This document shows positions 1-64,000 of a stretch of 64,000 nt of DNA, one piece after another. Position numbers and translations under genes: made by a program. Numbering within the stretch: the stretch's first letter is position 1; every line of letters starts with the position of its first letter. Under the pieces are notes generated by a model. The model was not told where the DNA came from and ran no database searches. It was given only the letters and a program-made list of their open reading frames with translations. Origin of the DNA: a virus; IMG/VR virus record IMGVR_UViG_3300004369_000006, positions 1 to 64,000 of that record; one strand, written 5' to 3'.

Positions 1-6
1 GGACAA

Positions 7-2028
7 ATGATTAAGCGTGCTGATGGTTCTTATAGTCGTAGAGGATTATGGGATAACATCCGTGCTAATCGTGGTTCAGGTAAAAAGCCTACTAAAGAAA
101 TGCTTGAGCAAGAACGCAAGATTAAAGCAGAAGAAAAAGCTATGGGTGGGGAAATGTATGCTCAAGGAGGTTCATTTGACAACCCAGGATTTAAAGCATT
201 ACCTAAAGAAGTACAAATGCAAATCATGGCAAACACAAATGCTTATGGTGGAGAGATGTACGCTAATGGTGGTAGCTTTGATAACCCAGGTTTCCGTGCG
301 TTACCTGCTGAGGTACAAGCTAAGATAAAAGGAGAAGCTATGGGTTATGGCGGTGAGATGTATGCACAAGGTGGAAGTATTGAAATAGACCCTGCTAAGC
401 GAGGTACATTTAAGGCACAAGCTACTCGTATGGGTATGAGTGTGCAAGAAGCCGCAGAAGCTATTTTAAATGCTCCTAAGGGAAAGTATAGCCCTGAGAT
501 GCGTAAGAAGGCAAACTTTGCTAAGAACTTTGCTAAAGCATACGGTGGCAATATGTATGCTTATGGTGGTGAGTTACCTTATAGTTTTGAGATGGGTGGT
601 GAAATGTTGCAGACTATTGACAACGGAGGTACTCATGAAGAAAATCCTAATGGCGGTGTACCTGCTACTCCTGATGGCATGAACTTAGTTGAAGAAGGAG
701 AAACTGTAATGAACGGTAACTTTGTATTTAGTAATCGTCTTAAAGTAACTCCTGAGGTTGCACGTGAGTTTAGCTTAGGTAAGAAAGCAGTAGGCAAAAC
801 TTATGCTGATGTATCTAAGACGTATAAAGATAAGGAAAGACCTAATGATCGCTTTATCAATAAAGCTAACAAGATAACTCTTGACAACTTAGCAGAAGCA
901 CAAGAATCTTATAAAGCTGTTGAACAAGCTAAGTATGAGCAAGATGCTATGGAAATGCAAAATGCTGTTATGCAGCAGCAAATGATGGAAGCTCAACAGC
1001 AACAAATGCAAGAACCTATAGATCCTAATAATCCTATGGTGCGGTCACAAATAGCACAGATGGGAGCTATTCAACAACAGCAAGCACAAGAAATGCAACA
1101 AGCTATGCTACAACAAGACATGGCTCAAGGACAACCTATGATGCCTCAACAACAGATGGGCTATGGTGGTAAGATGAAATATCAAACAGGAGGACCTTTT
1201 GGCAGTGTTCCTATGAATTTATTACCACAAGCATTAAATCAATATAATGCAATATATAATACAGATTATGACTTAGGAGAACCTGACCCTAGTATGGTTA
1301 CTCTTCCTTTAGCTTTTGAGGATACTCAAGCAGTAGACATGATGGATTTAATATTAACTCCTCAAGACTACGATTTAACTAGACAAAATATTGCAAAACT
1401 TAATCCACAAATCACTGAAACAACTCCTATAAATCCTAGTACGCGTAGACGTAAGATTGGAGAAGCATTATCTTATGCTCCCGCAGTTACAAGTGCTGCT
1501 GGAATGATTCAGGCTATGCGTGATAGGGTTCCAAATTTACAAGCTGCACAAACTGATATTCGTTTTGATCAACCTGCTATGGATATGACACAAGCTAGAG
1601 CAGATGCTGCTACAGCTATGCGTACAGGTATGCGAGGAGCTGCTGCAGGAAGTCGTGGTTCAGTAGGTACTTACTTAGATGCTACAGAAAGAATAACAGG
1701 AGCTACTGCACGTGCTCTTGGACAGACTGCTATGCAACAAGAAATGTACAATCGTCAGTTAGAGCAACAAGCAAATCAGTTAGCTTATCAACAAGCTGCT
1801 AGAAATGCTCAAGCTCGTATGATGGCTGATGACTTTAACATTGCAGGAGAAACTGCTAAGACAGATCGTATACTTGAAATGATGGCAGCCACAGGACAGA
1901 ATATTGGTAATATAGGAATAGATATCCAAAACCGTGAGATGGTAAATCAAATGCCGTACTTGTATGATATTTATGCTGGTTTTAAAGGAATGAGAAATAC
2001 AGGAAATACCGAAAATCCTAACGGATAA
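7..2028 (+). CDS. Virion cargo protein (crAss cargo protein 1-like) with GG-punctuated repeats; probably 5'-truncated by the window edge
   Basis: GGTHEENPNGGV...VEEGE...FVFSNRL motif typical of crAss-like cargo proteins; repeated MYAxGG; Q/M-rich linker; frame is open to base 1 (GGA CAA ATG). Confidence 0.7.
   Translation: MIKRADGSYSRRGLWDNIRANRGSGKKPTKEMLEQERKIKAEEKAMGGEMYAQGGSFDNPGFKALPKEVQMQIMANTNAYGGEMYANGGSFDNPGFRALPAEVQAKIKGEAMGYGGEMYAQGGSIEIDPAKRGTFKAQATRMGMSVQEAAEAILNAPKGKYSPEMRKKANFAKNFAKAYGGNMYAYGGELPYSFEMGGEMLQTIDNGGTHEENPNGGVPATPDGMNLVEEGETVMNGNFVFSNRLKVTPEVAREFSLGKKAVGKTYADVSKTYKDKERPNDRFINKANKITLDNLAEAQESYKAVEQAKYEQDAMEMQNAVMQQQMMEAQQQQMQEPIDPNNPMVRSQIAQMGAIQQQQAQEMQQAMLQQDMAQGQPMMPQQQMGYGGKMKYQTGGPFGSVPMNLLPQALNQYNAIYNTDYDLGEPDPSMVTLPLAFEDTQAVDMMDLILTPQDYDLTRQNIAKLNPQITETTPINPSTRRRKIGEALSYAPAVTSAAGMIQAMRDRVPNLQAAQTDIRFDQPAMDMTQARADAATAMRTGMRGAAAGSRGSVGTYLDATERITGATARALGQTAMQQEMYNRQLEQQANQLAYQQAARNAQARMMADDFNIAGETAKTDRILEMMAATGQNIGNIGIDIQNREMVNQMPYLYDIYAGFKGMRNTGNTENPNG
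145..378 (+). repeat. In-frame 102-nt (34-aa) tandem repeat, GGEMYAxGGS(FDNPGFxALPxEVQ)
   Basis: Units start at 145, 247 and 349 with an exact 102-nt period; synonymous divergence between copies. Confidence 0.9.
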
Positions 2029-2051
2029 TTATATAAAATATACCATTAGAT

Positions 2052-4433
2052 ATGGCAATTAGTAAATACAGTAGGTCTATAAAAATGCCTCAATATACTC
2101 CACGTAGTATTGAGGAATACATGATGGTTCCTAAAGCAAGTACAGAAGCTTTACTAGGTAGTCAAGAAGCACTTAGCAATATGCTATTTGATAAAAACTT
2201 ATTACCTAAAGATAAAGCAAAATTACAAGAGATTATAGATCCTTTTAGTCAACGTATTGATGCTTTGTCTGAAAAGGTAGCTAAAGGAGATATTAGTCCT
2301 AATACTTTAATGGATTTAAATGTCTTGTCTACTGATTACAGAAGATTAGTATCTCCTACAGGAACTTATGGTCGTGCTGCTACTAATTATGACCTTGCTA
2401 TGGATTATGTAAGGACTGCTGCAAAAACATATGACCAAGATCCTTTAATTGCTCAAGCAGCAGCTACTGAATATATAAATTCTTTTTCTACTTATGGAGA
2501 TGAAGGATTTGATAATGGAGTTATGTTTGTAGGTAATGCAATGCCTTCTTTTGTAGATACTCAAGAATACATTACAAACTTAGCTAAGAATGTATCAGCA
2601 GATCGTTTTGCTGTATATCTAGATGAGGAAGGTAAAGCTATGCTTCAACAGCCTGGAATGAATTATACATTGTATGATTTACTAGGGCATATTGATCAGA
2701 AAAATGCTGGAAAAATTCAGCAACTTATTTTTGATACCGCAAAAATTGATCCTGATTTTGTTAAGAGTTATAACTTCCAAATGAAGTATCAAGGACTTCC
2801 TATGTTATACACTAGTCAAAGAGATGCTAAGGGAGAGGAAAAATATATTCTTAATCCCGCTACTCCATTTTATCAAATGACTAATGCATTAGCTAAAGGC
2901 ATGAGTAGCCGTAAAGAATCTTTTCAAGATACTACTCCTGCACAATCAAAAACGACTCAAATATCTGGAGGCGGTGATGTAGAACCTCCTGTAGCTAAAA
3001 CTTCAGAATTAAATGACATACAAGTTTTTAGAGATAATTATGTCGCAGTTCAAAGTTATACTGCAGTTGCAGATCAAAAAATGCAATTAGTAACAAGTGA
3101 TCCTGAATCCGCTAGTAATTTAACAGGATTAATGAATACAGATGAAAGTTTCTTTGATTTTGAAAATTCTACTGCGGGTATAAATCAAGCGCGTCAAAAC
3201 TTTTATGGAGGCGTATATGATTTTATAGCCAATTTAAATAATCCTGGGGTAAGTAAAGATCAAGCAATTCAAGCATTTTTAAATAAAAACCCACAAGTAG
3301 ATAAAGAACAATTTGTGCAGTATATATCAAATGAAAACAATTTGAATTATTTACTGACAGCTGCAGATGCTTTTGCTAGTAAAGATACAGGTGATGCCCA
3401 GTTAAGCTTATATGAAGCTAATGTAGATGCTGAATATCAAGAAATAATAAAAGCGTATGGTTCTCAAGAAGAATTAAATTCTGAATTAGGATTGCCTGGT
3501 ACTGGGTTAAGAATTTTACCAATAACTGGATCTAAGTTTATCAAAGGGGTTTTTAAAAATACTGATTTTGAAAAACGAGAAAAAGCAATTTATGAGAATA
3601 ATCTACGCTTTTTAATTACAGGAGGACGTCAAGCATACCTTGATGCAGTTAATCAAGATTATGCAAAATTAAAAGAAGAAATAAAAGCTAAGTATGCTGG
3701 TAACTCTGCTGTAATAAATATACTAGATAATTTTAATCTTGAACAAGGAGCTACAGAAAGCTATGTAAATAGAATTGCGGATAACTTCAAAGAAGAAGTT
3801 TTTGATAATAAACAGTTAAATCAACGTGTAACTCAAAGTAATATTAGCTACGATATACCTGATGTTCCTGATTTAGAAAATGATCGTAATAACTTATTAG
3901 GGCGTATTGTTGATAACGCTGCTACAGTAAATACAGTTGGAGGTACTACTTTATTAGATGCTCTTGAAAATGCTGGAATTAAAAAAGGTATTTATGATAA
4001 AAATAATTATCAATTAAATATAATTCCACAAGGCGGACGTAATTACATACAAATGGTATTTACAAATGACGAAGGAAAAAGTGTTGCATTTGTAATGCAA
4101 TTAGCTGGGGATAAAAATAATGCAGCAGAAAAGTTTATTAGTAAAGTAGCCAACAATCCGAAGTTTTTAAAGCAGACTGGTACAAGTACATCTGCGATGC
4201 TTATAAATCTGAATGATCGGCTTTTCCAAACTGGAATGACTCCTCAATATAATCAATTACGTTTAGCTAAGCCAGGAGAAAATATACAAGTTACTGTAGG
4301 ATTTGGTGTTGCTCAAGTAGAAGTAATAGAAGGCACTGTTAATAAAAAATCCTATAATATAACTATGCCCGATGGTACTAAAAAATCTATGGATACCGCA
4401 GAAGAAGTAATGAATTATATTTTATCTAATTAA
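2052..4433 (+). CDS. Putative virion cargo/ejection protein (793 aa)
   Basis: Long ORF between cargo protein 1 and the giant ejection genes; no Cys; no catalytic motif recognised. Confidence 0.55.
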   Translation: MAISKYSRSIKMPQYTPRSIEEYMMVPKASTEALLGSQEALSNMLFDKNLLPKDKAKLQEIIDPFSQRIDALSEKVAKGDISPNTLMDLNVLSTDYRRLVSPTGTYGRAATNYDLAMDYVRTAAKTYDQDPLIAQAAATEYINSFSTYGDEGFDNGVMFVGNAMPSFVDTQEYITNLAKNVSADRFAVYLDEEGKAMLQQPGMNYTLYDLLGHIDQKNAGKIQQLIFDTAKIDPDFVKSYNFQMKYQGLPMLYTSQRDAKGEEKYILNPATPFYQMTNALAKGMSSRKESFQDTTPAQSKTTQISGGGDVEPPVAKTSELNDIQVFRDNYVAVQSYTAVADQKMQLVTSDPESASNLTGLMNTDESFFDFENSTAGINQARQNFYGGVYDFIANLNNPGVSKDQAIQAFLNKNPQVDKEQFVQYISNENNLNYLLTAADAFASKDTGDAQLSLYEANVDAEYQEIIKAYGSQEELNSELGLPGTGLRILPITGSKFIKGVFKNTDFEKREKAIYENNLRFLITGGRQAYLDAVNQDYAKLKEEIKAKYAGNSAVINILDNFNLEQGATESYVNRIADNFKEEVFDNKQLNQRVTQSNISYDIPDVPDLENDRNNLLGRIVDNAATVNTVGGTTLLDALENAGIKKGIYDKNNYQLNIIPQGGRNYIQMVFTNDEGKSVAFVMQLAGDKNNAAEKFISKVANNPKFLKQTGTSTSAMLINLNDRLFQTGMTPQYNQLRLAKPGENIQVTVGFGVAQVEVIEGTVNKKSYNITMPDGTKKSMDTAEEVMNYILSN

Positions 4434-4439
4434 AATAGA

Positions 4440-7400
4440 ATGGCACAACAATTAAATAAGTTTAATCTACCTGAGCCTCCTGAAAAAGATAATAATAACT
4501 GGACTGCGGAAGATTATTTGGCACAAAATAGATTATTTCGTGTCAACTTTGCTCCTGAAAATACACAGCCTAAGTTTGCTCCTACTACAGGAGAGTTATT
4601 ATATGATCCTGAAATTGTTAGAAGGCAAACAGGAAATTTAGGATTAAGCTTTGATGTAAACAATCAGCAGGAAGAACAATACTTACCTGGTTTATATCAA
4701 CCTACTAGTCAGCGTATTGCAAATTTTGTTCCTACGTTATTAGCAAATATAGTAGGTGAAGCAGCACATATTGCAAGTGCTGTTCCTGATATGGTAGACT
4801 TAGTTGCTACAGGTACGGGTTTAACTAATGAACCTATTTTTGGTTGGTACGATAACATTGAATCTTTTAAGAACAAAGTTATAGATGAGAATATTCCTAC
4901 GTATATGACCAAAGAATATGCCGAGGGAAACCTGGGTTTTTGGGAGTCTTTAGGACATGCGGAATTCTATAATAAAGAATTAGCTCCTACATTAGGTTTT
5001 CTTGTCGGAGCATATGGTACAGGTTATGCAGCTTCTGCGTTAAAATTGGGTACACGTGCAGTAAACCTAGGAGTAAACATAAATAAAACTTTAAGTAATT
5101 CAAAAAAGATTACAGACGGAACTCGTTTAGCAAACCTTACTAATAAAGCTGACTTTGCTGCACAGGTTGCTACACAGACTATGTATGAGTCTATAGCAGA
5201 AGCTAACCATGTTCGTATGGAGATGCTTGAGTACTACGAGCCTTTAATTAAAGCAGGTACGATTGACCCACAAGTTGTTAATGAACGTATAAATGCTGCT
5301 GCGGGTAGAACTTTTTTAGCTAATGCCGCTTTACTTGGATTTACCAATGCAGGTTCTACTGCTATTATAAATAAAATATTTCCTACGCTTAAGCCTGCTG
5401 CTAGGACAGCATTAGATAAAGGACCTTTTTCACGAATGTGGGATAAGGCAGGACTCCTTGTAAGTGATCCTATTCGTTTTGGAGGTAAGGCATTTACTTG
5501 GGATGTAGCAAAAGGAGTAGGAGCAGGTATATTTACAGAAGGTTTCGAAGAAGGAGCACAGTCTATATTTAGTGATACCTATAAGCAATTAGCAAAATCA
5601 GACCGCATTAGCCAAATGGGTTATAATGTGTTAAATGATATGAGTGCATTTGCTATAAACTTATCAGGTCAGCTAGGTACTAGTGAGTTTAATAAAGCAA
5701 TTATTCTTGGAGGAGTTATTGGAGGTATGGCTGGGGGTATTGGTAATGCTCGTCAGTACTTAGGTGATGTTAAAAAAGCAGAAAATATTCGCACTAACCT
5801 TCAAGACCAATGGAATAATAATGTCAATATTCTTCGTGAAGTTTCTATAACTGATGAGAATGGTCAGATTGTATTTGATGAACAAGGTAATCCACAAATA
5901 AATGTTAGTCAATTAAAAAATGCAATCTCCCGTAACATTGAAAACAGCGCAGATCTTCAAATTTTAGAAAAGCTTGTTGAGGAGGGAGAAACAGAAAAGG
6001 CACAAGGATTCTTTATGTCACGTATGATGGCTCCTATGATACATCAGTATGTAGACCATCCTCAAGGTAAAGAATTTCTAATGGCTAATCTGCGTAATGC
6101 TCTTATTCAGAATGGTAGAGAAGAAGCAGTAGAAGCATTACCTCAAGAAATTGAAGATGCTGTAGGTAAATACTATGATCATTACAAAGCAGCTTATGAA
6201 GAAATATCTCCTGAGGTTGGTAACTACTTAAGGAGCAGAGTTTCTATTATTGGTAACCAAACTAAACTAAGTAAGTTATTAAAACTTAAAAACCGTTATC
6301 GTCCAGGACTTAAACAGGATATAACTGAAGAAGAAAAAGCAGAGTTTAAAGCTCAAAAAGAAATGTTTATTAAGAATGTAAGTTATGCTGCTACTAATGC
6401 GGCTACACGTAGAAACATTCTTAAAGAAGAAATTGAAGAGTTAGATAATGTTATACAGCAGTTAGAATTTGAATTAGAAACTGCAGAAAGTAAAGAAACT
6501 AAAAACTTAGTAAAGGTTAAGATTGAGGCTCGTAAAGATTCTCGTGCAGAAAAACTACAGCATAAAGCTATTGTAGAAAGCGAGTTATCATCTTTGTTTA
6601 CTCCTGAGTTTTATAATAAAGAGTTTAGTAAGTTTTTAGATTTAGACAAAAACTTTGAGTACTTAACTCAATATGAAGCCGAGATTCAAAAGACCATAGA
6701 TGCTCTTGAAAGAGATGCTAAAGCAAATGGTTATGAGTTTGGTCCTGCTGATAGTACTGAACTATTAGAAAGTCCTAGATCTAACGATGTTAGAGATCGT
6801 TTAAAAGAATCTGTATACTTCCGTAAGGGTAATGACTTCTATACTTTAATCAAGTCACCACAAGGCATAAGTTTTATGGCTAAGGTGAATAAAGATGGCA
6901 GTATAGATAGTAATATGAAACCTGTTTATTTAGCCGTAGCAGAAGACGCAGGATACTTTGATGGCATGACTATGCTATCTAAAGAAGAAAAGGATAAAAT
7001 TATTCAAGTATATAACATTAAGTCACAAGTTACTGCACTTAGTGAAGTACTTAATGAAGAACAGAATAAAGAAAATACTAATTTAAGTGAGTTACAAAAC
7101 CAACTTAGTGAAGTAAATAGAATTTTAAACAATGTTAGAAATAAACTTTCTTATCGGAAATCAAGGGTTGCGGAACTCCAACAAAATCCAACGGAAGAAA
7201 ACCTTCAAAAGATTCAAGAATACGCTGATGACATTGCTACGTTCACTGAGAAGGTTATTGAATTAAAAGGAATTAAAGAGCAATTACAAGCAACTCTTGA
7301 TACTGCTACAGAAGTTGGAAGTCAGTACAAACAAATATTAAATGCTATTGATGGTTATGTTACTCAGTATGGTAACTTAACTACTTTAGATGTAATAGAA

Positions 7401-10220
7401 GGAATGGAAGTTCTTCCTCTTAGCCAAGGTGTTATTAATAACTTCTTTAGCTTAGACGAAGTACAATCGGTATTTGGCAAAGTAGAAAATCCTCCTGTTG
7501 ATTTTGAATCATATAATCTTTGGCAAGAGCATATTAATCAATTACGAGAAAACTTTAAGCAGACCTCTAATCAAATTAAGGAGTTAGAAAAAACCATTAA
7601 GAAAACTAAGAAAGGAATTGTAAATACCATTTTATATAATCTTACGGGTTTAAGTAAAACTGCGGATATTCCATTGTCTGCTATTGCAGAATTTATTCAA
7701 GATGATGTTCCTAATGGAGAAGCTTTAGTAGAACTTATAAATGTTTACATAGCAAATCCTTTAAATGTTGGTACAGCATTTGAAACAAACATTAATAAGG
7801 ATGCAGAATACTATGATCAGCTTATATCAGGATTAGATATTGATAATTTGTCAAGTCAGTTTTTTACTGCGTTTACAGATTCATCTACTAGTCCTGAGAT
7901 TGTTAAACAAATCGAACAGTCTTTAAATAATCTTAGTGCGTTTAATAAATCCAAAATAGAACTTGACCAAAGTATAGGTCAGATAGAAGATGCTTTTACG
8001 CGATTCTTAAATTTACAAGAACAGCTAGATAACCTACAAACTGAAATTGAATATACTAATGACTTTGTAGCAAACTTAAATAGTATTATAGCTAAGGTAA
8101 GTGATTATGTCAATCAGATAGGTACGCAGGGATATATTATAGATCGTAATACTCAAACAAATACTGAACCTGATGTAGATCAGTCTACTGATGCACTTAC
8201 CTCAGAACGTGAAGCTTTTGGTTTACGTAAGTCTAATCTTATTACTACAATTAATGGTATTACTAAGATTGTAAATGGTCGAGTACAGTATGATCAAAAT
8301 GGAATGCCTATTCTTAATGAAGAAGAAGAAACATATCCTGAGAGTATAGCAGCTAATACTTGGATTAACAATCAAGATGCTACCACGTTTGCAAAGAATT
8401 ATAAAATGCGTATTGCAAGTGCTGCGCAGTTAGAACAAATCTTTGCTAATACAGATCAGACAGTACCTGTAACAGATGATACTGCATTATATGTAGTGCC
8501 TGTAGACAATGCAGGTAATCCTGTAAGACAAGATGGCTACATTGTATATTTTGGATTACCAAATGTTAGTACTACATTCCCTAGTGAAGGACGTTCTACT
8601 TTAAATGAGGGTTATGTAATCAATGAAGTATTTGAAATAGTTGATGATGTTGTTGAGTTTAACAATACCAAGTACGATTTAAAAAGCGCAGAGGACTACG
8701 CAATTGTTTTAGCAGAGGCTAATAAGATATTACAAAATCGCTACAGCAACTATCGTACTGAGTTACAACAACGTGCTCAGGCAGGTGAAACTATCCTCTT
8801 AGAGCCTGAAGGATTAAGTAAGGGAGTTGCGGTAGTTAATCGTGTTTTAAATAAGGATACAGGTGAGATAGAAACTGTATATCGCAGTGCTAATACCTTA
8901 GACAATGTAGAAAACATTGAAATAGCATACGACTCATCTATTGAAAATCCAGTAACAGGATTTATTGAACCTGCTATTCCAGGTTCAGTAATTGCATATA
9001 TGGCAGATGGTAAAGCTGCAACACTTAATACTCGTAAGCTTAATGATGCGCAGGTAGATACTGCAATTAAATTATTAGGGTATTTAGGATACAGTGCAAA
9101 TTTGCAAATGGCTGTAGATTATAATGGACAGGCTGTGTCTATCTTACCTACTAGTAATCAAAATGGTTTAATAGATTTGTTAATGCCTTGGGGTATTAGT
9201 TTCAGTGAAGAAGGTAATATTCGTAATCAAAACATTCTGATTACAGGTAAAGGTTTAAACAATCGTAAGCTTACTTATATGCGTAATGGTAACATTACCA
9301 ATATAGATTTGCAATCTATTGTTACTGTTAATAATGATGGTAGTCTAGAAGTAAATAGAGATAATCCACAAGTACTTGAGCTTATTGAATTCTTAAAAAC
9401 TAAAAGTCATAACGTTAATGGTAAGGCATTAAATAATCCTATGTTTGCAAATTCTTTTGCAATGCCTACAGACATTAATATAAAAACGGATAAGGTTACC
9501 TTAGGTAAAGAATACAAATCCTATGAAGCTTATGTATTAGATAACACAGTTACACATTTAGTACCTGATAATTCTAATGCTCCTCAGTTTTTAAATCGGT
9601 ATGTAATCTTACCTCAGACATTACCTGCTCGTCCTAAGGCACAAGCACCTAAACAAAAAGCTCCTACAGTTACTCCACAGCAAACTCAAAATGCAGGGGC
9701 TAAAATTCAAAAGGCGGACACATCTATTTTTGATGAAAAGGCTACTATTAATCCTACTAGTGTACCAAAATCAGATAATGGAATACAAGGGTCTTTACAA
9801 GTTGTGAGTGGAGGATTACGAGTTCTTGCTAATTTTAATTTAAATTCTAGAGGTGTATTTACTACACTAGGATCTAGGACTTTTACAATAGATGAAAATG
9901 GCAAAACTATTAATGAAATAGCTCCTGAAACAAATGAAGTAGTTACCAACGAGATATTTAAAGAATTAAATACTTATACAAAAACTTTAGATCAGAATTC
10001 AACTGATTTTAATTTTAAAGATTTAGTAGATAATTTGCCAATGAAAGATAGTGATATAGCATTTGCAGTTGATTTTACTAAAGAAGAAACTACTCCCACT
10101 CCACCTGAAACTCCTCCTGTAGAACAAGAGGAAGAAACACAATGTGGCACAGGATCAGGAAAGCCTGCAAGTAAGAGTAAAAAGCAAGGAGCTAAAACCA
10201 AAAGAAAATCAGCTAAGTAA
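4440..10220 (+). CDS. Giant ejection/cargo protein (1926 aa), probably membrane-channel forming and RNAP-associated
   Basis: N-terminal Gly-rich hydrophobic helices (LGFLVGAYGTGYAASAL, AIILGGVIGGMAGGIG), EGFEEGAQ motif, long coiled coils, position directly before the RNAP gene. Confidence 0.65.
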   Translation: MAQQLNKFNLPEPPEKDNNNWTAEDYLAQNRLFRVNFAPENTQPKFAPTTGELLYDPEIVRRQTGNLGLSFDVNNQQEEQYLPGLYQPTSQRIANFVPTLLANIVGEAAHIASAVPDMVDLVATGTGLTNEPIFGWYDNIESFKNKVIDENIPTYMTKEYAEGNLGFWESLGHAEFYNKELAPTLGFLVGAYGTGYAASALKLGTRAVNLGVNINKTLSNSKKITDGTRLANLTNKADFAAQVATQTMYESIAEANHVRMEMLEYYEPLIKAGTIDPQVVNERINAAAGRTFLANAALLGFTNAGSTAIINKIFPTLKPAARTALDKGPFSRMWDKAGLLVSDPIRFGGKAFTWDVAKGVGAGIFTEGFEEGAQSIFSDTYKQLAKSDRISQMGYNVLNDMSAFAINLSGQLGTSEFNKAIILGGVIGGMAGGIGNARQYLGDVKKAENIRTNLQDQWNNNVNILREVSITDENGQIVFDEQGNPQINVSQLKNAISRNIENSADLQILEKLVEEGETEKAQGFFMSRMMAPMIHQYVDHPQGKEFLMANLRNALIQNGREEAVEALPQEIEDAVGKYYDHYKAAYEEISPEVGNYLRSRVSIIGNQTKLSKLLKLKNRYRPGLKQDITEEEKAEFKAQKEMFIKNVSYAATNAATRRNILKEEIEELDNVIQQLEFELETAESKETKNLVKVKIEARKDSRAEKLQHKAIVESELSSLFTPEFYNKEFSKFLDLDKNFEYLTQYEAEIQKTIDALERDAKANGYEFGPADSTELLESPRSNDVRDRLKESVYFRKGNDFYTLIKSPQGISFMAKVNKDGSIDSNMKPVYLAVAEDAGYFDGMTMLSKEEKDKIIQVYNIKSQVTALSEVLNEEQNKENTNLSELQNQLSEVNRILNNVRNKLSYRKSRVAELQQNPTEENLQKIQEYADDIATFTEKVIELKGIKEQLQATLDTATEVGSQYKQILNAIDGYVTQYGNLTTLDVIEGMEVLPLSQGVINNFFSLDEVQSVFGKVENPPVDFESYNLWQEHINQLRENFKQTSNQIKELEKTIKKTKKGIVNTILYNLTGLSKTADIPLSAIAEFIQDDVPNGEALVELINVYIANPLNVGTAFETNINKDAEYYDQLISGLDIDNLSSQFFTAFTDSSTSPEIVKQIEQSLNNLSAFNKSKIELDQSIGQIEDAFTRFLNLQEQLDNLQTEIEYTNDFVANLNSIIAKVSDYVNQIGTQGYIIDRNTQTNTEPDVDQSTDALTSEREAFGLRKSNLITTINGITKIVNGRVQYDQNGMPILNEEEETYPESIAANTWINNQDATTFAKNYKMRIASAAQLEQIFANTDQTVPVTDDTALYVVPVDNAGNPVRQDGYIVYFGLPNVSTTFPSEGRSTLNEGYVINEVFEIVDDVVEFNNTKYDLKSAEDYAIVLAEANKILQNRYSNYRTELQQRAQAGETILLEPEGLSKGVAVVNRVLNKDTGEIETVYRSANTLDNVENIEIAYDSSIENPVTGFIEPAIPGSVIAYMADGKAATLNTRKLNDAQVDTAIKLLGYLGYSANLQMAVDYNGQAVSILPTSNQNGLIDLLMPWGISFSEEGNIRNQNILITGKGLNNRKLTYMRNGNITNIDLQSIVTVNNDGSLEVNRDNPQVLELIEFLKTKSHNVNGKALNNPMFANSFAMPTDINIKTDKVTLGKEYKSYEAYVLDNTVTHLVPDNSNAPQFLNRYVILPQTLPARPKAQAPKQKAPTVTPQQTQNAGAKIQKADTSIFDEKATINPTSVPKSDNGIQGSLQVVSGGLRVLANFNLNSRGVFTTLGSRTFTIDENGKTINEIAPETNEVVTNEIFKELNTYTKTLDQNSTDFNFKDLVDNLPMKDSDIAFAVDFTKEETTPTPPETPPVEQEEETQCGTGSGKPASKSKKQGAKTKRKSAK

Positions 10221-13200
10221 TGAAGACTTGTGATGTAATTACATTCAGAAACTCCAAAGGAGAAATAGTTACTGCACCTAATACTATTTCTGATGATTTA
10301 GTACGGTTGTATAACTATAGCAAAGAGGCTGCTAATAAGATTGTTGAAGACTTAGTAAACATTAACTCTACAGGTCAATACAGTTTTGGTTCTTGGATTA
10401 ATAGTAGAACAATTGAAGAAGCTACTATAAATTATTATACAGATGGAAATGGGTTGCCTACTGCACAAGCTGTAGTAGCTTACATTAAACATCTAAAAAA
10501 TCAAACCGCAACATTAAAAGATCAAATAATCTTTCCTGATGGTACAGTAAATAAAATTTTATCTCTTGAGGTACTACAGGCTTATGCGCCTATTTTCTTT
10601 GCAGAAGTACAATCTAATGGAATTACATTTAACCATATTCTAAACGGAGAAGTAATCCCTGACGAGATTTACAAAACAGCATTTGATAGTTTGCTAGAAG
10701 ACTTAGATATCTACAAAGAAACTGCTCAACTAAATAATGAGGTAGGTAAAGCTAAAGAGTTAGACTTCTTAATTAAAAACATTCAACAAAACCCTTATTA
10801 TTTTCAATCAGCATTTAATAAATTCTTATCCAATTTTGATATAAAGGCTACAGAGTCTTTTAAAGAAGTTGTAGATACTATTGAAAATCAAAGTGAAGAA
10901 ATAGTTGATGAGCAAAAAGATGTTTTAGAAGGTGATGAAGAGTTAACGGATTTAGAAAACGAAGAAAACGAAACTGTTGTTTCTAGAGATAGTACTTTCT
11001 ACGATTCTAAAATGAAAGTAAACTATAAGGTACAAGCTCCTAAAGCTATACGTTTAATGTTTACTACCATGATGGATGTGGAAGTAGAACTTAAAGATCC
11101 TGATAGTAAGAAAACTCAATTTTCTAGGGACGACTTTGAAGTATATGCTTTACAGGATGGAATGTCTGGGCTAACTAAAGTTGCTCAGGCAAATAAACTT
11201 ATGTCCTTAGTGCATAATGTATTGGCGGATGTTCCTGGAAATATAGATGCCCATATTGCTGCTCTTAAGAAACAAGCAGATATCTTTTATACTTCTGCAG
11301 ATACGGCTTTGTTAGGAGCACAGTTAGATAATATTATCAAACGTATTGATACCTATACTAAAGGTTCAAAACTTAAAAATGAAATACAAGCTCTTAAAAA
11401 GAATCCTCCTAAGTCTTTAAATGATATATCGGATATCTTTTATAGAGAGTTACTACGTACACAATGGGTACAACAGTTTACTAAAACCAATAACCGTTAT
11501 TACAGTACCTTATATAATGAAACTAAGCAATTAAATCGCTACAACTTAAATAACCAAGCAATACAAACTCGTATTATTTCAGAGTGGCAAGCAAAGCTTA
11601 GTGATAATATTGTTAAGGCTGGTGGTATTACAGAGTTTAGAAAAGAACTTAATGCTTTAATTAAAAAAAGAGCTACGTTAAAAGCTGTTGATATAAACAA
11701 ACAAATCCTAGAAAAGCTAGGTATTGTAATTCCTAACATTGAAAGCTATTTAAAAATTGATATAGACGGTTTACCTACAAAAGGTAATAATAATGCGCTT
11801 AGTGTTTTTACAAGTAGCATAACTAGATTTGGTTTAGGTAGTGATTTAGCAATAAAAAATCTTTACAACTTTCGTCAGCAAAGTAATATACGTACCAATG
11901 CACGTAAGTTTGCGTTACTTATAGCACAGTATTCTACTAAAGACATTGACCTTGTTAGTTATAACATGGATGGTGAAAGAGTATATTCTATTGGATTACA
12001 CAACAGTATGACTCTTACTGCTACTAAGTATAACCAACGTTTATCAGGCGTTAATCGGCTTACTACTGCTACACGCAATGCGCAAATTAAAGCATTGGAA
12101 GATGATATTAATGTAGATATGTCTTTGCAAGCTAAAGCTCCTGCATTATGGACTAGCCTAATCATGGAAAAGCCATTACAGCTGGTAATTAATATTGAGA
12201 ATGGATTAGGTAAAGAACGTAGTGCGGATAAATTGTCTACACGTAAGCTTAATCCTATTGATCGTCTTATCTTAGATATGAAAACGGTTGCAAATAATGC
12301 TAGTCCATTATTGCAAGCAGGTGACCGTCCTGTATACATGAGTGTTTCTGTTGTAAATAAGTTAGACATTCCTGAATCATTAGGAACTAATAATCAAAAC
12401 CTACAGATATCCAGGATTAAAAATTCTATAAAGTACGAGCTATTACAGTCTAAGAAATACTTTGATGAAAATATAGGACGTGGATTAAAGAATGTAGATC
12501 ATTCTGATTTTAGAATGTTTAAGGGCTTAGCCGCTAAGTTAGGTATGACAATGGAAGAAATTGTTAATTTACCCTTAGCAGATGCTCCTACAGTTTATAC
12601 TCAACAAGCTTCAGTATTTAATGAATCTAAATACGAAAGTAAGGTTGATGAGTTTATTGATGAATTAGTTATTCGTAACCTAGAAGGGATTAGAGAAACA
12701 TTAGTTAGTTTTAAAATTAACATAGAAAAATCCCCTTTATTTAAGTTTGTAGAAAACGCATATCAAACTGATAAAGCTAACGGATTTAAAAGTTTTGTAC
12801 TTGCTCAATTAGCAAACTACTCAGAACAGGTTCGAATATTTACAGGAGATGCTACCTTGTTTAAAGATGCAGCAGACTTTGCAAAGCGTTACATGACTTT
12901 GAATTCTACTAAAAAGATTCAAAGGATAGATGATTCTATAAATGCTCTTATAGAGCTTACACAGCTTATGCCAAGTTTTGAGAATAAAGACAAAGGCAAT
13001 AATGCATCTTGGAGAGCCTATGCTCAAAAAATAATTACAGAAGGTCGTACACCTACCATTACTATTAAAGAGCCTACTACAACCATGGAGAAAGCTAATT
13101 TTGATTCTATGGTAGGTTATACTGCAGATTTATATAGAGCTCAAGGAATTAAAAATCCTGAGCAAGAAGCTCGTAAGAAGTTAGCTGCTTATGCTGAAGA

Positions 13201-16200
13201 GTATGAATATGCAGATGGTATAGGAATGATTACGTTAGATGCCTATAGAAGGTTAGCCTTACGTACAGAAACTTGGTCTAAGTATCATGAAAATATTTAC
13301 CAAGCGGTACTTAATAATCGTCCTATTGCTAAAAGTGATTTGCAGTCTGCACGATTTACTCCATTGAAACTACAGTATTCAGGTCCTTATATGACTGAAG
13401 CTCATAAAGGCGGAGGGTTTGTAGCAGTACGTAAATATGCTGTAATGCCTTTGATTCCAGGTATTGTAAAAGAAGGCACACCAATGGATTCTCTTATGCA
13501 ATCTATGCATCGCAATAAGATTGAACAAGCTATTCTTGAGAGTGGAGCTAAAGTAACTTATGGTAAAACATATAGCATAGAAAACTTTGAAGAAGAGTTT
13601 ACTCAAGCAATAAATGAAGATATGTATTCAGCTACGGATGATTTACATGATGCTTACATGGGTATTCAAACTAACCTTAATGAACAACCTAAAGGTAGTG
13701 TTACTCAATCAAAGCAGATGCGTAGACACACCTTGTTGAATATTAAAGACCGTGGTAAGTTTTTATCTGAAAATTCTGAGTTTCAAAATTTATTTGATAG
13801 CTATGATAAAAAACATGCGGACTTAGTAAATGAAAAATTTACTGATTTTATTGATGATATTGGATTTGAAAATATTGACAGTATAGCTTCTTGGCAAAAG
13901 GCAGACTTGACTCGATTTATTAATCAAGCTGTATATGCAGCAGAGAAACGTAACTTTCCTAACTCAACAATCCAAACTATTAATCAACTCAAAGAAATAG
14001 ATGAAGAGTTAAAAGAACGTGAGATTACCTTCTTGGATGAGCTTCCTATTTTTCATGAGTTGGAATATCTAGTTACAAAAATCTTTAAGGATAATGTAGT
14101 TAGTTTAAAACGTAATGGGGAATCTTTTATGCAGGTTCCTGACTTAGGTAACTCTATTGATTCTAGCCGTAGTTTACAGTTTTATCGTGTAACAGATGCA
14201 AAGACTATACTACCTATGGAGATTACTATGCCATTGCCTGATGAATTATTTGATTATGTAGCAAATAAATATGGTAATGGTAAGTTTACTCAGGAAGCTT
14301 TAGATAAGTTTAATGAGGATGTCCGTAAAGATGAAGATGCCTTTGTAGCTAATAAAGGTAAAAAGATGACTACGCTTACTAAGATACGTAGAGTAGTTGG
14401 ATTCCGTATTCCTCACCAAGCAAAATCATTTACTGAAACTGCACATGTAGTAGAGTATACAAATCCTATTTTATTTAATTCAGTTACTGTACCCCATGAG
14501 TTAGTAATTAAGAATAACTCTGACTTTGATAGTGATAAGTTTAATGCATATACTACTGAGTTTTCTGTACAGGATGGTAAAATTGTTTTACCTGAAGATT
14601 CAGTAATGAATGACCTACTTGATATTGAGTATAAGATTAATTTGCTCTATGATACTTTTGCTGAGCACATTATTCCTGCTAACGATAGTCTACTTGCAGA
14701 TACAGCAACTAAGATTGCTACGGATTTAAAAGGTATAGACTTGGTTAAACAACCTATGGAAAACCTTTTAAACATTGCAAAACAAATTGAAACATTTACA
14801 AAGTACAAGGAAGGTAAAGGTAACGTAGGTATTAATGTATCTAACGTAAGTTTACTTCCTGTTATCCAAAATAATAATTTTATTCACGTAGATAAAAAAG
14901 GATTTTTATCTTATGTACTTGATGATACTGGTGGAGTAAACTATTATGATTTTAGTAATATTACTACTCAAGAGGGTTACTTAAAATCTCAATTACTCGA
15001 TGAGTTTACTACTGCTTCACTAGATGCAGCAAACACCACAGGTTATCCATTCTTTATTAACTTATATGGACAAGGGTTAAGTGCTGCATTAGCAGGAGTA
15101 CATTTAGGATCTTTTAATAAAACGTTGTTGTGGCTTAACCAACCGATTATTACAGAATATTTACGTCAGTATTCATTCCATAATAGAGGTATAAGTAGTG
15201 CCAAAACAAGTAAGCAAATTATTCAAGCGCGTCTTTTAAAAGGCTATATGACTCTTGAACAATATAAGAATCTTACTCCTGATAGCTCTGTTAAAATTAC
15301 TATTAAGGATTTACAGATGGCTATTAAGAACCCAAATACAGATAAAGCTAAATACATTCAAGCAGTAGCTCTTAAAGTATTTGATGCGCTTAATGGTTTG
15401 AATAGTGAAATCTACGATATCAAGAAAGAAACTTCTGCAGATGATACAGGATACAAGACATTTCAAGAGTTACAAGCAAAAGAAAGTGAATTAAATCCAA
15501 CAGGAATAGGTTTAATACCTAAGGATTTAAAATTTATACAAGCATTAAAAAGTTCTATAAAAGGATTGCAGGATAAATTACGGTTTACCACAATGTCTAC
15601 TAATATAGGAATTGATTATGCTAGTCTTGAAGAAGCATTATTAAAAAAAGATTTTAATTTAAAGTTTAACGCAAAGAATCGTAATAAACTATTTAATGCT
15701 TTTCGTTCTCAGTTTACTCCTATTGCTATATCCTCATCGTTTTTGCCAGGCACTGGTTTTGATTATGTAAGAGAAGTAGAACGTTTGACTACAGGAGAAA
15801 ATAGTGTAGCACGTAGATTATATGAAATTCAAAATGATCCTGATAATGCTTATGCACGTGATTTATTCTTGAGTCAATTCCAACCTTTGATTGATTACCA
15901 AGGGTCAGGACGTGATATTGTGGTATCTAGGATGTCTGATAGTAATGTAGTAGATCAGAATATAATTGATGCTAAGCATGATGAGTTAATGCAATCTGAA
16001 TACGGAGATTTAGCAAGAGATTTAATTCGACTATCTTTGGTACAGTCTGGATTCTTACAAGGGAAATTTAATTTGATGCGTAATCTTAACAAGCAGTTGG
16101 TGTATCAGGAGTTACTACCTTATATTTCTCAGGTTAAAGAGATTATATTATCTGATAATCCTGTTTTGAAATCAAATATTCAAGAAGGTTATATGCCTGC

Positions 16201-16534
16201 ATTTATGTATGCTTATGTACATAACATGCCTATTTCAAGTCAAACTGTAGAAATATATGATCCTTATATGAAAGATATGACTATACTACCTGGTACTACT
16301 AAAAAAGTATTTACAACTTATTCTTTAGGTAAGGAAGATGCTAGGAAAAGACTAGAAGAAGGAAGTGTATATTTTTCTACAAATTCGGATGTGTTTATAA
16401 AAGAAATAGTTATGAAGGCCAAAGAATTTATGATTCCAGTTTCCAAAACCAAAGGTAAGGCTGAAGCTCCATTTGAACGAGATAACGCTCCTGATTTATT
16501 AGAAGCAGGTAAAAAACGTAAAAACGATTGTTAA
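10220..16534 (+). CDS. Virion-packaged two-barrel RNA polymerase (phi14:2 gp66-like)
   Basis: DxDxD motif SDFDSDK (14522-14536), upstream GFRIPHQ, YADG motif, ~2100 aa; TAATG-coupled to the previous gene. Confidence 0.88.
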   Translation: MKTCDVITFRNSKGEIVTAPNTISDDLVRLYNYSKEAANKIVEDLVNINSTGQYSFGSWINSRTIEEATINYYTDGNGLPTAQAVVAYIKHLKNQTATLKDQIIFPDGTVNKILSLEVLQAYAPIFFAEVQSNGITFNHILNGEVIPDEIYKTAFDSLLEDLDIYKETAQLNNEVGKAKELDFLIKNIQQNPYYFQSAFNKFLSNFDIKATESFKEVVDTIENQSEEIVDEQKDVLEGDEELTDLENEENETVVSRDSTFYDSKMKVNYKVQAPKAIRLMFTTMMDVEVELKDPDSKKTQFSRDDFEVYALQDGMSGLTKVAQANKLMSLVHNVLADVPGNIDAHIAALKKQADIFYTSADTALLGAQLDNIIKRIDTYTKGSKLKNEIQALKKNPPKSLNDISDIFYRELLRTQWVQQFTKTNNRYYSTLYNETKQLNRYNLNNQAIQTRIISEWQAKLSDNIVKAGGITEFRKELNALIKKRATLKAVDINKQILEKLGIVIPNIESYLKIDIDGLPTKGNNNALSVFTSSITRFGLGSDLAIKNLYNFRQQSNIRTNARKFALLIAQYSTKDIDLVSYNMDGERVYSIGLHNSMTLTATKYNQRLSGVNRLTTATRNAQIKALEDDINVDMSLQAKAPALWTSLIMEKPLQLVINIENGLGKERSADKLSTRKLNPIDRLILDMKTVANNASPLLQAGDRPVYMSVSVVNKLDIPESLGTNNQNLQISRIKNSIKYELLQSKKYFDENIGRGLKNVDHSDFRMFKGLAAKLGMTMEEIVNLPLADAPTVYTQQASVFNESKYESKVDEFIDELVIRNLEGIRETLVSFKINIEKSPLFKFVENAYQTDKANGFKSFVLAQLANYSEQVRIFTGDATLFKDAADFAKRYMTLNSTKKIQRIDDSINALIELTQLMPSFENKDKGNNASWRAYAQKIITEGRTPTITIKEPTTTMEKANFDSMVGYTADLYRAQGIKNPEQEARKKLAAYAEEYEYADGIGMITLDAYRRLALRTETWSKYHENIYQAVLNNRPIAKSDLQSARFTPLKLQYSGPYMTEAHKGGGFVAVRKYAVMPLIPGIVKEGTPMDSLMQSMHRNKIEQAILESGAKVTYGKTYSIENFEEEFTQAINEDMYSATDDLHDAYMGIQTNLNEQPKGSVTQSKQMRRHTLLNIKDRGKFLSENSEFQNLFDSYDKKHADLVNEKFTDFIDDIGFENIDSIASWQKADLTRFINQAVYAAEKRNFPNSTIQTINQLKEIDEELKEREITFLDELPIFHELEYLVTKIFKDNVVSLKRNGESFMQVPDLGNSIDSSRSLQFYRVTDAKTILPMEITMPLPDELFDYVANKYGNGKFTQEALDKFNEDVRKDEDAFVANKGKKMTTLTKIRRVVGFRIPHQAKSFTETAHVVEYTNPILFNSVTVPHELVIKNNSDFDSDKFNAYTTEFSVQDGKIVLPEDSVMNDLLDIEYKINLLYDTFAEHIIPANDSLLADTATKIATDLKGIDLVKQPMENLLNIAKQIETFTKYKEGKGNVGINVSNVSLLPVIQNNNFIHVDKKGFLSYVLDDTGGVNYYDFSNITTQEGYLKSQLLDEFTTASLDAANTTGYPFFINLYGQGLSAALAGVHLGSFNKTLLWLNQPIITEYLRQYSFHNRGISSAKTSKQIIQARLLKGYMTLEQYKNLTPDSSVKITIKDLQMAIKNPNTDKAKYIQAVALKVFDALNGLNSEIYDIKKETSADDTGYKTFQELQAKESELNPTGIGLIPKDLKFIQALKSSIKGLQDKLRFTTMSTNIGIDYASLEEALLKKDFNLKFNAKNRNKLFNAFRSQFTPIAISSSFLPGTGFDYVREVERLTTGENSVARRLYEIQNDPDNAYARDLFLSQFQPLIDYQGSGRDIVVSRMSDSNVVDQNIIDAKHDELMQSEYGDLARDLIRLSLVQSGFLQGKFNLMRNLNKQLVYQELLPYISQVKEIILSDNPVLKSNIQEGYMPAFMYAYVHNMPISSQTVEIYDPYMKDMTILPGTTKKVFTTYSLGKEDARKRLEEGSVYFSTNSDVFIKEIVMKAKEFMIPVSKTKGKAEAPFERDNAPDLLEAGKKRKNDC

Positions 16535-16535
16535 T

Positions 16536-17615
16536 ATGGGTGCAAAGTGTCCTAACATAAACTCTAACGAGTGGCAAGCATTAGTAGAACGTGTAGGTGA
16601 GGACTACGCATGGGGTATTTATACTCTCTATGATGATATTCCTTTAATTGTAGAAGATTTAGATGCAGAGTTAGTCAAACTAGGTTTACGTAATCAACAA
16701 GGTGAAGATTTACTTAAGACAAAAGATTTAAGTGAGAAGCTAAATAAGAAATATTTGAATCTAACGTTTGTTGCAGAAAAGGTAGGTAATAGATTTAGTC
16801 ATACGGTTACAGAGGATTACATTCCTTCTAAAGAAGAGATAGAAGCTATAGTTGAATCTATTAATACAGGTACTCCTAATATGTCTGAAGAGCTTATGAT
16901 GGAGGAAAGTATTCTAGATTCTGATATGGAAACTGAAGAACCTGTATTGGATAGCAACATATTTGATCCTAATACCAAAGAGATTAATACGTATTTAGAT
17001 CAGTTAGAAACTACCAATACTACATTGCCTTTTAACTCTAACATGAGTGCTGCATATAAGTCTTATGAAACAAATGTAGGTAGCATTGTAGATGCTCGTA
17101 ATGCTTTAGCACAAGTTCTAAGCCCTGAAACAAAGACACACATAGACGAAAACGTTGCTGACTTAGTAGGACAAGTATTTTATACAGCAGTTCCTGAAAG
17201 AGCTTTAAATAGCTTTATAGATAACTATAACTTACGTGCTAGTTTTGTAAATGAACGCAATGAGCCATTAGGTCATTCTGAATTGGTAACTGAATTTTTA
17301 AAATATATTCCTACTACACAGGTATCTGCAATTATAAAACGTCAATTAGATTTACTAAACAGTGTAAGTGAATATCTTAATGAGGTATCTAATACACAAC
17401 CTATTATTCAAGATACCTTAGCTACTATACAAGAGTACAAACAGTCAGTTCCTATTGTAGAGGAAACACTTCCTGTTAAAGATACGCAAGAGGTAGAAGA
17501 TTTAGAAACAGATAATAATATCATTAATAGTGAAGCTTTCCAAAGATTTAACGAAGAAAATCAATTTACTACCTTAGAGGAGAATTTAGATTATTACAAA
17601 CGCTGTAAATTATAA
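16536..17615 (+). CDS. Acidic cargo/linker protein (359 aa) with N- and C-terminal Cys
   Basis: Begins MGAKCPNINSNEW and ends YYKRCKL; separated by 1 and 3 nt from flanking giant genes. Confidence 0.6.
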   Translation: MGAKCPNINSNEWQALVERVGEDYAWGIYTLYDDIPLIVEDLDAELVKLGLRNQQGEDLLKTKDLSEKLNKKYLNLTFVAEKVGNRFSHTVTEDYIPSKEEIEAIVESINTGTPNMSEELMMEESILDSDMETEEPVLDSNIFDPNTKEINTYLDQLETTNTTLPFNSNMSAAYKSYETNVGSIVDARNALAQVLSPETKTHIDENVADLVGQVFYTAVPERALNSFIDNYNLRASFVNERNEPLGHSELVTEFLKYIPTTQVSAIIKRQLDLLNSVSEYLNEVSNTQPIIQDTLATIQEYKQSVPIVEETLPVKDTQEVEDLETDNNIINSEAFQRFNEENQFTTLEENLDYYKRCKL

Positions 17616-17618
17616 GTA

Positions 17619-20600
17619 ATGCGAAGCAATTATTGTGCAGTTATACCTGCTGATATAAAAGCAGAGTACGGAGAAGTAATAGGGCAAAGAATTATGTCTT
17701 ATTACCCTGATCGTATTCCAACGTTAGATGAAGTACGTTTTATAGGAGATGCTCTAAAGCGTGGTGTACGTGGTGCTAAACTACAAGCATATACTAAATT
17801 TCTAGATCAAGCTACTATAGAAGCAGAGATTGATAAAAGAAACGCTGAGGTACTTGAAGAAAAGATTATAGATGAGAATCGTGGAGAATTATACCAATTA
17901 AAGAATGGTAAAGTTCTTTTATATCGTCCTTCTCAAATTGCTAAGGAAACTATACGGGGTAAAAGATCTCGTAAGTCTTTACAAGGTTTGGAAGCATCTG
18001 CTAATAACCAAACATTAGCAACCATAGGTACAGAGTTGCATGAGCTTAATGAAAACTTTTACGTATACTTTGCGCAACAATCCCCTTTGCTACGGGTAAA
18101 GAGTAGAATTACTGCTCCTAAAATTACTCGTCCTGATTACTTATCTCCTGAAGCATACGAAGAAATCAAAAGTAGTATTAAGATACTTGTAGATAAAGCG
18201 ATTGCTAAACAGCAAACTATCAATGATCGTACAGGTAAAGAAGGTCAAGCTATTGTATATCCTGAAGTATTTATTCATAACGATAAAGACACAGGAGGTA
18301 CTATAGATGGTCTTGTAGTATATAGTAATAGTCGTATAGATTTCTTGGACTACAAGTTCATGAAGCAACAAAAGGAAATCATTACTACTGAAACAGGTAT
18401 AACAGAGTTTGTACCTTCTACTGAGATATCTGATATCAAACGTAGAACTTATCGTTTACAGACAGGGCAATACCGTGATATGCTTATTGATAGTTACGGT
18501 GTACAGAAAGAACAGTTTGATGAGATATCTATTATTCCTTTTATGATGGATATCCCTATTGATCCTGTATATAATGAAGACGGGACTTTAGTATCAAGTA
18601 GAAAACCTGGTGAATACAAGAACCCTAAGTTTCAGAAGAAAGTAAATGCTGTTATAGGTATCTCTTCAGAACAAGTAAAACAATTACCTACAGGATATCA
18701 ATTAACGGATAATGAAATCCTTGATGATATTATTGTTGAACTTGATAAGAAACTTAATATAGCTATTGAGAATGCTCGTAAGAGTTACTATTCAGATAGT
18801 GATTTAAAGTATGCTGAATATCAAGATGAGATTAGTAAACTAGAACGGCTTATAGAACATATCCAAAGAGAGAAAGATGCAAACTCTGTATTGGATTATG
18901 TACTTAATATGACGGACTATATCAATAAGAATAGCAATGCTATTACTCCTAATGACCTTACCTATTATCTTAGTGAGGTAGAGTATTTTAAAAACCTTCT
19001 TGAAACGGTTACTAAAATTACCAATAAAGAAGAAGACGAAACTATTGCTAATGAGCAATTACCTGAAGATAGCCACTTTAGAAAAGCTTTGAAAACCAAT
19101 GCTTTTAAAACAGGTTTATCTCTGCAATTATTAAATCAGGCAGAAGAAATCTTAAGGGGTAAGTTAGAGCTTAACTTAGAAAAATTAAACCCTGACATTG
19201 CTGAGGTTACATCTTATAACTTTGGTGAAAAGTTTATTCCTTGGAGTGAAATAGAAGAGCCTGTAATTCAAACTGCATATACTTTATTTAATGAAGCTGA
19301 AACTAAGAAGTATAAAGCTATTAAAGAACTGCAGGAAGAAATTAAAAAAGAAATAGATGCTCTAAAAGCCGCAGGTTACACTATGGAGCAGGCTAATAAG
19401 ATGATCTTTAATGACAAAACAGGTAATATTATTAGCAGATATGATTCAGAAAAGCGTAATCTTATATTTCAAGCAAGAGAAAATAACGATGTAGCATACA
19501 TTAAATCAATTTATGAACTGACTGATGAAGGTAAGAATCGTTATTTATTAGATTTAGAAACACGTAAAAATCGTTTAGCTGCGATACATGGAGAGTTTTC
19601 TGCGGCATATAACAAAGCGGTAAGTAAGTTTATTGATGAGAACGACTTAGCCAACTCTGAAAATGCTTGGTTAATTCGTGCAGCGGTAAATAAATATGCT
19701 AAGCTTAAGAGTGAAGAAGAGAACTACAGTGAGGAATATAAAAAATTACCACCTGCTGTAAAGAAGTATGTAGACTTCTATTATGCCACGATGCAGAAGT
19801 TTAATGCAGCTTTACCTAATGAGTATATCAGGGAAAACTTTGTGCCTAATCTTAGAGCACAATCTGCTGGTATTCTAAGACAATTATTAGGGGTAAGTGC
19901 CCCTAAAGATTTATTTAATCTTATCAAGCGTAACACGGTAGATGGATTGCGTTTACGTCAGTCTGAGATTACCTCTCTTACCATGGACATCAATAGTCCT
20001 GACTTGCGTGTACCCTTAGCATATAAAGATAACTTTGAGTACTACGATAAAGAAACTCATGAATATCGTGCATCATATACTCGTGAAGAAAACAACTTTG
20101 CTAAGAGTAAAGATTTGATGTATAACCTTATTATGTTTGGAGAAGCAGTGTATCACAAATCCTATATGGATGAAACTTTAGATACTATGCAAGCTCTTAT
20201 GCAGTATGCTAAATATAAGAAGTCTTATAAGCAAGATATTATTGGGGGTATCAAAGGATTAAACCGTGGTTATAGAACTCCTGAATTAGAGCAGTCTGAT
20301 CGTATTTCTAAAAATCTTACGCAGCTTATTCGTACTCATGTTCTACGTGAACACATTACAAGTAAAGATGTAATTATTGGCAAGAATATTTCAGCTAATA
20401 AAATGGTAAGTGCCTTAATTAATTCAGCTCGAAACATGGCTTTAGGATTTAACTATAAAGCTGCTTTTGCTGGGTTTATGACAGGACAAGCTAACCTATT
20501 AGCTTACAGTAGAAAGAATAGGCAGATTACTCGTAAGGGTCTTATGTCTGCATATAAACATATGCGCTCTGCTAATGCTCGTGCTATGAATGAGTACTTT

Positions 20601-21761
20601 GCAATTGAGAAAGAAAACCATACTCAACGTATAGCAAGGGAATCAAGTAAAAGTATTATAAATAGAATCTTTAATCGCGATACACTATATGTTTTTTATC
20701 GTGCTGAAGAAGTAACTAGTAACCTGGTACTAGGAGCTATGGCTCGTAACTATGGCGTAGATCCTTTAGATGGTAAAGTACGTAGGCTTGCTGAGATAGA
20801 TGGTGATGTTAAGAGTATCCATGATATGTGGAAAGAAGCTACAGATTCAGGTAAGACTATTGAAGACCTTCCTCTGACTGATGAGCAGTTTGCAGAATTT
20901 AGAACTATGGTTCGTACTACTTCACGTAGAATTAAGGGTACGAATATGAATGCTGATCAATCTGTATATTCAGGAAATATTTTAAATAAAGTATTTGGAA
21001 TGTTTAGGACGTGGCTTACTCCTATGCTTATGAATATCTATGGGGGTATCCGTTACAATAAAGGAATGGATGACTTTGAGGTAGGTTCTGCTCGTGTAGC
21101 ATTGCAAGAGTTAAAGGCTATGTATGACCTAGGATTACGTAAAGGAGCTGCGGGTCTTATGCGTATGGCAGCATCTAGTATTCCTTTCTTTGGTAGTCGT
21201 TTTAGTAAGATGTCAGGACTAAAGTATGAGCTTAGTAAAAAAGCTTCTTTAGAATCTTATGAGAAGTTTATAGCTCTTAATCCTATTTATGCTAATAAGC
21301 TAACGTTAGATGAATGGCATCAGCTTCGTCAAGATACTATGAATATGCATCATAGTTATGTACGTATGCTGGCTACTATACCTTTATTACTTGCAGTGTT
21401 AGGAGGTGACTTTGATGATGATGGAGAACGTGATAGTAAAAGTATTGGCGTTTTAAACTTAGCCCACCAATTGGTTTCTCGTTTTCAAACAGAAATGTTA
21501 TTCTTCTATGACTATTCTGCAATGCGTGAGATTACACAATCTCCTATACCTATTTTAGGATTCCTAAATCTCTATAAGAATGTAACAGTAAACTCTTTTG
21601 ATGAAGCACGAGATTATATTGCAGGAGAAAACAAATTAACTAAGACAGGTAAGTCTGCAGATAAAGCTGAACAATGGCATTATAGTAAAAGATTTGTTCC
21701 TTTTATCTATCAGTATGGTAATTTAATTGAAACTTTAAATTTAGATACAGAAGACGAATAA
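17619..21761 (+). CDS. Giant cargo protein (1380 aa) with N-terminal PD-(D/E)xK nuclease-like domain
   Basis: GTELH...E...GTID...DYK...QxxxY RecB-like motifs at about 18027-18473; last gene of the cargo block. Confidence 0.65.
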   Translation: MRSNYCAVIPADIKAEYGEVIGQRIMSYYPDRIPTLDEVRFIGDALKRGVRGAKLQAYTKFLDQATIEAEIDKRNAEVLEEKIIDENRGELYQLKNGKVLLYRPSQIAKETIRGKRSRKSLQGLEASANNQTLATIGTELHELNENFYVYFAQQSPLLRVKSRITAPKITRPDYLSPEAYEEIKSSIKILVDKAIAKQQTINDRTGKEGQAIVYPEVFIHNDKDTGGTIDGLVVYSNSRIDFLDYKFMKQQKEIITTETGITEFVPSTEISDIKRRTYRLQTGQYRDMLIDSYGVQKEQFDEISIIPFMMDIPIDPVYNEDGTLVSSRKPGEYKNPKFQKKVNAVIGISSEQVKQLPTGYQLTDNEILDDIIVELDKKLNIAIENARKSYYSDSDLKYAEYQDEISKLERLIEHIQREKDANSVLDYVLNMTDYINKNSNAITPNDLTYYLSEVEYFKNLLETVTKITNKEEDETIANEQLPEDSHFRKALKTNAFKTGLSLQLLNQAEEILRGKLELNLEKLNPDIAEVTSYNFGEKFIPWSEIEEPVIQTAYTLFNEAETKKYKAIKELQEEIKKEIDALKAAGYTMEQANKMIFNDKTGNIISRYDSEKRNLIFQARENNDVAYIKSIYELTDEGKNRYLLDLETRKNRLAAIHGEFSAAYNKAVSKFIDENDLANSENAWLIRAAVNKYAKLKSEEENYSEEYKKLPPAVKKYVDFYYATMQKFNAALPNEYIRENFVPNLRAQSAGILRQLLGVSAPKDLFNLIKRNTVDGLRLRQSEITSLTMDINSPDLRVPLAYKDNFEYYDKETHEYRASYTREENNFAKSKDLMYNLIMFGEAVYHKSYMDETLDTMQALMQYAKYKKSYKQDIIGGIKGLNRGYRTPELEQSDRISKNLTQLIRTHVLREHITSKDVIIGKNISANKMVSALINSARNMALGFNYKAAFAGFMTGQANLLAYSRKNRQITRKGLMSAYKHMRSANARAMNEYFAIEKENHTQRIARESSKSIINRIFNRDTLYVFYRAEEVTSNLVLGAMARNYGVDPLDGKVRRLAEIDGDVKSIHDMWKEATDSGKTIEDLPLTDEQFAEFRTMVRTTSRRIKGTNMNADQSVYSGNILNKVFGMFRTWLTPMLMNIYGGIRYNKGMDDFEVGSARVALQELKAMYDLGLRKGAAGLMRMAASSIPFFGSRFSKMSGLKYELSKKASLESYEKFIALNPIYANKLTLDEWHQLRQDTMNMHHSYVRMLATIPLLLAVLGGDFDDDGERDSKSIGVLNLAHQLVSRFQTEMLFFYDYSAMREITQSPIPILGFLNLYKNVTVNSFDEARDYIAGENKLTKTGKSADKAEQWHYSKRFVPFIYQYGNLIETLNLDTEDE

Positions 21762-21781
21762 GCTTTATAATATAATTTTTA

Positions 21782-21789
21782 TATATTTG
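21782..21789 (+). promoter_or_regulatory. Bacteroidota sigmaA -7 element (TATATTTG)
   Basis: Matches TAnnTTTG in the intergenic gap upstream of the phosphoesterase; no clear -33 element. Confidence 0.5.
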
Positions 21790-21854
21790 GGGTGTAAAGC
21801 CAAATAAATTATGTATAATGGAAGCACAGTTGGGAAAGGTAATAACCCTACTAC

Positions 21855-22970
21855 ATGAAAATAATTGACATAGCAACACAGCATTATGATGAACTTTATA
21901 ATGCTGATAGTTTACGAGCTAAGTGCCGAGAATTAGCTGAGCAATATGCAGTAGATAAAACTGCAATTCGTAAACACTTCTACAAGCTAAGAAAAGAAAG
22001 AGAACATTCTGCTCTATATGACTTTGCTGATAAAAATGGGTTTGATGCCAGTCAAGTAAATCACTACTGGTATAAAGGCAAAAGCATCTCTGCTCATGTC
22101 AAGCCTGAACAAATTACCTACGATGAGATAAAGCAAGAGCTTATAGATGAGCTTAAAAATTATAGTCCAGAATACCCTACTCTAGAATATAAACAAACAT
22201 CAGAGCCACATCTTCTACTTATAGATCCTGCAGATGTACACATAGGTAAGCTAGCCACGTTTATTGAAACAGGAGATGAGTATAATACTCAGATTGCCTG
22301 TGAAAGGGTGATAAACGGAGTAGAAGGCATATTGAATAAAGCAAAGGGATTTGACATTGATCAAATCCTTTTTGTAGGTGGCAATGACATCTTACATATA
22401 GATACTCCTAAACGCACTACTACAAGTGGCACACCACAAGATACCGATGGTATGTGGTATGAGAACTTTACTGCAGCAAAAGAAATCTATATTAAAGCAT
22501 TAGAAACTTTAGTTACAGTTGCACCTGTACATTTTGTATTTAATCCGTCTAACCACGATTATACAAATGGTTTCTTCTTAGCAGATGTAATACAGACTTG
22601 GTTTAGGAAACATCCTAACATTACTTTTGATTGCAGTATCAGTCATAGGAAATACTACAGGTACTATGATAATTTAATTGGAACTACGCATGGTGATGGA
22701 GCAAAGCAACAAGACTTGCCATTGCTCATGGCTAATGAAGCAAAAGTAGATTGGGCATCGAGTACATATAGGTATATATACACGCACCACGTTCACCATA
22801 AAACAGCAAAGGATTTCGCTGGCGTTACTGTGGAAAGTTTAAGGAGTCCTTCAGGAGCTGATAGTTGGCACCATCGTAATGGATATCAACACGCACCCAA
22901 GGCAATAGAAGGATTTATACATTCACGTGACAAAGGACAAATAGCGAGATTAACACATTACTTCGTATAA
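21855..22970 (+). CDS. Calcineurin-like metallophosphoesterase
   Basis: DVH, GND, SNHD, THGD and HHVHH motifs in canonical order. Confidence 0.85.
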   Translation: MKIIDIATQHYDELYNADSLRAKCRELAEQYAVDKTAIRKHFYKLRKEREHSALYDFADKNGFDASQVNHYWYKGKSISAHVKPEQITYDEIKQELIDELKNYSPEYPTLEYKQTSEPHLLLIDPADVHIGKLATFIETGDEYNTQIACERVINGVEGILNKAKGFDIDQILFVGGNDILHIDTPKRTTTSGTPQDTDGMWYENFTAAKEIYIKALETLVTVAPVHFVFNPSNHDYTNGFFLADVIQTWFRKHPNITFDCSISHRKYYRYYDNLIGTTHGDGAKQQDLPLLMANEAKVDWASSTYRYIYTHHVHHKTAKDFAGVTVESLRSPSGADSWHHRNGYQHAPKAIEGFIHSRDKGQIARLTHYFV

Positions 22971-22996
22971 AAAAAGCCCCTAATTAAAGGGGCTTT
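22969..22996. terminator. Intrinsic terminator between convergent arms
   Basis: AAAGCCCCT-aattaa-AGGGGCTTT hairpin; long U-tract on the - strand, short one on the + strand. Confidence 0.85.
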
Positions 22997-23005
22997 CTAA
23001 TCACA

Positions 23006-23200
23006 CTATTTATCAGAGTTCAATAAGCTCATCAGCTTTTCTATATACAGGCTGAAATCCATAGCTTCCTCCTGCGCATGTTTAAGCCAATCTATTACTG
23101 AAAGATCATCTCGTTCTAGAGTTGTATTGTATTTCTCAATGCCTACTTTAGAACGCTCTCTGTACTTTGCAATAACTGATTCCACGTGCTTATCCGCCAC
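23006..23200 (-). CDS. Small conserved phage protein (KYxTTLxRxDL...EExMD), possibly all-alpha NTP-pyrophosphatase-like
   Basis: Recognisable widespread phage motif; GTG start. Confidence 0.6.
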   Translation of the reverse strand: MADKHVESVIAKYRERSKVGIEKYNTTLERDDLSVIDWLKHAQEEAMDFSLYIEKLMSLLNSDK

Positions 23201-23208
23201 AACAAATC

Positions 23209-23673
23209 CTATTTTACAAAATTACTAAGTTTGACAAAGGTAAGATCATATTTGATACGAATGTCATTCATATCATCTTTGTTCTTAGCACTACGATTAG
23301 CGGCTTTTATAATCTCTGCTTTTGTAAATAGCAAAGGAGCTACTTGTGTAGTTCTTCCTGCGTCACTGCGCTTAGAAGGATCAAACAAAGACAAGAAGTA
23401 ATACTGGTCTTTACTGTTTACTTCTTTGTTCTTGTTGTCCATAATTACTACAGGTTGGCAAGGCTTAGATGCCAGGTACAAACTTGTAGCGTACTTCTTG
23501 CTGTTTTCTACAGATTTATTCTTGTACTTCTGTAGTTCAGCAGTGTGCCTGTTAAGGTCGTTTAAGTTCTCATCAATTAGTTCTTTTACATCCATGTTTC
23601 TTTTGTAAGCAATAACGCCTAGTAACCAAGAAATAATAACTAAAGCAAGAACCGTAATTACATAATAATTCAT
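23209..23673 (-). CDS. Membrane-anchored hypothetical protein
   Basis: N-terminal hydrophobic helix followed by a coiled coil. Confidence 0.6.
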   Translation of the reverse strand: MNYYVITVLALVIISWLLGVIAYKRNMDVKELIDENLNDLNRHTAELQKYKNKSVENSKKYATSLYLASKPCQPVVIMDNKNKEVNSKDQYYFLSLFDPSKRSDAGRTTQVAPLLFTKAEIIKAANRSAKNKDDMNDIRIKYDLTFVKLSNFVK

Positions 23674-23695
23674 ACTGTAATGTTTTGGAATTCAA

Positions 23696-23703
23696 CAAAT
23701 ATA
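23696..23703 (-). promoter_or_regulatory. Bacteroidota sigmaA -7 element (TATATTTG)
   Basis: TAnnTTTG on the - strand, 22 nt before the ATG at 23673 and just downstream of a terminator. Confidence 0.55.
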
Positions 23704-23705
23704 GT

Positions 23706-23739
23706 AAAAAGGGACACACTTTTACATGTGCCCCCTTTT
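23706..23739 (-). terminator. Intrinsic terminator
   Basis: - strand GGGGGCACA-loop-TGTGTCCCT followed by a U-tract, just after the DUF932-like gene. Confidence 0.75.
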
Positions 23740-23747
23740 ACATGGCT

Positions 23748-24458
23748 TTATACAACCTCTTCTAAGAAGTATTGAGTAATCTCCTTGTTCTGCTCTATAG
23801 CACCTAGATTACCTTTCTTTAGAACCTCTGTAATGTTATTGTATAGATTCCAAGCACTGCCATTACCATTAGGCATAGCAAAGTTCTCACTCTGTTCTAT
23901 CTCACGGGTAAGTGCAGTCAATTGATTAGCACGCAGTAACTCATGCTTATAGAATAAGTCACCGATAATATGTGCAGTATCTGTACGTCCTAGTTGTTCA
24001 GCATGCAGTACTTCTTTAATTGCTGCAGCTTTGTTAATTTGATGACGTAAAGAGTACGTAGTACTATATATCATTTCACCTAGATCATCAAACACATTTT
24101 TGGTGTGTCTACGCATATAGGTAATATCACCGATTACCATACCATTAGAACATATCATTACCATAGCACCTGCAGCTAAGGCTACCGACATACTCTTGTC
24201 ATAAGAGTTTCGGTATGCTAACATCATCTTAAATGCAGGATCAGGATTATTTAAGTCTTGGATTCCTAAGTAACCAATAACACGTTGTCCTCCGCTATAC
24301 AAAGTATGGTAGTTATTGGTAACTGTTAAACCTTGCGTAAATAATTGCTGAGTTAATGCATTGATTAAATACTCATTGCTAATGGGTTGATACGAAGTAG
24401 TTGGTAGTGGAGCTTTAGTTTTGTAAAGGTCTTCGAGATTTGAATTGTAATGTAACAT
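23748..24458 (-). CDS. DUF932-family protein
   Basis: NSYDKS...G...ICSNGM...RH and W-LYN-ITE motifs. Confidence 0.8.
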   Translation of the reverse strand: MLHYNSNLEDLYKTKAPLPTTSYQPISNEYLINALTQQLFTQGLTVTNNYHTLYSGGQRVIGYLGIQDLNNPDPAFKMMLAYRNSYDKSMSVALAAGAMVMICSNGMVIGDITYMRRHTKNVFDDLGEMIYSTTYSLRHQINKAAAIKEVLHAEQLGRTDTAHIIGDLFYKHELLRANQLTALTREIEQSENFAMPNGNGSAWNLYNNITEVLKKGNLGAIEQNKEITQYFLEEVV

Positions 24459-24469
24459 AATGATTAGAA

Positions 24470-24802
24470 TTAAAGGATTAAGAAATTAGTGTTGTTTAAT
24501 TCACGGATTAGTTTGTCTAACGTGAGATTGGGATTAATAAATCTAATGTGATCTAAAGTATTAGTGAGATAATAAGTATATAAACCATCTGCTCTTCGAA
24601 TGATATAGACATGCCCTGACGTAGTATTAAAGTCATGCACTAGGTTTATAGTAAATCGCAATACACGATCTTCATATAAACGAATGTCTGTAGTATTCCA
24701 AGATTTAGATAAGATTTTATTACACTTATCGAAAGCATCGTCAAATGCCTCTCCTTCAATTAACAACTTGTTCAAGTTTAACTTCGCCATCTTTTTCTTC
24801 AA
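24470..24802 (-). CDS. Hypothetical protein
   Basis: ORF in tightly packed operon; true start probably at the MAKLNL Met. Confidence 0.55.
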   Translation of the reverse strand: MKKKMAKLNLNKLLIEGEAFDDAFDKCNKILSKSWNTTDIRLYEDRVLRFTINLVHDFNTTSGHVYIIRRADGLYTYYLTNTLDHIRFINPNLTLDKLIRELNNTNFLIL

Positions 24803-25229
24803 TATTAGTTAATAGTTGTTCTTTGAGCTTTAGCAATCTGTCTATCTCTTGATTGATAATATGTAAGAAAGACTCAGGTGCTGTGTTGATATAGCGCACC
24901 TCTTTCATGATTTGCTCAAACTTTTTACGTTCATTAGGATACACATCTAACATACCATTATACGTCTTACAATGATATATTATAGTAGCATGGTTAGGTA
25001 TTACATTAACCATTCCTGTAGCGTAGTAGTAAGATTCCGCAATATGTTGATAGGGCATATTATATAATTGTCTAATTAGATAATAATATACCCTTCGTAT
25101 ATTGATCAGGGATTTTTCGCGGGATTTACTACCCACCATTTCAGGTGTCGTTTTGTTTAATGGATCAAGATGCTTAATAATTATAGTAAGTACCTCTTTC
25201 CAGTACTTTTCATTAGGAATTGATTGCAT
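24756..25229 (-). CDS. Stand-alone DnaA domain IV-like (C-terminal HTH) DNA-binding protein
   Basis: SKSRxxxLxxIRRxxYYLxR...YQHIA...NHATIIY resembles the DnaA C-terminal signature (SKSR...RQ..MYL...DHTTV). Confidence 0.65.
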   Translation of the reverse strand: MQSIPNEKYWKEVLTIIIKHLDPLNKTTPEMVGSKSREKSLINIRRVYYYLIRQLYNMPYQHIAESYYYATGMVNVIPNHATIIYHCKTYNGMLDVYPNERKKFEQIMKEVRYINTAPESFLHIINQEIDRLLKLKEQLLTNIEEKDGEVKLEQVVN

Positions 25230-25230
25230 A

Positions 25231-25917
25231 TTATATCCATTTAATTTGATACTCTTCTCCGTTTATACCTGTAATGATTTCATTCGCCATCTTAAAATGA
25301 TTGCAACCTAGAAATCCTGCATCTAATTTACGTAGTTCTGCTGCAGGATGAGCTGCGGTTAATACATGATGAAATGACTTCATATACATATTCTCAAAAG
25401 ACTTCGCATGTTTACCCCATAACATAAATATAAGACCACTATTATTTTGTGCAATAAGGTCTATAATCTGCATGGTAATTGGTAACCATTCTGCACTGTG
25501 GCTATTGGCTTTGCCTTTATGTACAGTAAGAGCAGTATTAAGAAGTAATACACCTTGCTTAGCCCAAGACTCTAATGTATAATCAAAGTCTTTGCCTTCG
25601 CTTTGATACTCTCTATCTAATTCTTTGCGTATTACTTGCAAAGAAGGAGGTATAGTACCATTAGGATTCTTAACACCGAAGGATAGACCACTTGCCATAC
25701 CAGGAGTATGATAAGGGTCTTGTCCTAAAATTACTACCTTGAGGTCTTTGTAAGGGGTTAGTCTAAAAGCTTTGAAAATATCTTGACTTTCAGGGTACGT
25801 AGGGGCTTGTGATTGCCATTTAGCTATCTGTACACCAATATTCTGAAACTCATTGGTACTAGTGATAGCTTCTAAGGGTTCATACCATGTACCCAGCCAA
25901 GTTTTTAACACGCTCAT
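25231..25917 (-). CDS. ung: Uracil-DNA glycosylase, family 1
   Basis: VVILGQDPYH, GLSF, PPSL, WAKQGVLLLNTALTV, FMLWG, HP. Confidence 0.95.
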   Translation of the reverse strand: MSVLKTWLGTWYEPLEAITSTNEFQNIGVQIAKWQSQAPTYPESQDIFKAFRLTPYKDLKVVILGQDPYHTPGMASGLSFGVKNPNGTIPPSLQVIRKELDREYQSEGKDFDYTLESWAKQGVLLLNTALTVHKGKANSHSAEWLPITMQIIDLIAQNNSGLIFMLWGKHAKSFENMYMKSFHHVLTAAHPAAELRKLDAGFLGCNHFKMANEIITGINGEEYQIKWI

Positions 25918-26770
25918 ATTCTTGTTTTGATATTAATTGTGATTCATAAAGTCCATCTATGCCTTCGATATCCATTGCTTGGTATAGCTCAATATTACTA
26001 GGTAATTTCATATTGAGTTTTTCTTCCCAAGCTTCTATTAGAATGTCAGACTTAGAAGTTATGCTACTAATAAAAATGTAATCTCGTTTAGGAAGACTAT
26101 TCTTTAGATAACTCATATAGGTTACAGGTAGTAAACTGTATTGACTACGCATAATTGTATTGTAAGATTCAAACCAATAAGGCTTTGCAATCTTGCTTAG
26201 TACAATATAATTATCGTTACCATATGGAGTAGTAAAGACATAATTTTCTTCTAAACATTGAGATTCTACTAGATCTTTAAGTAGTTTAAATTGCTTATCA
26301 TTTCGTATTTGCTTGTTATAATGCAATAAGAAATGCACAGCATAACGATATTTCTCTTGTTCTAGTTCAGGATAATATGCAAAAACACCAAGGAATAAAG
26401 GACTTTCCATAATGTTAAATGCAATCTTACCTGCCGTAGCTGCAAGAAATACCTTAGAAGGATTCTCAATAAAACTATGTAGGGTAATCTTCTTCATTGA
26501 TTTGCTAAGATCAAACGTAGATATCTTAGCAATCTTAAATGGCAAAGACATTTTAATATTTATATCATCAGCAATAATAATATCTCCTACATTAATTACG
26601 TGATCTCCTATATAGAAAGTACCGCAGTAAGATTCCGTTACATTAATCTCTCCTTCGGCTTTTTCTTTAGTTAGGATAGTGCATTCATATCCACTTACAT
26701 GTACTTTGGTATTAGCATTTCTAATATCAATTACCTGTGGCTGGGTTGATGGTTGTATACTCATTGACAA
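25880..26770 (-). CDS. Hypothetical protein (replication module)
   Basis: Long ORF filling the gap between Ung and the exonuclease; start uncertain. Confidence 0.65.
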   Translation of the reverse strand: MSMSIQPSTQPQVIDIRNANTKVHVSGYECTILTKEKAEGEINVTESYCGTFYIGDHVINVGDIIIADDINIKMSLPFKIAKISTFDLSKSMKKITLHSFIENPSKVFLAATAGKIAFNIMESPLFLGVFAYYPELEQEKYRYAVHFLLHYNKQIRNDKQFKLLKDLVESQCLEENYVFTTPYGNDNYIVLSKIAKPYWFESYNTIMRSQYSLLPVTYMSYLKNSLPKRDYIFISSITSKSDILIEAWEEKLNMKLPSNIELYQAMDIEGIDGLYESQLISKQEYERVKNLAGYMV

Positions 26771-27818
26771 TTACTTTACCGTTAGACTTACGTACATCCA
26801 TGGGATAATCATAGCTACCAAGCTGTAAGTACTCTTTGTATTCATCAATGAGCTGTTCATAACCTTTTGTAGGCTTACCACTTGCTAGGCTATAACCTCC
26901 GTTAGTGCCTACTTCTAAGTCTATATCAGACATTTGGAAGATTCGTGGTCTGCCTGTAGATGTAAATGATTCTACCGCAAAATAAGGATTTTCTATTACT
27001 AAGTCTAATCCTTCTGCTTTTAGCCAATGAGATAATGCAAGTTTATAAAATGCACCTTGTAAGTCATACCTAAATTTACGATAAGAATAATCAAAAGAAC
27101 TTACTGGTCCTTCCTTGACTTTGATGTCAATGATTTGCGCAATGCCTTCATTAGGATTAATACGCACAATATCTAGCATACTCTTACACTTTACTCCTTT
27201 ATACTCAAAGTATATCGGTAGCTGATACAAGTATGCCCAGTCATCTACATTTTCTTGTTGAGTAATATACTTAGTAGTATAAGGATGATTGCGTAAAGAC
27301 TCCGCAGTTCTAAGAGCCATATCATATCCTTTTTCACTAAGTATTTCTTTATCCTTAGCTTGTAGAATAAACTCAAAGTACGTCTTACCTTCTTTGGCAA
27401 ATCTCTCATATACAAACTTCTCAAAGTTATCACGTTTAATATCTGTATTATCATACGCAGCTTGAAAAGCATCCATGTTGACATCTTCAATCTTCTCTAA
27501 TCCTCTTTGCCAGCATATCTTATACAGGTTATGGCAGAAGGTCAGCATCTGCCCCGTAGGGATAACACCAGGATAAACATCAAAGATCTCATACATGGAC
27601 GATTCATCAAGACACAGCAGTGCATCAACAGCAGTACCTATCTTCATAGGTGTGTCACTAAAATCTGGAAACTCAAACTTCTTTTCTTGTTCTTTCTGTT
27701 TCATAATATCAGAAAGTAAGAAGGGATCTACACTTAGTTTAGTAAGCATAGATTGGGATACTCGCTCTTGCTTGTGATAGTCCTTCACAGCAAAAGCATT
27801 TGAATTAGTTGCAATCAT
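26727..27818 (-). CDS. PD-(D/E)xK exonuclease (RecE/ExoVIII-like, DUF3799-type)
   Basis: GTAVD, KCKSMLD, IIDIK, YDLQGAFY motifs. Confidence 0.8.
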   Translation of the reverse strand: MIATNSNAFAVKDYHKQERVSQSMLTKLSVDPFLLSDIMKQKEQEKKFEFPDFSDTPMKIGTAVDALLCLDESSMYEIFDVYPGVIPTGQMLTFCHNLYKICWQRGLEKIEDVNMDAFQAAYDNTDIKRDNFEKFVYERFAKEGKTYFEFILQAKDKEILSEKGYDMALRTAESLRNHPYTTKYITQQENVDDWAYLYQLPIYFEYKGVKCKSMLDIVRINPNEGIAQIIDIKVKEGPVSSFDYSYRKFRYDLQGAFYKLALSHWLKAEGLDLVIENPYFAVESFTSTGRPRIFQMSDIDLEVGTNGGYSLASGKPTKGYEQLIDEYKEYLQLGSYDYPMDVRKSNGKVIVNEYTTINPATGN

Positions 27819-28402
27819 AACGAATTAAGGAACTGATTAAATGATGGGGCTTTGAACTTGCCAAAAGAATAAACGTGCCCCGTTTTAGCGTTTACTCTAT
27901 AGTCTTCAGGTACAAATGTATTGTGTACTAAAGCACGTGCTGAATTACGCACTACTATTTTTTGTACATAGATACCTAAGGTGGCATAAATAAATCGTTG
28001 AGTCAAACCAAATACCCTAGCAGCACACATGTCAGCACCAGCAGGGGGTTTAACGTCAATGTAGGATGTAAAAGGTTCCCAATCTCCTTTACTTAATTGT
28101 TCTGCGTAAAAGTAAACCTTATTGTTATACTCTATATTTTTGATGTCTTTATAGAATATACCTTCGGCTTTTTTATTCCACACAATTACAAAGTCAGGGG
28201 TATAGGTAGTATTAGAAAGTAACTCTTTAGTCACAATCTTATCTTCCTTAGTCACACGTGGTACTTTGTAATTAACAGTTAAATTAGGAGCTACTTGTGG
28301 GAAGGTAGGTTCATAGTCAAAACTATCTACATAACCGTGGTCTTGTAGTGTCTGTAAGTATGAAGCCATAATCTCTTCATCCTTACTCCTGTATTCTACC
28401 AT
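27815..28402 (-). CDS. PD-(D/E)xK endonuclease (resolvase/DUF1064-like)
   Basis: YRSKDE, YEP, YTPDF, IDVK motifs. Confidence 0.7.
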   Translation of the reverse strand: MVEYRSKDEEIMASYLQTLQDHGYVDSFDYEPTFPQVAPNLTVNYKVPRVTKEDKIVTKELLSNTTYTPDFVIVWNKKAEGIFYKDIKNIEYNNKVYFYAEQLSKGDWEPFTSYIDVKPPAGADMCAARVFGLTQRFIYATLGIYVQKIVVRNSARALVHNTFVPEDYRVNAKTGHVYSFGKFKAPSFNQFLNSL

Positions 28403-28526
28403 TTTTAGTTAGTTTAAGAAATTCCAAGGCATAATAGATACCCTTGGCTTCAAAGTTCTGAAACTCTAAGTCTGAGTTTTCTAGTTCTTCTGCAATATCT
28501 AATAACTCTTTAACTAATTCTTTCAT
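28383..28526 (-). CDS. Small hypothetical protein (47 aa, not in ORF track)
   Basis: MKELVKELLDIAEELENSDLEFQNFEAKGIYYALEFLKLTKNGRIQE; TAATG-coupled to the upstream gene and fills the gap. Confidence 0.6.
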   Translation of the reverse strand: MKELVKELLDIAEELENSDLEFQNFEAKGIYYALEFLKLTKNGRIQE

Positions 28527-28834
28527 TAATAATAATAATTTTTGTGACCGCCATTAATCCTTTCAATAGATTCATACTCTCCTCTTGAATATGAAGATGA
28601 ATCTCCTGATATACTAATACCTTGACCTACTTTTAGACCCGCTTTATCTAGCATTTCAATAACATCGTCTGCAATTTCATCGGGAGCATTCATGCCATCT
28701 ATAATTTCAATTGAATTCCATTTAGGAACATACATAACAGTAATTCGATGTTCTGAATTTTCTAAAACGTTAACGACTTTATCAAAGTCTTTCTTAGTTA
28801 CTTTTATCATTTTTAATTGTTTTTGTGTGTACAT
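28526..28834 (-). CDS. Hypothetical protein
   Basis: ORF directly downstream of primase. Confidence 0.6.
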   Translation of the reverse strand: MYTQKQLKMIKVTKKDFDKVVNVLENSEHRITVMYVPKWNSIEIIDGMNAPDEIADDVIEMLDKAGLKVGQGISISGDSSSYSRGEYESIERINGGHKNYYY

Positions 28835-29832
28835 ATAAGTTCACTGTGAATAATTGAGTAAGCTTTATCATATCCTACATTAGCTACAAGATCAGACGGA
28901 TCTTTACTCTTGTATTTAGCAGGTATCTTAAGGTTCTGCTTGATAGAAGTAAATGTATTAATTATCTTTTTTGCTTGTATCTGACCCCAATTATTTGTTT
29001 TGTTATAATCGTTGTCATAAAGCAAAGAGATATTTAAGAATCTTCTTTTAAGCATATCAATTAACTCTTTGTCAGGCATCTGCATCTCACTAGATAATGC
29101 AATAGCATGTATGCCCATAGTATGTAACACCATAACATCCTTCATAGAAGATGTAATTACAATGTTATTACTTGTGTAAGGTAACTGATCTATACCTTGG
29201 ACTGTACTTGTATTGGTATTGGATAAGAATTTTAGTTTCTTACTCCGAGGTTGGTATATCTTGACTTGTGTATTATTCTCCATAAGGTATGCAAAAGCAA
29301 GTTTATCTGCCTTGATGTAATTATCATTGACATAGAAACTCTTTAATGATACCACGTTATAATAGTTTAATACATACTCGTCTATTCCAAACTTCTTCCA
29401 AAAAGCCAAGTCATCCGCAGTAAAGTTTTGAACTTTAAGTACAAACTTAGTCTTCTTCTTTTCAGGCTTCTGATAGGTAGTCTTCTTAGGTACTTTAACG
29501 TGCTTTATATTTGTCGATTTATACAATCCCAAATTAAAATCACTGTCAATCATGATAAGCGCATCCTTAAAACTGATATCGTATAATAGTTGCACGAACA
29601 TAATGCAGTTACCATGTTTATTCATACCAAAATCTGAAAACATTAGCGTATCATCTCCCTGCCATATACAAAAAGAAGGACTGCTATCATCTTCACGTAG
29701 AGGACTAGATATAGCATTACCTATAGTAATGGAAACCCCTGAATATCTATTGAAGACATCCAGGGGGTTAACCATTTTTAAGATATTATCAGCAGTGAGT
29801 GTTGCATCACTACTCCTGCTTGCTATTGCCAT
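28813..29832 (-). CDS. DNA primase (DnaG/TOPRIM-like, crAss type)
   Basis: SPLREDxxPSF...DFG N-terminal domain; TOPRIM-like ITSSMKD...LYDND; KDPSD. Confidence 0.8.
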   Translation of the reverse strand: MAIASRSSDATLTADNILKMVNPLDVFNRYSGVSITIGNAISSPLREDDSSPSFCIWQGDDTLMFSDFGMNKHGNCIMFVQLLYDISFKDALIMIDSDFNLGLYKSTNIKHVKVPKKTTYQKPEKKKTKFVLKVQNFTADDLAFWKKFGIDEYVLNYYNVVSLKSFYVNDNYIKADKLAFAYLMENNTQVKIYQPRSKKLKFLSNTNTSTVQGIDQLPYTSNNIVITSSMKDVMVLHTMGIHAIALSSEMQMPDKELIDMLKRRFLNISLLYDNDYNKTNNWGQIQAKKIINTFTSIKQNLKIPAKYKSKDPSDLVANVGYDKAYSIIHSELICTHKNN

Positions 29833-30620
29833 TATGCAAATATGCTTTTAATATCATCGTTAGAATCAGTGGAAATAACTTCTGCCTTCTGCTCTTTAAC
29901 TTCTTGAACAGATAGGTCAGATGGATACACCGCATCCCATGCAGTATATTCATTCTCTAAGGTACGTAAGAAACCTTTCTCATTGAAGTAGGTAAGACGA
30001 CCAAAGAACTTGTTGTACACACTTTGTACAAACTTATCATTGTTCATCGTTACACCACCTGCTAAGAGTACTACACGGTTTTCTTTAAGTTGAGTAACAT
30101 ACTCTTTCAACTCTGTGACATTCCCTTTAGCGAGTTCCTCACGGTTATCTAAACGACATTCACCTTCTGTAGCTACGTTAGCCCATGCTTTGATAAACAT
30201 CATTAGATCTTCCTCGCCTACAAATGCTTTAACAGCACTCTTCTTATCAACCCATTCTTGTAAATCATCTACACTACCAGCCCATCCTGTAGTACCAAAG
30301 GCATCAATGTATTGATTCTTATCACCTGCTTTATTAGTACGTAGTTTAGGACGCACAATAAAGTTTACACTAGTGGTAATTGGGTTCTCAATAGCAGAAC
30401 TATCAGATTGTACAATAAACTTAACTACAACAAAGTCATCACCGTTCTTATCTTTCTTGCGATATTCAGGTTTGTTATCAATTGTAGTGTTGTAGAGTTT
30501 CTCAAGCTCTGCTTTAGTAGGATTAACGGACAATACCTTAAAAGGAATTAAACCACCATATACGGTGTTGTCTTGTCCTGATACTACTTTCTCGTTACTG
30601 TTGTTGCTTTGAATAGCCAT
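29832..30620 (-). CDS. Putative single-stranded DNA-binding protein
   Basis: VNPTKAEL motif, acidic/aromatic C-terminal tail (DSNDDIKSIFA), location between Sak4-like ATPase and primase. Confidence 0.5.
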   Translation of the reverse strand: MAIQSNNSNEKVVSGQDNTVYGGLIPFKVLSVNPTKAELEKLYNTTIDNKPEYRKKDKNGDDFVVVKFIVQSDSSAIENPITTSVNFIVRPKLRTNKAGDKNQYIDAFGTTGWAGSVDDLQEWVDKKSAVKAFVGEEDLMMFIKAWANVATEGECRLDNREELAKGNVTELKEYVTQLKENRVVLLAGGVTMNNDKFVQSVYNKFFGRLTYFNEKGFLRTLENEYTAWDAVYPSDLSVQEVKEQKAEVISTDSNDDIKSIFA

Positions 30621-30631
30621 TTTAGTTTAAT

Positions 30632-30970
30632 TTATTGGTTACTATCATCAATTACTCGGAAAGGCAAACGATTACTTCTACGGGGTTTGCGATTAAATAA
30701 GGCTGGATAGCGAGAAAATAGCGTATCTATATCTTTCTTATCATGCCCAATCATAACTGCAATTTCCTCACGATCAAAGCCCTCTTCTAAGAAGTCAATA
30801 ATCTGAGTAATACGTACCTCTTCCCAAGGTTCTTTTGCAGGAACTACATCCCATGCTAGGGGTTTGTCGTTCTTTACTTTAATAGGTTCTTGTTCAACCA
30901 TAGGTTCTGTTTCTGTGTCTATATCAGGTAACCTTTCCTGTGTAGCCCAATCATAAGTTATTCTATCCAT
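30632..30970 (-). CDS. Hypothetical protein with possible HTH
   Basis: LEEGFDREEIAVMIG pattern. Confidence 0.55.
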   Translation of the reverse strand: MDRITYDWATQERLPDIDTETEPMVEQEPIKVKNDKPLAWDVVPAKEPWEEVRITQIIDFLEEGFDREEIAVMIGHDKKDIDTLFSRYPALFNRKPRRSNRLPFRVIDDSNQ

Positions 30971-31212
30971 ACTTTTGCAAATTCTCCTAGTGCATCTAAT
31001 TTAATTACATAAGATGAAGAATTAGATTGTGGAATTATCCCAACCTTTTCTCCGTTAAGTTCAGCTTTCATAGCTTCACTCAAATACAACTTGGTTCTAT
31101 AGTGGGTAACATAAGGTTCCCCTTTTCTGTTGTATTTAACTTCCTGCGTTCTTGGTCCTGGCTTTGCCATCTTTAATTGAATTAAGTCCGTAATAATCTC
31201 GAATAGTTGCAT
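30958..31212 (-). CDS. Hypothetical protein
   Basis: Overlaps both neighbours; likely start at MAKPGP. Confidence 0.5.
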   Translation of the reverse strand: MQLFEIITDLIQLKMAKPGPRTQEVKYNRKGEPYVTHYRTKLYLSEAMKAELNGEKVGIIPQSNSSSYVIKLDALGEFAKVWIE

Positions 31213-31858
31213 CGACTTCTAATAGATCATTATCTACTAAAGAGTCTTCAAACATTCCTACAGGAGTCTTACAAGTGTCACGACCTGTAGTTTGGGTTCT
31301 GAATTTGTACTGCACTCCTTCAGCTTTCTTTTGAACATCCGCATATAGTACAATAGTGCTTTTGCTTTCAGGTCTAACCTTTCTCAGCATACCCCCGTGT
31401 ACTGCTATGCGCATTTCAATAAGCCCTGTATCCTCGTTTAATGTTTCTTCAGGATGTGCCATCAGATATACATACATATCATCAGGCGTATTATCACGTA
31501 TGTAATTAAACAATTGATACTGATTCGCAGCCATCTCACCCCACTTGGTCATGTAGTCTTTACCTTGCTTGCGAAACTCTTCACTAAATACAAGATCATT
31601 GACATTCATGTTCCAAGTATCTATCACGATAATCTTCTTATCATTTTCAGCACCGTACTTGATAATAGCACGTATGTCTTCAATGTCAGAAGTTTCGAGA
31701 TAGTTTTTGAGTTCCTTATTCCACTGCTTACCATACTGCCGCCAAGGTAATTCTTTCTTGTCGGTGTTAATGATAATACATTTTTCAGGGGGTAAGTTCC
31801 TCATGGAGTAGCTCTTACCCATACCAGTATTAGCTACAATAAAACATAATCTACCCAT
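31136..31858 (-). CDS. AAA_24/Sak4-like P-loop ATPase
   Basis: Walker A ANTGMGKS, Walker B IIVIDT, C-terminal KTPxGMF...NDL. Confidence 0.8.
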   Translation of the reverse strand: MGRLCFIVANTGMGKSYSMRNLPPEKCIIINTDKKELPWRQYGKQWNKELKNYLETSDIEDIRAIIKYGAENDKKIIVIDTWNMNVNDLVFSEEFRKQGKDYMTKWGEMAANQYQLFNYIRDNTPDDMYVYLMAHPEETLNEDTGLIEMRIAVHGGMLRKVRPESKSTIVLYADVQKKAEGVQYKFRTQTTGRDTCKTPVGMFEDSLVDNDLLEVDATIRDYYGLNSIKDGKARTKNAGS

Positions 31859-32931
31859 TACACATTGGTTTTGATATTGGTTACTAATTCATAGCGTTGT
31901 GGCGACATTTCCTCTGCTTTGGGCATTTCTTCAAAGATACTAGACTCACCTATGAACAGCATAGGAATACGCTTTTGTGCGCTACCATATCTGTTCTTAA
32001 GTACAATGCCTGCACGGAATCTGTCTTGCAACTGCTCAATGTCATATCCACGATATTCAGTTAGTTCAAACTGCCTAGGATTAAACAAAGCAAAGACGGT
32101 TTCTGCATCTTGTACAGTGTTACCTGAATCTTTGAAATCATTAAGGGTAGGTTCTAATTTATTAAGCCTCATGCGATCAGTGCTTGCAAAACTACGATTT
32201 AACTGCTGAACTACTACAGGGCTAATACCATAAGTATTCCTCAGGTTAATCATGTACTCTGACATCTTGTCGATGTTGGCTTTTACATTAAAACTTCTCT
32301 CCTTCTTAATCAGACTAATATGGTCAATGATACACAAGGTATAATTGTTCTTACCGTTGGGTATAAAACCATTAACATACTGCTTGTCATTACCATCATC
32401 ATCTGTAAATGTACCATACGTAGGTGTACCTAAATTCTCATGGGCATATCGAGTTAAAGTTTTCTCTATTCCCGTAGGGTTTTCAGGTATGTCGTTTACC
32501 ACTAATACATCCTCTAATTTACTAAAATACTCCCTGGTTTCCAAGACTTTAGAGTAAATTTCTTGGCTAATCCTGTTCTTACCACGTGATAAAACATAGT
32601 TTACATCAGCCACTAAACCATACTGATAATATAGCTTACGGGTAATGGCTTTAGTCAGAATCATCTCTGTCTTCAACTCGAAAGAAAAGTAGAATATCTT
32701 GAGATTACCTTTGTCAGGAAACTTCATGACATCTTCAAAGGGATTAAGTACAAATGCATTGAGGGTAAACGTAGATTTACCTGCACCTGGATCACCACCG
32801 ATTAGATAGTAAGTACCCTTTTGTACATTAGGTATATGAGTCCGTAGTCTTGGAAAGCCCATGTTAAGACCTTCATTAAGACCTGCTTTGCCGTCTTCAA
32901 TCCATTTAACGGTACTGTCAAAGTAACTCAT
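31858..32931 (-). CDS. Replicative SF4 (DnaB-like) helicase
   Basis: GDPGAGKS, FSFE, IIDHI, QQLNR, DSG...QDA, KNRYG. Confidence 0.9.
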   Translation of the reverse strand: MSYFDSTVKWIEDGKAGLNEGLNMGFPRLRTHIPNVQKGTYYLIGGDPGAGKSTFTLNAFVLNPFEDVMKFPDKGNLKIFYFSFELKTEMILTKAITRKLYYQYGLVADVNYVLSRGKNRISQEIYSKVLETREYFSKLEDVLVVNDIPENPTGIEKTLTRYAHENLGTPTYGTFTDDDGNDKQYVNGFIPNGKNNYTLCIIDHISLIKKERSFNVKANIDKMSEYMINLRNTYGISPVVVQQLNRSFASTDRMRLNKLEPTLNDFKDSGNTVQDAETVFALFNPRQFELTEYRGYDIEQLQDRFRAGIVLKNRYGSAQKRIPMLFIGESSIFEEMPKAEEMSPQRYELVTNIKTNV

Positions 32932-33542
32932 ATGTCTTCTGTAAAATCAGTAGTAGGTGTAGTAGTTTCTCCTTCTCTATAAGCTTCTATGTAACCCATA
33001 AGCATAGACACTCCATTCTTCTCAATGAAGTAATCTGCACAAGTCATCTTCTCATAGAAAGTATCCTTGGCTTTGCCTACATAAATCTTAGTAGCTTCTA
33101 TAATCTCTGTAGGGGTTACATCAGGGTTATCACGCATTAGTTTCTGCATCTTCTTAATGCAACCTTTGCGGTCACCCTTGACTAGTCTACTACCTGTATA
33201 CACACCTGATGGAAATAGCTTACGATACTCATCAATGATATTCATAACTAGATGATCACTAGCACCTATAAATGCTTTACCATCTTGGGTTATCAATAAT
33301 TTCTTAAGTACTTTGTGAGCATATTCCATGTGCAATCCCGTAGGAGATTCATTGGGATCTCTCATGCGTATAAGTCCTTTCTCATAGAGATACAAGAAAG
33401 AAACATTAGAAAACAAGAATGGGTTATTCTCTACGAGTTTCTGAACATCACCATCCTCTGCACTATTAAGCAATAGCAATGTAAAGTATGCTCCTGCATC
33501 AATATCTACAACTTTACTTAGATGTTTCAGATTTATCTCCAT
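32928..33542 (-). CDS. Hypothetical protein upstream of helicase (possible initiator/loader)
   Basis: ATGA-coupled to the helicase gene; function inferred only from position. Confidence 0.55.
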   Translation of the reverse strand: MEINLKHLSKVVDIDAGAYFTLLLLNSAEDGDVQKLVENNPFLFSNVSFLYLYEKGLIRMRDPNESPTGLHMEYAHKVLKKLLITQDGKAFIGASDHLVMNIIDEYRKLFPSGVYTGSRLVKGDRKGCIKKMQKLMRDNPDVTPTEIIEATKIYVGKAKDTFYEKMTCADYFIEKNGVSMLMGYIEAYREGETTTPTTDFTEDI

Positions 33543-33651
33543 CTTTCCATTCGGCTTCTAGGGTTAGTCTTTGAATTTTAATCATCTCAGCAGCTTCATC
33601 AGTTTGATAACCTGCATCAATTAATTCTAAATAGCGTTTAGTCCAGCTCAT
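33514..33651 (-). CDS. Small hypothetical protein (45 aa, not in ORF track)
   Basis: MSWTKRYLELIDAGYQTDEAAEMIKIQRLTLEAEWKDGDKSETSK; bridges the gap and overlaps both neighbours. Confidence 0.5.
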   Translation of the reverse strand: MSWTKRYLELIDAGYQTDEAAEMIKIQRLTLEAEWKDGDKSETSK

Positions 33652-34852
33652 TGTACTTCTGTTTTAAATCCATAAATCCATTACATTTTACTAATTGATA
33701 ATCTGCAAACTCTAATCCTTCCATCATTTTATTAAACCATCCTTCTTCGCGAGTACCCTCTGTGCAGAATATGATAACCTTTAGAGGTCCAAATTCTCCA
33801 CCACGAGTTCCTCTACCTATTCGTTGAATAAGGTCTTTGGATTTGCTAAAATATGATGTGATAATTATAGCATCTACATAACCAAGGTTTTCACCCTGTT
33901 TAAGTTTATGAAAAGAACCTATCTGTTCTATGTGTCCTTTCCTAAATCGTTCTATCAGTTGTTGATTCTGATATTTACCACTGCGATAGCTCACTACATA
34001 AGGTACTATCTTCTGTATAAAAGAGATGTTATTGCCAAACACAATAACCTGTCCTTTGGTTACATCTTTAAGTATCTTCTTAGCAAGTCCTATCTTACTG
34101 CGTAGGTCATAGAGTATCTTAGAGTACTCTGCCATAATTTTATTAATCATAAAGCTATTCCTACGCATACCGTAGTACTTTAGCTTATTCTTATAATACT
34201 CAATAGCAGATATTTCATTGTACTTCTTGCCTTTGATATTTACTTCATACTTATCATCAGCTTCATGCTTAACCTTATAGATAATAATATCACGGTTAAA
34301 CTTCATGTAGCTATAGATTACAGGTGCGACTTTATTAATTAAATCGCCTTTAGTAAACTCATAGCCATCTGAGGTGCGATAAGTTGTAGAAGTATCAATT
34401 GTTGCTGACAAGCCAAGTATATGGGTAAATTTAGTCTGTATGTACAGTTTACCATACTGTGGTGTTAGTGAGTCGTGAATCTCATCTGCAATAATAAGGT
34501 CATAGGTATTACCTTCTAAGCGTTTATAACTTTGATAACACTCAAAGGTAATGTCATGTCCTAGGTCTTCTAAAGGGTTAGTACCAAAGATTTCTTTGTA
34601 CTTCTGACCTTCTACCATAAAGCTCTGATCACGGTTGTTGCGCTCATAAGCTATTAAGACAGTAGAGTTAGGTGGTATCATACATAAAGCATGCATAGCT
34701 ATAAAAGTCTTACCGTTACCAGTAATAACTTCTGCAGTACCTATGCCTTCTGCTTCATACCACTTTTGCAATGCGTCTTTGTGAATGGAATTGCGAAAGT
34801 CAACCTCTAGAACTTCATCACTGATGAGTTCGTGGGGTTGTTTAGCAAGCAT
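33638..34852 (-). CDS. SF2 DExH helicase
   Basis: TGNGKT, DEIH, LSAT, QRIGRGTR. Confidence 0.88.
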   Translation of the reverse strand: MLAKQPHELISDEVLEVDFRNSIHKDALQKWYEAEGIGTAEVITGNGKTFIAMHALCMIPPNSTVLIAYERNNRDQSFMVEGQKYKEIFGTNPLEDLGHDITFECYQSYKRLEGNTYDLIIADEIHDSLTPQYGKLYIQTKFTHILGLSATIDTSTTYRTSDGYEFTKGDLINKVAPVIYSYMKFNRDIIIYKVKHEADDKYEVNIKGKKYNEISAIEYYKNKLKYYGMRRNSFMINKIMAEYSKILYDLRSKIGLAKKILKDVTKGQVIVFGNNISFIQKIVPYVVSYRSGKYQNQQLIERFRKGHIEQIGSFHKLKQGENLGYVDAIIITSYFSKSKDLIQRIGRGTRGGEFGPLKVIIFCTEGTREEGWFNKMMEGLEFADYQLVKCNGFMDLKQKYNELD

Positions 34853-34862
34853 AATGGATTAA

Positions 34863-35063
34863 TTAGTCGATAAATGTAGAATTGGAAGTCCAGTAATATC
34901 CCCCCTGATTATCAAGTGGATTTTCAACATCCTTAATGTGGTCGAGAATATACTCAACTTGTTTAGGAGTCAATCCATCTTTTGCATCAGAGAGATATTC
35001 CTTTATCCAATAGAAAAAATCTTCCTTGTTCATGTTGTTAATCTTTAATCCAATAATCAGCAA
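34863..35063 (-). CDS. Small hypothetical protein
   Basis: ORF after polA; likely start at MNKEDF. Confidence 0.5.
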   Translation of the reverse strand: MLIIGLKINNMNKEDFFYWIKEYLSDAKDGLTPKQVEYILDHIKDVENPLDNQGGYYWTSNSTFID

Positions 35064-36915
35064 TATCAGGATTTACTTCTACCCCAATACGAGGACAGTA
35101 TAACTTAGCTGCATCTTCCATACATTGCTTCATGATGTTTTTCCACTTTTCTGCATCCCTTGATGGAACCTCCAAGTGAATTTCATCGTGAACATACGCA
35201 CTTAAAAATACTTTTCCAAGTTTACCTTCCTTAATTATTTGATCAAAGATAGCAATACTAGCAAGTTTAACCATACCTGCGGCACTAGATTGTATAGGAT
35301 AATTCATGGCTCGTCTTTCATATTCGCCTTTAGCAATGAAATGACGTCTAGCTACTTGCTTATCATTTATATAGCCACGAGCACCACGTTGTATAATAGC
35401 AATATCATCATGATATACTTTGCGTTTTAAGACACGGTCTACATCAATATATCCTTGTGCTATAGACTCACTCTTAATCTTATCAAAGTATGCCCTAACA
35501 TCAGGGAATGCCTTGAAGTAAGCTGTTTCTACCTCGTCACCTACCTCTTTAGTTACAGATAAGTTATTGGCTATAGTAGCACCATTGCCACCATAAGCCA
35601 ATGCAAAGTTAGCACCCTTAGCTTTCTTACGCAGATCCCCATATTGATCTTTAATCTCATTGTAAGATAGTTCGCCTAACACATCAGGGTATAGCTTCTG
35701 TGCTACGAAAGAATGAATATCTCCCTTACCGCTAAGATAAAACTCTAGCATAGAGGATTCATTAGCATACTCAGCAAGGATTCTAGATTCCTGCGCACTA
35801 TAGTCACCTACAATCAAAGTTCTGCCTTGCTCTACAGAGAAGCATTTACGTATCTCTTCTGTAGCAGGAATATTCTGCAGGTTAGGATTCTTAGATGATA
35901 TGCGACCAGTCTTTAGTATTTGCCAATAGTCAGTATGTATTCTACCTGTGCTTTCATTGATATACTTTAGAAAGTCATAGCCATACGTACTTGCTCTCTT
36001 AGCCCAGTAACTACGTTCTAGCAGTTGCTTTACTATAGGATGGTCAATAGTTGCAAGCTTCTTCTTATCTACAGTATCTACGTCAACTCCTACTTCATTA
36101 AGCAGTTTAATCACCTGTTGAGAGCTATTCCAGTTGATGGTAATCTCTTGGTAGTCATCAAACAAAGTCCTAACGTGCTTAATAAATGGCTTGATGTTAT
36201 GCATAAGGATATACTGATTGAGTTGATTGGTTATCTCAACCAGTTTCATTTTACTATCCGCAGATATCTTCTTCCATGCTTCTGCATCTATAGACATACC
36301 ATGAAACTCAGTATATGCCAATACCTTGACGTACTCATACTCTACCTTAGCAGTAATAAGCAAGTCTTTGCTTTTTAGTTTGGCTAACTGCATCTCATAT
36401 ATCTTATGCAGATACTTTACATCATCAGCAGAATATACTATAACCTCCTCGTCATATATAGTATCCTCAGTAATACGATCACGAACACCTTTATCTAAGT
36501 CTATATCTAGATACATCTTAGCCAGTTTACCTAGTCCCTTAGATACATTATTATTACCCGTGTATAGTATCACTTCATTGAGCATAGTATCTATAACGTT
36601 AGTCGGGTATATCCTATGTTTATACAGAAACTTCAAGTCAAACTTGGCGTTGTGCATAATGAGGATTTTACTCTCTAACTCGCTCTTAAACAGGTTAATA
36701 GATACCTTAGTAAGATCTATAACAAACTGTCGGTTATAGTTACCGATTTGCAGTGTTAGTAGCTTACAAGTATGAGGATCAAACCCAGATGTTTCTGTAT
36801 CTACAGCTAGTATAGTCTGATGAGATATCCAATGGAAGAAACTTTCATACTCATAGAGCTGTAACTCATTGTCTATAAATGTGATTTCTTCTAATCTAGA
36901 TTTGATATCTTCCAT
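35038..36915 (-). CDS. polA: DNA polymerase, family A, with 3'-5' exonuclease domain
   Basis: Exo DTET, HNAKFD, YSADD; TGRISS-NPNLQNIP; motif A DYSAQE; motif B RKKAKGANFALAYG; motif C HDE. Confidence 0.95.
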   Translation of the reverse strand: MEDIKSRLEEITFIDNELQLYEYESFFHWISHQTILAVDTETSGFDPHTCKLLTLQIGNYNRQFVIDLTKVSINLFKSELESKILIMHNAKFDLKFLYKHRIYPTNVIDTMLNEVILYTGNNNVSKGLGKLAKMYLDIDLDKGVRDRITEDTIYDEEVIVYSADDVKYLHKIYEMQLAKLKSKDLLITAKVEYEYVKVLAYTEFHGMSIDAEAWKKISADSKMKLVEITNQLNQYILMHNIKPFIKHVRTLFDDYQEITINWNSSQQVIKLLNEVGVDVDTVDKKKLATIDHPIVKQLLERSYWAKRASTYGYDFLKYINESTGRIHTDYWQILKTGRISSKNPNLQNIPATEEIRKCFSVEQGRTLIVGDYSAQESRILAEYANESSMLEFYLSGKGDIHSFVAQKLYPDVLGELSYNEIKDQYGDLRKKAKGANFALAYGGNGATIANNLSVTKEVGDEVETAYFKAFPDVRAYFDKIKSESIAQGYIDVDRVLKRKVYHDDIAIIQRGARGYINDKQVARRHFIAKGEYERRAMNYPIQSSAAGMVKLASIAIFDQIIKEGKLGKVFLSAYVHDEIHLEVPSRDAEKWKNIMKQCMEDAAKLYCPRIGVEVNPDIADYWIKD

Positions 36916-36917
36916 AA

Positions 36918-37376
36918 TTATAGTTCACCAACGTTTTGATAGGAATAATAGCCTTCATGACTAATGATAAGATGGTCTATAAGCTGAAAATCTAGTAGTT
37001 TACTAGCCTCTTTCATTTTCTGTGTCATCTTATCATCTTGCTTACTAGGCTTTAATAATCCGCTAGGGTGGTTGTGTATTAAAATAAATGCTGCTGAGTT
37101 GGCTAAGTTAAACAATATCTTAAATACTACCGTAGGGTCTATTAAAGTTCCTGTGGTACCACCTATACTTACTACGTGATAACCCAGTACTTCATTACCT
37201 CTATTTAAGGCAAGCATAACCATACGCTCTCTTAACTGCATGTCTTGGAATACATTGTCCCATAAATGTTTAGCAAGATTATAAACGTCATCGGGGCATG
37301 TAATCTTATAATTTGTTTTTGCTTTATATCCGACCTTTACTTTGATCTCGGATATATTAGAGATTTCATCAATCAT
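36918..37376 (-). CDS. RadC-like JAB domain protein
   Basis: E...HNHPSG..PSxxD...DHLII; start moved to ATG 37376 because the longer ORF runs through a terminator. Confidence 0.88.
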   Translation of the reverse strand: MIDEISNISEIKVKVGYKAKTNYKITCPDDVYNLAKHLWDNVFQDMQLRERMVMLALNRGNEVLGYHVVSIGGTTGTLIDPTVVFKILFNLANSAAFILIHNHPSGLLKPSKQDDKMTQKMKEASKLLDFQLIDHLIISHEGYYSYQNVGEL

Positions 37377-37392
37377 AATATATATAATAATT

Positions 37393-37425
37393 AAAAAGGG
37401 CAGCCCCATTGCTAGACTGCCCTCT
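37393..37425 (-). terminator. Intrinsic terminator after dUTPase
   Basis: - strand AGGGCAGTCT-loop-GGGCTGCCCT followed by TTTT. Confidence 0.75.
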
Positions 37426-37463
37426 ACATAACCAATCAAAACACAAACATGAAAGATGCAATG

Positions 37464-37925
37464 TTACCTTCCAGTAGAACCAAATCCTCCATCTTGACGA
37501 TCAGAGTTATCTAGTACACTAACTTCTTCTGTTAAAGTAATATCAAAATAGGGTACAATTACAAGCTGTAGTACTCTGTAACCAATAATCTCAAACTTAA
37601 AATAGCTCTGTGCTTCATTCTCTGTGGTAGGCTCTAGAAATTGAAACCTAGCACGTATTTCACCACGGTAGCCTGAGTCTATAATACCTACATTATTAAT
37701 CATACGCATCTTCCTATTGGTGCTACTACGTGGTACTAACATACCAAAGTAACCTTGAGGAATCTCTACTGCAATAGCGGTATTGATTATAAACTCTTCA
37801 ATGATATTGGGATTATTGGCAGAACGGATTACATCTACACTGTGCCCTGCTAAATCTGTTCCTGCGTCACTACTCCTTTTCTTAGGATGGATAATGACAT
37901 CTTCACTCAGCTTCTTGTATTTCAT
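37464..37925 (-). CDS. dut: Trimeric dUTPase
   Basis: AGTDL, PRSS, GIIDSGYRGEI, QLV, RxxGGFGSTG. Confidence 0.95.
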   Translation of the reverse strand: MKYKKLSEDVIIHPKKRSSDAGTDLAGHSVDVIRSANNPNIIEEFIINTAIAVEIPQGYFGMLVPRSSTNRKMRMINNVGIIDSGYRGEIRARFQFLEPTTENEAQSYFKFEIIGYRVLQLVIVPYFDITLTEEVSVLDNSDRQDGGFGSTGR

Positions 37926-37926
37926 C

Positions 37927-38343
37927 TTATTTGTACTGATATGCTACACTACAATGTTCTTCTCCTACATGCAAATATACAGTACAAAGACCTACCTGTG
38001 CTTGGTATAGGATACTACCTGTTTCTTGTTCGGTAATTAGGTCAATCATGTAGTAGTCATCTGCATCTACAAAGTCAGGCATGTATGCTTTGTTGACATA
38101 GCGAGCACCTTGGATGTCTTTAAAGAATTGATTGTGCCCACTAGCAATACCTACGCTATTATGTTTAAATGAACGAATGTAAAATTTATCTTTGGTAGAA
38201 TAAATAAGGTTTTCATCAGCATCTTGATAATAACCAGGTTCTCCAGGTATTTCTTTGTAGTTTAAATACGCGTTTTTAGTTGGGATTTGTGCAAAGGCAA
38301 CTGATGTGGCAAACAAAGCCACTGATAAGATAATAGATTTCAT
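37927..38343 (-). CDS. Secreted/periplasmic protein with Sec signal peptide
   Basis: MKSIILSVALFATSVAFA|Q: A-x-A cleavage site followed by Gln. Confidence 0.7.
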   Translation of the reverse strand: MKSIILSVALFATSVAFAQIPTKNAYLNYKEIPGEPGYYQDADENLIYSTKDKFYIRSFKHNSVGIASGHNQFFKDIQGARYVNKAYMPDFVDADDYYMIDLITEQETGSILYQAQVGLCTVYLHVGEEHCSVAYQYK

Positions 38344-38351
38344 AGTAATGA

Positions 38352-38546
38352 TTATTTAGATAGTTTGTGAAAGCGGCGCATAATCTCTATAAGAATATAG
38401 AAATATATCATTAGCATACTGCAAGCCAATAAGTCTAGTAATAGCCAACCTGTACCATTTACAAATAGCATAATTAATAGAAATAATCCAACTGCCAATG
38501 CAATGAGGTGAGCGATACTGAAATTGATATTAAGAATCTTGATCAT
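38352..38546 (-). CDS. Small two-TM membrane protein
   Basis: Two hydrophobic segments and a basic C-terminus. Confidence 0.6.
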   Translation of the reverse strand: MIKILNINFSIAHLIALAVGLFLLIMLFVNGTGWLLLDLLACSMLMIYFYILIEIMRRFHKLSK

Positions 38547-38940
38547 CTTCTTTGGGTTTAGATTGTTTGTTTTTAGCTACAAGGGTAGCACGAATTTCAA
38601 GTACACGTTGAAAGAGTCTTTTCTCTATCTGTGTCATTTGAAACTTACTAATGCCAATGTCCTTAGCCATGTCTTTAATTAGCACACTAGGTAGTGTAGC
38701 TGCAGACATGATAAGAGGCATTTCTTCTACGGTATACTCTCTATCTTGTGTAAAGTCTAGTAAGTATGCCCAAGCATTAATTACTTCGTTTAGAGGTGCT
38801 CCTCCATTGCTTTTAATAAAACTTTGTCCTTTTCGTGTAGCTAATACGAAATAGTAATCTTCAGAACCAATCTCAACAGAGTTGATTCCATCATTGAGCT
38901 TCTCAATTAGTTCGAGAAACTCCTCGTTATTTTCTGACAT
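38530..38940 (-). CDS. Hypothetical protein
   Basis: Packed operon ORF. Confidence 0.65.
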   Translation of the reverse strand: MSENNEEFLELIEKLNDGINSVEIGSEDYYFVLATRKGQSFIKSNGGAPLNEVINAWAYLLDFTQDREYTVEEMPLIMSAATLPSVLIKDMAKDIGISKFQMTQIEKRLFQRVLEIRATLVAKNKQSKPKEDDQDS

Positions 38941-38941
38941 A

Positions 38942-39142
38942 TTACTCTGGGTTTTCTACTCCTTCCAAATTAATAATAACTTCCACATTTTCTAGAGAGG
39001 TCATCTCTTCGATATATTTTTCTCCATATAACAATTCATCCACGGCATCTCTAGCTGCAGCTTCGCTATAGCCTTCAACAACCACGTTAATTGAGCTTCC
39101 TACATCAACGGTGAATTTATATACTTTAATAGTATCGGACAT
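38942..39142 (-). CDS. Small acidic hypothetical protein
   Basis: Packed operon ORF. Confidence 0.6.
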   Translation of the reverse strand: MSDTIKVYKFTVDVGSSINVVVEGYSEAAARDAVDELLYGEKYIEEMTSLENVEVIINLEGVENPE

Positions 39143-39178
39143 GGTGAAGTTATTTATTACAAAGTAAGCAATAATAAT

Positions 39179-39409
39179 TTAATTATTAGGACCTTGTTTG
39201 ATGATTAATACCAAAGCATCTATATCAGAGTGAGCTAAATGGTACTCTAAAATAGGGGAAGAACCTTGTTCTACCTCCATAGCAGCTAAGTCATATAAAT
39301 CTACAAACTCTTCTTTGTAGTCAGGATATTGAATACAGTATTCATCAATCTCTTTCTTCAACTTTTCTAGTGATCCCATCATAGTTTTTTTTATAAAATT
39401 CTTCTCCAT
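39179..39409 (-). CDS. Hypothetical protein
   Basis: ORF; start uncertain. Confidence 0.5.
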   Translation of the reverse strand: MEKNFIKKTMMGSLEKLKKEIDEYCIQYPDYKEEFVDLYDLAAMEVEQGSSPILEYHLAHSDIDALVLIIKQGPNN

Positions 39410-39617
39410 CTTCAGTAGTGCCGTAGAAGCCTCCTATTCTACCTGCATCATAAGCAGCTATAATATGATTCTTTTCTTGTTTTTTAGCTTCTGCTAGAAA
39501 CTTATCTCGCCATTCACCTCCAGTATGTGCTGATATTTCATCTCTATCACGCATCCAAACAATATATTCTAGTCTTTCAGCTAGAAATTCAACAGGTGTC
39601 TTTCGTTGTTCTGACAT
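39345..39617 (-). CDS. Hypothetical protein (KTPVEFL...EAKxxEKxxIxxAYxxG type)
   Basis: Motif pattern common in Bacteroidota phage early genes. Confidence 0.6.
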   Translation of the reverse strand: MSEQRKTPVEFLAERLEYIVWMRDRDEISAHTGGEWRDKFLAEAKKQEKNHIIAAYDAGRIGGFYGTTEDGEEFYKKNYDGITRKVEERD

Positions 39618-39667
39618 ATAATTATTGATTTAAAAGGGTTATTAATTGTTATTGCATATAATAAGTT

Positions 39668-39883
39668 TCATGTTTCGTTTATTTCGTTTATAAGTCTGAG
39701 TACTTCTTCTACAGGTTCTAATACTTCTAAGGTATTATTCTGTTTGCTACTGAAAAGTATTATAGAACTGCCTTTAGTAGTAGTATTAGGCATAATCACT
39801 TCTATACTGTTTACATTGACATAAATAAACCTATGTTCTGTATTAAGCTTAATGAATTTCATTGTCTGTAGGTTTAGTGACAT
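39668..39883 (-). CDS. Small hypothetical protein
   Basis: MKFIKL...YVNVNSIE...VxEPVEEV small beta domain. Confidence 0.55.
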   Translation of the reverse strand: MSLNLQTMKFIKLNTEHRFIYVNVNSIEVIMPNTTTKGSSIILFSSKQNNTLEVLEPVEEVLRLINEINET

Positions 39884-40040
39884 GTTCTATAAGCTTACCT
39901 ATAAACTCTATCTCGTTAAACTTGTAGTTCTTGCGTACTTTCTCAAAGTTGTAGGTGTACGTCTTACCGTTTTCATCTTTAATTGTAATTTTCATTTTAA
40001 AATATGTATCTGATTTTGTTCCAAGGAATAATCTCATCAT
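39849..40040 (-). CDS. Small hypothetical protein
   Basis: Likely starts at MKITIKD, just after the stop of the radical SAM gene. Confidence 0.45.
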   Translation of the reverse strand: MMRLFLGTKSDTYFKMKITIKDENGKTYTYNFEKVRKNYKFNEIEFIGKLIEHVTKPTDNEIH

Positions 40041-40875
40041 GCAGTGCAGTCCATTCTTTGATAAGTTTGTCTTTTAGTTGCCACTTATAGCGAATGTTCT
40101 TACCACCATACTGAGATGTTTTTGCTTCTTGTATTTTAGGAACCCATAACAGGTTTTCACCTGGTAGGTTATTGCTAAGGTTATCTAAGTGCTTTTTCTC
40201 ATTGTGAGTAAGAAAGATAACTTCTGCTTTTACAATGTCTTTATAATCGACATAGTTATCTACCATTTCAAATAGTTCACGGTAGTCCTCTATCCATTCT
40301 CTGTATACTACAACAGGAGAAAAGTTAAAGTGTACATCATACCCAGCATCTATGAAGGCATCTGCTGCTTTAATGCGATCTATTATAGGAGCAGTATTAG
40401 GTTCTAGTATACTGCTGATATGTTGGGGCATTAAGCTAAAACGAATACGTACTTTACCTTGAGGATCATAGTCCAGGTATTGCGTAGGTATAGTCTTAGT
40501 AGCAAGCGTAGCCATTGCTTTTGGGTGCTCTTTAAAGAAATCAAATATCCTTCTCCAGTCATGGTACTTATGATGTAATGCAAAGTCTTCGTTGCATGAG
40601 ATATCGTAAGTATATAGACTGTCATGAGTTTGATTAGGCTTAGGAGTATCCGCATAGAAATAAGCATGATTGTTAATGGATGTAAGGATATCACCTACAT
40701 TAGTGGCGATATCCAATCCATCATTTCTATTTCTCTTGCAGTAACAATAGTGGCAGTTAAATAGACATCCAAAACCAAAAGAAGGAGTAATGTAATCAGA
40801 TGATCGATTACTTATTTTAATCTCAAACTTTCTTCTTGTTACTTCACGTACTTTAGCTAAGGCAGTTTGTGGCAT
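39997..40875 (-). CDS. Spore photoproduct lyase-like radical SAM enzyme
   Basis: GCLFNCHYCY (CxxxCxxC), DISCNED, RIRFSLMP, EP...RI.A, NFSP, RY near the C-terminus. Confidence 0.82.
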   Translation of the reverse strand: MPQTALAKVREVTRRKFEIKISNRSSDYITPSFGFGCLFNCHYCYCKRNRNDGLDIATNVGDILTSINNHAYFYADTPKPNQTHDSLYTYDISCNEDFALHHKYHDWRRIFDFFKEHPKAMATLATKTIPTQYLDYDPQGKVRIRFSLMPQHISSILEPNTAPIIDRIKAADAFIDAGYDVHFNFSPVVVYREWIEDYRELFEMVDNYVDYKDIVKAEVIFLTHNEKKHLDNLSNNLPGENLLWVPKIQEAKTSQYGGKNIRYKWQLKDKLIKEWTALHDEIIPWNKIRYIF

Positions 40876-41102
40876 ATCTTCTCAAATAAATAGAGGTTTG
40901 CGACACTAAGTATAAATACACCTAATGCAAAAGCACATTGTGCTAAGTCTTGAGATAGTAATACCGCATTCCAATTTAGTATCTTAAACAATATGATAGA
41001 TAGTTTAATACCAGTGTTTACTGCAGTACCGAATAAAAAAGCAATGCTTAAAACATAGTAGATATTAACTAGATGCTTGCTTAATAATTTGCTTTTTGAC
41101 AT
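40857..41102 (-). CDS. Small membrane protein
   Basis: Two hydrophobic segments; overlaps neighbours. Confidence 0.5.
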   Translation of the reverse strand: MSKSKLLSKHLVNIYYVLSIAFLFGTAVNTGIKLSIILFKILNWNAVLLSQDLAQCAFALGVFILSVANLYLFEKICHKLP

Positions 41103-41511
41103 AATAAATCAATTTAAATAATAGATCCCCGTCTGCTTCCATATTTGCATGACGGGTTTTGTTGTATTTATTGGCTTCGAAGATATGCTTTTTAACACCG
41201 CTAAACAGAAGAAAACTCTCGGAGTTATATCCACTTTTGTTTTCTCGTTTAACAGGCGTTACACTCAAGTTATACCCTCTAGGTTCTACACTACCTGTGA
41301 AGTAGTTCATGCCTCCCATAGAATAAGATATACCAATCTTTAGGAAGTCATATTCTGTGGCTTGTGGAAAGTCTATTACTTCATAACCATCAGTGATGTG
41401 TACATCCATCATTGGAATGTATAATACTTTACTGCGATGTTTATTTACATCACAGTTTTTTACCATATCAGCAAGCTCACTAACATGGTATTTAATAAAA
41501 GTTTCAGTCAT
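41065..41511 (-). CDS. Hypothetical protein
   Basis: YSMGGMNYFTG...RGY motif. Confidence 0.65.
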   Translation of the reverse strand: MTETFIKYHVSELADMVKNCDVNKHRSKVLYIPMMDVHITDGYEVIDFPQATEYDFLKIGISYSMGGMNYFTGSVEPRGYNLSVTPVKRENKSGYNSESFLLFSGVKKHIFEANKYNKTRHANMEADGDLLFKLIYYVKKQIIKQASS

Positions 41512-41743
41512 GATTTAATATATTACGATTAATAATTCTAACACGTGGATCTTCTGTAAGTATATCACCACGTTTGCTGACTACTATATTGATAATCTCA
41601 GGGTCTTCTGCCAACTGCTCGAGCATAGCCACATAGTTTGCGTGTAAGAGCTCTTTAATGCTTTTGGCTGACCAAGTGCACTTATCATCTAAAAGTGCGT
41701 CAGCGTTTTTGTAAAATTGTTTTAAGACTTCAGATCTAGTCAT
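41504..41743 (-). CDS. Hypothetical protein
   Basis: Packed operon ORF. Confidence 0.6.
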   Translation of the reverse strand: MTRSEVLKQFYKNADALLDDKCTWSAKSIKELLHANYVAMLEQLAEDPEIINIVVSKRGDILTEDPRVRIINRNILNHD

Positions 41744-41769
41744 GATATAAAAAGATAAAGGTTAATAGT

Positions 41770-42213
41770 TTAGGATTTATAGTACGTATGCACATACTCT
41801 TTAAAGTCGTCAAACTTATTCTCTTGTATCCACCTAGACACAGAGAGATATTTACCTACTACATCATATTCTGCACCATAGGCAAGTACAGTTTGGATAC
41901 ATCGGCTTTTGGCTTGTGCACCGTTAAAGTAAGTAGGATTTACCGCTTTCATAATCTTGACTAGACCACGATAGTGTGGTGTAGTACTCTTGTAGTAATT
42001 ATCCTTTAACTTTTTGCTTTTAAGCGTAGGATTTAACCACACGGTAAACTGCTTACCTTCGGGAGTAGTAAAAGAATATTGCTTTTGCCAACCATCACCG
42101 TTAGGTATCTCGTCACTTGGTATAATCTCTTCGTAATTGTAAGAGTCATCCTCCAATGGGTCAAAAGCCATAGCTTTTGTTTCTTCTAACGTTTCTTCTA
42201 ACATAATACTCAT
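41770..42213 (-). CDS. Hypothetical protein
   Basis: Packed operon ORF. Confidence 0.65.
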   Translation of the reverse strand: MSIMLEETLEETKAMAFDPLEDDSYNYEEIIPSDEIPNGDGWQKQYSFTTPEGKQFTVWLNPTLKSKKLKDNYYKSTTPHYRGLVKIMKAVNPTYFNGAQAKSRCIQTVLAYGAEYDVVGKYLSVSRWIQENKFDDFKEYVHTYYKS

Positions 42214-42214
42214 T

Positions 42215-42496
42215 TTATTTATTTGTTTTTAATTGATAGATGTAACCTTCCTCCACAGCTTCTGTCATGTTACCGCATATGGTATCTTTGAAACTGCTAT
42301 AGAAGTCTTTAAATTGATTGCTATTCATAAGTCGTGATATGGGATTCTCTTTGATAGTATCCAAGTAAGAGGTAAGACTGCACTGGCAGATTTCCATTTC
42401 TTGGGTTACAAATACCATATCGCTTTCGATGTCTTTAGCAGCGAGTACAAGTACTTCGCTATCATCATTGTACAATACGTGATACTCTAGATTCAT
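42215..42496 (-). CDS. Hypothetical protein
   Basis: ATGA-coupled to the upstream ATPase gene. Confidence 0.6.
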   Translation of the reverse strand: MNLEYHVLYNDDSEVLVLAAKDIESDMVFVTQEMEICQCSLTSYLDTIKENPISRLMNSNQFKDFYSSFKDTICGNMTEAVEEGYIYQLKTNK

Positions 42497-43815
42497 GCTA
42501 ATTGATGTTTAGAAATTAATAATTTAGATAGATTAAATATTAGGATGTCTTGGAAGTGTCTAGTGCAATCATCTACATTGAAGTCAAGATGCATAAATTC
42601 TTCCAATAGTAATCCTGTGATAAAAGGTAGATTTAGTTTGTCACTACGGAATTCTATTTCCGAGTTAATGACAATCAGGTTTTTACTGCGGTCTGCTAAA
42701 CCCCATATTACAGAGTCTGTATTCATGCTTTTGATCTTAGCATATGTAATATCAAACATGAAGATGTTACTAAACTCACTAGCTATAACGTCTTTAGCTT
42801 CTTCGACTAACCGTCTTAGCTCTATACTTACAAGGTTAATATCCACAGGTCTGTATATCTTATCATCCTGGACATGAGTGTCTGAATCATATACAGAAGA
42901 TATTACTGCATAGAACGAAGAACATACATACAGTACATCTTGATCAGGACTGCCTATTACTTCTTCGATATTCTTCAAGCTAACAGGTTGAATCTTTAGA
43001 CTATTAAGCACCTGAATAAACTCTGCACTAAAGTTAGGAGTACATAGACTGCTAATCTTGTTATACTCATAAGTATCAGACATAGTAAACCGATGGATAA
43101 ACTGTTTGATTAATAGTTTATCTTGTAATTCAAAGAGGTCTTCAAGATAGTGATACGAAGCCAAGTGATTATAGATACGTCTTTCATCTATGGTAATGGA
43201 CTTAGTAGCATCTATATTAAACATAGCAGGATACTCTTTGATATCACCTGCATAAAAGCCTTGGTAATATACTTTGGCTTTCTCTGTTTTACATAGGTTA
43301 TACTTATTACGTGCCCCTTCAAATAGCCATGTGTCTACATAGACGCTATGTAAGCTTCTGACAAGGTCATAAGTATCTCCAGGTCCTGTATAGATAACCC
43401 ATGTCAGAGTGTTATCATCCATCTGTACGATATAGTCATCTGCTTCCGTATAGATATTAGCATTAACATCTTGGTCTTTGGCATTAGACACCAACTCACG
43501 CAGTATCATCCATGGCTCCCAATCAGGACCTATTTCTGTACTGATATTGGTATTGATACCATTGATTGTGATACAGTCTGTAGTATGCACACCACGGTCA
43601 GAATACATTTCTATTTCTTCTGTGCTGATATCTACAGGTTTTGTACCATTATATAGGTAAAACTTAATTCCTTTTCTTAGAAGCAAAGCAAGAGCGTATT
43701 TAATACCACTGCCAAACTGACCAAACTTGGTATTATCATCTCTCTTGGTGCTAAAGCCTATGACTTTAAGGAACTGAAGGTCTATACAACCATTAGATTG
43801 GATTATAATCTTCAT
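42493..43815 (-). CDS. GHKL-type ATPase (permuted motif order) with C-terminal zincin-like segment
   Basis: GxSTK...GQFGSG lid near the N-terminus, LRELVSNAKD N-box after it, C-terminal LLEEFMH. Confidence 0.7.
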   Translation of the reverse strand: MKIIIQSNGCIDLQFLKVIGFSTKRDDNTKFGQFGSGIKYALALLLRKGIKFYLYNGTKPVDISTEEIEMYSDRGVHTTDCITINGINTNISTEIGPDWEPWMILRELVSNAKDQDVNANIYTEADDYIVQMDDNTLTWVIYTGPGDTYDLVRSLHSVYVDTWLFEGARNKYNLCKTEKAKVYYQGFYAGDIKEYPAMFNIDATKSITIDERRIYNHLASYHYLEDLFELQDKLLIKQFIHRFTMSDTYEYNKISSLCTPNFSAEFIQVLNSLKIQPVSLKNIEEVIGSPDQDVLYVCSSFYAVISSVYDSDTHVQDDKIYRPVDINLVSIELRRLVEEAKDVIASEFSNIFMFDITYAKIKSMNTDSVIWGLADRSKNLIVINSEIEFRSDKLNLPFITGLLLEEFMHLDFNVDDCTRHFQDILIFNLSKLLISKHQLA

Positions 43816-43826
43816 TGTAATTTAAT

Positions 43827-44438
43827 TTAGTATTTGTATTTAATAAATTCAACAAATTTAATAGCGGTTTCTTCTGACCAATTAGCAACCCTCTTAGCTT
43901 TAGGGTCTTCATCATAGATATAATGCGTTACAAAATACTCAAGTGCATTAGCTAATTCTTCAGTAGATTTATCATTACTATACCCCCATATGTAATTACG
44001 GTTTTCATAATCCATAGGAAGTTTATATTGTATTTGAAAGTATAACCTTCTAATAGTACTCATTAAACTTTTATCAGAAGGTGTATCTAGACAAAACTCA
44101 AAGTCTTCACTATTATACTCGATAATCTCTTCGGTATTATCACCTATAAAACTGTGAGTCTTATGATCATAATGTGCTTCTCCATAAGCATGAAAGTCAC
44201 CAGCCCATGATCCATAGCCTAGTTGATCGTTAATCATTTCTTCTAGACGATCAAATATAGAATAGTCAAAAGAGCTTTCAGGATTGACAATAGCACCATC
44301 TACGGTAAAGTATACCATACCACTGTCATTGCCTCCATCCCAGTTAGCAACAATCTCATGTCCTTTATTTACGAGGTCATCGAGATAAACATAAATCTCT
44401 TCATTAGACATTACTAAGTCATTAATTAAATTTTTCAT
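43827..44438 (-). CDS. Acidic protein, DUF6878-like
   Basis: WDGGNDSG motif; TAATG-coupled to the DUF6915-like gene. Confidence 0.5.
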   Translation of the reverse strand: MKNLINDLVMSNEEIYVYLDDLVNKGHEIVANWDGGNDSGMVYFTVDGAIVNPESSFDYSIFDRLEEMINDQLGYGSWAGDFHAYGEAHYDHKTHSFIGDNTEEIIEYNSEDFEFCLDTPSDKSLMSTIRRLYFQIQYKLPMDYENRNYIWGYSNDKSTEELANALEYFVTHYIYDEDPKAKRVANWSEETAIKFVEFIKYKY

Positions 44439-44845
44439 TAGTCTGTAATTGTTTTAGAATTAGTATTAAATCGGATATCACTTGTATCCTCTGATAGGGT
44501 ATTAAGGGTTTGTTTACTTACGCCACGTTTAAAGATCCATGTAATCTTAGAATCATCTAAAGAAGTGAGGTAATCTTTAATGGTTGGTATCCAACCTAGG
44601 TCTTCCATGATATGCTGTTCGGCAATAGCACGTATAAGAACTTTTTTGCCATCGGTATTATAAAGTATAGTACCAAAGTGTTCTTCACACCAGAAGATAC
44701 CTTCTGCGTGATGTCTGAGTGCTCTATGCCGCATATCAGGCATATGTTTCTTGGTTTCGTCAAACCATTCATGGATAGCAAGGTAATCTAAGTACTGACC
44801 TCCATGTTTCTTTGCGCTACTAATAGCATGATGATAAGGATGCAT
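44438..44845 (-). CDS. DUF6915-like His-rich protein
   Basis: HPYHHAxSS...IHEWFDETK...RHRALRHHAEGIF...AEQHIxEDLGxIP. Confidence 0.75.
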   Translation of the reverse strand: MHPYHHAISSAKKHGGQYLDYLAIHEWFDETKKHMPDMRHRALRHHAEGIFWCEEHFGTILYNTDGKKVLIRAIAEQHIMEDLGWIPTIKDYLTSLDDSKITWIFKRGVSKQTLNTLSEDTSDIRFNTNSKTITD

Positions 44846-44847
44846 AA

Positions 44848-45177
44848 TTAATCTAATTTATATTCGTTTTTAATGTGTTGTACAAACTCAGGATCACTCT
44901 TTAGGATTCTGCACATATCTACATAGCGATGTAGTATATCACCATGAGTACGTGTTTCACCAAATAGATAGTTCTCAAGATTACGTATGCCTACCATATC
45001 AATCATGATAGCATACTTAGTCAAGTCTTCATCTCGCATGATTTCAAAGTATGTAATGTTATCTAATGTTTGATAGTATGCATTCTGTATGTCATACTCT
45101 TCCTGATTCTTAGCGATGTATACATCTCTTTCAAGACGCAACTCTTCAGGGTCTAAATTACTGTTGTAATCTAACAT
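44848..45177 (-). CDS. Hypothetical protein
   Basis: ORF with AT-rich leader. Confidence 0.6.
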   Translation of the reverse strand: MLDYNSNLDPEELRLERDVYIAKNQEEYDIQNAYYQTLDNITYFEIMRDEDLTKYAIMIDMVGIRNLENYLFGETRTHGDILHRYVDMCRILKSDPEFVQHIKNEYKLD

Positions 45178-45227
45178 GTGTTTAATAGATTTAAGTGTTC
45201 ATTGTACGTGAACGTTATAGAATAGTG

Positions 45228-45257
45228 AAAAAAAAGCCCCGCTGTTACGCAGGGCTT
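45228..45257 (-). terminator. Intrinsic terminator
   Basis: - strand AAGCCCTGC-GTAACA-GCGGGGCTT followed by a U-tract. Confidence 0.8.
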
Positions 45258-45293
45258 CTCCTAGAAACTAAAACCTCCTCAGATTGAGGAAGA

Positions 45294-45554
45294 TCATGAA
45301 AAGAACGACTCTTCTTCGCCAAACATATTATCCCACTGACTAGGGGAATAACCTGTAATCAACAACTCACGTTGCTCAGCAGGGATGTTTGGAAAAATAT
45401 TTTGAATGTTTTCTTCGTCCACTAGCAGTCTTTGATACTGGTCTTCATGCACGATAAAATAGTGTGCGTTACCATCCGTGTCAATGACTTGCATTTGGAC
45501 TTGTCCTGGCTCAAGAGTCAAAAGCCTTTTGATAGAAATATTAGGATTTCTCAT
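45294..45554 (-). CDS. Conserved phage early protein (IQxxFPxxxAExRExLITG...W motif)
   Basis: Recognisable widespread phage motif; function unknown. Confidence 0.65.
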   Translation of the reverse strand: MRNPNISIKRLLTLEPGQVQMQVIDTDGNAHYFIVHEDQYQRLLVDEENIQNIFPNIPAEQRELLITGYSPSQWDNMFGEEESFFS

Positions 45555-45589
45555 GATGTAAATATAGGATTTAATTAATAAAAAGAAAA

Positions 45590-45688
45590 TTAACTATGGT
45601 ATAATCCATAGAAGGTTAATAAAGCGATGTAAACCACTATAGCAATAGCGATATAGTCGTACTTAAAAAGAACGGTTTTAAATTTCAT
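45590..45688 (-). CDS. 32-aa single-TM peptide (not in ORF track)
   Basis: MKFKTVLFKYDYIAIAIVVYIALLTFYGLYHS; ATGA-coupled to the upstream gene. Confidence 0.5.
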   Translation of the reverse strand: MKFKTVLFKYDYIAIAIVVYIALLTFYGLYHS

Positions 45689-45984
45689 TTGTGTAGGTAT
45701 TTAGGGATTTCAGGAGCATGATTATGAACCCATCCATCCATGTAAATAGAAAAGGAACTGTTGGTAAACCATAAAGTACCACGTATTTGCATATAGAAAT
45801 GGTCTTTGATGGTATAGTCTAACTCATCCATGAACTTATCAATTTGTTCTTGAGTATAGTCCACTGGAAGTCGGTATTCATATCTACGGTTTGTCTTATA
45901 GTCTTCTACAGATAACTCCGCACACTTTAAAGACACATCACCTAGACTGATGATGTGTCTAACAATAGATTGTTTAATAGTCAT
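45685..45984 (-). CDS. Hypothetical protein
   Basis: LDY...GTLWF...W...PEIP pattern. Confidence 0.6.
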   Translation of the reverse strand: MTIKQSIVRHIISLGDVSLKCAELSVEDYKTNRRYEYRLPVDYTQEQIDKFMDELDYTIKDHFYMQIRGTLWFTNSSFSIYMDGWVHNHAPEIPKYLHK

Positions 45985-46042
45985 GATTCTTGCTGATGTA
46001 AATGGTTAGTATAAGAGATTAGTAAAGCCAGTAAACATAAGA

Positions 46043-46753
46043 TTAGTCCTTCCATGGTGAATTGGATTTAAAGTGTATCATATATTGACAGTTATCCATA
46101 TCGTAACCTATATGTTCTAAATAGCTCTTGATACCATTTTTGAATAGAACATAAGGATAAACTTGTACGGTATTTGTAGTATAGTCTAAGACCGTAACCA
46201 TAAGTTCTGTATTATCCTCTTCATCTTCTACATCATCATAGTCAAAGTCTTTCTGCAAAGAACTATGTACATGTTTATGTATACTACGGCAATAGTTTTC
46301 CAAAGCACCGCAGATATCATCTAACATATCCTTAGGTGTATGACTATCTAACATGTTCATAAGCTTATTAAAGAAATCAACTTCTTCCTTGTCAAAGACT
46401 AAACTATTAAACCTAGTAGCTATAGAGATACGGTAATCTAAGGTAGGAATCAAGTTATGTAACTTTATCACATAAGGAATACATCCCTCAATACTAGGAA
46501 ACTTACTCCCTGCATAATAGTCTATAACTTCTTCAGTACTATAGTAGTCAACTAAATCCTGAATAGTCACATTACATAACTCACCAATATGTATATCATA
46601 AAGAATATAAAAGACTTCACCCACTAGATTAACCCTACTCATAAACAGAATCTTATTCTCCTTAGTAACCTCTTCTAAGAGTCTATAATAGAATTCTGTA
46701 TTATACTTCTGACCATAGTAATAAGAAAGCTTGTAAGTATCTGTATGTGCCAT
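46043..46753 (-). CDS. Hypothetical protein, first gene after the large non-coding region
   Basis: 236-aa ORF with strong G/T codon skew. Confidence 0.6.
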   Translation of the reverse strand: MAHTDTYKLSYYYGQKYNTEFYYRLLEEVTKENKILFMSRVNLVGEVFYILYDIHIGELCNVTIQDLVDYYSTEEVIDYYAGSKFPSIEGCIPYVIKLHNLIPTLDYRISIATRFNSLVFDKEEVDFFNKLMNMLDSHTPKDMLDDICGALENYCRSIHKHVHSSLQKDFDYDDVEDEEDNTELMVTVLDYTTNTVQVYPYVLFKNGIKSYLEHIGYDMDNCQYMIHFKSNSPWKD

Positions 46754-46937
46754 AACAAATAAATTTTAATTGATTAATTACACTTAAAACATTAATGATT
46801 ACACTCTCAGTAGTAATCTACTCTGTTTACTTATTCTTATATATATTAAAACACTATTCTCTAATTATAACATATACAAAGACAACCAAATAACCCACTA
46901 TGGTTCCTCTAACCCACACCAACTAATGCATGAATAC

Positions 46938-47003
46938 TTGATTTAACGTAGCAATTAGTACCAAATATCACGGGTATATAACCATATGGATTGATTTAAC
47001 GTA
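46938..47003. repeat. Exact 13-bp direct repeat TTGATTTAACGTA
   Basis: Copies at 46938-46950 and 46991-47003. Confidence 0.85.
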
Positions 47004-47061
47004 TAAGCGGTTTACTTACCCACCCATACTAGTGTATAAACCCACCCCTTGAGTCCATTAT

Positions 47062-47104
47062 AAAAAAGACAAGGCCTGCACTTCGCAAGCCCTGCCTTGT
47101 TTCT
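47062..47104 (-). terminator. Intrinsic terminator
   Basis: - strand GGCTTGC-GAAGT-GCAGGCC stem followed by TTGTCTTTTTT, immediately after the stop at 47107. Confidence 0.7.
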
Positions 47105-47106
47105 AA

Positions 47107-47430
47107 TTAGCTGAGAACGTCTACAATGCGTAGTTTGCCCTCAATCATCGCAGTAGCAACTGTCTGCCCTTCACTCAACATTCCTAGCCACTTGGATGGA
47201 CCATAGATAGTGCCTCCTGCGGTTAATCTTACGGTCTTGCCGTTCTCTAAGATGACAAGTTCATTGCCCGCAGAATTAGGAATAATCTTCGAGATGGCGA
47301 CCTCTTCTCGCACGTCTTGCAAGAACTCTGCAATCTCGCTTTCTAAGGATTGCTGTGTTACAGAAGCTTTGGCTTTCTGCTCTGCTTGTGCCACTAAGGC
47401 GTCAACGTTAAGGTTAGCTAAATCTAACAT
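47107..47430 (-). CDS. Hypothetical protein (monocistronic)
   Basis: 107-aa ORF with its own candidate promoter and terminator. Confidence 0.7.
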   Translation of the reverse strand: MLDLANLNVDALVAQAEQKAKASVTQQSLESEIAEFLQDVREEVAISKIIPNSAGNELVILENGKTVRLTAGGTIYGPSKWLGMLSEGQTVATAMIEGKLRIVDVLS

Positions 47431-47505
47431 AACTGATAAAATTTAAAATAACGCACCAACTTATCCGCGTGATGCTTAACGTAGCCCGAGGTAGTTCCCC
47501 AGTGC

Positions 47506-47513
47506 CAAATCTA
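47506..47513 (-). promoter_or_regulatory. Bacteroidota sigmaA -7 element (TAGATTTG)
   Basis: TAnnTTTG on the - strand upstream of 47430; no -33 TTTG seen. Confidence 0.45.
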
Positions 47514-47586
47514 CGGGGGGTTCTCTATGTAGGTGTAACCCACAGTCAATAGTAATAGGGCTCAAATTTTTTTTAAAAAATATTTT

Positions 47587-47619
47587 TTTGGCGTATGGAT
47601 TATTTATTTATTACATTTG
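47587..47619 (+). promoter_or_regulatory. Bacteroidota sigmaA promoter for the structural arm
   Basis: TTTG (47587-90), 21-nt spacer, TACATTTG (47612-19): full -33/-7 consensus. Confidence 0.75.
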
Positions 47620-47658
47620 TGGGTAGCCAAAAGAAATGATATAGGCTAAAAGTGACAC

Positions 47659-47820
47659 ATGGAAGGAGGAAAAAGTAATAAGGTTCGGATTAGTTACCGT
47701 GTTTTAGAGCGCACTAAGGATTGGTTAGAGTGTAGGGCTAGTGAGAGGGGTATGACGGTAAGTGGGTTTATTGATTACTTGTGTATGTTTATGGAGGACA
47801 GTGATATTTTAAAGAAGTAA
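47659..47820 (+). CDS. Ribbon-helix-helix (Arc/CopG-like) DNA-binding protein, 53 aa (not in ORF track)
   Basis: MEGGKSNKVRISYRVLERTKDWLECRASERGMTVSGFIDYLCMFMEDSDILKK: beta-strand, helix, G-x-T/S-x-S helix pattern; stop 4 nt before the next ATG. Confidence 0.7.
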   Translation: MEGGKSNKVRISYRVLERTKDWLECRASERGMTVSGFIDYLCMFMEDSDILKK

Positions 47821-47824
47821 TATT

Positions 47825-48217
47825 ATGGAGGGCAAGGTAATTAGTATAAAGGCTGGGGATGTAAGGATGATGGTTAAGCAGTATTTGGTGTTATTGACTC
47901 CTTTGCATAAGTTAAGTCCTAAGGAGGTAGAGTTATTGACGGAGGTGATTTATGAGTATTTGGTTAGGAGGGGGGATTTTGCTAAGGAGGAGGATTGTTG
48001 GGAGAAGGTGTTTCACTATACTACGAAACGTGAGATTAAGGACAGGTTGATGATGGAGGATCAGACTTTGCAGAATAGGTTGACGCAGTTACGGAGAAAG
48101 AAGGCTATTACGAAGAATAGGGTACGGCAAGATTTGATTCCTGATATAGGATCTAGAACAAGTAATGCTTCGGAAGTTTTTAATATGACGTTTAGGTTTA
48201 TATACAGATGGGAGTAA
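47825..48217 (+). CDS. Hypothetical protein, possible winged-HTH
   Basis: LSPKEVELL...KREIKDRL...LQNRLTQLRRKKAI. Confidence 0.6.
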   Translation: MEGKVISIKAGDVRMMVKQYLVLLTPLHKLSPKEVELLTEVIYEYLVRRGDFAKEEDCWEKVFHYTTKREIKDRLMMEDQTLQNRLTQLRRKKAITKNRVRQDLIPDIGSRTSNASEVFNMTFRFIYRWE

Positions 48218-48492
48218 ACGATAATTCAAAATACAAGAACATAGAGATCTATCGGAGGGTAGCGGAGGAGTTAAAGGTGTCGGTAGATTTTGTGCATGAT
48301 GTATTTATGAGTGCGTGTAAGGAGGTGCATGAAACGATTATGGAGGTAGATCCTTATGAGGAGAAGTTGCCGAATGCGTATTTTTATAAGTTAGGGACCT
48401 TTTTTTGCCCTACGGGCATACAAGATAAAATAAATCAAAGTCGTTTAAATAAAAAAAAGAAAAATGGAAAAAGCGGAAGACGTAAAGTTTAG
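48208..48492 (+). CDS. IHF/HU-like DNA-binding protein
   Basis: IYRRVAEELKVSxDxV...KLGTF; IHF-like genes are known near the capsid module of crAss-like phages. Confidence 0.55.
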   Translation: MGVNDNSKYKNIEIYRRVAEELKVSVDFVHDVFMSACKEVHETIMEVDPYEEKLPNAYFYKLGTFFCPTGIQDKINQSRLNKKKKNGKSGRRKV

Positions 48493-49177
48493 TAGTCCTT
48501 TTGAGAAGATGCAAAGCATCATGGATAATGTGTTGGTCTTGGACTGGCTAATGCATGAGCCTACTAAGGATAAGATGATAGTACGGGAGTACCCCATCAA
48601 CATGAGCAGTATATTAGGAGGTATGGAAGGAGATACTTTGAATATGCTGACGGGTATTCCCTACTTGGTATTGAAAACAGGTCCACAGGTTGCGGAAGTA
48701 GAACCAGGCGATATCATTGATATGTCCAAGAGCTTTTGGTTAGAGGAGTACAATGAGAGTAAGGGTACACGTCCTAATATGATGAAGATTAGTATTGCTT
48801 CTTCAGGAGGATGGGTGATTATGGTTAATGAAGGCAATACGACTGCTATTAAAGACCGCCTTGACTTGGACAAGTACTTCGATGGTAAAATCTACAGTAC
48901 CGATAAAACGACTAAGACTACCATTATGCAGGTAGGTAAGTATGTTTTTATGACCTATCTAACCTCAAATAAGACATTTAGACTGTATGAGATACCTAAG
49001 GAGTATGCAAACATTAAGGAATGGATTAAGGAATCCAAAGCAAAAGACCTTATAGAGTTTATCTCGCATGTGGAAAAGCAGAATTTTATAGAAGTAGAAA
49101 CAGCAGAAACTTTAAGCGGACTGCATTATCGACTTTCTAAGGCGATAGAAGATAATGGTACTACTTATTTATATTAA
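48464..49177 (+). CDS. Hypothetical protein with possible GroES-like segment
   Basis: VLKTGPQVAEVEPGDII resembles GroES VxAVGP...VKxGD; weak. Confidence 0.5.
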   Translation: MEKAEDVKFSSPFEKMQSIMDNVLVLDWLMHEPTKDKMIVREYPINMSSILGGMEGDTLNMLTGIPYLVLKTGPQVAEVEPGDIIDMSKSFWLEEYNESKGTRPNMMKISIASSGGWVIMVNEGNTTAIKDRLDLDKYFDGKIYSTDKTTKTTIMQVGKYVFMTYLTSNKTFRLYEIPKEYANIKEWIKESKAKDLIEFISHVEKQNFIEVETAETLSGLHYRLSKAIEDNGTTYLY

Positions 49178-49202
49178 AAAGTCCCACTTATTAACATTCA
49201 CT

Positions 49203-49238
49203 ATAGGGTTATTCACAAAGGATAGCCCTATTTTGTTT
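49203..49238 (+). terminator. Intrinsic terminator
   Basis: ATAGGGTTATTC-ACAAA-GGATAGCCCTAT followed by TTTGTTT. Confidence 0.65.
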
Positions 49239-49251
49239 AATTTAGCGCAAT

Positions 49252-49803
49252 ATGAAATTATTTGAGTTTAGGAATCACAGTTTGCATATTTCAGAGATGG
49301 CATATGCGTTAGATCCGTTTAGAAAGATTTGGACTAGGGACAAGACCCGCAATAAACAAGTTGCTCAGAGTGAGTTATCGTATATTTATTTTATGTATGA
49401 CTTCCGTAGTGACTTTGTTGAGCAGTATGGTACAGAAGCAGAAAGAAATGAAGCAGTCTTGGAAACCTTAGGAGCACTAAAACCTACGTGGAAACCTGAC
49501 AAAGTAGTTAAAGAAGCTATTGATTTTTATTTAAACCATAGCGAGAATATAAAAATGAAAATGGTCAAGGATGTAATACAGTCTTTGCATAAGCTTAGAA
49601 AGTATTTTCAGACTATTGACTTTACGTTATTGGATGACAATGGTAAGCCTGTGTATGACATTACCAAGTACAGTAATGTAATTAAAGATTTAGAAAAGAA
49701 TATGTCTACCTTGGATAAGATGAAAGCTTTGGCATTAAAAGATGCGAAGGAAGCAGAAGCACGAGGTAGTATTGAAAAGAATGTATTTGAAGATGGATTC
49801 TGA
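49252..49803 (+). CDS. Conserved pre-terminase protein (candidate terminase small subunit)
   Basis: RDKTxxKxxAxxELxYIYFMxDxRS motif; overlaps the terL start. Confidence 0.55.
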   Translation: MKLFEFRNHSLHISEMAYALDPFRKIWTRDKTRNKQVAQSELSYIYFMYDFRSDFVEQYGTEAERNEAVLETLGALKPTWKPDKVVKEAIDFYLNHSENIKMKMVKDVIQSLHKLRKYFQTIDFTLLDDNGKPVYDITKYSNVIKDLEKNMSTLDKMKALALKDAKEAEARGSIEKNVFEDGF

Positions 49804-52153
49804 TATCATATTCCAAGATGACCCTGATATGCCTATCATAGGCGTAAACAGATACACTACGGCTATTACCGAAGAGCTAAAAGGTTCTATGCCTCCTGAG
49901 TTGTATGGGGATCTAATAGATATCATGAGTTCTATACACTTGGTTCAGGCTTTAAGTAAGAAAAATCGCAAGAGAGCCAAAGACTTACCTAAGGACAGTA
50001 CAGGCAGAATAGAGATAGATTTAGAAAACCCTCACATCCTTGAGGGAATGGATTACTTCCGCCAAGCAGCATTGCACTTTGAGGAACACGATAAGTACAC
50101 GTATCACTTCCCTAGTAAGTCAAAGACCAGTCCTTACTATCAGTTTTGGCAACAGGAAGTAGAACGATGCAAGTATGGGCTTATCCGTCCTGAAGATGGA
50201 GAGTGGATTACAGGGTATCATTATTTCTATTTGAACTATTCACGCATTGATAAGACGGTAGTTTTAGATGCCAGTATCCGAGATACTAATGCAGATGCTA
50301 TACGCGCAGAGAGGGTAGAAGGATTTCCTAACTTTTGGGATGGGGATTACTTGTTTTTTCACTACATCGAGAAAGCAGAGAGGCAGGGTAAGTACGCTAA
50401 CTTGCTGAAAACCAGGGGTCGAGGATTCTCATTCAAGATGGGAGCTATGTTAGCTCGCAATACGTTGCTGTATAAGAAGTCCAAGAATTATGCGATGGCA
50501 TCAGAAACAGAATACCTGACTAAGGATGGTATCTTGAACAAGTGCTACCGTGACTTAGATTTTTGTGCAGAAAGTACGCCATGGCCTAAGCTACGGATTA
50601 CAGACCAGGGAATGCACAAGGTATTAGGGTATCGCAATACCGAAACAGGGGTATTGTCAGGTATGCAGTCAGAAGTGATAGGGGTTACTACGAAAGACAA
50701 CCCTGATAGAGCACGGGGAAAGAGGGGTAAGCTAATTATCTTTGAAGAGTCAGGTAAGTATCCTAAGCTCGACAAGGTGTGGTCTATTGCTCGTCCTTCT
50801 ATGGAACAGGGTTCACACGTCTTTGGTATGATGGTAGCAGGGGGTACAGGTGGTACTACAGGAGCAGACTTTAGCACAGCTCTTAGGTTCTTTTACAGTC
50901 CCATTGGTTATCGGATATTACATACCAAGAATGTCTACGATAAAACACGTGGTAATGGCGTATGTTCTTTTTTCTTTCCTGAGTATTTAAACCGAGAAGA
51001 GTGCTATGACAAAGACGGTAACTCAGACGTGGTTAAAGCACTGGTAGAAGTCTTACACAAACGCTATGAGGTAAAGTATGGATCTGATGATCCTATGGCT
51101 TTAACACAGGAAAAAGCGGATAGACCTATTACGCCACAAGAAGCGGTAATGCGCACAGAGGGTTCTTTGTTTCCTATACAGAAGATTAAAGACCACTTGT
51201 CGCAGATACAGCCTAACCTGGCAGACTTTGTATCAGGGCATTATGTAGGTCGCATAGTACGTGATAGTTTAGGACAGCCTGAATGGAAGGTAGATGCTAA
51301 CCTACAGCCTATACGCAATTTTCCGCTTGCTAAGGACGAAAAAGTCTTTGGTGCTATAGAAATCTATGAGATGCCTAAAAAAGCAGCAGGGCAAAGCAAA
51401 CCTCCTATATGGCGATACATTGCAGGGATTGACCCCGTAGATGATGACTACGTAGTACAATCGTCTTCATTGGTATCTATCTTTGTGTTTGATACGTTTA
51501 CAGACAAGATAGTAGCGGAGTTCACAGGTCGTCCTAACCTTGCAGAAGAATTTTACGATATCTGTATTGACTTGCTAGAGTTTTATAACGCTATTGCAAA
51601 CTACGAAAACGATAAGAAAGGTTTGTATACCCACTTCTACAACAAGAAGAAGTTGCACTTGCTGTGTGATACGCCTAAGATACTACGGGATATGAACATG
51701 ATATCTGCAGTAGGACGGGGTAACAAGTCAAAGGGTACAGGTTCGTCTAAGCGTATTAACCAGTTTGGCAGACGTTTACAGCGCGACTGGATGCTTAAAG
51801 AGTCGGTAGGTAACCCTGACATTCAGAACCTATATACCATTCGCTCTGTGGCTTATTTAAAAGAGGCTGAGCAATGGAATCCCGATGGTAACTTTGACCG
51901 TGTATCTGCTATGGGTATGGTTATGATACTACGGGAAAATATACAGTTGCAGTTAGACTATCAAAACAGTGATGACTTCTCAGATGACAATTTATCAGAA
52001 GATCCATTTTGGGGCAAAAACTACGCTCCTTATGATGCCTACCAAGCTAAGTTTGCAGCAGAGGGTATAGATCAGAGGTTGGTAGATGCTTTGGTGTCCG
52101 AGCAACAAAAGAAACAAGTACAAGACAAATTAAACGAAAATTTTAACTTATAA
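49742..52153 (+). CDS. terL: Terminase large subunit
   Basis: ITGYHYFYLN, KxRGRGFS Walker A variant, FEESGK Walker B, GIDP nuclease Asp, NFDRVS; true start probably ATG 49793. Confidence 0.92.
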   Translation: MRRKQKHEVVLKRMYLKMDSDIIFQDDPDMPIIGVNRYTTAITEELKGSMPPELYGDLIDIMSSIHLVQALSKKNRKRAKDLPKDSTGRIEIDLENPHILEGMDYFRQAALHFEEHDKYTYHFPSKSKTSPYYQFWQQEVERCKYGLIRPEDGEWITGYHYFYLNYSRIDKTVVLDASIRDTNADAIRAERVEGFPNFWDGDYLFFHYIEKAERQGKYANLLKTRGRGFSFKMGAMLARNTLLYKKSKNYAMASETEYLTKDGILNKCYRDLDFCAESTPWPKLRITDQGMHKVLGYRNTETGVLSGMQSEVIGVTTKDNPDRARGKRGKLIIFEESGKYPKLDKVWSIARPSMEQGSHVFGMMVAGGTGGTTGADFSTALRFFYSPIGYRILHTKNVYDKTRGNGVCSFFFPEYLNREECYDKDGNSDVVKALVEVLHKRYEVKYGSDDPMALTQEKADRPITPQEAVMRTEGSLFPIQKIKDHLSQIQPNLADFVSGHYVGRIVRDSLGQPEWKVDANLQPIRNFPLAKDEKVFGAIEIYEMPKKAAGQSKPPIWRYIAGIDPVDDDYVVQSSSLVSIFVFDTFTDKIVAEFTGRPNLAEEFYDICIDLLEFYNAIANYENDKKGLYTHFYNKKKLHLLCDTPKILRDMNMISAVGRGNKSKGTGSSKRINQFGRRLQRDWMLKESVGNPDIQNLYTIRSVAYLKEAEQWNPDGNFDRVSAMGMVMILRENIQLQLDYQNSDDFSDDNLSEDPFWGKNYAPYDAYQAKFAAEGIDQRLVDALVSEQQKKQVQDKLNENFNL

Positions 52154-52156
52154 GAA

Positions 52157-54523
52157 ATGGATAGAGTATTAAGTGAGTTTCCAAGACAGAAGCTCCCAAT
52201 TAGCAAAAAGAACAAGAAGTGGCGTGAGCAGTGCGTTGATGCCTTAGACATCGGCGGATACTTTGTATCTGAGCACACCCGTAAGTCAGTACGTGACAAG
52301 AAGATTAACATGGACTTGTACTACGGTAAAGTAGATAAATCTGAAGTAGTAGCGGTATGTAATCCTACAGGGTTGCAAGAGCTGAATATCGTACCTGATA
52401 ACCTACAGCATTATCCGCTTATATCACCCCGTGTAGATATCCTACTTGGTGAGGAAGCAAAAAGACGATTTGATTGGAAAGTAATGGTAACGAATCCTAC
52501 TGCTATTTCCATGAAAGAATCACGGCTTATTGAAGAAGTACGTAATCGTGTAGTCAGTCTTATTCAGAATACGGCTATGAACCAACAAGAGTTGGAGCGT
52601 GAGATGAAAAAGTTACAAGACTATGTAAGCTACGACTATCAGGATATGGTAGAGGTAGTAGGTACTAAGATTCTTAAGCACTACTGGAATGAGTATCAGA
52701 TGCATGACATCTTCAACCGTGGCTTTTTTGATGGCTTGGTTATGGGTGAGGAAATCTATTATTCCTATGTCAGCAACGGTGAGCCTATCTTACGTAAGCT
52801 AAATCCTCTTTCAGTACATACTCTGCGGTCAGGATACTCTAACAAGATTGAGGATTCTGATATCATTGCTATTGAGGAGTATTGGTCACTAGGACAAGTA
52901 CTTGATCACTTCCATGACTTTTTAAGTCCTAAGGATGTAGACAGGGTAGAGCGTTGGGCTGTAGGGTCTAAGAACAATGCTAAAGATCCTTTTGTTTCCG
53001 AGCAGCCTTATGAGCCCATTATCGGGTCTATAGTAGCGGCAGATGGTTCAGAGGATTTCTTAATAGATACCTTACAGCATACCTTGCAAATGAATGGTGC
53101 ATCTATTGGTCAACCATTTGATTACTCAGGTAACATTCGTGTATTGCAGGTATTTTGGCGCAGTATGCGTAAGATGTTGAAGGTACGCAGATTGGATGAA
53201 TTTGGAGATTGGATAGAAGAACTTATGCCTGAAAACTACATCATTCGTGCTGATGAAGGTGAAACTGCAGAAACAGTTTACATCAACGAATGGTGGGAAG
53301 GAGTTAAACTAGGAACAGATGTGTATCCTTATGTACGTCCTAAGATGGAGCAGTACCGTAAGTTAAATAACCCTAGCGTATGTTTTCCTGGCATTTCAGG
53401 GATTATCTACTCACACAATGGACAGCAAGCTCATTCGCTTGTAGACAGGGCTAAGAACGTCCAATATTTGTATGATGTAGTACACCACCGTCTTAACGAA
53501 GCATTAGCTACTAACCACGGTAAATTACTTGAAATGGACTTTGCATCAGTGCCTAAAGGTTGGGATGTAAAGCAATGGCTTACTTACGCTAAAAAAGCTA
53601 AAATTGTAGTACGTGATAGTTTCAAAGAAAACACTAAAGGTGCTAACGTAGGTACAATATCAGGCAACATGGCACGTGGGGGCCACGGAGTCATAGATGC
53701 TGAACAAGGTGCATTCCTGCAACAGCACATTGCCATTATGGAATATCTACGTAGGCAGATAGGTGAGATTACAGGTATTACTGAACAGCGTTTGGGTAAC
53801 ATTGCCAACCGTGAAACCGTAGGCGGTGTAGAGCGTTCTGTAGCACAATCATCTCATGTAACCGAGTATTGGTTTGCACAACATGAGCAAGCTAAGATTA
53901 AAGCTCTGGAGATGTTTTTAGAAACTGCTAAGCTTGCACTTAAAGGCAAGAACAAAAAAGCGCAGTACATCTTAGACGATGCTAGTATTGAAATCCTTGA
54001 TTTAAATCCTGAGGTTCTACTTAACGCAGACTTAGGTATCTCTTTGGTATCTAGTGTACAATCGCAAGAACTTAAGCAGAACATTCAGCAACTTGCTCAT
54101 GCCGCAATGCAAAACGGAGCTATTCAGTTGTCTACTCTTGTAGATATCTATACCGATGGTTCTATTGCTACTATGCGTAAGCGTATTAAGGACGGAGAAG
54201 ATTCTATTATGCAACGTCAAGAGCAACAGCAACAACAAACTATGCAACTTCAACAGCAGCAATTACAAATGCAAGCGTTGAAAGAGCATAACAATATGTT
54301 AGCGGATATGCAGAAGTTTACCCTGAATTTAGATCTTGAAAATGCTAAGCTGTCAAGTAAGGAACAAGTTGAGCTAGAAAAGATCCAAATAGAAAGGGAA
54401 AAAGTAAACCAACAAATGTTGCAGTTTATTCAGGAACAAACTAACAAGTTAAAAATGAATCAAGACGACAACAATACGGATAAGTACGTAGCTGACAAAA
54501 GAAATACTCAGCGAAATACTTAA
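52157..54523 (+). CDS. Portal protein
   Basis: Follows terL; FPRQKL start, LLGEE, GITEQRLG...ETVGGVERS, C-terminal coiled-coil barrel. Confidence 0.88.
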   Translation: MDRVLSEFPRQKLPISKKNKKWREQCVDALDIGGYFVSEHTRKSVRDKKINMDLYYGKVDKSEVVAVCNPTGLQELNIVPDNLQHYPLISPRVDILLGEEAKRRFDWKVMVTNPTAISMKESRLIEEVRNRVVSLIQNTAMNQQELEREMKKLQDYVSYDYQDMVEVVGTKILKHYWNEYQMHDIFNRGFFDGLVMGEEIYYSYVSNGEPILRKLNPLSVHTLRSGYSNKIEDSDIIAIEEYWSLGQVLDHFHDFLSPKDVDRVERWAVGSKNNAKDPFVSEQPYEPIIGSIVAADGSEDFLIDTLQHTLQMNGASIGQPFDYSGNIRVLQVFWRSMRKMLKVRRLDEFGDWIEELMPENYIIRADEGETAETVYINEWWEGVKLGTDVYPYVRPKMEQYRKLNNPSVCFPGISGIIYSHNGQQAHSLVDRAKNVQYLYDVVHHRLNEALATNHGKLLEMDFASVPKGWDVKQWLTYAKKAKIVVRDSFKENTKGANVGTISGNMARGGHGVIDAEQGAFLQQHIAIMEYLRRQIGEITGITEQRLGNIANRETVGGVERSVAQSSHVTEYWFAQHEQAKIKALEMFLETAKLALKGKNKKAQYILDDASIEILDLNPEVLLNADLGISLVSSVQSQELKQNIQQLAHAAMQNGAIQLSTLVDIYTDGSIATMRKRIKDGEDSIMQRQEQQQQQTMQLQQQQLQMQALKEHNNMLADMQKFTLNLDLENAKLSSKEQVELEKIQIEREKVNQQMLQFIQEQTNKLKMNQDDNNTDKYVADKRNTQRNT

Positions 54524-54577
54524 TCTACTTTGTTGGTATTAAAAAACTATACCTACCTAAAAGTACACTTTATATGC

Positions 54578-54609
54578 CTTGTTATTATACTTTTATGGTT
54601 GTAGTTTTG
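54578..54609 (+). promoter_or_regulatory. Bacteroidota sigmaA promoter upstream of scaffold/MCP
   Basis: CTTG, 20-nt spacer, TAGTTTTG. Confidence 0.6.
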
Positions 54610-54645
54610 TAAAGAAGCAATAGGAGAACTTTAAATTAAAATAAT

Positions 54646-55833
54646 ATGTCAACAGAAAACGACAATTTATTTAGCGATGTTAGCTTTGAGGATGTAGCAG
54701 ACTTCCTCGATAATACCATGGCTGATGTAGAGCAAACGCCTGATGTCCCTGAAATGGACACAGACACCACCGAAGTAAACGATTCTGTAATCCAGGAATT
54801 ATCCGATGAGGATCCTGTAGATTTAGATGGTTTTGATAATATAAATACCAGTGAGGGTGCAAGCCTAGAGAACGTAGCTGGAGAAAGTCAAGAGAGTGCA
54901 AGTAGTGCACCTTCCAGTCCAAGTTCTCCTTCCAGCGTTTATCACGCCCTTGCTTCCGCTTTACATCAGGAAGGTGCGCTACCCTCTTTTGATCCTGAAA
55001 AACAAAAAGTTGAAGATGTAGAAGGGCTTATTTCTGCCATCCAAAACGAAATCAGGAATCAAGAATTAGCGCATTTATCAGACCGACAAAAGCGTGTGCT
55101 TAAAGCCTTTGAAACAGGAATCCCTGAAGAAGAGATTGTAAGCTACGAAAAATCTATTGATGACTTGTCTAGCATTAGCGATGACGAAATCAAAGAGAAT
55201 GTCGAGTTACGTCAGACTATTATTACCGAAGCTTATAAAGCTCAAGGTATGAGTGCTGACAAAGCGCAGAAGTTAGCTAAGCGTGCATTTGATGCAGGTG
55301 AGGATTTAGAAGAGGCTATGGAAAGTCATCAGTTCCTCAAGCAACAAATGGAAGCTGAATACGAGAACCGTCTTAAGATGGAACAAGAACAACGTAAGCA
55401 GTACGAAGCTGAAGCTAAACAACGCATTGAGGACATCAAGAAAACCGTATTTGATGAGAAGAATGAAATCATCAAAGGCGCACCTGTAACAAAGAACATT
55501 CGTACTAAAGTGTATGAGTCTATGACTAACGTTGCAGGTCATGATGAACAAGGTCGTCCATATAACCAAATTATGCAGGCACGTATGGAAAACCCAACAA
55601 ATTTTGAGATTGCATTGCACACTGCTTTTGTACTTACTAATGGATTTAAAGACATGAGTAAGCTAGTACAAAAAAGCAAGAGTGATGCAGTATCTGAACT
55701 AGATAAAACATTACGCAGTGGGGTATTAGATTTTGGCATTGGTTCACCAGCGTCATCTACAGACCCAGGAGCTCCTAATGATCCTAACTTTGGTAAGGAA
55801 CTTGAAGAGCTAGCACGTAATTTATTAGGTTAA
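54646..55833 (+). CDS. Capsid scaffolding-like protein
   Basis: Highly acidic disordered N-terminus and coiled coils, between portal and MCP. Confidence 0.65.
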   Translation: MSTENDNLFSDVSFEDVADFLDNTMADVEQTPDVPEMDTDTTEVNDSVIQELSDEDPVDLDGFDNINTSEGASLENVAGESQESASSAPSSPSSPSSVYHALASALHQEGALPSFDPEKQKVEDVEGLISAIQNEIRNQELAHLSDRQKRVLKAFETGIPEEEIVSYEKSIDDLSSISDDEIKENVELRQTIITEAYKAQGMSADKAQKLAKRAFDAGEDLEEAMESHQFLKQQMEAEYENRLKMEQEQRKQYEAEAKQRIEDIKKTVFDEKNEIIKGAPVTKNIRTKVYESMTNVAGHDEQGRPYNQIMQARMENPTNFEIALHTAFVLTNGFKDMSKLVQKSKSDAVSELDKTLRSGVLDFGIGSPASSTDPGAPNDPNFGKELEELARNLLG

Positions 55834-55858
55834 TATTAAAAGCTAAATTTTATAAACA

Positions 55859-57373
55859 ATGAGTCGTATAAGTATCTTACAAACGTCCGCGTCAAAAGCG
55901 TGGTCAGGATTTACCGACAAAAATCACATCGGTCAAATCTTCCATTCAAAGCCACAAGTTGCTAGCAACATTGTGAGCCGTATGCTTGCTCAAACTCATG
56001 GTTCTTCATTGAACATGACTTTGGACAGTATCCCCGCCCTGTATCTTGATACAGATGATGATTACACTTGGCAGTTAATTGGTAGCTCAGATCGTAACAT
56101 CGAGCTTGTAGAAGCTTGGAGTGATCCTACTGGAACTGTTATTTTATCTACTGACACTAACATTGGTATCGCAGGACAAGAGTTTTATCTTGTATTCCCT
56201 GAGCGTTGGTTTTCTGATGTAAACGTAATCGTAGGTGAGAAAAACGAAATTTATCCTATTCAAGTAGTAGCTGATCCACAGCCACACGGAACCGACTGGG
56301 TTTACAAGTGTGTTATGTGGGGTGATGCTCAGACTGAAGGTATGCCTGGCGAAGAACTCGTAGGTGGTAAGCGTTTCAGCAAAGAAGCATCTCCTGTAGA
56401 AGACGCTCTGTCTGTAAAAGGTGGTGAAGTTGGGTTCAGCTCACCAATCACTTTCCGTAACCACTTCTCACAAATTCGTATGCAGTATGAAGCTCCTGGC
56501 AACATGCGCAACATGAAGTTTGTTGGTTCTAAAGTGCCTTACGTAGACAATTCAGGAAACAAAAAAGAATTTGTTACTTGGATGGACTGGTTGAACTATG
56601 AGTTCGAATATCAGTTTGATCGTGAGAAAACAAAATGGATTTGGTTTGGACGTAGTGCTCGTGATGCAGGTGGTCGTTTCTTGAACAAAGGAAAATCAGG
56701 TCGTGTAATTCGTGCAGGTGCTGGTATCCGTGAGCAAATGGAAACTGCTAACACTTATTACTACAACTACTTCTCGATTGACTTGCTTACAAACATCTTG
56801 ACTGACTTGGCTGAAAACAAGTTGGAGTATGATGAGCGTAAGTTTGTTATTCGTACTGGAGAGCGTGGTGCTATCCTTTTCCACAAAGCTGTATCTGATG
56901 TAGCTTCAGGATGGACTCCACTTCAGGATTCTACTGCTCAGTCTAGCACCCAATCTATGTTGCATGAAAATGCTCGTAAATTCGGTTACCAATACACTGA
57001 GTACATGGCTCCTAACCAGATTCATGTGAAAATCGAAGTAGATCCTTTGTATTCTGATCCTGTACGTAACAAGATCCCTGCACCTTCTAATGGTCACTTC
57101 ATTGGAGGTTTGGCAGAGTCTTACCGTATGGACATCTTAGACATCGGTACTATTGATGGTGAGCCTAACATTCGCAAGGTATATCCTAAGAATGAGCCAG
57201 ATGTAACTGCTTACATCCCTGGACTTCGTGATCCATTTAGCCCAACTGGTGCTAAGCCTAAGCAAATTGCAAGCCCTAAAGACGGTTACTATGTAACTAA
57301 GTTTGCAACTTGTTCTGCGATGGTGAAAGACCCAACTCGCACTGCAAGCTTGATCCCATCAATCTTGCGTTAA
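55859..57373 (+). CDS. Major capsid protein (crAss type)
   Basis: 504 aa; DDYTW, GAGIREQ, TGERG motifs; highly-expressed codon usage; position. Confidence 0.88.
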   Translation: MSRISILQTSASKAWSGFTDKNHIGQIFHSKPQVASNIVSRMLAQTHGSSLNMTLDSIPALYLDTDDDYTWQLIGSSDRNIELVEAWSDPTGTVILSTDTNIGIAGQEFYLVFPERWFSDVNVIVGEKNEIYPIQVVADPQPHGTDWVYKCVMWGDAQTEGMPGEELVGGKRFSKEASPVEDALSVKGGEVGFSSPITFRNHFSQIRMQYEAPGNMRNMKFVGSKVPYVDNSGNKKEFVTWMDWLNYEFEYQFDREKTKWIWFGRSARDAGGRFLNKGKSGRVIRAGAGIREQMETANTYYYNYFSIDLLTNILTDLAENKLEYDERKFVIRTGERGAILFHKAVSDVASGWTPLQDSTAQSSTQSMLHENARKFGYQYTEYMAPNQIHVKIEVDPLYSDPVRNKIPAPSNGHFIGGLAESYRMDILDIGTIDGEPNIRKVYPKNEPDVTAYIPGLRDPFSPTGAKPKQIASPKDGYYVTKFATCSAMVKDPTRTASLIPSILR

Positions 57374-57384
57374 TATATATAGCT

Positions 57385-57421
57385 AAGGAAACGGGGGAAG
57401 AAAACTTCCCCCACCTTCCTT
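57385..57421 (+). terminator. Strong hairpin after MCP (terminator or mRNA-stabilising stem; no U-tract)
   Basis: AAGGAA..GGGGGAAG-AAAA-CTTCCCCC..TTCCTT. Confidence 0.6.
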
Positions 57422-57459
57422 AAAATAGTAATTTGGAAGCAATTAAATAAGGAGAAAAA

Positions 57460-58323
57460 ATGGCAACAAAAACAAAGACAAGTTCTTTTACATTACCTGA
57501 CAAAAAGATTAGGATTGTACCTAACAAGAAAGGCACAGCTTTCATTCCTGACACTTCACATCCTGCAAGTTTCTTGATGGATGGGTGTAAGAATGTTTAT
57601 GTAGTACCACAATTGCGCAATGGACAATTGCAGAATCCTTTGACTGACGAGGAAAAAGATTTCTTTGAAAACTCATCAGAATCAGGATTAAGCTTTGAAG
57701 CAGGAGAGTTGAGTATCTACAAGAAGAAAGATAACTTTTGGAATAACTTCTCGGTGGAGTTAGGCAAGAGTAGTAAAACATTGGATTTAAGTAATCCATA
57801 TGATTATTTTGAATACAAAGTCTTATTGTTAAATTCTGAGTTCGTAGCACCTGATTATGATTCACGAAATGACAAGCGGACATATAAATATTATTTAGTT
57901 GACGATTTAGATGAAGCTAAAAGCAAATCAGCAGAATACGGCAAAGAAGCTGCAGCGTGGAGGTACTTCGATGAGGTCACCAAAGACCGAGCAAAAGTGC
58001 GTAGTGTTCTGCGACTTATGGGTAACTCTACGTCAACAGATGACTCAGACGACTTTTTAGCAAAAGAGTTAGGGTCAATTATTAAGAATCCTGGAGGTAT
58101 CGATAGGTTCTTAAGTATAGTTGAAGACGGAGATATTGAGTTAAAGATGTTTATTCATCAGGCTTTAGAAATCCGAGCTTTAACTTACAAGAAAGGAAAC
58201 TACTACTTAAACGGTAAAACAAGTCCAATTGGAGATTTTGAAGCAGTAGTGAAATTCTTTAAAGAAGATGAGAATAGTGAACTTATGGTTACTATTAAAG
58301 CTAAAATTAAATCAGTGCTATAA
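57460..58323 (+). CDS. Conserved crAss-like head-module protein
   Basis: FW...LDLSNPYDY motif; directly after MCP. Confidence 0.65.
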   Translation: MATKTKTSSFTLPDKKIRIVPNKKGTAFIPDTSHPASFLMDGCKNVYVVPQLRNGQLQNPLTDEEKDFFENSSESGLSFEAGELSIYKKKDNFWNNFSVELGKSSKTLDLSNPYDYFEYKVLLLNSEFVAPDYDSRNDKRTYKYYLVDDLDEAKSKSAEYGKEAAAWRYFDEVTKDRAKVRSVLRLMGNSTSTDDSDDFLAKELGSIIKNPGGIDRFLSIVEDGDIELKMFIHQALEIRALTYKKGNYYLNGKTSPIGDFEAVVKFFKEDENSELMVTIKAKIKSVL

Positions 58324-58326
58324 TAT

Positions 58327-59085
58327 ATGAACGCACAAGAGTTTAAAGTAAGGTTTGAAACATTGTATCAGAGTGGCGGAAGAACATTATCTTCTGCCCC
58401 TCTTGATGATTATGAGATATCTGTATTTCTTACAGATGCTCAGATGATGCTTATTAAGCAACATTATAATCCTTACGGTAATACTTATCAAGAAGGCTTT
58501 GAACGCTCTGAGAAAAGACGTAGAGAGTTTTCTGAGCTTGTGCGTAATAATAGTTCTGCACCTCCTTTTACAGATAACACATTACAGATTGGCGATAGCA
58601 CAAGTTTGTTATTTAATTTGCCACAAGATGTAATGTTTATTGTACAAGAAAAAGCATTGGTTCGTTCACAGAATCCTTGCTATAACGGAACTTATGTGGA
58701 CATTAAACCTATTACACACGATAGGTATAATTCCCACAAGAAGAATCCCTTTCGTAAGCCAGACCCTGAAATTATTTGGCGAATGGATTTAGGGGATAAC
58801 AATAACGATAATACACGAGGTATTGTAGAATTAATTTTTGATCCTATTATATTTCCTATTCGTTATGATTGTCGCTATGTGAAGAAACCTAGTCCTATCA
58901 TTGTAAGTGACGTATCATTGATTGATCCAACACTTACTATTGAAGGTATTACGGGTCCTTCAGAGAGTGATATAAGTGATGAATTTCACGAAGAAATAGT
59001 AAAACTTGCAGTATCATTAGCATGGGGTTACCAGGGTAATCCTTTAACACAAGTCGGTATAGGCTTGGCTAGAGCTGCTGAATAA
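58327..59085 (+). CDS. Tail ring/head-tail adaptor protein
   Basis: DDYEISVFLTxAQ, FExSEKRR, YVKKPxPII, HEEIVxLAV. Confidence 0.7.
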   Translation: MNAQEFKVRFETLYQSGGRTLSSAPLDDYEISVFLTDAQMMLIKQHYNPYGNTYQEGFERSEKRRREFSELVRNNSSAPPFTDNTLQIGDSTSLLFNLPQDVMFIVQEKALVRSQNPCYNGTYVDIKPITHDRYNSHKKNPFRKPDPEIIWRMDLGDNNNDNTRGIVELIFDPIIFPIRYDCRYVKKPSPIIVSDVSLIDPTLTIEGITGPSESDISDEFHEEIVKLAVSLAWGYQGNPLTQVGIGLARAAE

Positions 59086-59090
59086 CTTTG
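59083..59090 (+). promoter_or_regulatory. Possible -7 element (TAACTTTG) upstream of the auxiliary capsid gene
   Basis: TAnnTTTG match overlapping the upstream stop codon; no properly spaced -33. Confidence 0.35.
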
Positions 59091-59122
59091 TAAATTTTGT
59101 TTAATTAATACCTTTTTCAAAA

Positions 59123-60355
59123 ATGAGCGAATTTCAAAAATCAACATTCCAAGTGCTCGTTGCAGGTACTACCGCAGGCTCTTATCAGCCTACTGGTACA
59201 TTTAGTGATCTAAATGACTTCCTTGCAAACGGTGCTGACTTGGAGCTCGCTATGTTTGACGCTGCAGGTGGTGCTGTAGGTTCAGGAGATTCTTTCTTCT
59301 TCGTACTTAAAAATGCAAAAGAAGCTAATGGATTTGTCCGTTCAGAACTTATTAACCCTGCTAAAATTTCAAGTGCACGCTATGCAGACTTTGCTGCTGG
59401 CACAAACCAAGTATCTTACATTGGGTTTAACGGAACTTCAGGATCATTTGATACACCTGCTGGTGGAGCTGGATTGCTTTACCAAGCTAACTTCATGATT
59501 CCTGAGTATGGTTCACACAGTGCAAATGACTTTGCAATCCGTCAAGGACACTACCAAGCTGCTGCTGCAGATGGTCAAGTACAAGTTGCTAACGGTCTTA
59601 CCCAAAGTATTGTTTGGAACATGAGCCGTGATGCAGACACCATTATGCGTCCTCATCGTATTACTAGTAGTACTACTGCTACTCCAGCAGCTGGTGCTAT
59701 TGTACCTACACTTGGACAAAAAGTAGTATCCGTTACTACTGCTCTTACAACTGCTATTCCTGCTGTAGGAGATTACTTAGGAATTACTGTATCTGTAAAC
59801 GGTTCTAACGTAATTACTTATTACAAAGTAGTTGCTATTAACAACGTAAACGGTGGTACAATTACTTTGGATACTGAATTCCAAGGACCTACTGGTTCTG
59901 TAGCATTTGGTGCTCTTCGTGTTGTAACTGCTGCTAACGCTGCTTTAGGTAACTGGGGTATTGCTCTTGTAGGTGGTGACAAGAAATTTGTACTTGGTAA
60001 AATGGAACTTGGTAAAATGAAGTTCACTACCACTTTGATTGACATGGGTACTACTACTCTTACTGACAAAGCTACTTCAGCTTATGTAGGTAATGGAGAT
60101 GGTCGCCGTGTACAAGAGCTTGAGTGGGCTGGACAAGGAAATGAGCGTGATCTCTATCGTACGGGAGAACCTTATTTGTTTGACGAAGTAATCAATGCAG
60201 TTGCTGCTGCTTCTTATGATGTTGTAGCATTTAATTACTTCTCTGAAACAGAAAGTGAATTTGTGAATACACGTTCACCACGTCAGCTTTATGTAGCCGT
60301 TGAAGAATCAGAAGCTTCTTTGAAAGCAGACTTAACTGCTGCAGGGATTATCTAA
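59123..60355 (+). CDS. Auxiliary capsid/decoration protein
   Basis: Ala/Gly/Thr-rich, GxGxGxxVxxLEW motif, high-expression codons, followed by a terminator. Confidence 0.6.
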   Translation: MSEFQKSTFQVLVAGTTAGSYQPTGTFSDLNDFLANGADLELAMFDAAGGAVGSGDSFFFVLKNAKEANGFVRSELINPAKISSARYADFAAGTNQVSYIGFNGTSGSFDTPAGGAGLLYQANFMIPEYGSHSANDFAIRQGHYQAAAADGQVQVANGLTQSIVWNMSRDADTIMRPHRITSSTTATPAAGAIVPTLGQKVVSVTTALTTAIPAVGDYLGITVSVNGSNVITYYKVVAINNVNGGTITLDTEFQGPTGSVAFGALRVVTAANAALGNWGIALVGGDKKFVLGKMELGKMKFTTTLIDMGTTTLTDKATSAYVGNGDGRRVQELEWAGQGNERDLYRTGEPYLFDEVINAVAAASYDVVAFNYFSETESEFVNTRSPRQLYVAVEESEASLKADLTAAGII

Positions 60356-60389
60356 TAACTTCGACTACTTATTGCTATAAGTATTGTAT

Positions 60390-60425
60390 AAGAGAGGGGT
60401 ACATGTATTGTACCTCTCTTTTTTT
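60390..60425 (+). terminator. Intrinsic terminator
   Basis: AGAGAGGGGTACA-TGTAT-TGTACCTCTCT followed by TTTTTT. Confidence 0.85.
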
Positions 60426-60457
60426 ATTTCTAATTTTATAGCTAAATTCCTTATACT

Positions 60458-61042
60458 ATGAACTTTACTGCAACAGCAGCTACTAATCAAAAGTCCATTG
60501 TTTTAGTGACAGATCTTGCAACAGTAAATGCAGATTATCCCGTATTAGAAATCTATATTAATAATACCCTGTTTGGAACGCTAGTTGTTGGAGGAAGTGT
60601 TACAGTAACAAATGGAACTACATATACTACTACATCAGGTATGTCTAACCTATTATTTACTGCATTAGGTTTAGACATGACTTTTAGTATTACTACTTCA
60701 GTACTAGGGCTTACAACACCTCCTGCAGCAGATGATATTTTAAACACTGGTATTTATCAATTCAAGTTGATTCCACAAAATGACAGTGTAAATTCAGAAC
60801 AATACGCAGGAGAAGCAATTACACATGAGATTATGTGTTGCATTACGGATAAGCTATCTGATTTATATTGTGGAAATAGTACCTGCGACAAAGGCGATGT
60901 ACTAAAATCTGTTAGTAATATTAACGGAGCTATTACAGGGGCACGATATAGTGCTTTACAATTAAAATTTGATGATGCTATTTGTCTGTATAACGTAGCA
61001 AGTTCACTCTGTGGTTCTGACTGCGGATGTGGATGTAGCTAA
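60458..61042 (+). CDS. Structural protein with Cys-rich C-terminus
   Basis: Beta-rich N-terminal part; 9 Cys in the last ~70 aa, ending CGSDCGCGCS. Confidence 0.6.
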   Translation: MNFTATAATNQKSIVLVTDLATVNADYPVLEIYINNTLFGTLVVGGSVTVTNGTTYTTTSGMSNLLFTALGLDMTFSITTSVLGLTTPPAADDILNTGIYQFKLIPQNDSVNSEQYAGEAITHEIMCCITDKLSDLYCGNSTCDKGDVLKSVSNINGAITGARYSALQLKFDDAICLYNVASSLCGSDCGCGCS

Positions 61043-61052
61043 AAGATAAGCC

Positions 61053-61418
61053 ATGGCAAAGTATTTTGATGACGCATATATAGATGATTTACTCGGACAG
61101 CTTTCTCAAGCTATTTGGCGTAAATCAGCTAAACTATGTCACGGGGTAGAAACAGGTGATTTTGATTGCAACTTTCTTGAGATTGAAGAAATCACTATCC
61201 TTGCAGATATTATTAAGAATCATCCTACTTGTATCAAGTCAGATGCTTCTTGGAATTGTATTATAGATCGGGTACAAGACTTTATTGATACTTGTAACAT
61301 TCCTGGTCCTGTATTACCGCCACAAATAGTAGTACCTAGCTGTGACGATAACAACATATTAACTGAAAACTTATTCTGTATCATTACAGAACAAGGAGAA
61401 TTTGTAATTATAGAATAA
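61053..61418 (+). CDS. Small Cys-rich structural protein
   Basis: 7 Cys; C-terminal ILTE/IITEQG motifs; TAATG-coupled to the fibre gene. Confidence 0.6.
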   Translation: MAKYFDDAYIDDLLGQLSQAIWRKSAKLCHGVETGDFDCNFLEIEEITILADIIKNHPTCIKSDASWNCIIDRVQDFIDTCNIPGPVLPPQIVVPSCDDNNILTENLFCIITEQGEFVIIE

Positions 61419-63352
61419 TGGCTACAAAGAAGGTATCGGGGATGACTCCCCTAACAATAGCTAATGTGACCTCTAATCACTTGATTATGTCTGCAGATCC
61501 TTCAACGGTGAATAACTATTCAACTCCGTTTGAAGATTTGTTTCATAGTCTAGCAAATGCGCAGGTATCAGGTACAAGTTTATGGAGTGGTTTTAGTCGA
61601 ACTACTTTGACATTTAAAACCTTACTTGCAGGTAGCAGTAAACTTACTATTGCTGATAGTGGTACTGCTATTACACTTGATGTAAATGAATCTGCTCTTT
61701 CTTTAGCAAATATGACAGGGGTTGTGCCTTTGATTAATGGAGGTACACAAACTGCACTTACTGCTCCTCCTACCAATGCTTTAATGTATTGGAATGTAGC
61801 AACTCAGCAAATGATGTGGTTGCAGTTAGGGACATATCTTAGTATTCAAGGAGGTAACACATTGGTATCTGCTGATTCAGATACTACATATACTGCAGGT
61901 AATGGATTGAACTTAGTAGGTACAGTATTTAGTGCCAACTTCGGTTCTACTGCTAATACAGTTACTGAAGGAGATACACAATATATTTTTACTGCAGGTT
62001 CAGGTATGTCGGGTGGTGGAACTATTACTTCAGGTGCAGGAGGTACAATTACCCTTACTAATGCAGACAAAGGTTCTGACCAGTTAGTATTTAAAAGAGT
62101 TGTAGGAGATGTAGGTGGATATGATACCGTATCTAATACTGACTTTCTTAATGTGTTAGGTGGTACAGGTATTGGTACAGTTGTTACTCCTAATACAGTA
62201 ACCATCAATAGCACCCTGAATATATGGAGCACAATCACCGCAGACTCTGGCAGCACAGCACCTTCAGTAGCAGCAGACACACTAACTATTGCGGGTGGTA
62301 CAGGTATAAGTACGACTTTAGTCGGAAACACTCTAACGATAAACAATACAGCAGGTGCAGCTGGAGAAGCAAATGATGGTATCAATATTGGTACTGGTGC
62401 AGGTTCTATATATGCAGGAAAGTCAGGAGTAAGTTTACAGTTTAAATCTCTTGCTGCAGGTACTAATGTGAACATCACAAGTACTGCAGATACCATTACC
62501 ATTAACTCTCCATTCCAAAATACCTTTAAAACTATTGCAGGCAATCTAGGAAACTATACAGCTTTAAGCTCTGCAGATACTATAAACTTTATTGGAGAAG
62601 ATGGTATATCAACTACCGTAGCAGGTAGCACTGTAACTATTACAGGAAACACTGCAGATAGCGGTTGGTTACCATTACCTATATGGACAGGTGCTACTGG
62701 GGTACAGAACATTTTAAATATCCCTGAGCCACCTGAATTCCGTGTAGTGGGTCGTCAAGTATTCTTTAAAGGTTGGTTAGTTATTCCATTGGATGATACA
62801 TCAGGTGGTCTTGTAAATGACTTTGTAGCTATCCGTAGTACAAATGGCAATACGCCTTTGACTTCAGGTACGGGTATCAGTATTACAAATCTTACTGTGA
62901 GTATGCCTCCTATCTTTGCTAGTGGTACGTTATATCCTGATCAAACAATGCGTTTTAATGGATTGTTAGGATTCCGTAGAACTACGACATCTGATACTTT
63001 TGATATGGTAACTGTTGTAGATCTTGAGTTTGACCAAGCAGGAGATGTATTTGTACATAGTATCCGTGATCGTGAAACTGCAGGTGGATCTACTTTAATA
63101 TACAATCAACTACGTAATATTATTACTGTAGTTGCTGCAGCAGATAGAGCTTTAGATTGGAGTACATATCGCAGTTCTGCAAACAGTGGTGGTACATTAC
63201 AGAATCTAGTTACTGCGGGTACAGATACATTCCCAATATCTTTTGATGGTACAGATGCAGAAAACTTTGGTGGCGTATATATTCCATTAGATGGATTAAG
63301 TTATCTTGTAGATCCTGATGACGATGTAGATACCATCCATTCTTCATACTAA
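61418..63352 (+). CDS. Fibre protein (tail or head fibre)
   Basis: Thr/Gly-rich with repeated (A/G)GxGI/L and FKxxxG units; MATKKVS N-terminus. Confidence 0.7.
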   Translation: MATKKVSGMTPLTIANVTSNHLIMSADPSTVNNYSTPFEDLFHSLANAQVSGTSLWSGFSRTTLTFKTLLAGSSKLTIADSGTAITLDVNESALSLANMTGVVPLINGGTQTALTAPPTNALMYWNVATQQMMWLQLGTYLSIQGGNTLVSADSDTTYTAGNGLNLVGTVFSANFGSTANTVTEGDTQYIFTAGSGMSGGGTITSGAGGTITLTNADKGSDQLVFKRVVGDVGGYDTVSNTDFLNVLGGTGIGTVVTPNTVTINSTLNIWSTITADSGSTAPSVAADTLTIAGGTGISTTLVGNTLTINNTAGAAGEANDGINIGTGAGSIYAGKSGVSLQFKSLAAGTNVNITSTADTITINSPFQNTFKTIAGNLGNYTALSSADTINFIGEDGISTTVAGSTVTITGNTADSGWLPLPIWTGATGVQNILNIPEPPEFRVVGRQVFFKGWLVIPLDDTSGGLVNDFVAIRSTNGNTPLTSGTGISITNLTVSMPPIFASGTLYPDQTMRFNGLLGFRRTTTSDTFDMVTVVDLEFDQAGDVFVHSIRDRETAGGSTLIYNQLRNIITVVAAADRALDWSTYRSSANSGGTLQNLVTAGTDTFPISFDGTDAENFGGVYIPLDGLSYLVDPDDDVDTIHSSY

Positions 63353-63362
63353 AAGCTAAGTA

Positions 63363-64000
63363 ATGCCTACAAAGAAGTATTCACAGTTTACCGCCATAAC
63401 ACTGAATGAAATCGACAGCAATAAGTTGGTTACATTCGGTGATCCAGTAGCGGTAGATAATTACTATATTCCTTATCCTGAGTTATTCCCACAAGGAAAT
63501 ACTGCAGGAGGCGGTACTTCTTTGTTGGAAAGTGTAGTAAAAACTACGCTTACATTTAAAAGCCTTACAGAGGGTTTAGGCATTGACATTAACGAGAACG
63601 TAGCAGGAGAGGTAGAAATAGCCGTAAACCCTGCGGAAATAAATATAAACGCATTCTCAGGTGTCTTATCCCTAGCCAATGGAGGTACAGGTTCTTCACT
63701 TAGTGCACCAGGTGGTGCTGCATTCTTAGCATATGATCCTGTTAGTGGATTAGTAGATTGGACTTTAGTAGGTGGAGGATTAACTATTGGAGGTGGTACA
63801 GTAAGTGCCAATGCTTATTATGCAGGTACAGGTCTTACGCTTACAGGTGGAGATACTTTTAATGTGGTATATGGAGGCTTTCCTAGTACAGCAGTAGAGG
63901 GAGATACACAGATTATCATTAATGCAGGTACTGGATTAGCAGGTGGAGGAACTATCATCTTAGGTTTAGGTGGTAGTGTAACGCTTACCAATAACGATAC
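63363..64000 (+). CDS. Second fibre protein, paralogue of 61418..63352 (runs off the window)
   Basis: MPTKKYSQF...TTLTFKSL...GVLSLANGGT...YAGTGL...VEGDTQ...AGTGLAGGGTI aligns by eye with the preceding gene; no stop before 64000. Confidence 0.75.
   Translation, partial: MPTKKYSQFTAITLNEIDSNKLVTFGDPVAVDNYYIPYPELFPQGNTAGGGTSLLESVVKTTLTFKSLTEGLGIDINENVAGEVEIAVNPAEININAFSGVLSLANGGTGSSLSAPGGAAFLAYDPVSGLVDWTLVGGGLTIGGGTVSANAYYAGTGLTLTGGDTFNVVYGGFPSTAVEGDTQIIINAGTGLAGGGTIILGLGGSVTLTNND

Follow-up and report, generated by a model that had tools for sequence, protein, structure and literature searches.

The RNA polymerase (RNAP) blocks of two crassviruses, gp67-gp66-gp65 of phi14:2 and gp47-gp50-gp49 of crAss001, are the closest described counterparts of the locus analysed here. 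Proteomics of both phages has placed RNAP-module proteins in the particle. The phi14:2 preprint describes fused 'polyprotein' forms of the block and supposes that they are later cleaved by proteolysis. Particles of crAss001 contain inter-subunit disulfides in the tail barrel, the fibre hubs, the gp57 dimer and the portal vertex (PMC10172136).

A disulfide between neighbouring ejected proteins has been seen by cryo-EM in the cyanopodophage A4 (Anabaena phage A-4L), where gp27 Cys1715 is bonded to gp26 Cys5 in the pre-ejectosome (PNAS 2025, PMC12002296). The bond reinforces a C-terminal helix docked in a cleft of its partner within a folded fivefold complex, and in the available text of that paper it is treated as a local stabiliser, not as a rule of wider conservation or as part of a chain. 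Each of the two A-4L proteins has one Cys only, 2 residues from the C-terminus in the upstream protein and at position 5 in the downstream one. The pair is conserved in the relative Pf-WMP3 (C1494 of 1495, and C5). A third comparison is offered by the Schitoviridae, whose ejection proteins (N4 gp50, DEV gp71-gp73) have essentially no Cys; the available text cites an earlier suggestion that this absence reflects passage via the oxidising periplasm (PMC11445570).

The window considered here is a 64,000-nt stretch of an uncultured virus genome (IMG/VR record IMGVR_UViG_3300004369_000006). Like phi14:2 and crAss001, it has a homologous RNAP, a block that follows the cargo genes and Cys residues at the ends of the block's proteins, which we call chain proteins. 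Unlike them, it has four chain proteins, with an extra 359-aa linker; its three junctions, the small two-Cys linker and a conserved first C-side Cys 24 residues before the end (C-24), followed by a basic tail, are particular to it. Fused crAss forms hold the same parts in the same order, joined covalently by a peptide bond, whereas joining and unjoining of the split forms would fall to a reducible disulfide. The crAss001 tail disulfides show that inter-protein bonds like those proposed below occur in purified crassvirus particles, but they belong to non-ejected structural proteins and do not lie at chain termini. With the Schitoviridae the window shares a giant, putatively particle-borne RNAP with partners and a strong suppression of Cys over thousands of residues; it differs in retaining one Cys per junction-facing end. 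A4 is similar in that two large ejected proteins are encoded side by side on one strand and carry Cys only at the ends that face each other, but has one link, two proteins and no RNAP, and belongs to another family (Saffermanviridae). A phmmer comparison of A-4L gp25-gp29 with six window proteins gave no match at E up to 10, and the likeness of the two systems, as judged by comparison, is a functional analogy and not family membership.

Chain proteins of the window and their cysteines

The chain block stands directly after the cargo protein genes on the same strand, the layout of phi14:2 and crAss001. The features discussed are as follows.

7..2028, + strand: cargo protein 1 homolog, 673 aa, not in the chain (Pfam crAss_CARG1 PF25725, E 1e-22)
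2052..4433, + strand: second cargo-like protein, 793 aa, outside the chain (ORF list; without a family match)
4440..10220, + strand: chain protein 1, 1926 aa, positional counterpart of phi14:2 gp67 (ORF list)
10143..10145, + strand: Cys1902 codon (TGT) of chain protein 1, within a CGTGSG motif that leads into a basic tail of 24 residues
10220..16534, + strand: chain protein 2, crAss-type virion RNAP, 2104 aa (profile A1 match, tblastn)
10229..10231, + strand: Cys4 codon (TGT) of the RNAP
14516..14539, + strand: catalytic GSDFDIDK motif, RNAP residues 1433-1440 (alignment A1)
16529..16531, + strand: Cys2104 codon (TGT), last residue of the RNAP
16536..17615, + strand: chain protein 3, linker protein, 359 aa (ORF list)
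16548..16550, + strand: Cys5 codon (TGT) of the 359-aa protein, at the start of the recurrent N-terminal motif CPNxNSxEW
17604..17606, + strand: Cys357 codon (TGT) of the 359-aa protein, in a conserved C-terminal YYKRCKL-like motif
17619..21761, + strand: chain protein 4, 1380 aa, positional counterpart of phi14:2 gp65 (ORF list)
17634..17636, + strand: Cys6 codon (TGT) of the 1380-aa protein

Of the 5769 residues of the four chain proteins, six are Cys; all lie at termini that face a neighbour and none is internal. The 1926-aa protein has one (C1902) and lacks an N-terminal Cys; the RNAP has two (C4 and C2104), as does the 359-aa protein (C5 and C357); the 1380-aa protein has one (C6) and lacks a C-terminal Cys. 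The initial annotation had reported this arrangement from a scan by eye, and the exact count upheld it in full, together with the codon coordinates, the gene spacing (a TAATG overlap, then a 1-nt gap, then a 3-nt gap), the basic patches beside the C-terminal Cys and the absence of Cys from the two upstream proteins of 673 and 793 aa (zero in each translation). Cys makes up 0.104% of the chain, as against 0.87% in the early genes and 0.49% in other + strand ORFs of the same window. The probability that six random positions all fall within the 93 junction-facing ones is ~2e-11, a post-hoc figure.

C1902 is not at the extreme terminus of chain protein 1, and its relatives P0010 (87% identity) and P0011 (42%) each have a single Cys, also at C-24. 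The RNAP matches phi14:2 gp66 both by profile A1 (PDB 6VR4, E 1.4e-71) and by tblastn, which also matched cr108_1; D1435, D1437, D1439 and K1440 are invariant in alignment A1. In RNAP homologs of 48, 32 and 25% identity, the only two Cys stand at position 4 and 2-4 residues before the C-terminal residue; three longer forms (3540-3640 aa) have a single terminal Cys only. Each of the four distant relatives of the 359-aa protein (30-40% identity, 237-769 aa) has two Cys and no more, one per end. In the 1380-aa protein, C6 is invariant among the 11 sequences of alignment A2. Residues ~95-360 of this protein are modelled as a PD-(D/E)XK nuclease fold, the best VIA-align matches of the model being the nuclease domains of AddA, AdnA, MGME1, RecB and Cas4 (Z 8.7-10.0).

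Pairing of terminal cysteines across crAss-like loci

Pairing was assessed in 81 loci, 80 from IMG/VR and the window, which form 69 clusters at 90% identity and 55 at 50%. A junction was defined as the meeting of two neighbouring + strand ORFs, each 200 aa or longer. Across the 81 loci, Cys is present on both sides of 128 junctions and on neither side of 40, and 6 are discordant; among the 55 representatives the numbers are 82, 34 and 6. Two of the six discordant junctions, those of the window (C-24) and of L051 (C-17), turn concordant under a wider cut-off. In the 69 representatives (173 chain proteins, 377,916 aa), 218 Cys are terminal and 29 internal. The outer ends are bare: no C-terminal Cys is found in the 44 last proteins, and an N-terminal Cys occurs in only two of the 32 first proteins, both at a contig edge that truncates the upstream partner. 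The position of the residue is narrowly set in the protein, at 3-6 on the N side in 82/84 junctions and 0-3 residues from the C-terminus on the C side in 72/84. The distance from Cys to junction varies, and pairs are retained across intergenic gaps of at least 130 nt. Lys is enriched 1.83-fold beside the C-terminal Cys. The codon is TGT in 151 of 168 cases, consistent with the 33% G+C of the region.

The pair is lost where genes are fused. When a paired junction maps inside a single ORF elsewhere, no Cys lies within 60 aa (31/31 cases, which derive from 7 query junctions and are not independent), and fused RNAP-block forms of 3513-5038 aa are without junction Cys. Small two-Cys proteins correspond to parts of larger proteins in other loci. 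ORF breaks that resemble introns or frameshifts lack Cys (L057, L035, cr108_1, L117, L122, L123 and L132). On a FastTree phylogeny of the RNAP core (78 of the 81 loci), there are at least 4 changes in the state of the N-junction and at least 9 in how many chain proteins lie downstream. The Cys pair thus tracks protein ends rather than homologous positions. Terminal enrichment, pairwise co-occurrence, and loss at fusions with presence at splits had all been anticipated in the initial annotation, and the comparison bore out each of them.

Named phages conform as well. In phi14:2, gp67 ends in C1797, gp66 has C3 and C2179, and gp65 has C3; the rule also holds in Carjivirus LMMB, Fpv20, cr1_1, cr10_1, a p-crAssphage-type genome and Suoliviridae. 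In cr272_1, the junction pair is present although its two proteins carry 39 and 21 Cys. The crAss001 block is a special case, since gp47 lies on the strand opposite to gp50 and gp49 and is not adjacent to gp50; its C-terminal Cys is still there, which argues that the feature does not operate at the level of DNA. Among 52 crAss001-like loci, the gp50 N-terminal Cys is found in all, the inverted gp47 is reached in 43 and has its C-terminal Cys in every one, and both the C-terminal Cys of gp50 and the N-terminal Cys of gp49 are present wherever those ends fall within the locus.

Not every case complies. In L063, three discordant junctions surround two small ORFs that overlap. The cargo proteins of LMMB (C860 of 861) and crAss002 (C550 of 557) each carry a lone C-terminal Cys for which the next gene offers no N-terminal partner. 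In crAss002 gp33 and cr110_1 gp40, the rule holds only with a start at an internal Met-Ser-Cys. Gut lineages have internal Cys, so that confinement of Cys to the termini is not universal.

The Cys pattern is neither due to chance nor confined to one genome, but holds across the order. The initial annotation knew of no description of such a system. For Crassvirales this stands, as a literature search of the order found no account of terminal Cys links or of an inter-protein disulfide among the chain proteins, and the available parts of the phi14:2 preprint and the crAss001 literature do not mention these terminal Cys. It does not stand for phages at large, as the A4 structure shows such a C-to-N bond.

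A putative disulfide chain and its alternatives

Pairing in sequence and the A4 analogy suggest that the six Cys of the window are three partner pairs that probably form inter-protein disulfides in the particle. C1902 of the 1926-aa protein would bond C4 of the RNAP, C2104 of the RNAP would bond C5 of the 359-aa protein, and C357 of the latter would bond C6 of the 1380-aa protein. The product would be a head-to-tail chain of 5769 residues, continuous from N to C in gene order and in effect a polyprotein with disulfides in place of peptide bonds; lineages with fused genes would reach equal linkage by the peptide bond. Cys would be avoided in the remaining sequence, as it is in other ejected phage proteins, because this prevents wrong disulfides. 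Such bonds may ensure that the RNAP and its partners are packaged and delivered together at 1:1. The stubs left beside each bond, mostly of 2-5 residues (N side) and 0-3 (C side), would be short enough to let the chain thread the tail, and reduction in the host cytoplasm would then separate the proteins. The link is not needed for catalysis, since recombinant gp66 of phi14:2 works on its own in buffers containing DTT. A role of the chain as a thread in which one protein pulls the next, or in setting the order of ejection, is possible but doubtful, and the disulfide-chain interpretation as first put forward is partly supported.

The oxidation step counts against such bonds: the chain proteins are assembled in a reducing cytoplasm, and no thioredoxin or glutaredoxin was found in this genome; a search of the same genome for Erv1 had a silent control. 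Gut crassviruses also live in an anoxic habitat. Exposure to air during purification could account for the disulfides in the cryo-EM structures of crAss001 and A4.

The same Cys-Cys bonds might instead staple a folded multi-protein cargo complex in the capsid, serving assembly, stoichiometry or stability as in the A4 pre-ejectosome, with no order-fixing thread; they may then break or be irrelevant at ejection. The sole solved case bears on this directly: the A4 disulfide sits on a docked helix of a symmetric fivefold assembly (PMC12002296), and a bond that staples a folded complex favours a lock over a thread. The crAss001 cargo proteins are likewise predicted to be folded helical structures (PMC10172136). 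The first window junction points the same way, as the 24-residue basic tail beyond its Cys would form a bulkier branch, which counts against a thread. The position of the Cys at the extreme ends of the proteins at most junctions nevertheless fits a linear concatenate better, as do linkage strictly head-to-tail in gene order and its interchangeability with a peptide bond in fused lineages; in the AF2 model of the 1380-aa protein, residues 1-6 have pLDDT below 50 and are predicted to be a floppy tail. On this evidence we regard a staple without a thread as rather unlikely.

Bridging of the terminal pairs by a metal ion (Zn, Cu or Fe), in the manner of a zinc hook, would need no cytoplasmic oxidant. 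Thiolate pairs can bind metals, and the pairing statistics fit this reading as well as they fit a disulfide. Each side, however, offers a single Cys: within 6 residues of the junction Cys there is no second Cys or CxxC in 84 junctions, His shows no enrichment (N-side ratio 0.98, C-side ratio 0.50), and the structure of A4 has its pair bonded as a disulfide (PMC12002296). A metal bridge is very unlikely. About as improbable is action of each terminal Cys without regard to the gene neighbour, by pairing with the same Cys in a second copy of its protein or with some other protein of the particle, or by serving as a tag for processing or packaging; the lone C-terminal Cys of the LMMB and crAss002 cargo proteins and the many disulfides of crAss001 tail proteins (PMC10172136) would suit it, but it does not account for joint presence and absence at junctions (128 both, 40 neither, 6 discordant), for the bare outer ends or for the loss of both Cys at fusions (31/31). 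That the pairs are a by-product of nucleotide sequence or annotation (a Cys-encoding translational-coupling signal, wrong starts or chance) draws on the tight abutment of the genes and the prevalence of TGT but has a negligible probability, being contradicted by the inverted crAss001 arrangement, where the non-adjacent gp47 keeps its Cys on the other strand, and opposed by the survival of pairs across wide gaps, the variable distance to the junction and the chance probability in the window.

For disulfide coupling itself a wider proposal can be framed, which we hold to be speculative and somewhat unlikely. Podophages with giant multi-enzyme cargo would use redox-cleavable couplers, in which a Cys pair replaces the peptide bond lost when a gene splits. 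Both in the particle and in the periplasm, an oxidising compartment, the cargo would be one linear polymer; it would enter in fixed order and 1:1, and would be unlinked into active proteins by the reducing cytoplasm, with no protease; the device would have arisen convergently in Crassvirales and Saffermanviridae.

Implications for crassvirus protein ejection

In the human gut, no phages are more abundant than the crassviruses. The finding bears on how an RNA polymerase and further proteins, ~600-700 kDa in all, pass the narrow crassvirus tail, and the terminal Cys pairs provide a concrete hypothesis that is testable in the cultured phages phi14:2 and crAss001. They are also of use in annotation, as they tell real gene breaks from introns or frameshifts, mark true start codons (crAss002 gp33 and cr110_1 gp40 are examples) and predict which proteins travel together in new crAss-like genomes. 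If the thread model is true, it would be a new way of linking and unlinking proteins during virus entry; if it is true in both Crassvirales and the unrelated Saffermanviridae, it would be a principle of protein ejection that holds for phages in general and arose by convergence.

The window's gene block and its cysteines

The source record of the window, 83,287 bp long with direct terminal repeats, carries a block of six large ORFs on one strand, followed by an exonuclease gene:

+ strand, 673 aa: cargo protein, with the crassvirus cargo protein 1 domain (Pfam); zero Cys
+ strand, 793 aa: cargo protein; zero Cys
+ strand, 1926 aa: first chain protein; single Cys, C1902
+ strand, 2104 aa: second chain protein, RNA polymerase (RNAP) by sequence; C4 and C2104
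+ strand, 359 aa: third chain protein; C5 and C357
+ strand, 1380 aa: last chain protein; single Cys, C6
+ strand, 21855-22970, 371 aa: DNA repair exonuclease (phrog_704, E 8e-74)

Along the chain, the genes are spaced by a TAATG overlap, then a 1-nt gap and then a 3-nt gap. The Cys count that the initial annotation gave for the four chain proteins is exact, as a recount of the translations gives identical positions. The Cys content of the window's other genes is 0.49-0.87%. In the exonuclease all three Cys are internal and none is terminal, and the Cys-suppressed block therefore ends there.

Among the six block proteins, only the 673-aa protein was assigned by Pfam, and PHROGs placed none in a family. 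On sequence grounds, the 2104-aa protein is a crAss-type virion RNAP: it contains the motif GSDFDIDK at residues 1433-1440, and a profile built from it and six homologs matches the structure of phi14:2 gp66 (PDB 6VR4) at E 1.4e-71.

The 1380-aa protein is predicted to contain a RecB/AddA/Cas4-type PD-(D/E)XK nuclease fold at residues ~95-360 (window 17900-18700). Its AF2 model (pLDDT 72.8 overall, 80-95 in the core) aligns by VIA-align to the AddA nuclease domain with a Z of 10.0, and nearly all of the best 18 rows are such nucleases; Foldseek found no match to this domain in the PDB at E up to 0.001. Residues E216, D230, D244 and K246, which we take to be the nuclease motif, are invariant across 11 sequences. 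An ejected nuclease-like domain beside RNAP is unmentioned in the portions of the literature examined.

The Cys positions recur in relatives of the window proteins. For RNAP, homologs with 48, 32 and 25% identity each contain two Cys and no others, one at position 4 and one 2-4 residues ahead of the C-terminal residue, and three longer RNAP forms (3540-3640 aa) have one terminal Cys only. In relatives of the 1926-aa chain protein, at 87 and 42% identity, the only Cys also lies 24 residues from the end, within a CGTG motif with a basic tail behind it. The 359-aa protein has four distant relatives of 237-769 aa at 30-40% identity, and all four carry two Cys and no more, one per end. A motif, CPNxNSxEWKxL, follows the start directly in the downstream partner of many junctions (window 16545-16590), among them the 359-aa protein and P0012-P0015, which are related to it. 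The motif may act as a docking element for the C-terminus of the preceding protein.

Junction cysteines across Crassvirales

Scans of viral contigs with the 359-aa protein or RNAP singly returned no relative, and a profile scan was therefore needed. The profile scan of IMG/VR yielded 80 further loci at 21-28% identity; with the window added, clustering gives 69 groups at 90% identity and 55 at 50%. Among these loci, jackhmmer found no relative of the 359-aa protein, of the N- and C-terminal 300 aa of RNAP, or of the C-terminal 300 aa of the 1926-aa protein. ORFs were called on the + strand from the first ATG (>=200 aa). Junctions, the borders of two neighbouring ORFs, were scored where the neighbours lie <=700 nt apart, for Cys among the final 10 residues of the upstream protein and the initial 10 of the downstream one.

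Over the 81 loci, 128 junctions have both Cys, 40 have neither and 6 are discordant; the corresponding counts for the 55 representatives are 82, 34 and 6. Two of the six discordant junctions have the Cys 24 (window) or 17 (locus L051) residues in, one involves an unrelated 10-Cys gene, and three lie around two small overlapping ORFs of locus L063. The chain proteins of the 69 representatives have 218 terminal versus 29 internal Cys in 377,916 residues. The N-side Cys is at position 3-6 in 82/84 junctions, and in 72/84 the C-side Cys is followed by 0-3 residues. The outer ends of the chain are bare: a C-terminal Cys is found in 0 of 44 last proteins, and an N-terminal Cys in 2 of 32 first proteins, both at a contig edge with the upstream gene cut off. 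The terminal enrichment and pairwise co-occurrence expected from the initial annotation are borne out by these counts. The pattern in these translations is conserved beyond chance, and chance is rejected as the origin of the window pattern.

The small ORFs of L063 (11711-13050) encode 217 and 229 aa and are placed after the RNAP giant and before the last protein. Their Cys, at 43, and at 7 and 68, depart from the rule, and the two ORFs could reflect an inserted element or an assembly error.

Named phages give the same picture. In phi14:2, gp67 ends in its single Cys, C1797; the RNAP gp66, of 2180 residues, has C3 and C2179, and gp65 has C3. In crAss001, gp47 has C2339 of 2341, gp50 has C5, C1334 and C2404 of 2412, and gp49 has C5; every terminal Cys inside the locus is retained in 52 crAss001-like loci. 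The gene for gp47 is on the strand opposite to gp50 and gp49. Since its terminal Cys is kept despite this inversion, a signal in the junction DNA is excluded as the source of the pattern. CrAssphage LMMB (Carjivirus, the genus of prototype crAssphage) has C1956 of 1957, a 130-nt gap and then C3, and Flavobacterium phage Fpv20, cr1_1 and cr10_1 also obey the rule. Judged by these translations, the rule holds in each Crassvirales family examined (Steigviridae, Intestiviridae and Suoliviridae), as well as in the unclassified Fpv20 and many environmental lineages, and its support from covariation is strong.

Some phages require comment. In cr272_1, a pig gut member of Suoliviridae (L143 4082-30093), the two giants have 39 and 21 Cys, indicating that Cys suppression is lost there, and the terminal pair (C-2/N4) is kept; the two genes contain 37 and 18 in-frame stops when read with table 11, and stop-codon recoding is therefore suspected. 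The annotated first Cys is at position 35 in crAss002 gp33 (L139 13088-13190) and 17 in cr110_1 gp40 (L144 13148-13200), and these proteins would obey the rule only with a start at an internal Met-Ser-Cys, found 32 and 14 codons into the respective ORFs. Such a start would put the Cys at position 3, as is usual, and the annotation therefore probably begins these proteins too far upstream. Exceptions are the first cargo proteins of two Intestiviridae, LMMB (861 aa, L138 1576-4161) and crAss002 (gp30, L139 2393-4066), which have a single Cys 1 and 7 residues, respectively, from the C-terminus in a basic patch, with no N-terminal Cys in the gene that follows.

Gene breaks, fusions and interruptions

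By sequence comparison, the Cys pair tracks the gene break and not the sequence position. How far a break point lies from the catalytic motif differs widely, and the chain comes as two, three or four proteins. When both flanks of each paired junction were mapped onto the other loci, the cases in which they fall within one continuous ORF had no Cys <=60 residues from the mapped point (31/31, drawn from 7 query junctions and therefore not independent), in agreement with the loss of both Cys at fusions that the initial annotation anticipated. A FastTree phylogeny of the RNAP core covered 78 of the 81 loci, with three omitted for their short cores. On it, the minimum number of changes is 4 for the N-junction state, 9 for the count of downstream chain proteins, and 9 and 12 for the distance classes; the deep branches are unreliable, so these minima are rough.

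A ~330-aa domain is found in four contexts. It opens the last protein in one group of loci and closes the RNAP protein in L015, L035 and L073; it is internal to the RNAP protein in L029 and L033, and it occurs in the stand-alone two-Cys proteins of L019 and L076. Other small two-Cys proteins are likewise parts of larger proteins in other loci. The profile of this domain from long last proteins scores the window's 359-aa protein at E 0.69 only, and a proposed origin of that gene by fission thus draws on where the gene lies and on the N-terminal motif in common, rather than on sequence similarity.

One clade of fused upstream-RNAP giants (L010, L060, L069/L070, L075, L076 and L080) has one extra internal Cys, within ~80 residues of the catalytic motif and ~740-1210 residues before the C-terminus in complete ORFs (for example 3023/3764 and 3162/4144). 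It seems conserved and has no obvious partner.

ORF breaks that resemble introns or frameshifts have no terminal Cys and act as negative controls. The RNAP ORF has gaps of 116-378 nt in L057 (8680-13670) and 243 nt in L035 (9215-9458), and is in pieces in the crAss001 relatives L117, L122, L123 and L132; the probable causes are introns, homing-endonuclease inserts or frameshifts. In the gut phage cr108_1, the RNAP gene, annotated as two proteins (gp54 and gp53), is interrupted by ~290 nt (L083 21359-21650) exactly inside the motif, between GSD and FDIDK, with no Cys beside the break; this looks like a self-splicing intron. The Cys rule could separate true gene breaks from intron-type interruptions.

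Probable bonding of the junction pair and its possible role

The both-or-neither pattern, together with the bare outer ends and the peptide bond that takes the place of the pair in fusions, argues that the two Cys at a junction partner each other directly. The simplest bond for such a pair is a disulfide, and from the Cys distribution and a known analogy we consider it likely that the pairs are so bonded. An intramolecular bond from N- to C-terminus could be drawn within RNAP or the 359-aa protein; it is rejected, as the outer proteins have a single Cys and fusions lose both. A metal site is also rejected, since extra ligands are absent: each side has one Cys, with no His or second Cys around it. 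Lys is enriched beside the C-side Cys.

The analogy comes from A4 (A-4L), an unrelated cyanopodophage in which passages of the cryo-EM report establish a terminal disulfide between gp27 Cys1715 and gp26 Cys5 (PMC12002296). These proteins (1717 and 1114 aa) are encoded by adjacent genes on one strand and have a single Cys each, the bonded ones; the pair is retained in the related Pf-WMP3. They have no sequence similarity to the window proteins. Inter-subunit disulfides are present in purified crAss001 particles (PMC10172136), and disulfides seen by cryo-EM could have formed in air. No thioredoxin or glutaredoxin was found in the genome, and an Erv1 search carries no weight, since its control gave no match either.

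The linked chain might, more tentatively, pass through the tail as one thread. This role is plausible. In its favour are stubs that are very short, an N-to-C polarity that runs on unbroken, and the predicted model of the 1380-aa protein, in which the first six residues are floppy. It is disfavoured by the 24-residue tail after C1902 and by A4, where the bonded proteins form a folded complex (PMC12002296).

Cys suppression in ejected proteins is described for N4-like phages (PMC11445570), fused polyprotein forms are noted in the phi14:2 preprint, and a 2026 N4 paper states that structures of crassvirus ejection proteins are still needed (PMC13434306). The Cys of RNAP-block proteins go unmentioned in main-text passages of the crAss001 atlas (PMC10172136) and the phi14:2 preprint, and the main-text passages covered in the wider literature hold no description of terminal Cys or disulfide links in these proteins. 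The remark in the initial annotation that no description of such a system was known therefore stands for these parts of the Crassvirales literature and needs qualifying because of A4, where one such bond was seen. What is known is that single bond in an unrelated phage; what would be new, as undescribed in the sources covered, is a conserved multi-link chain around the virion RNAP.
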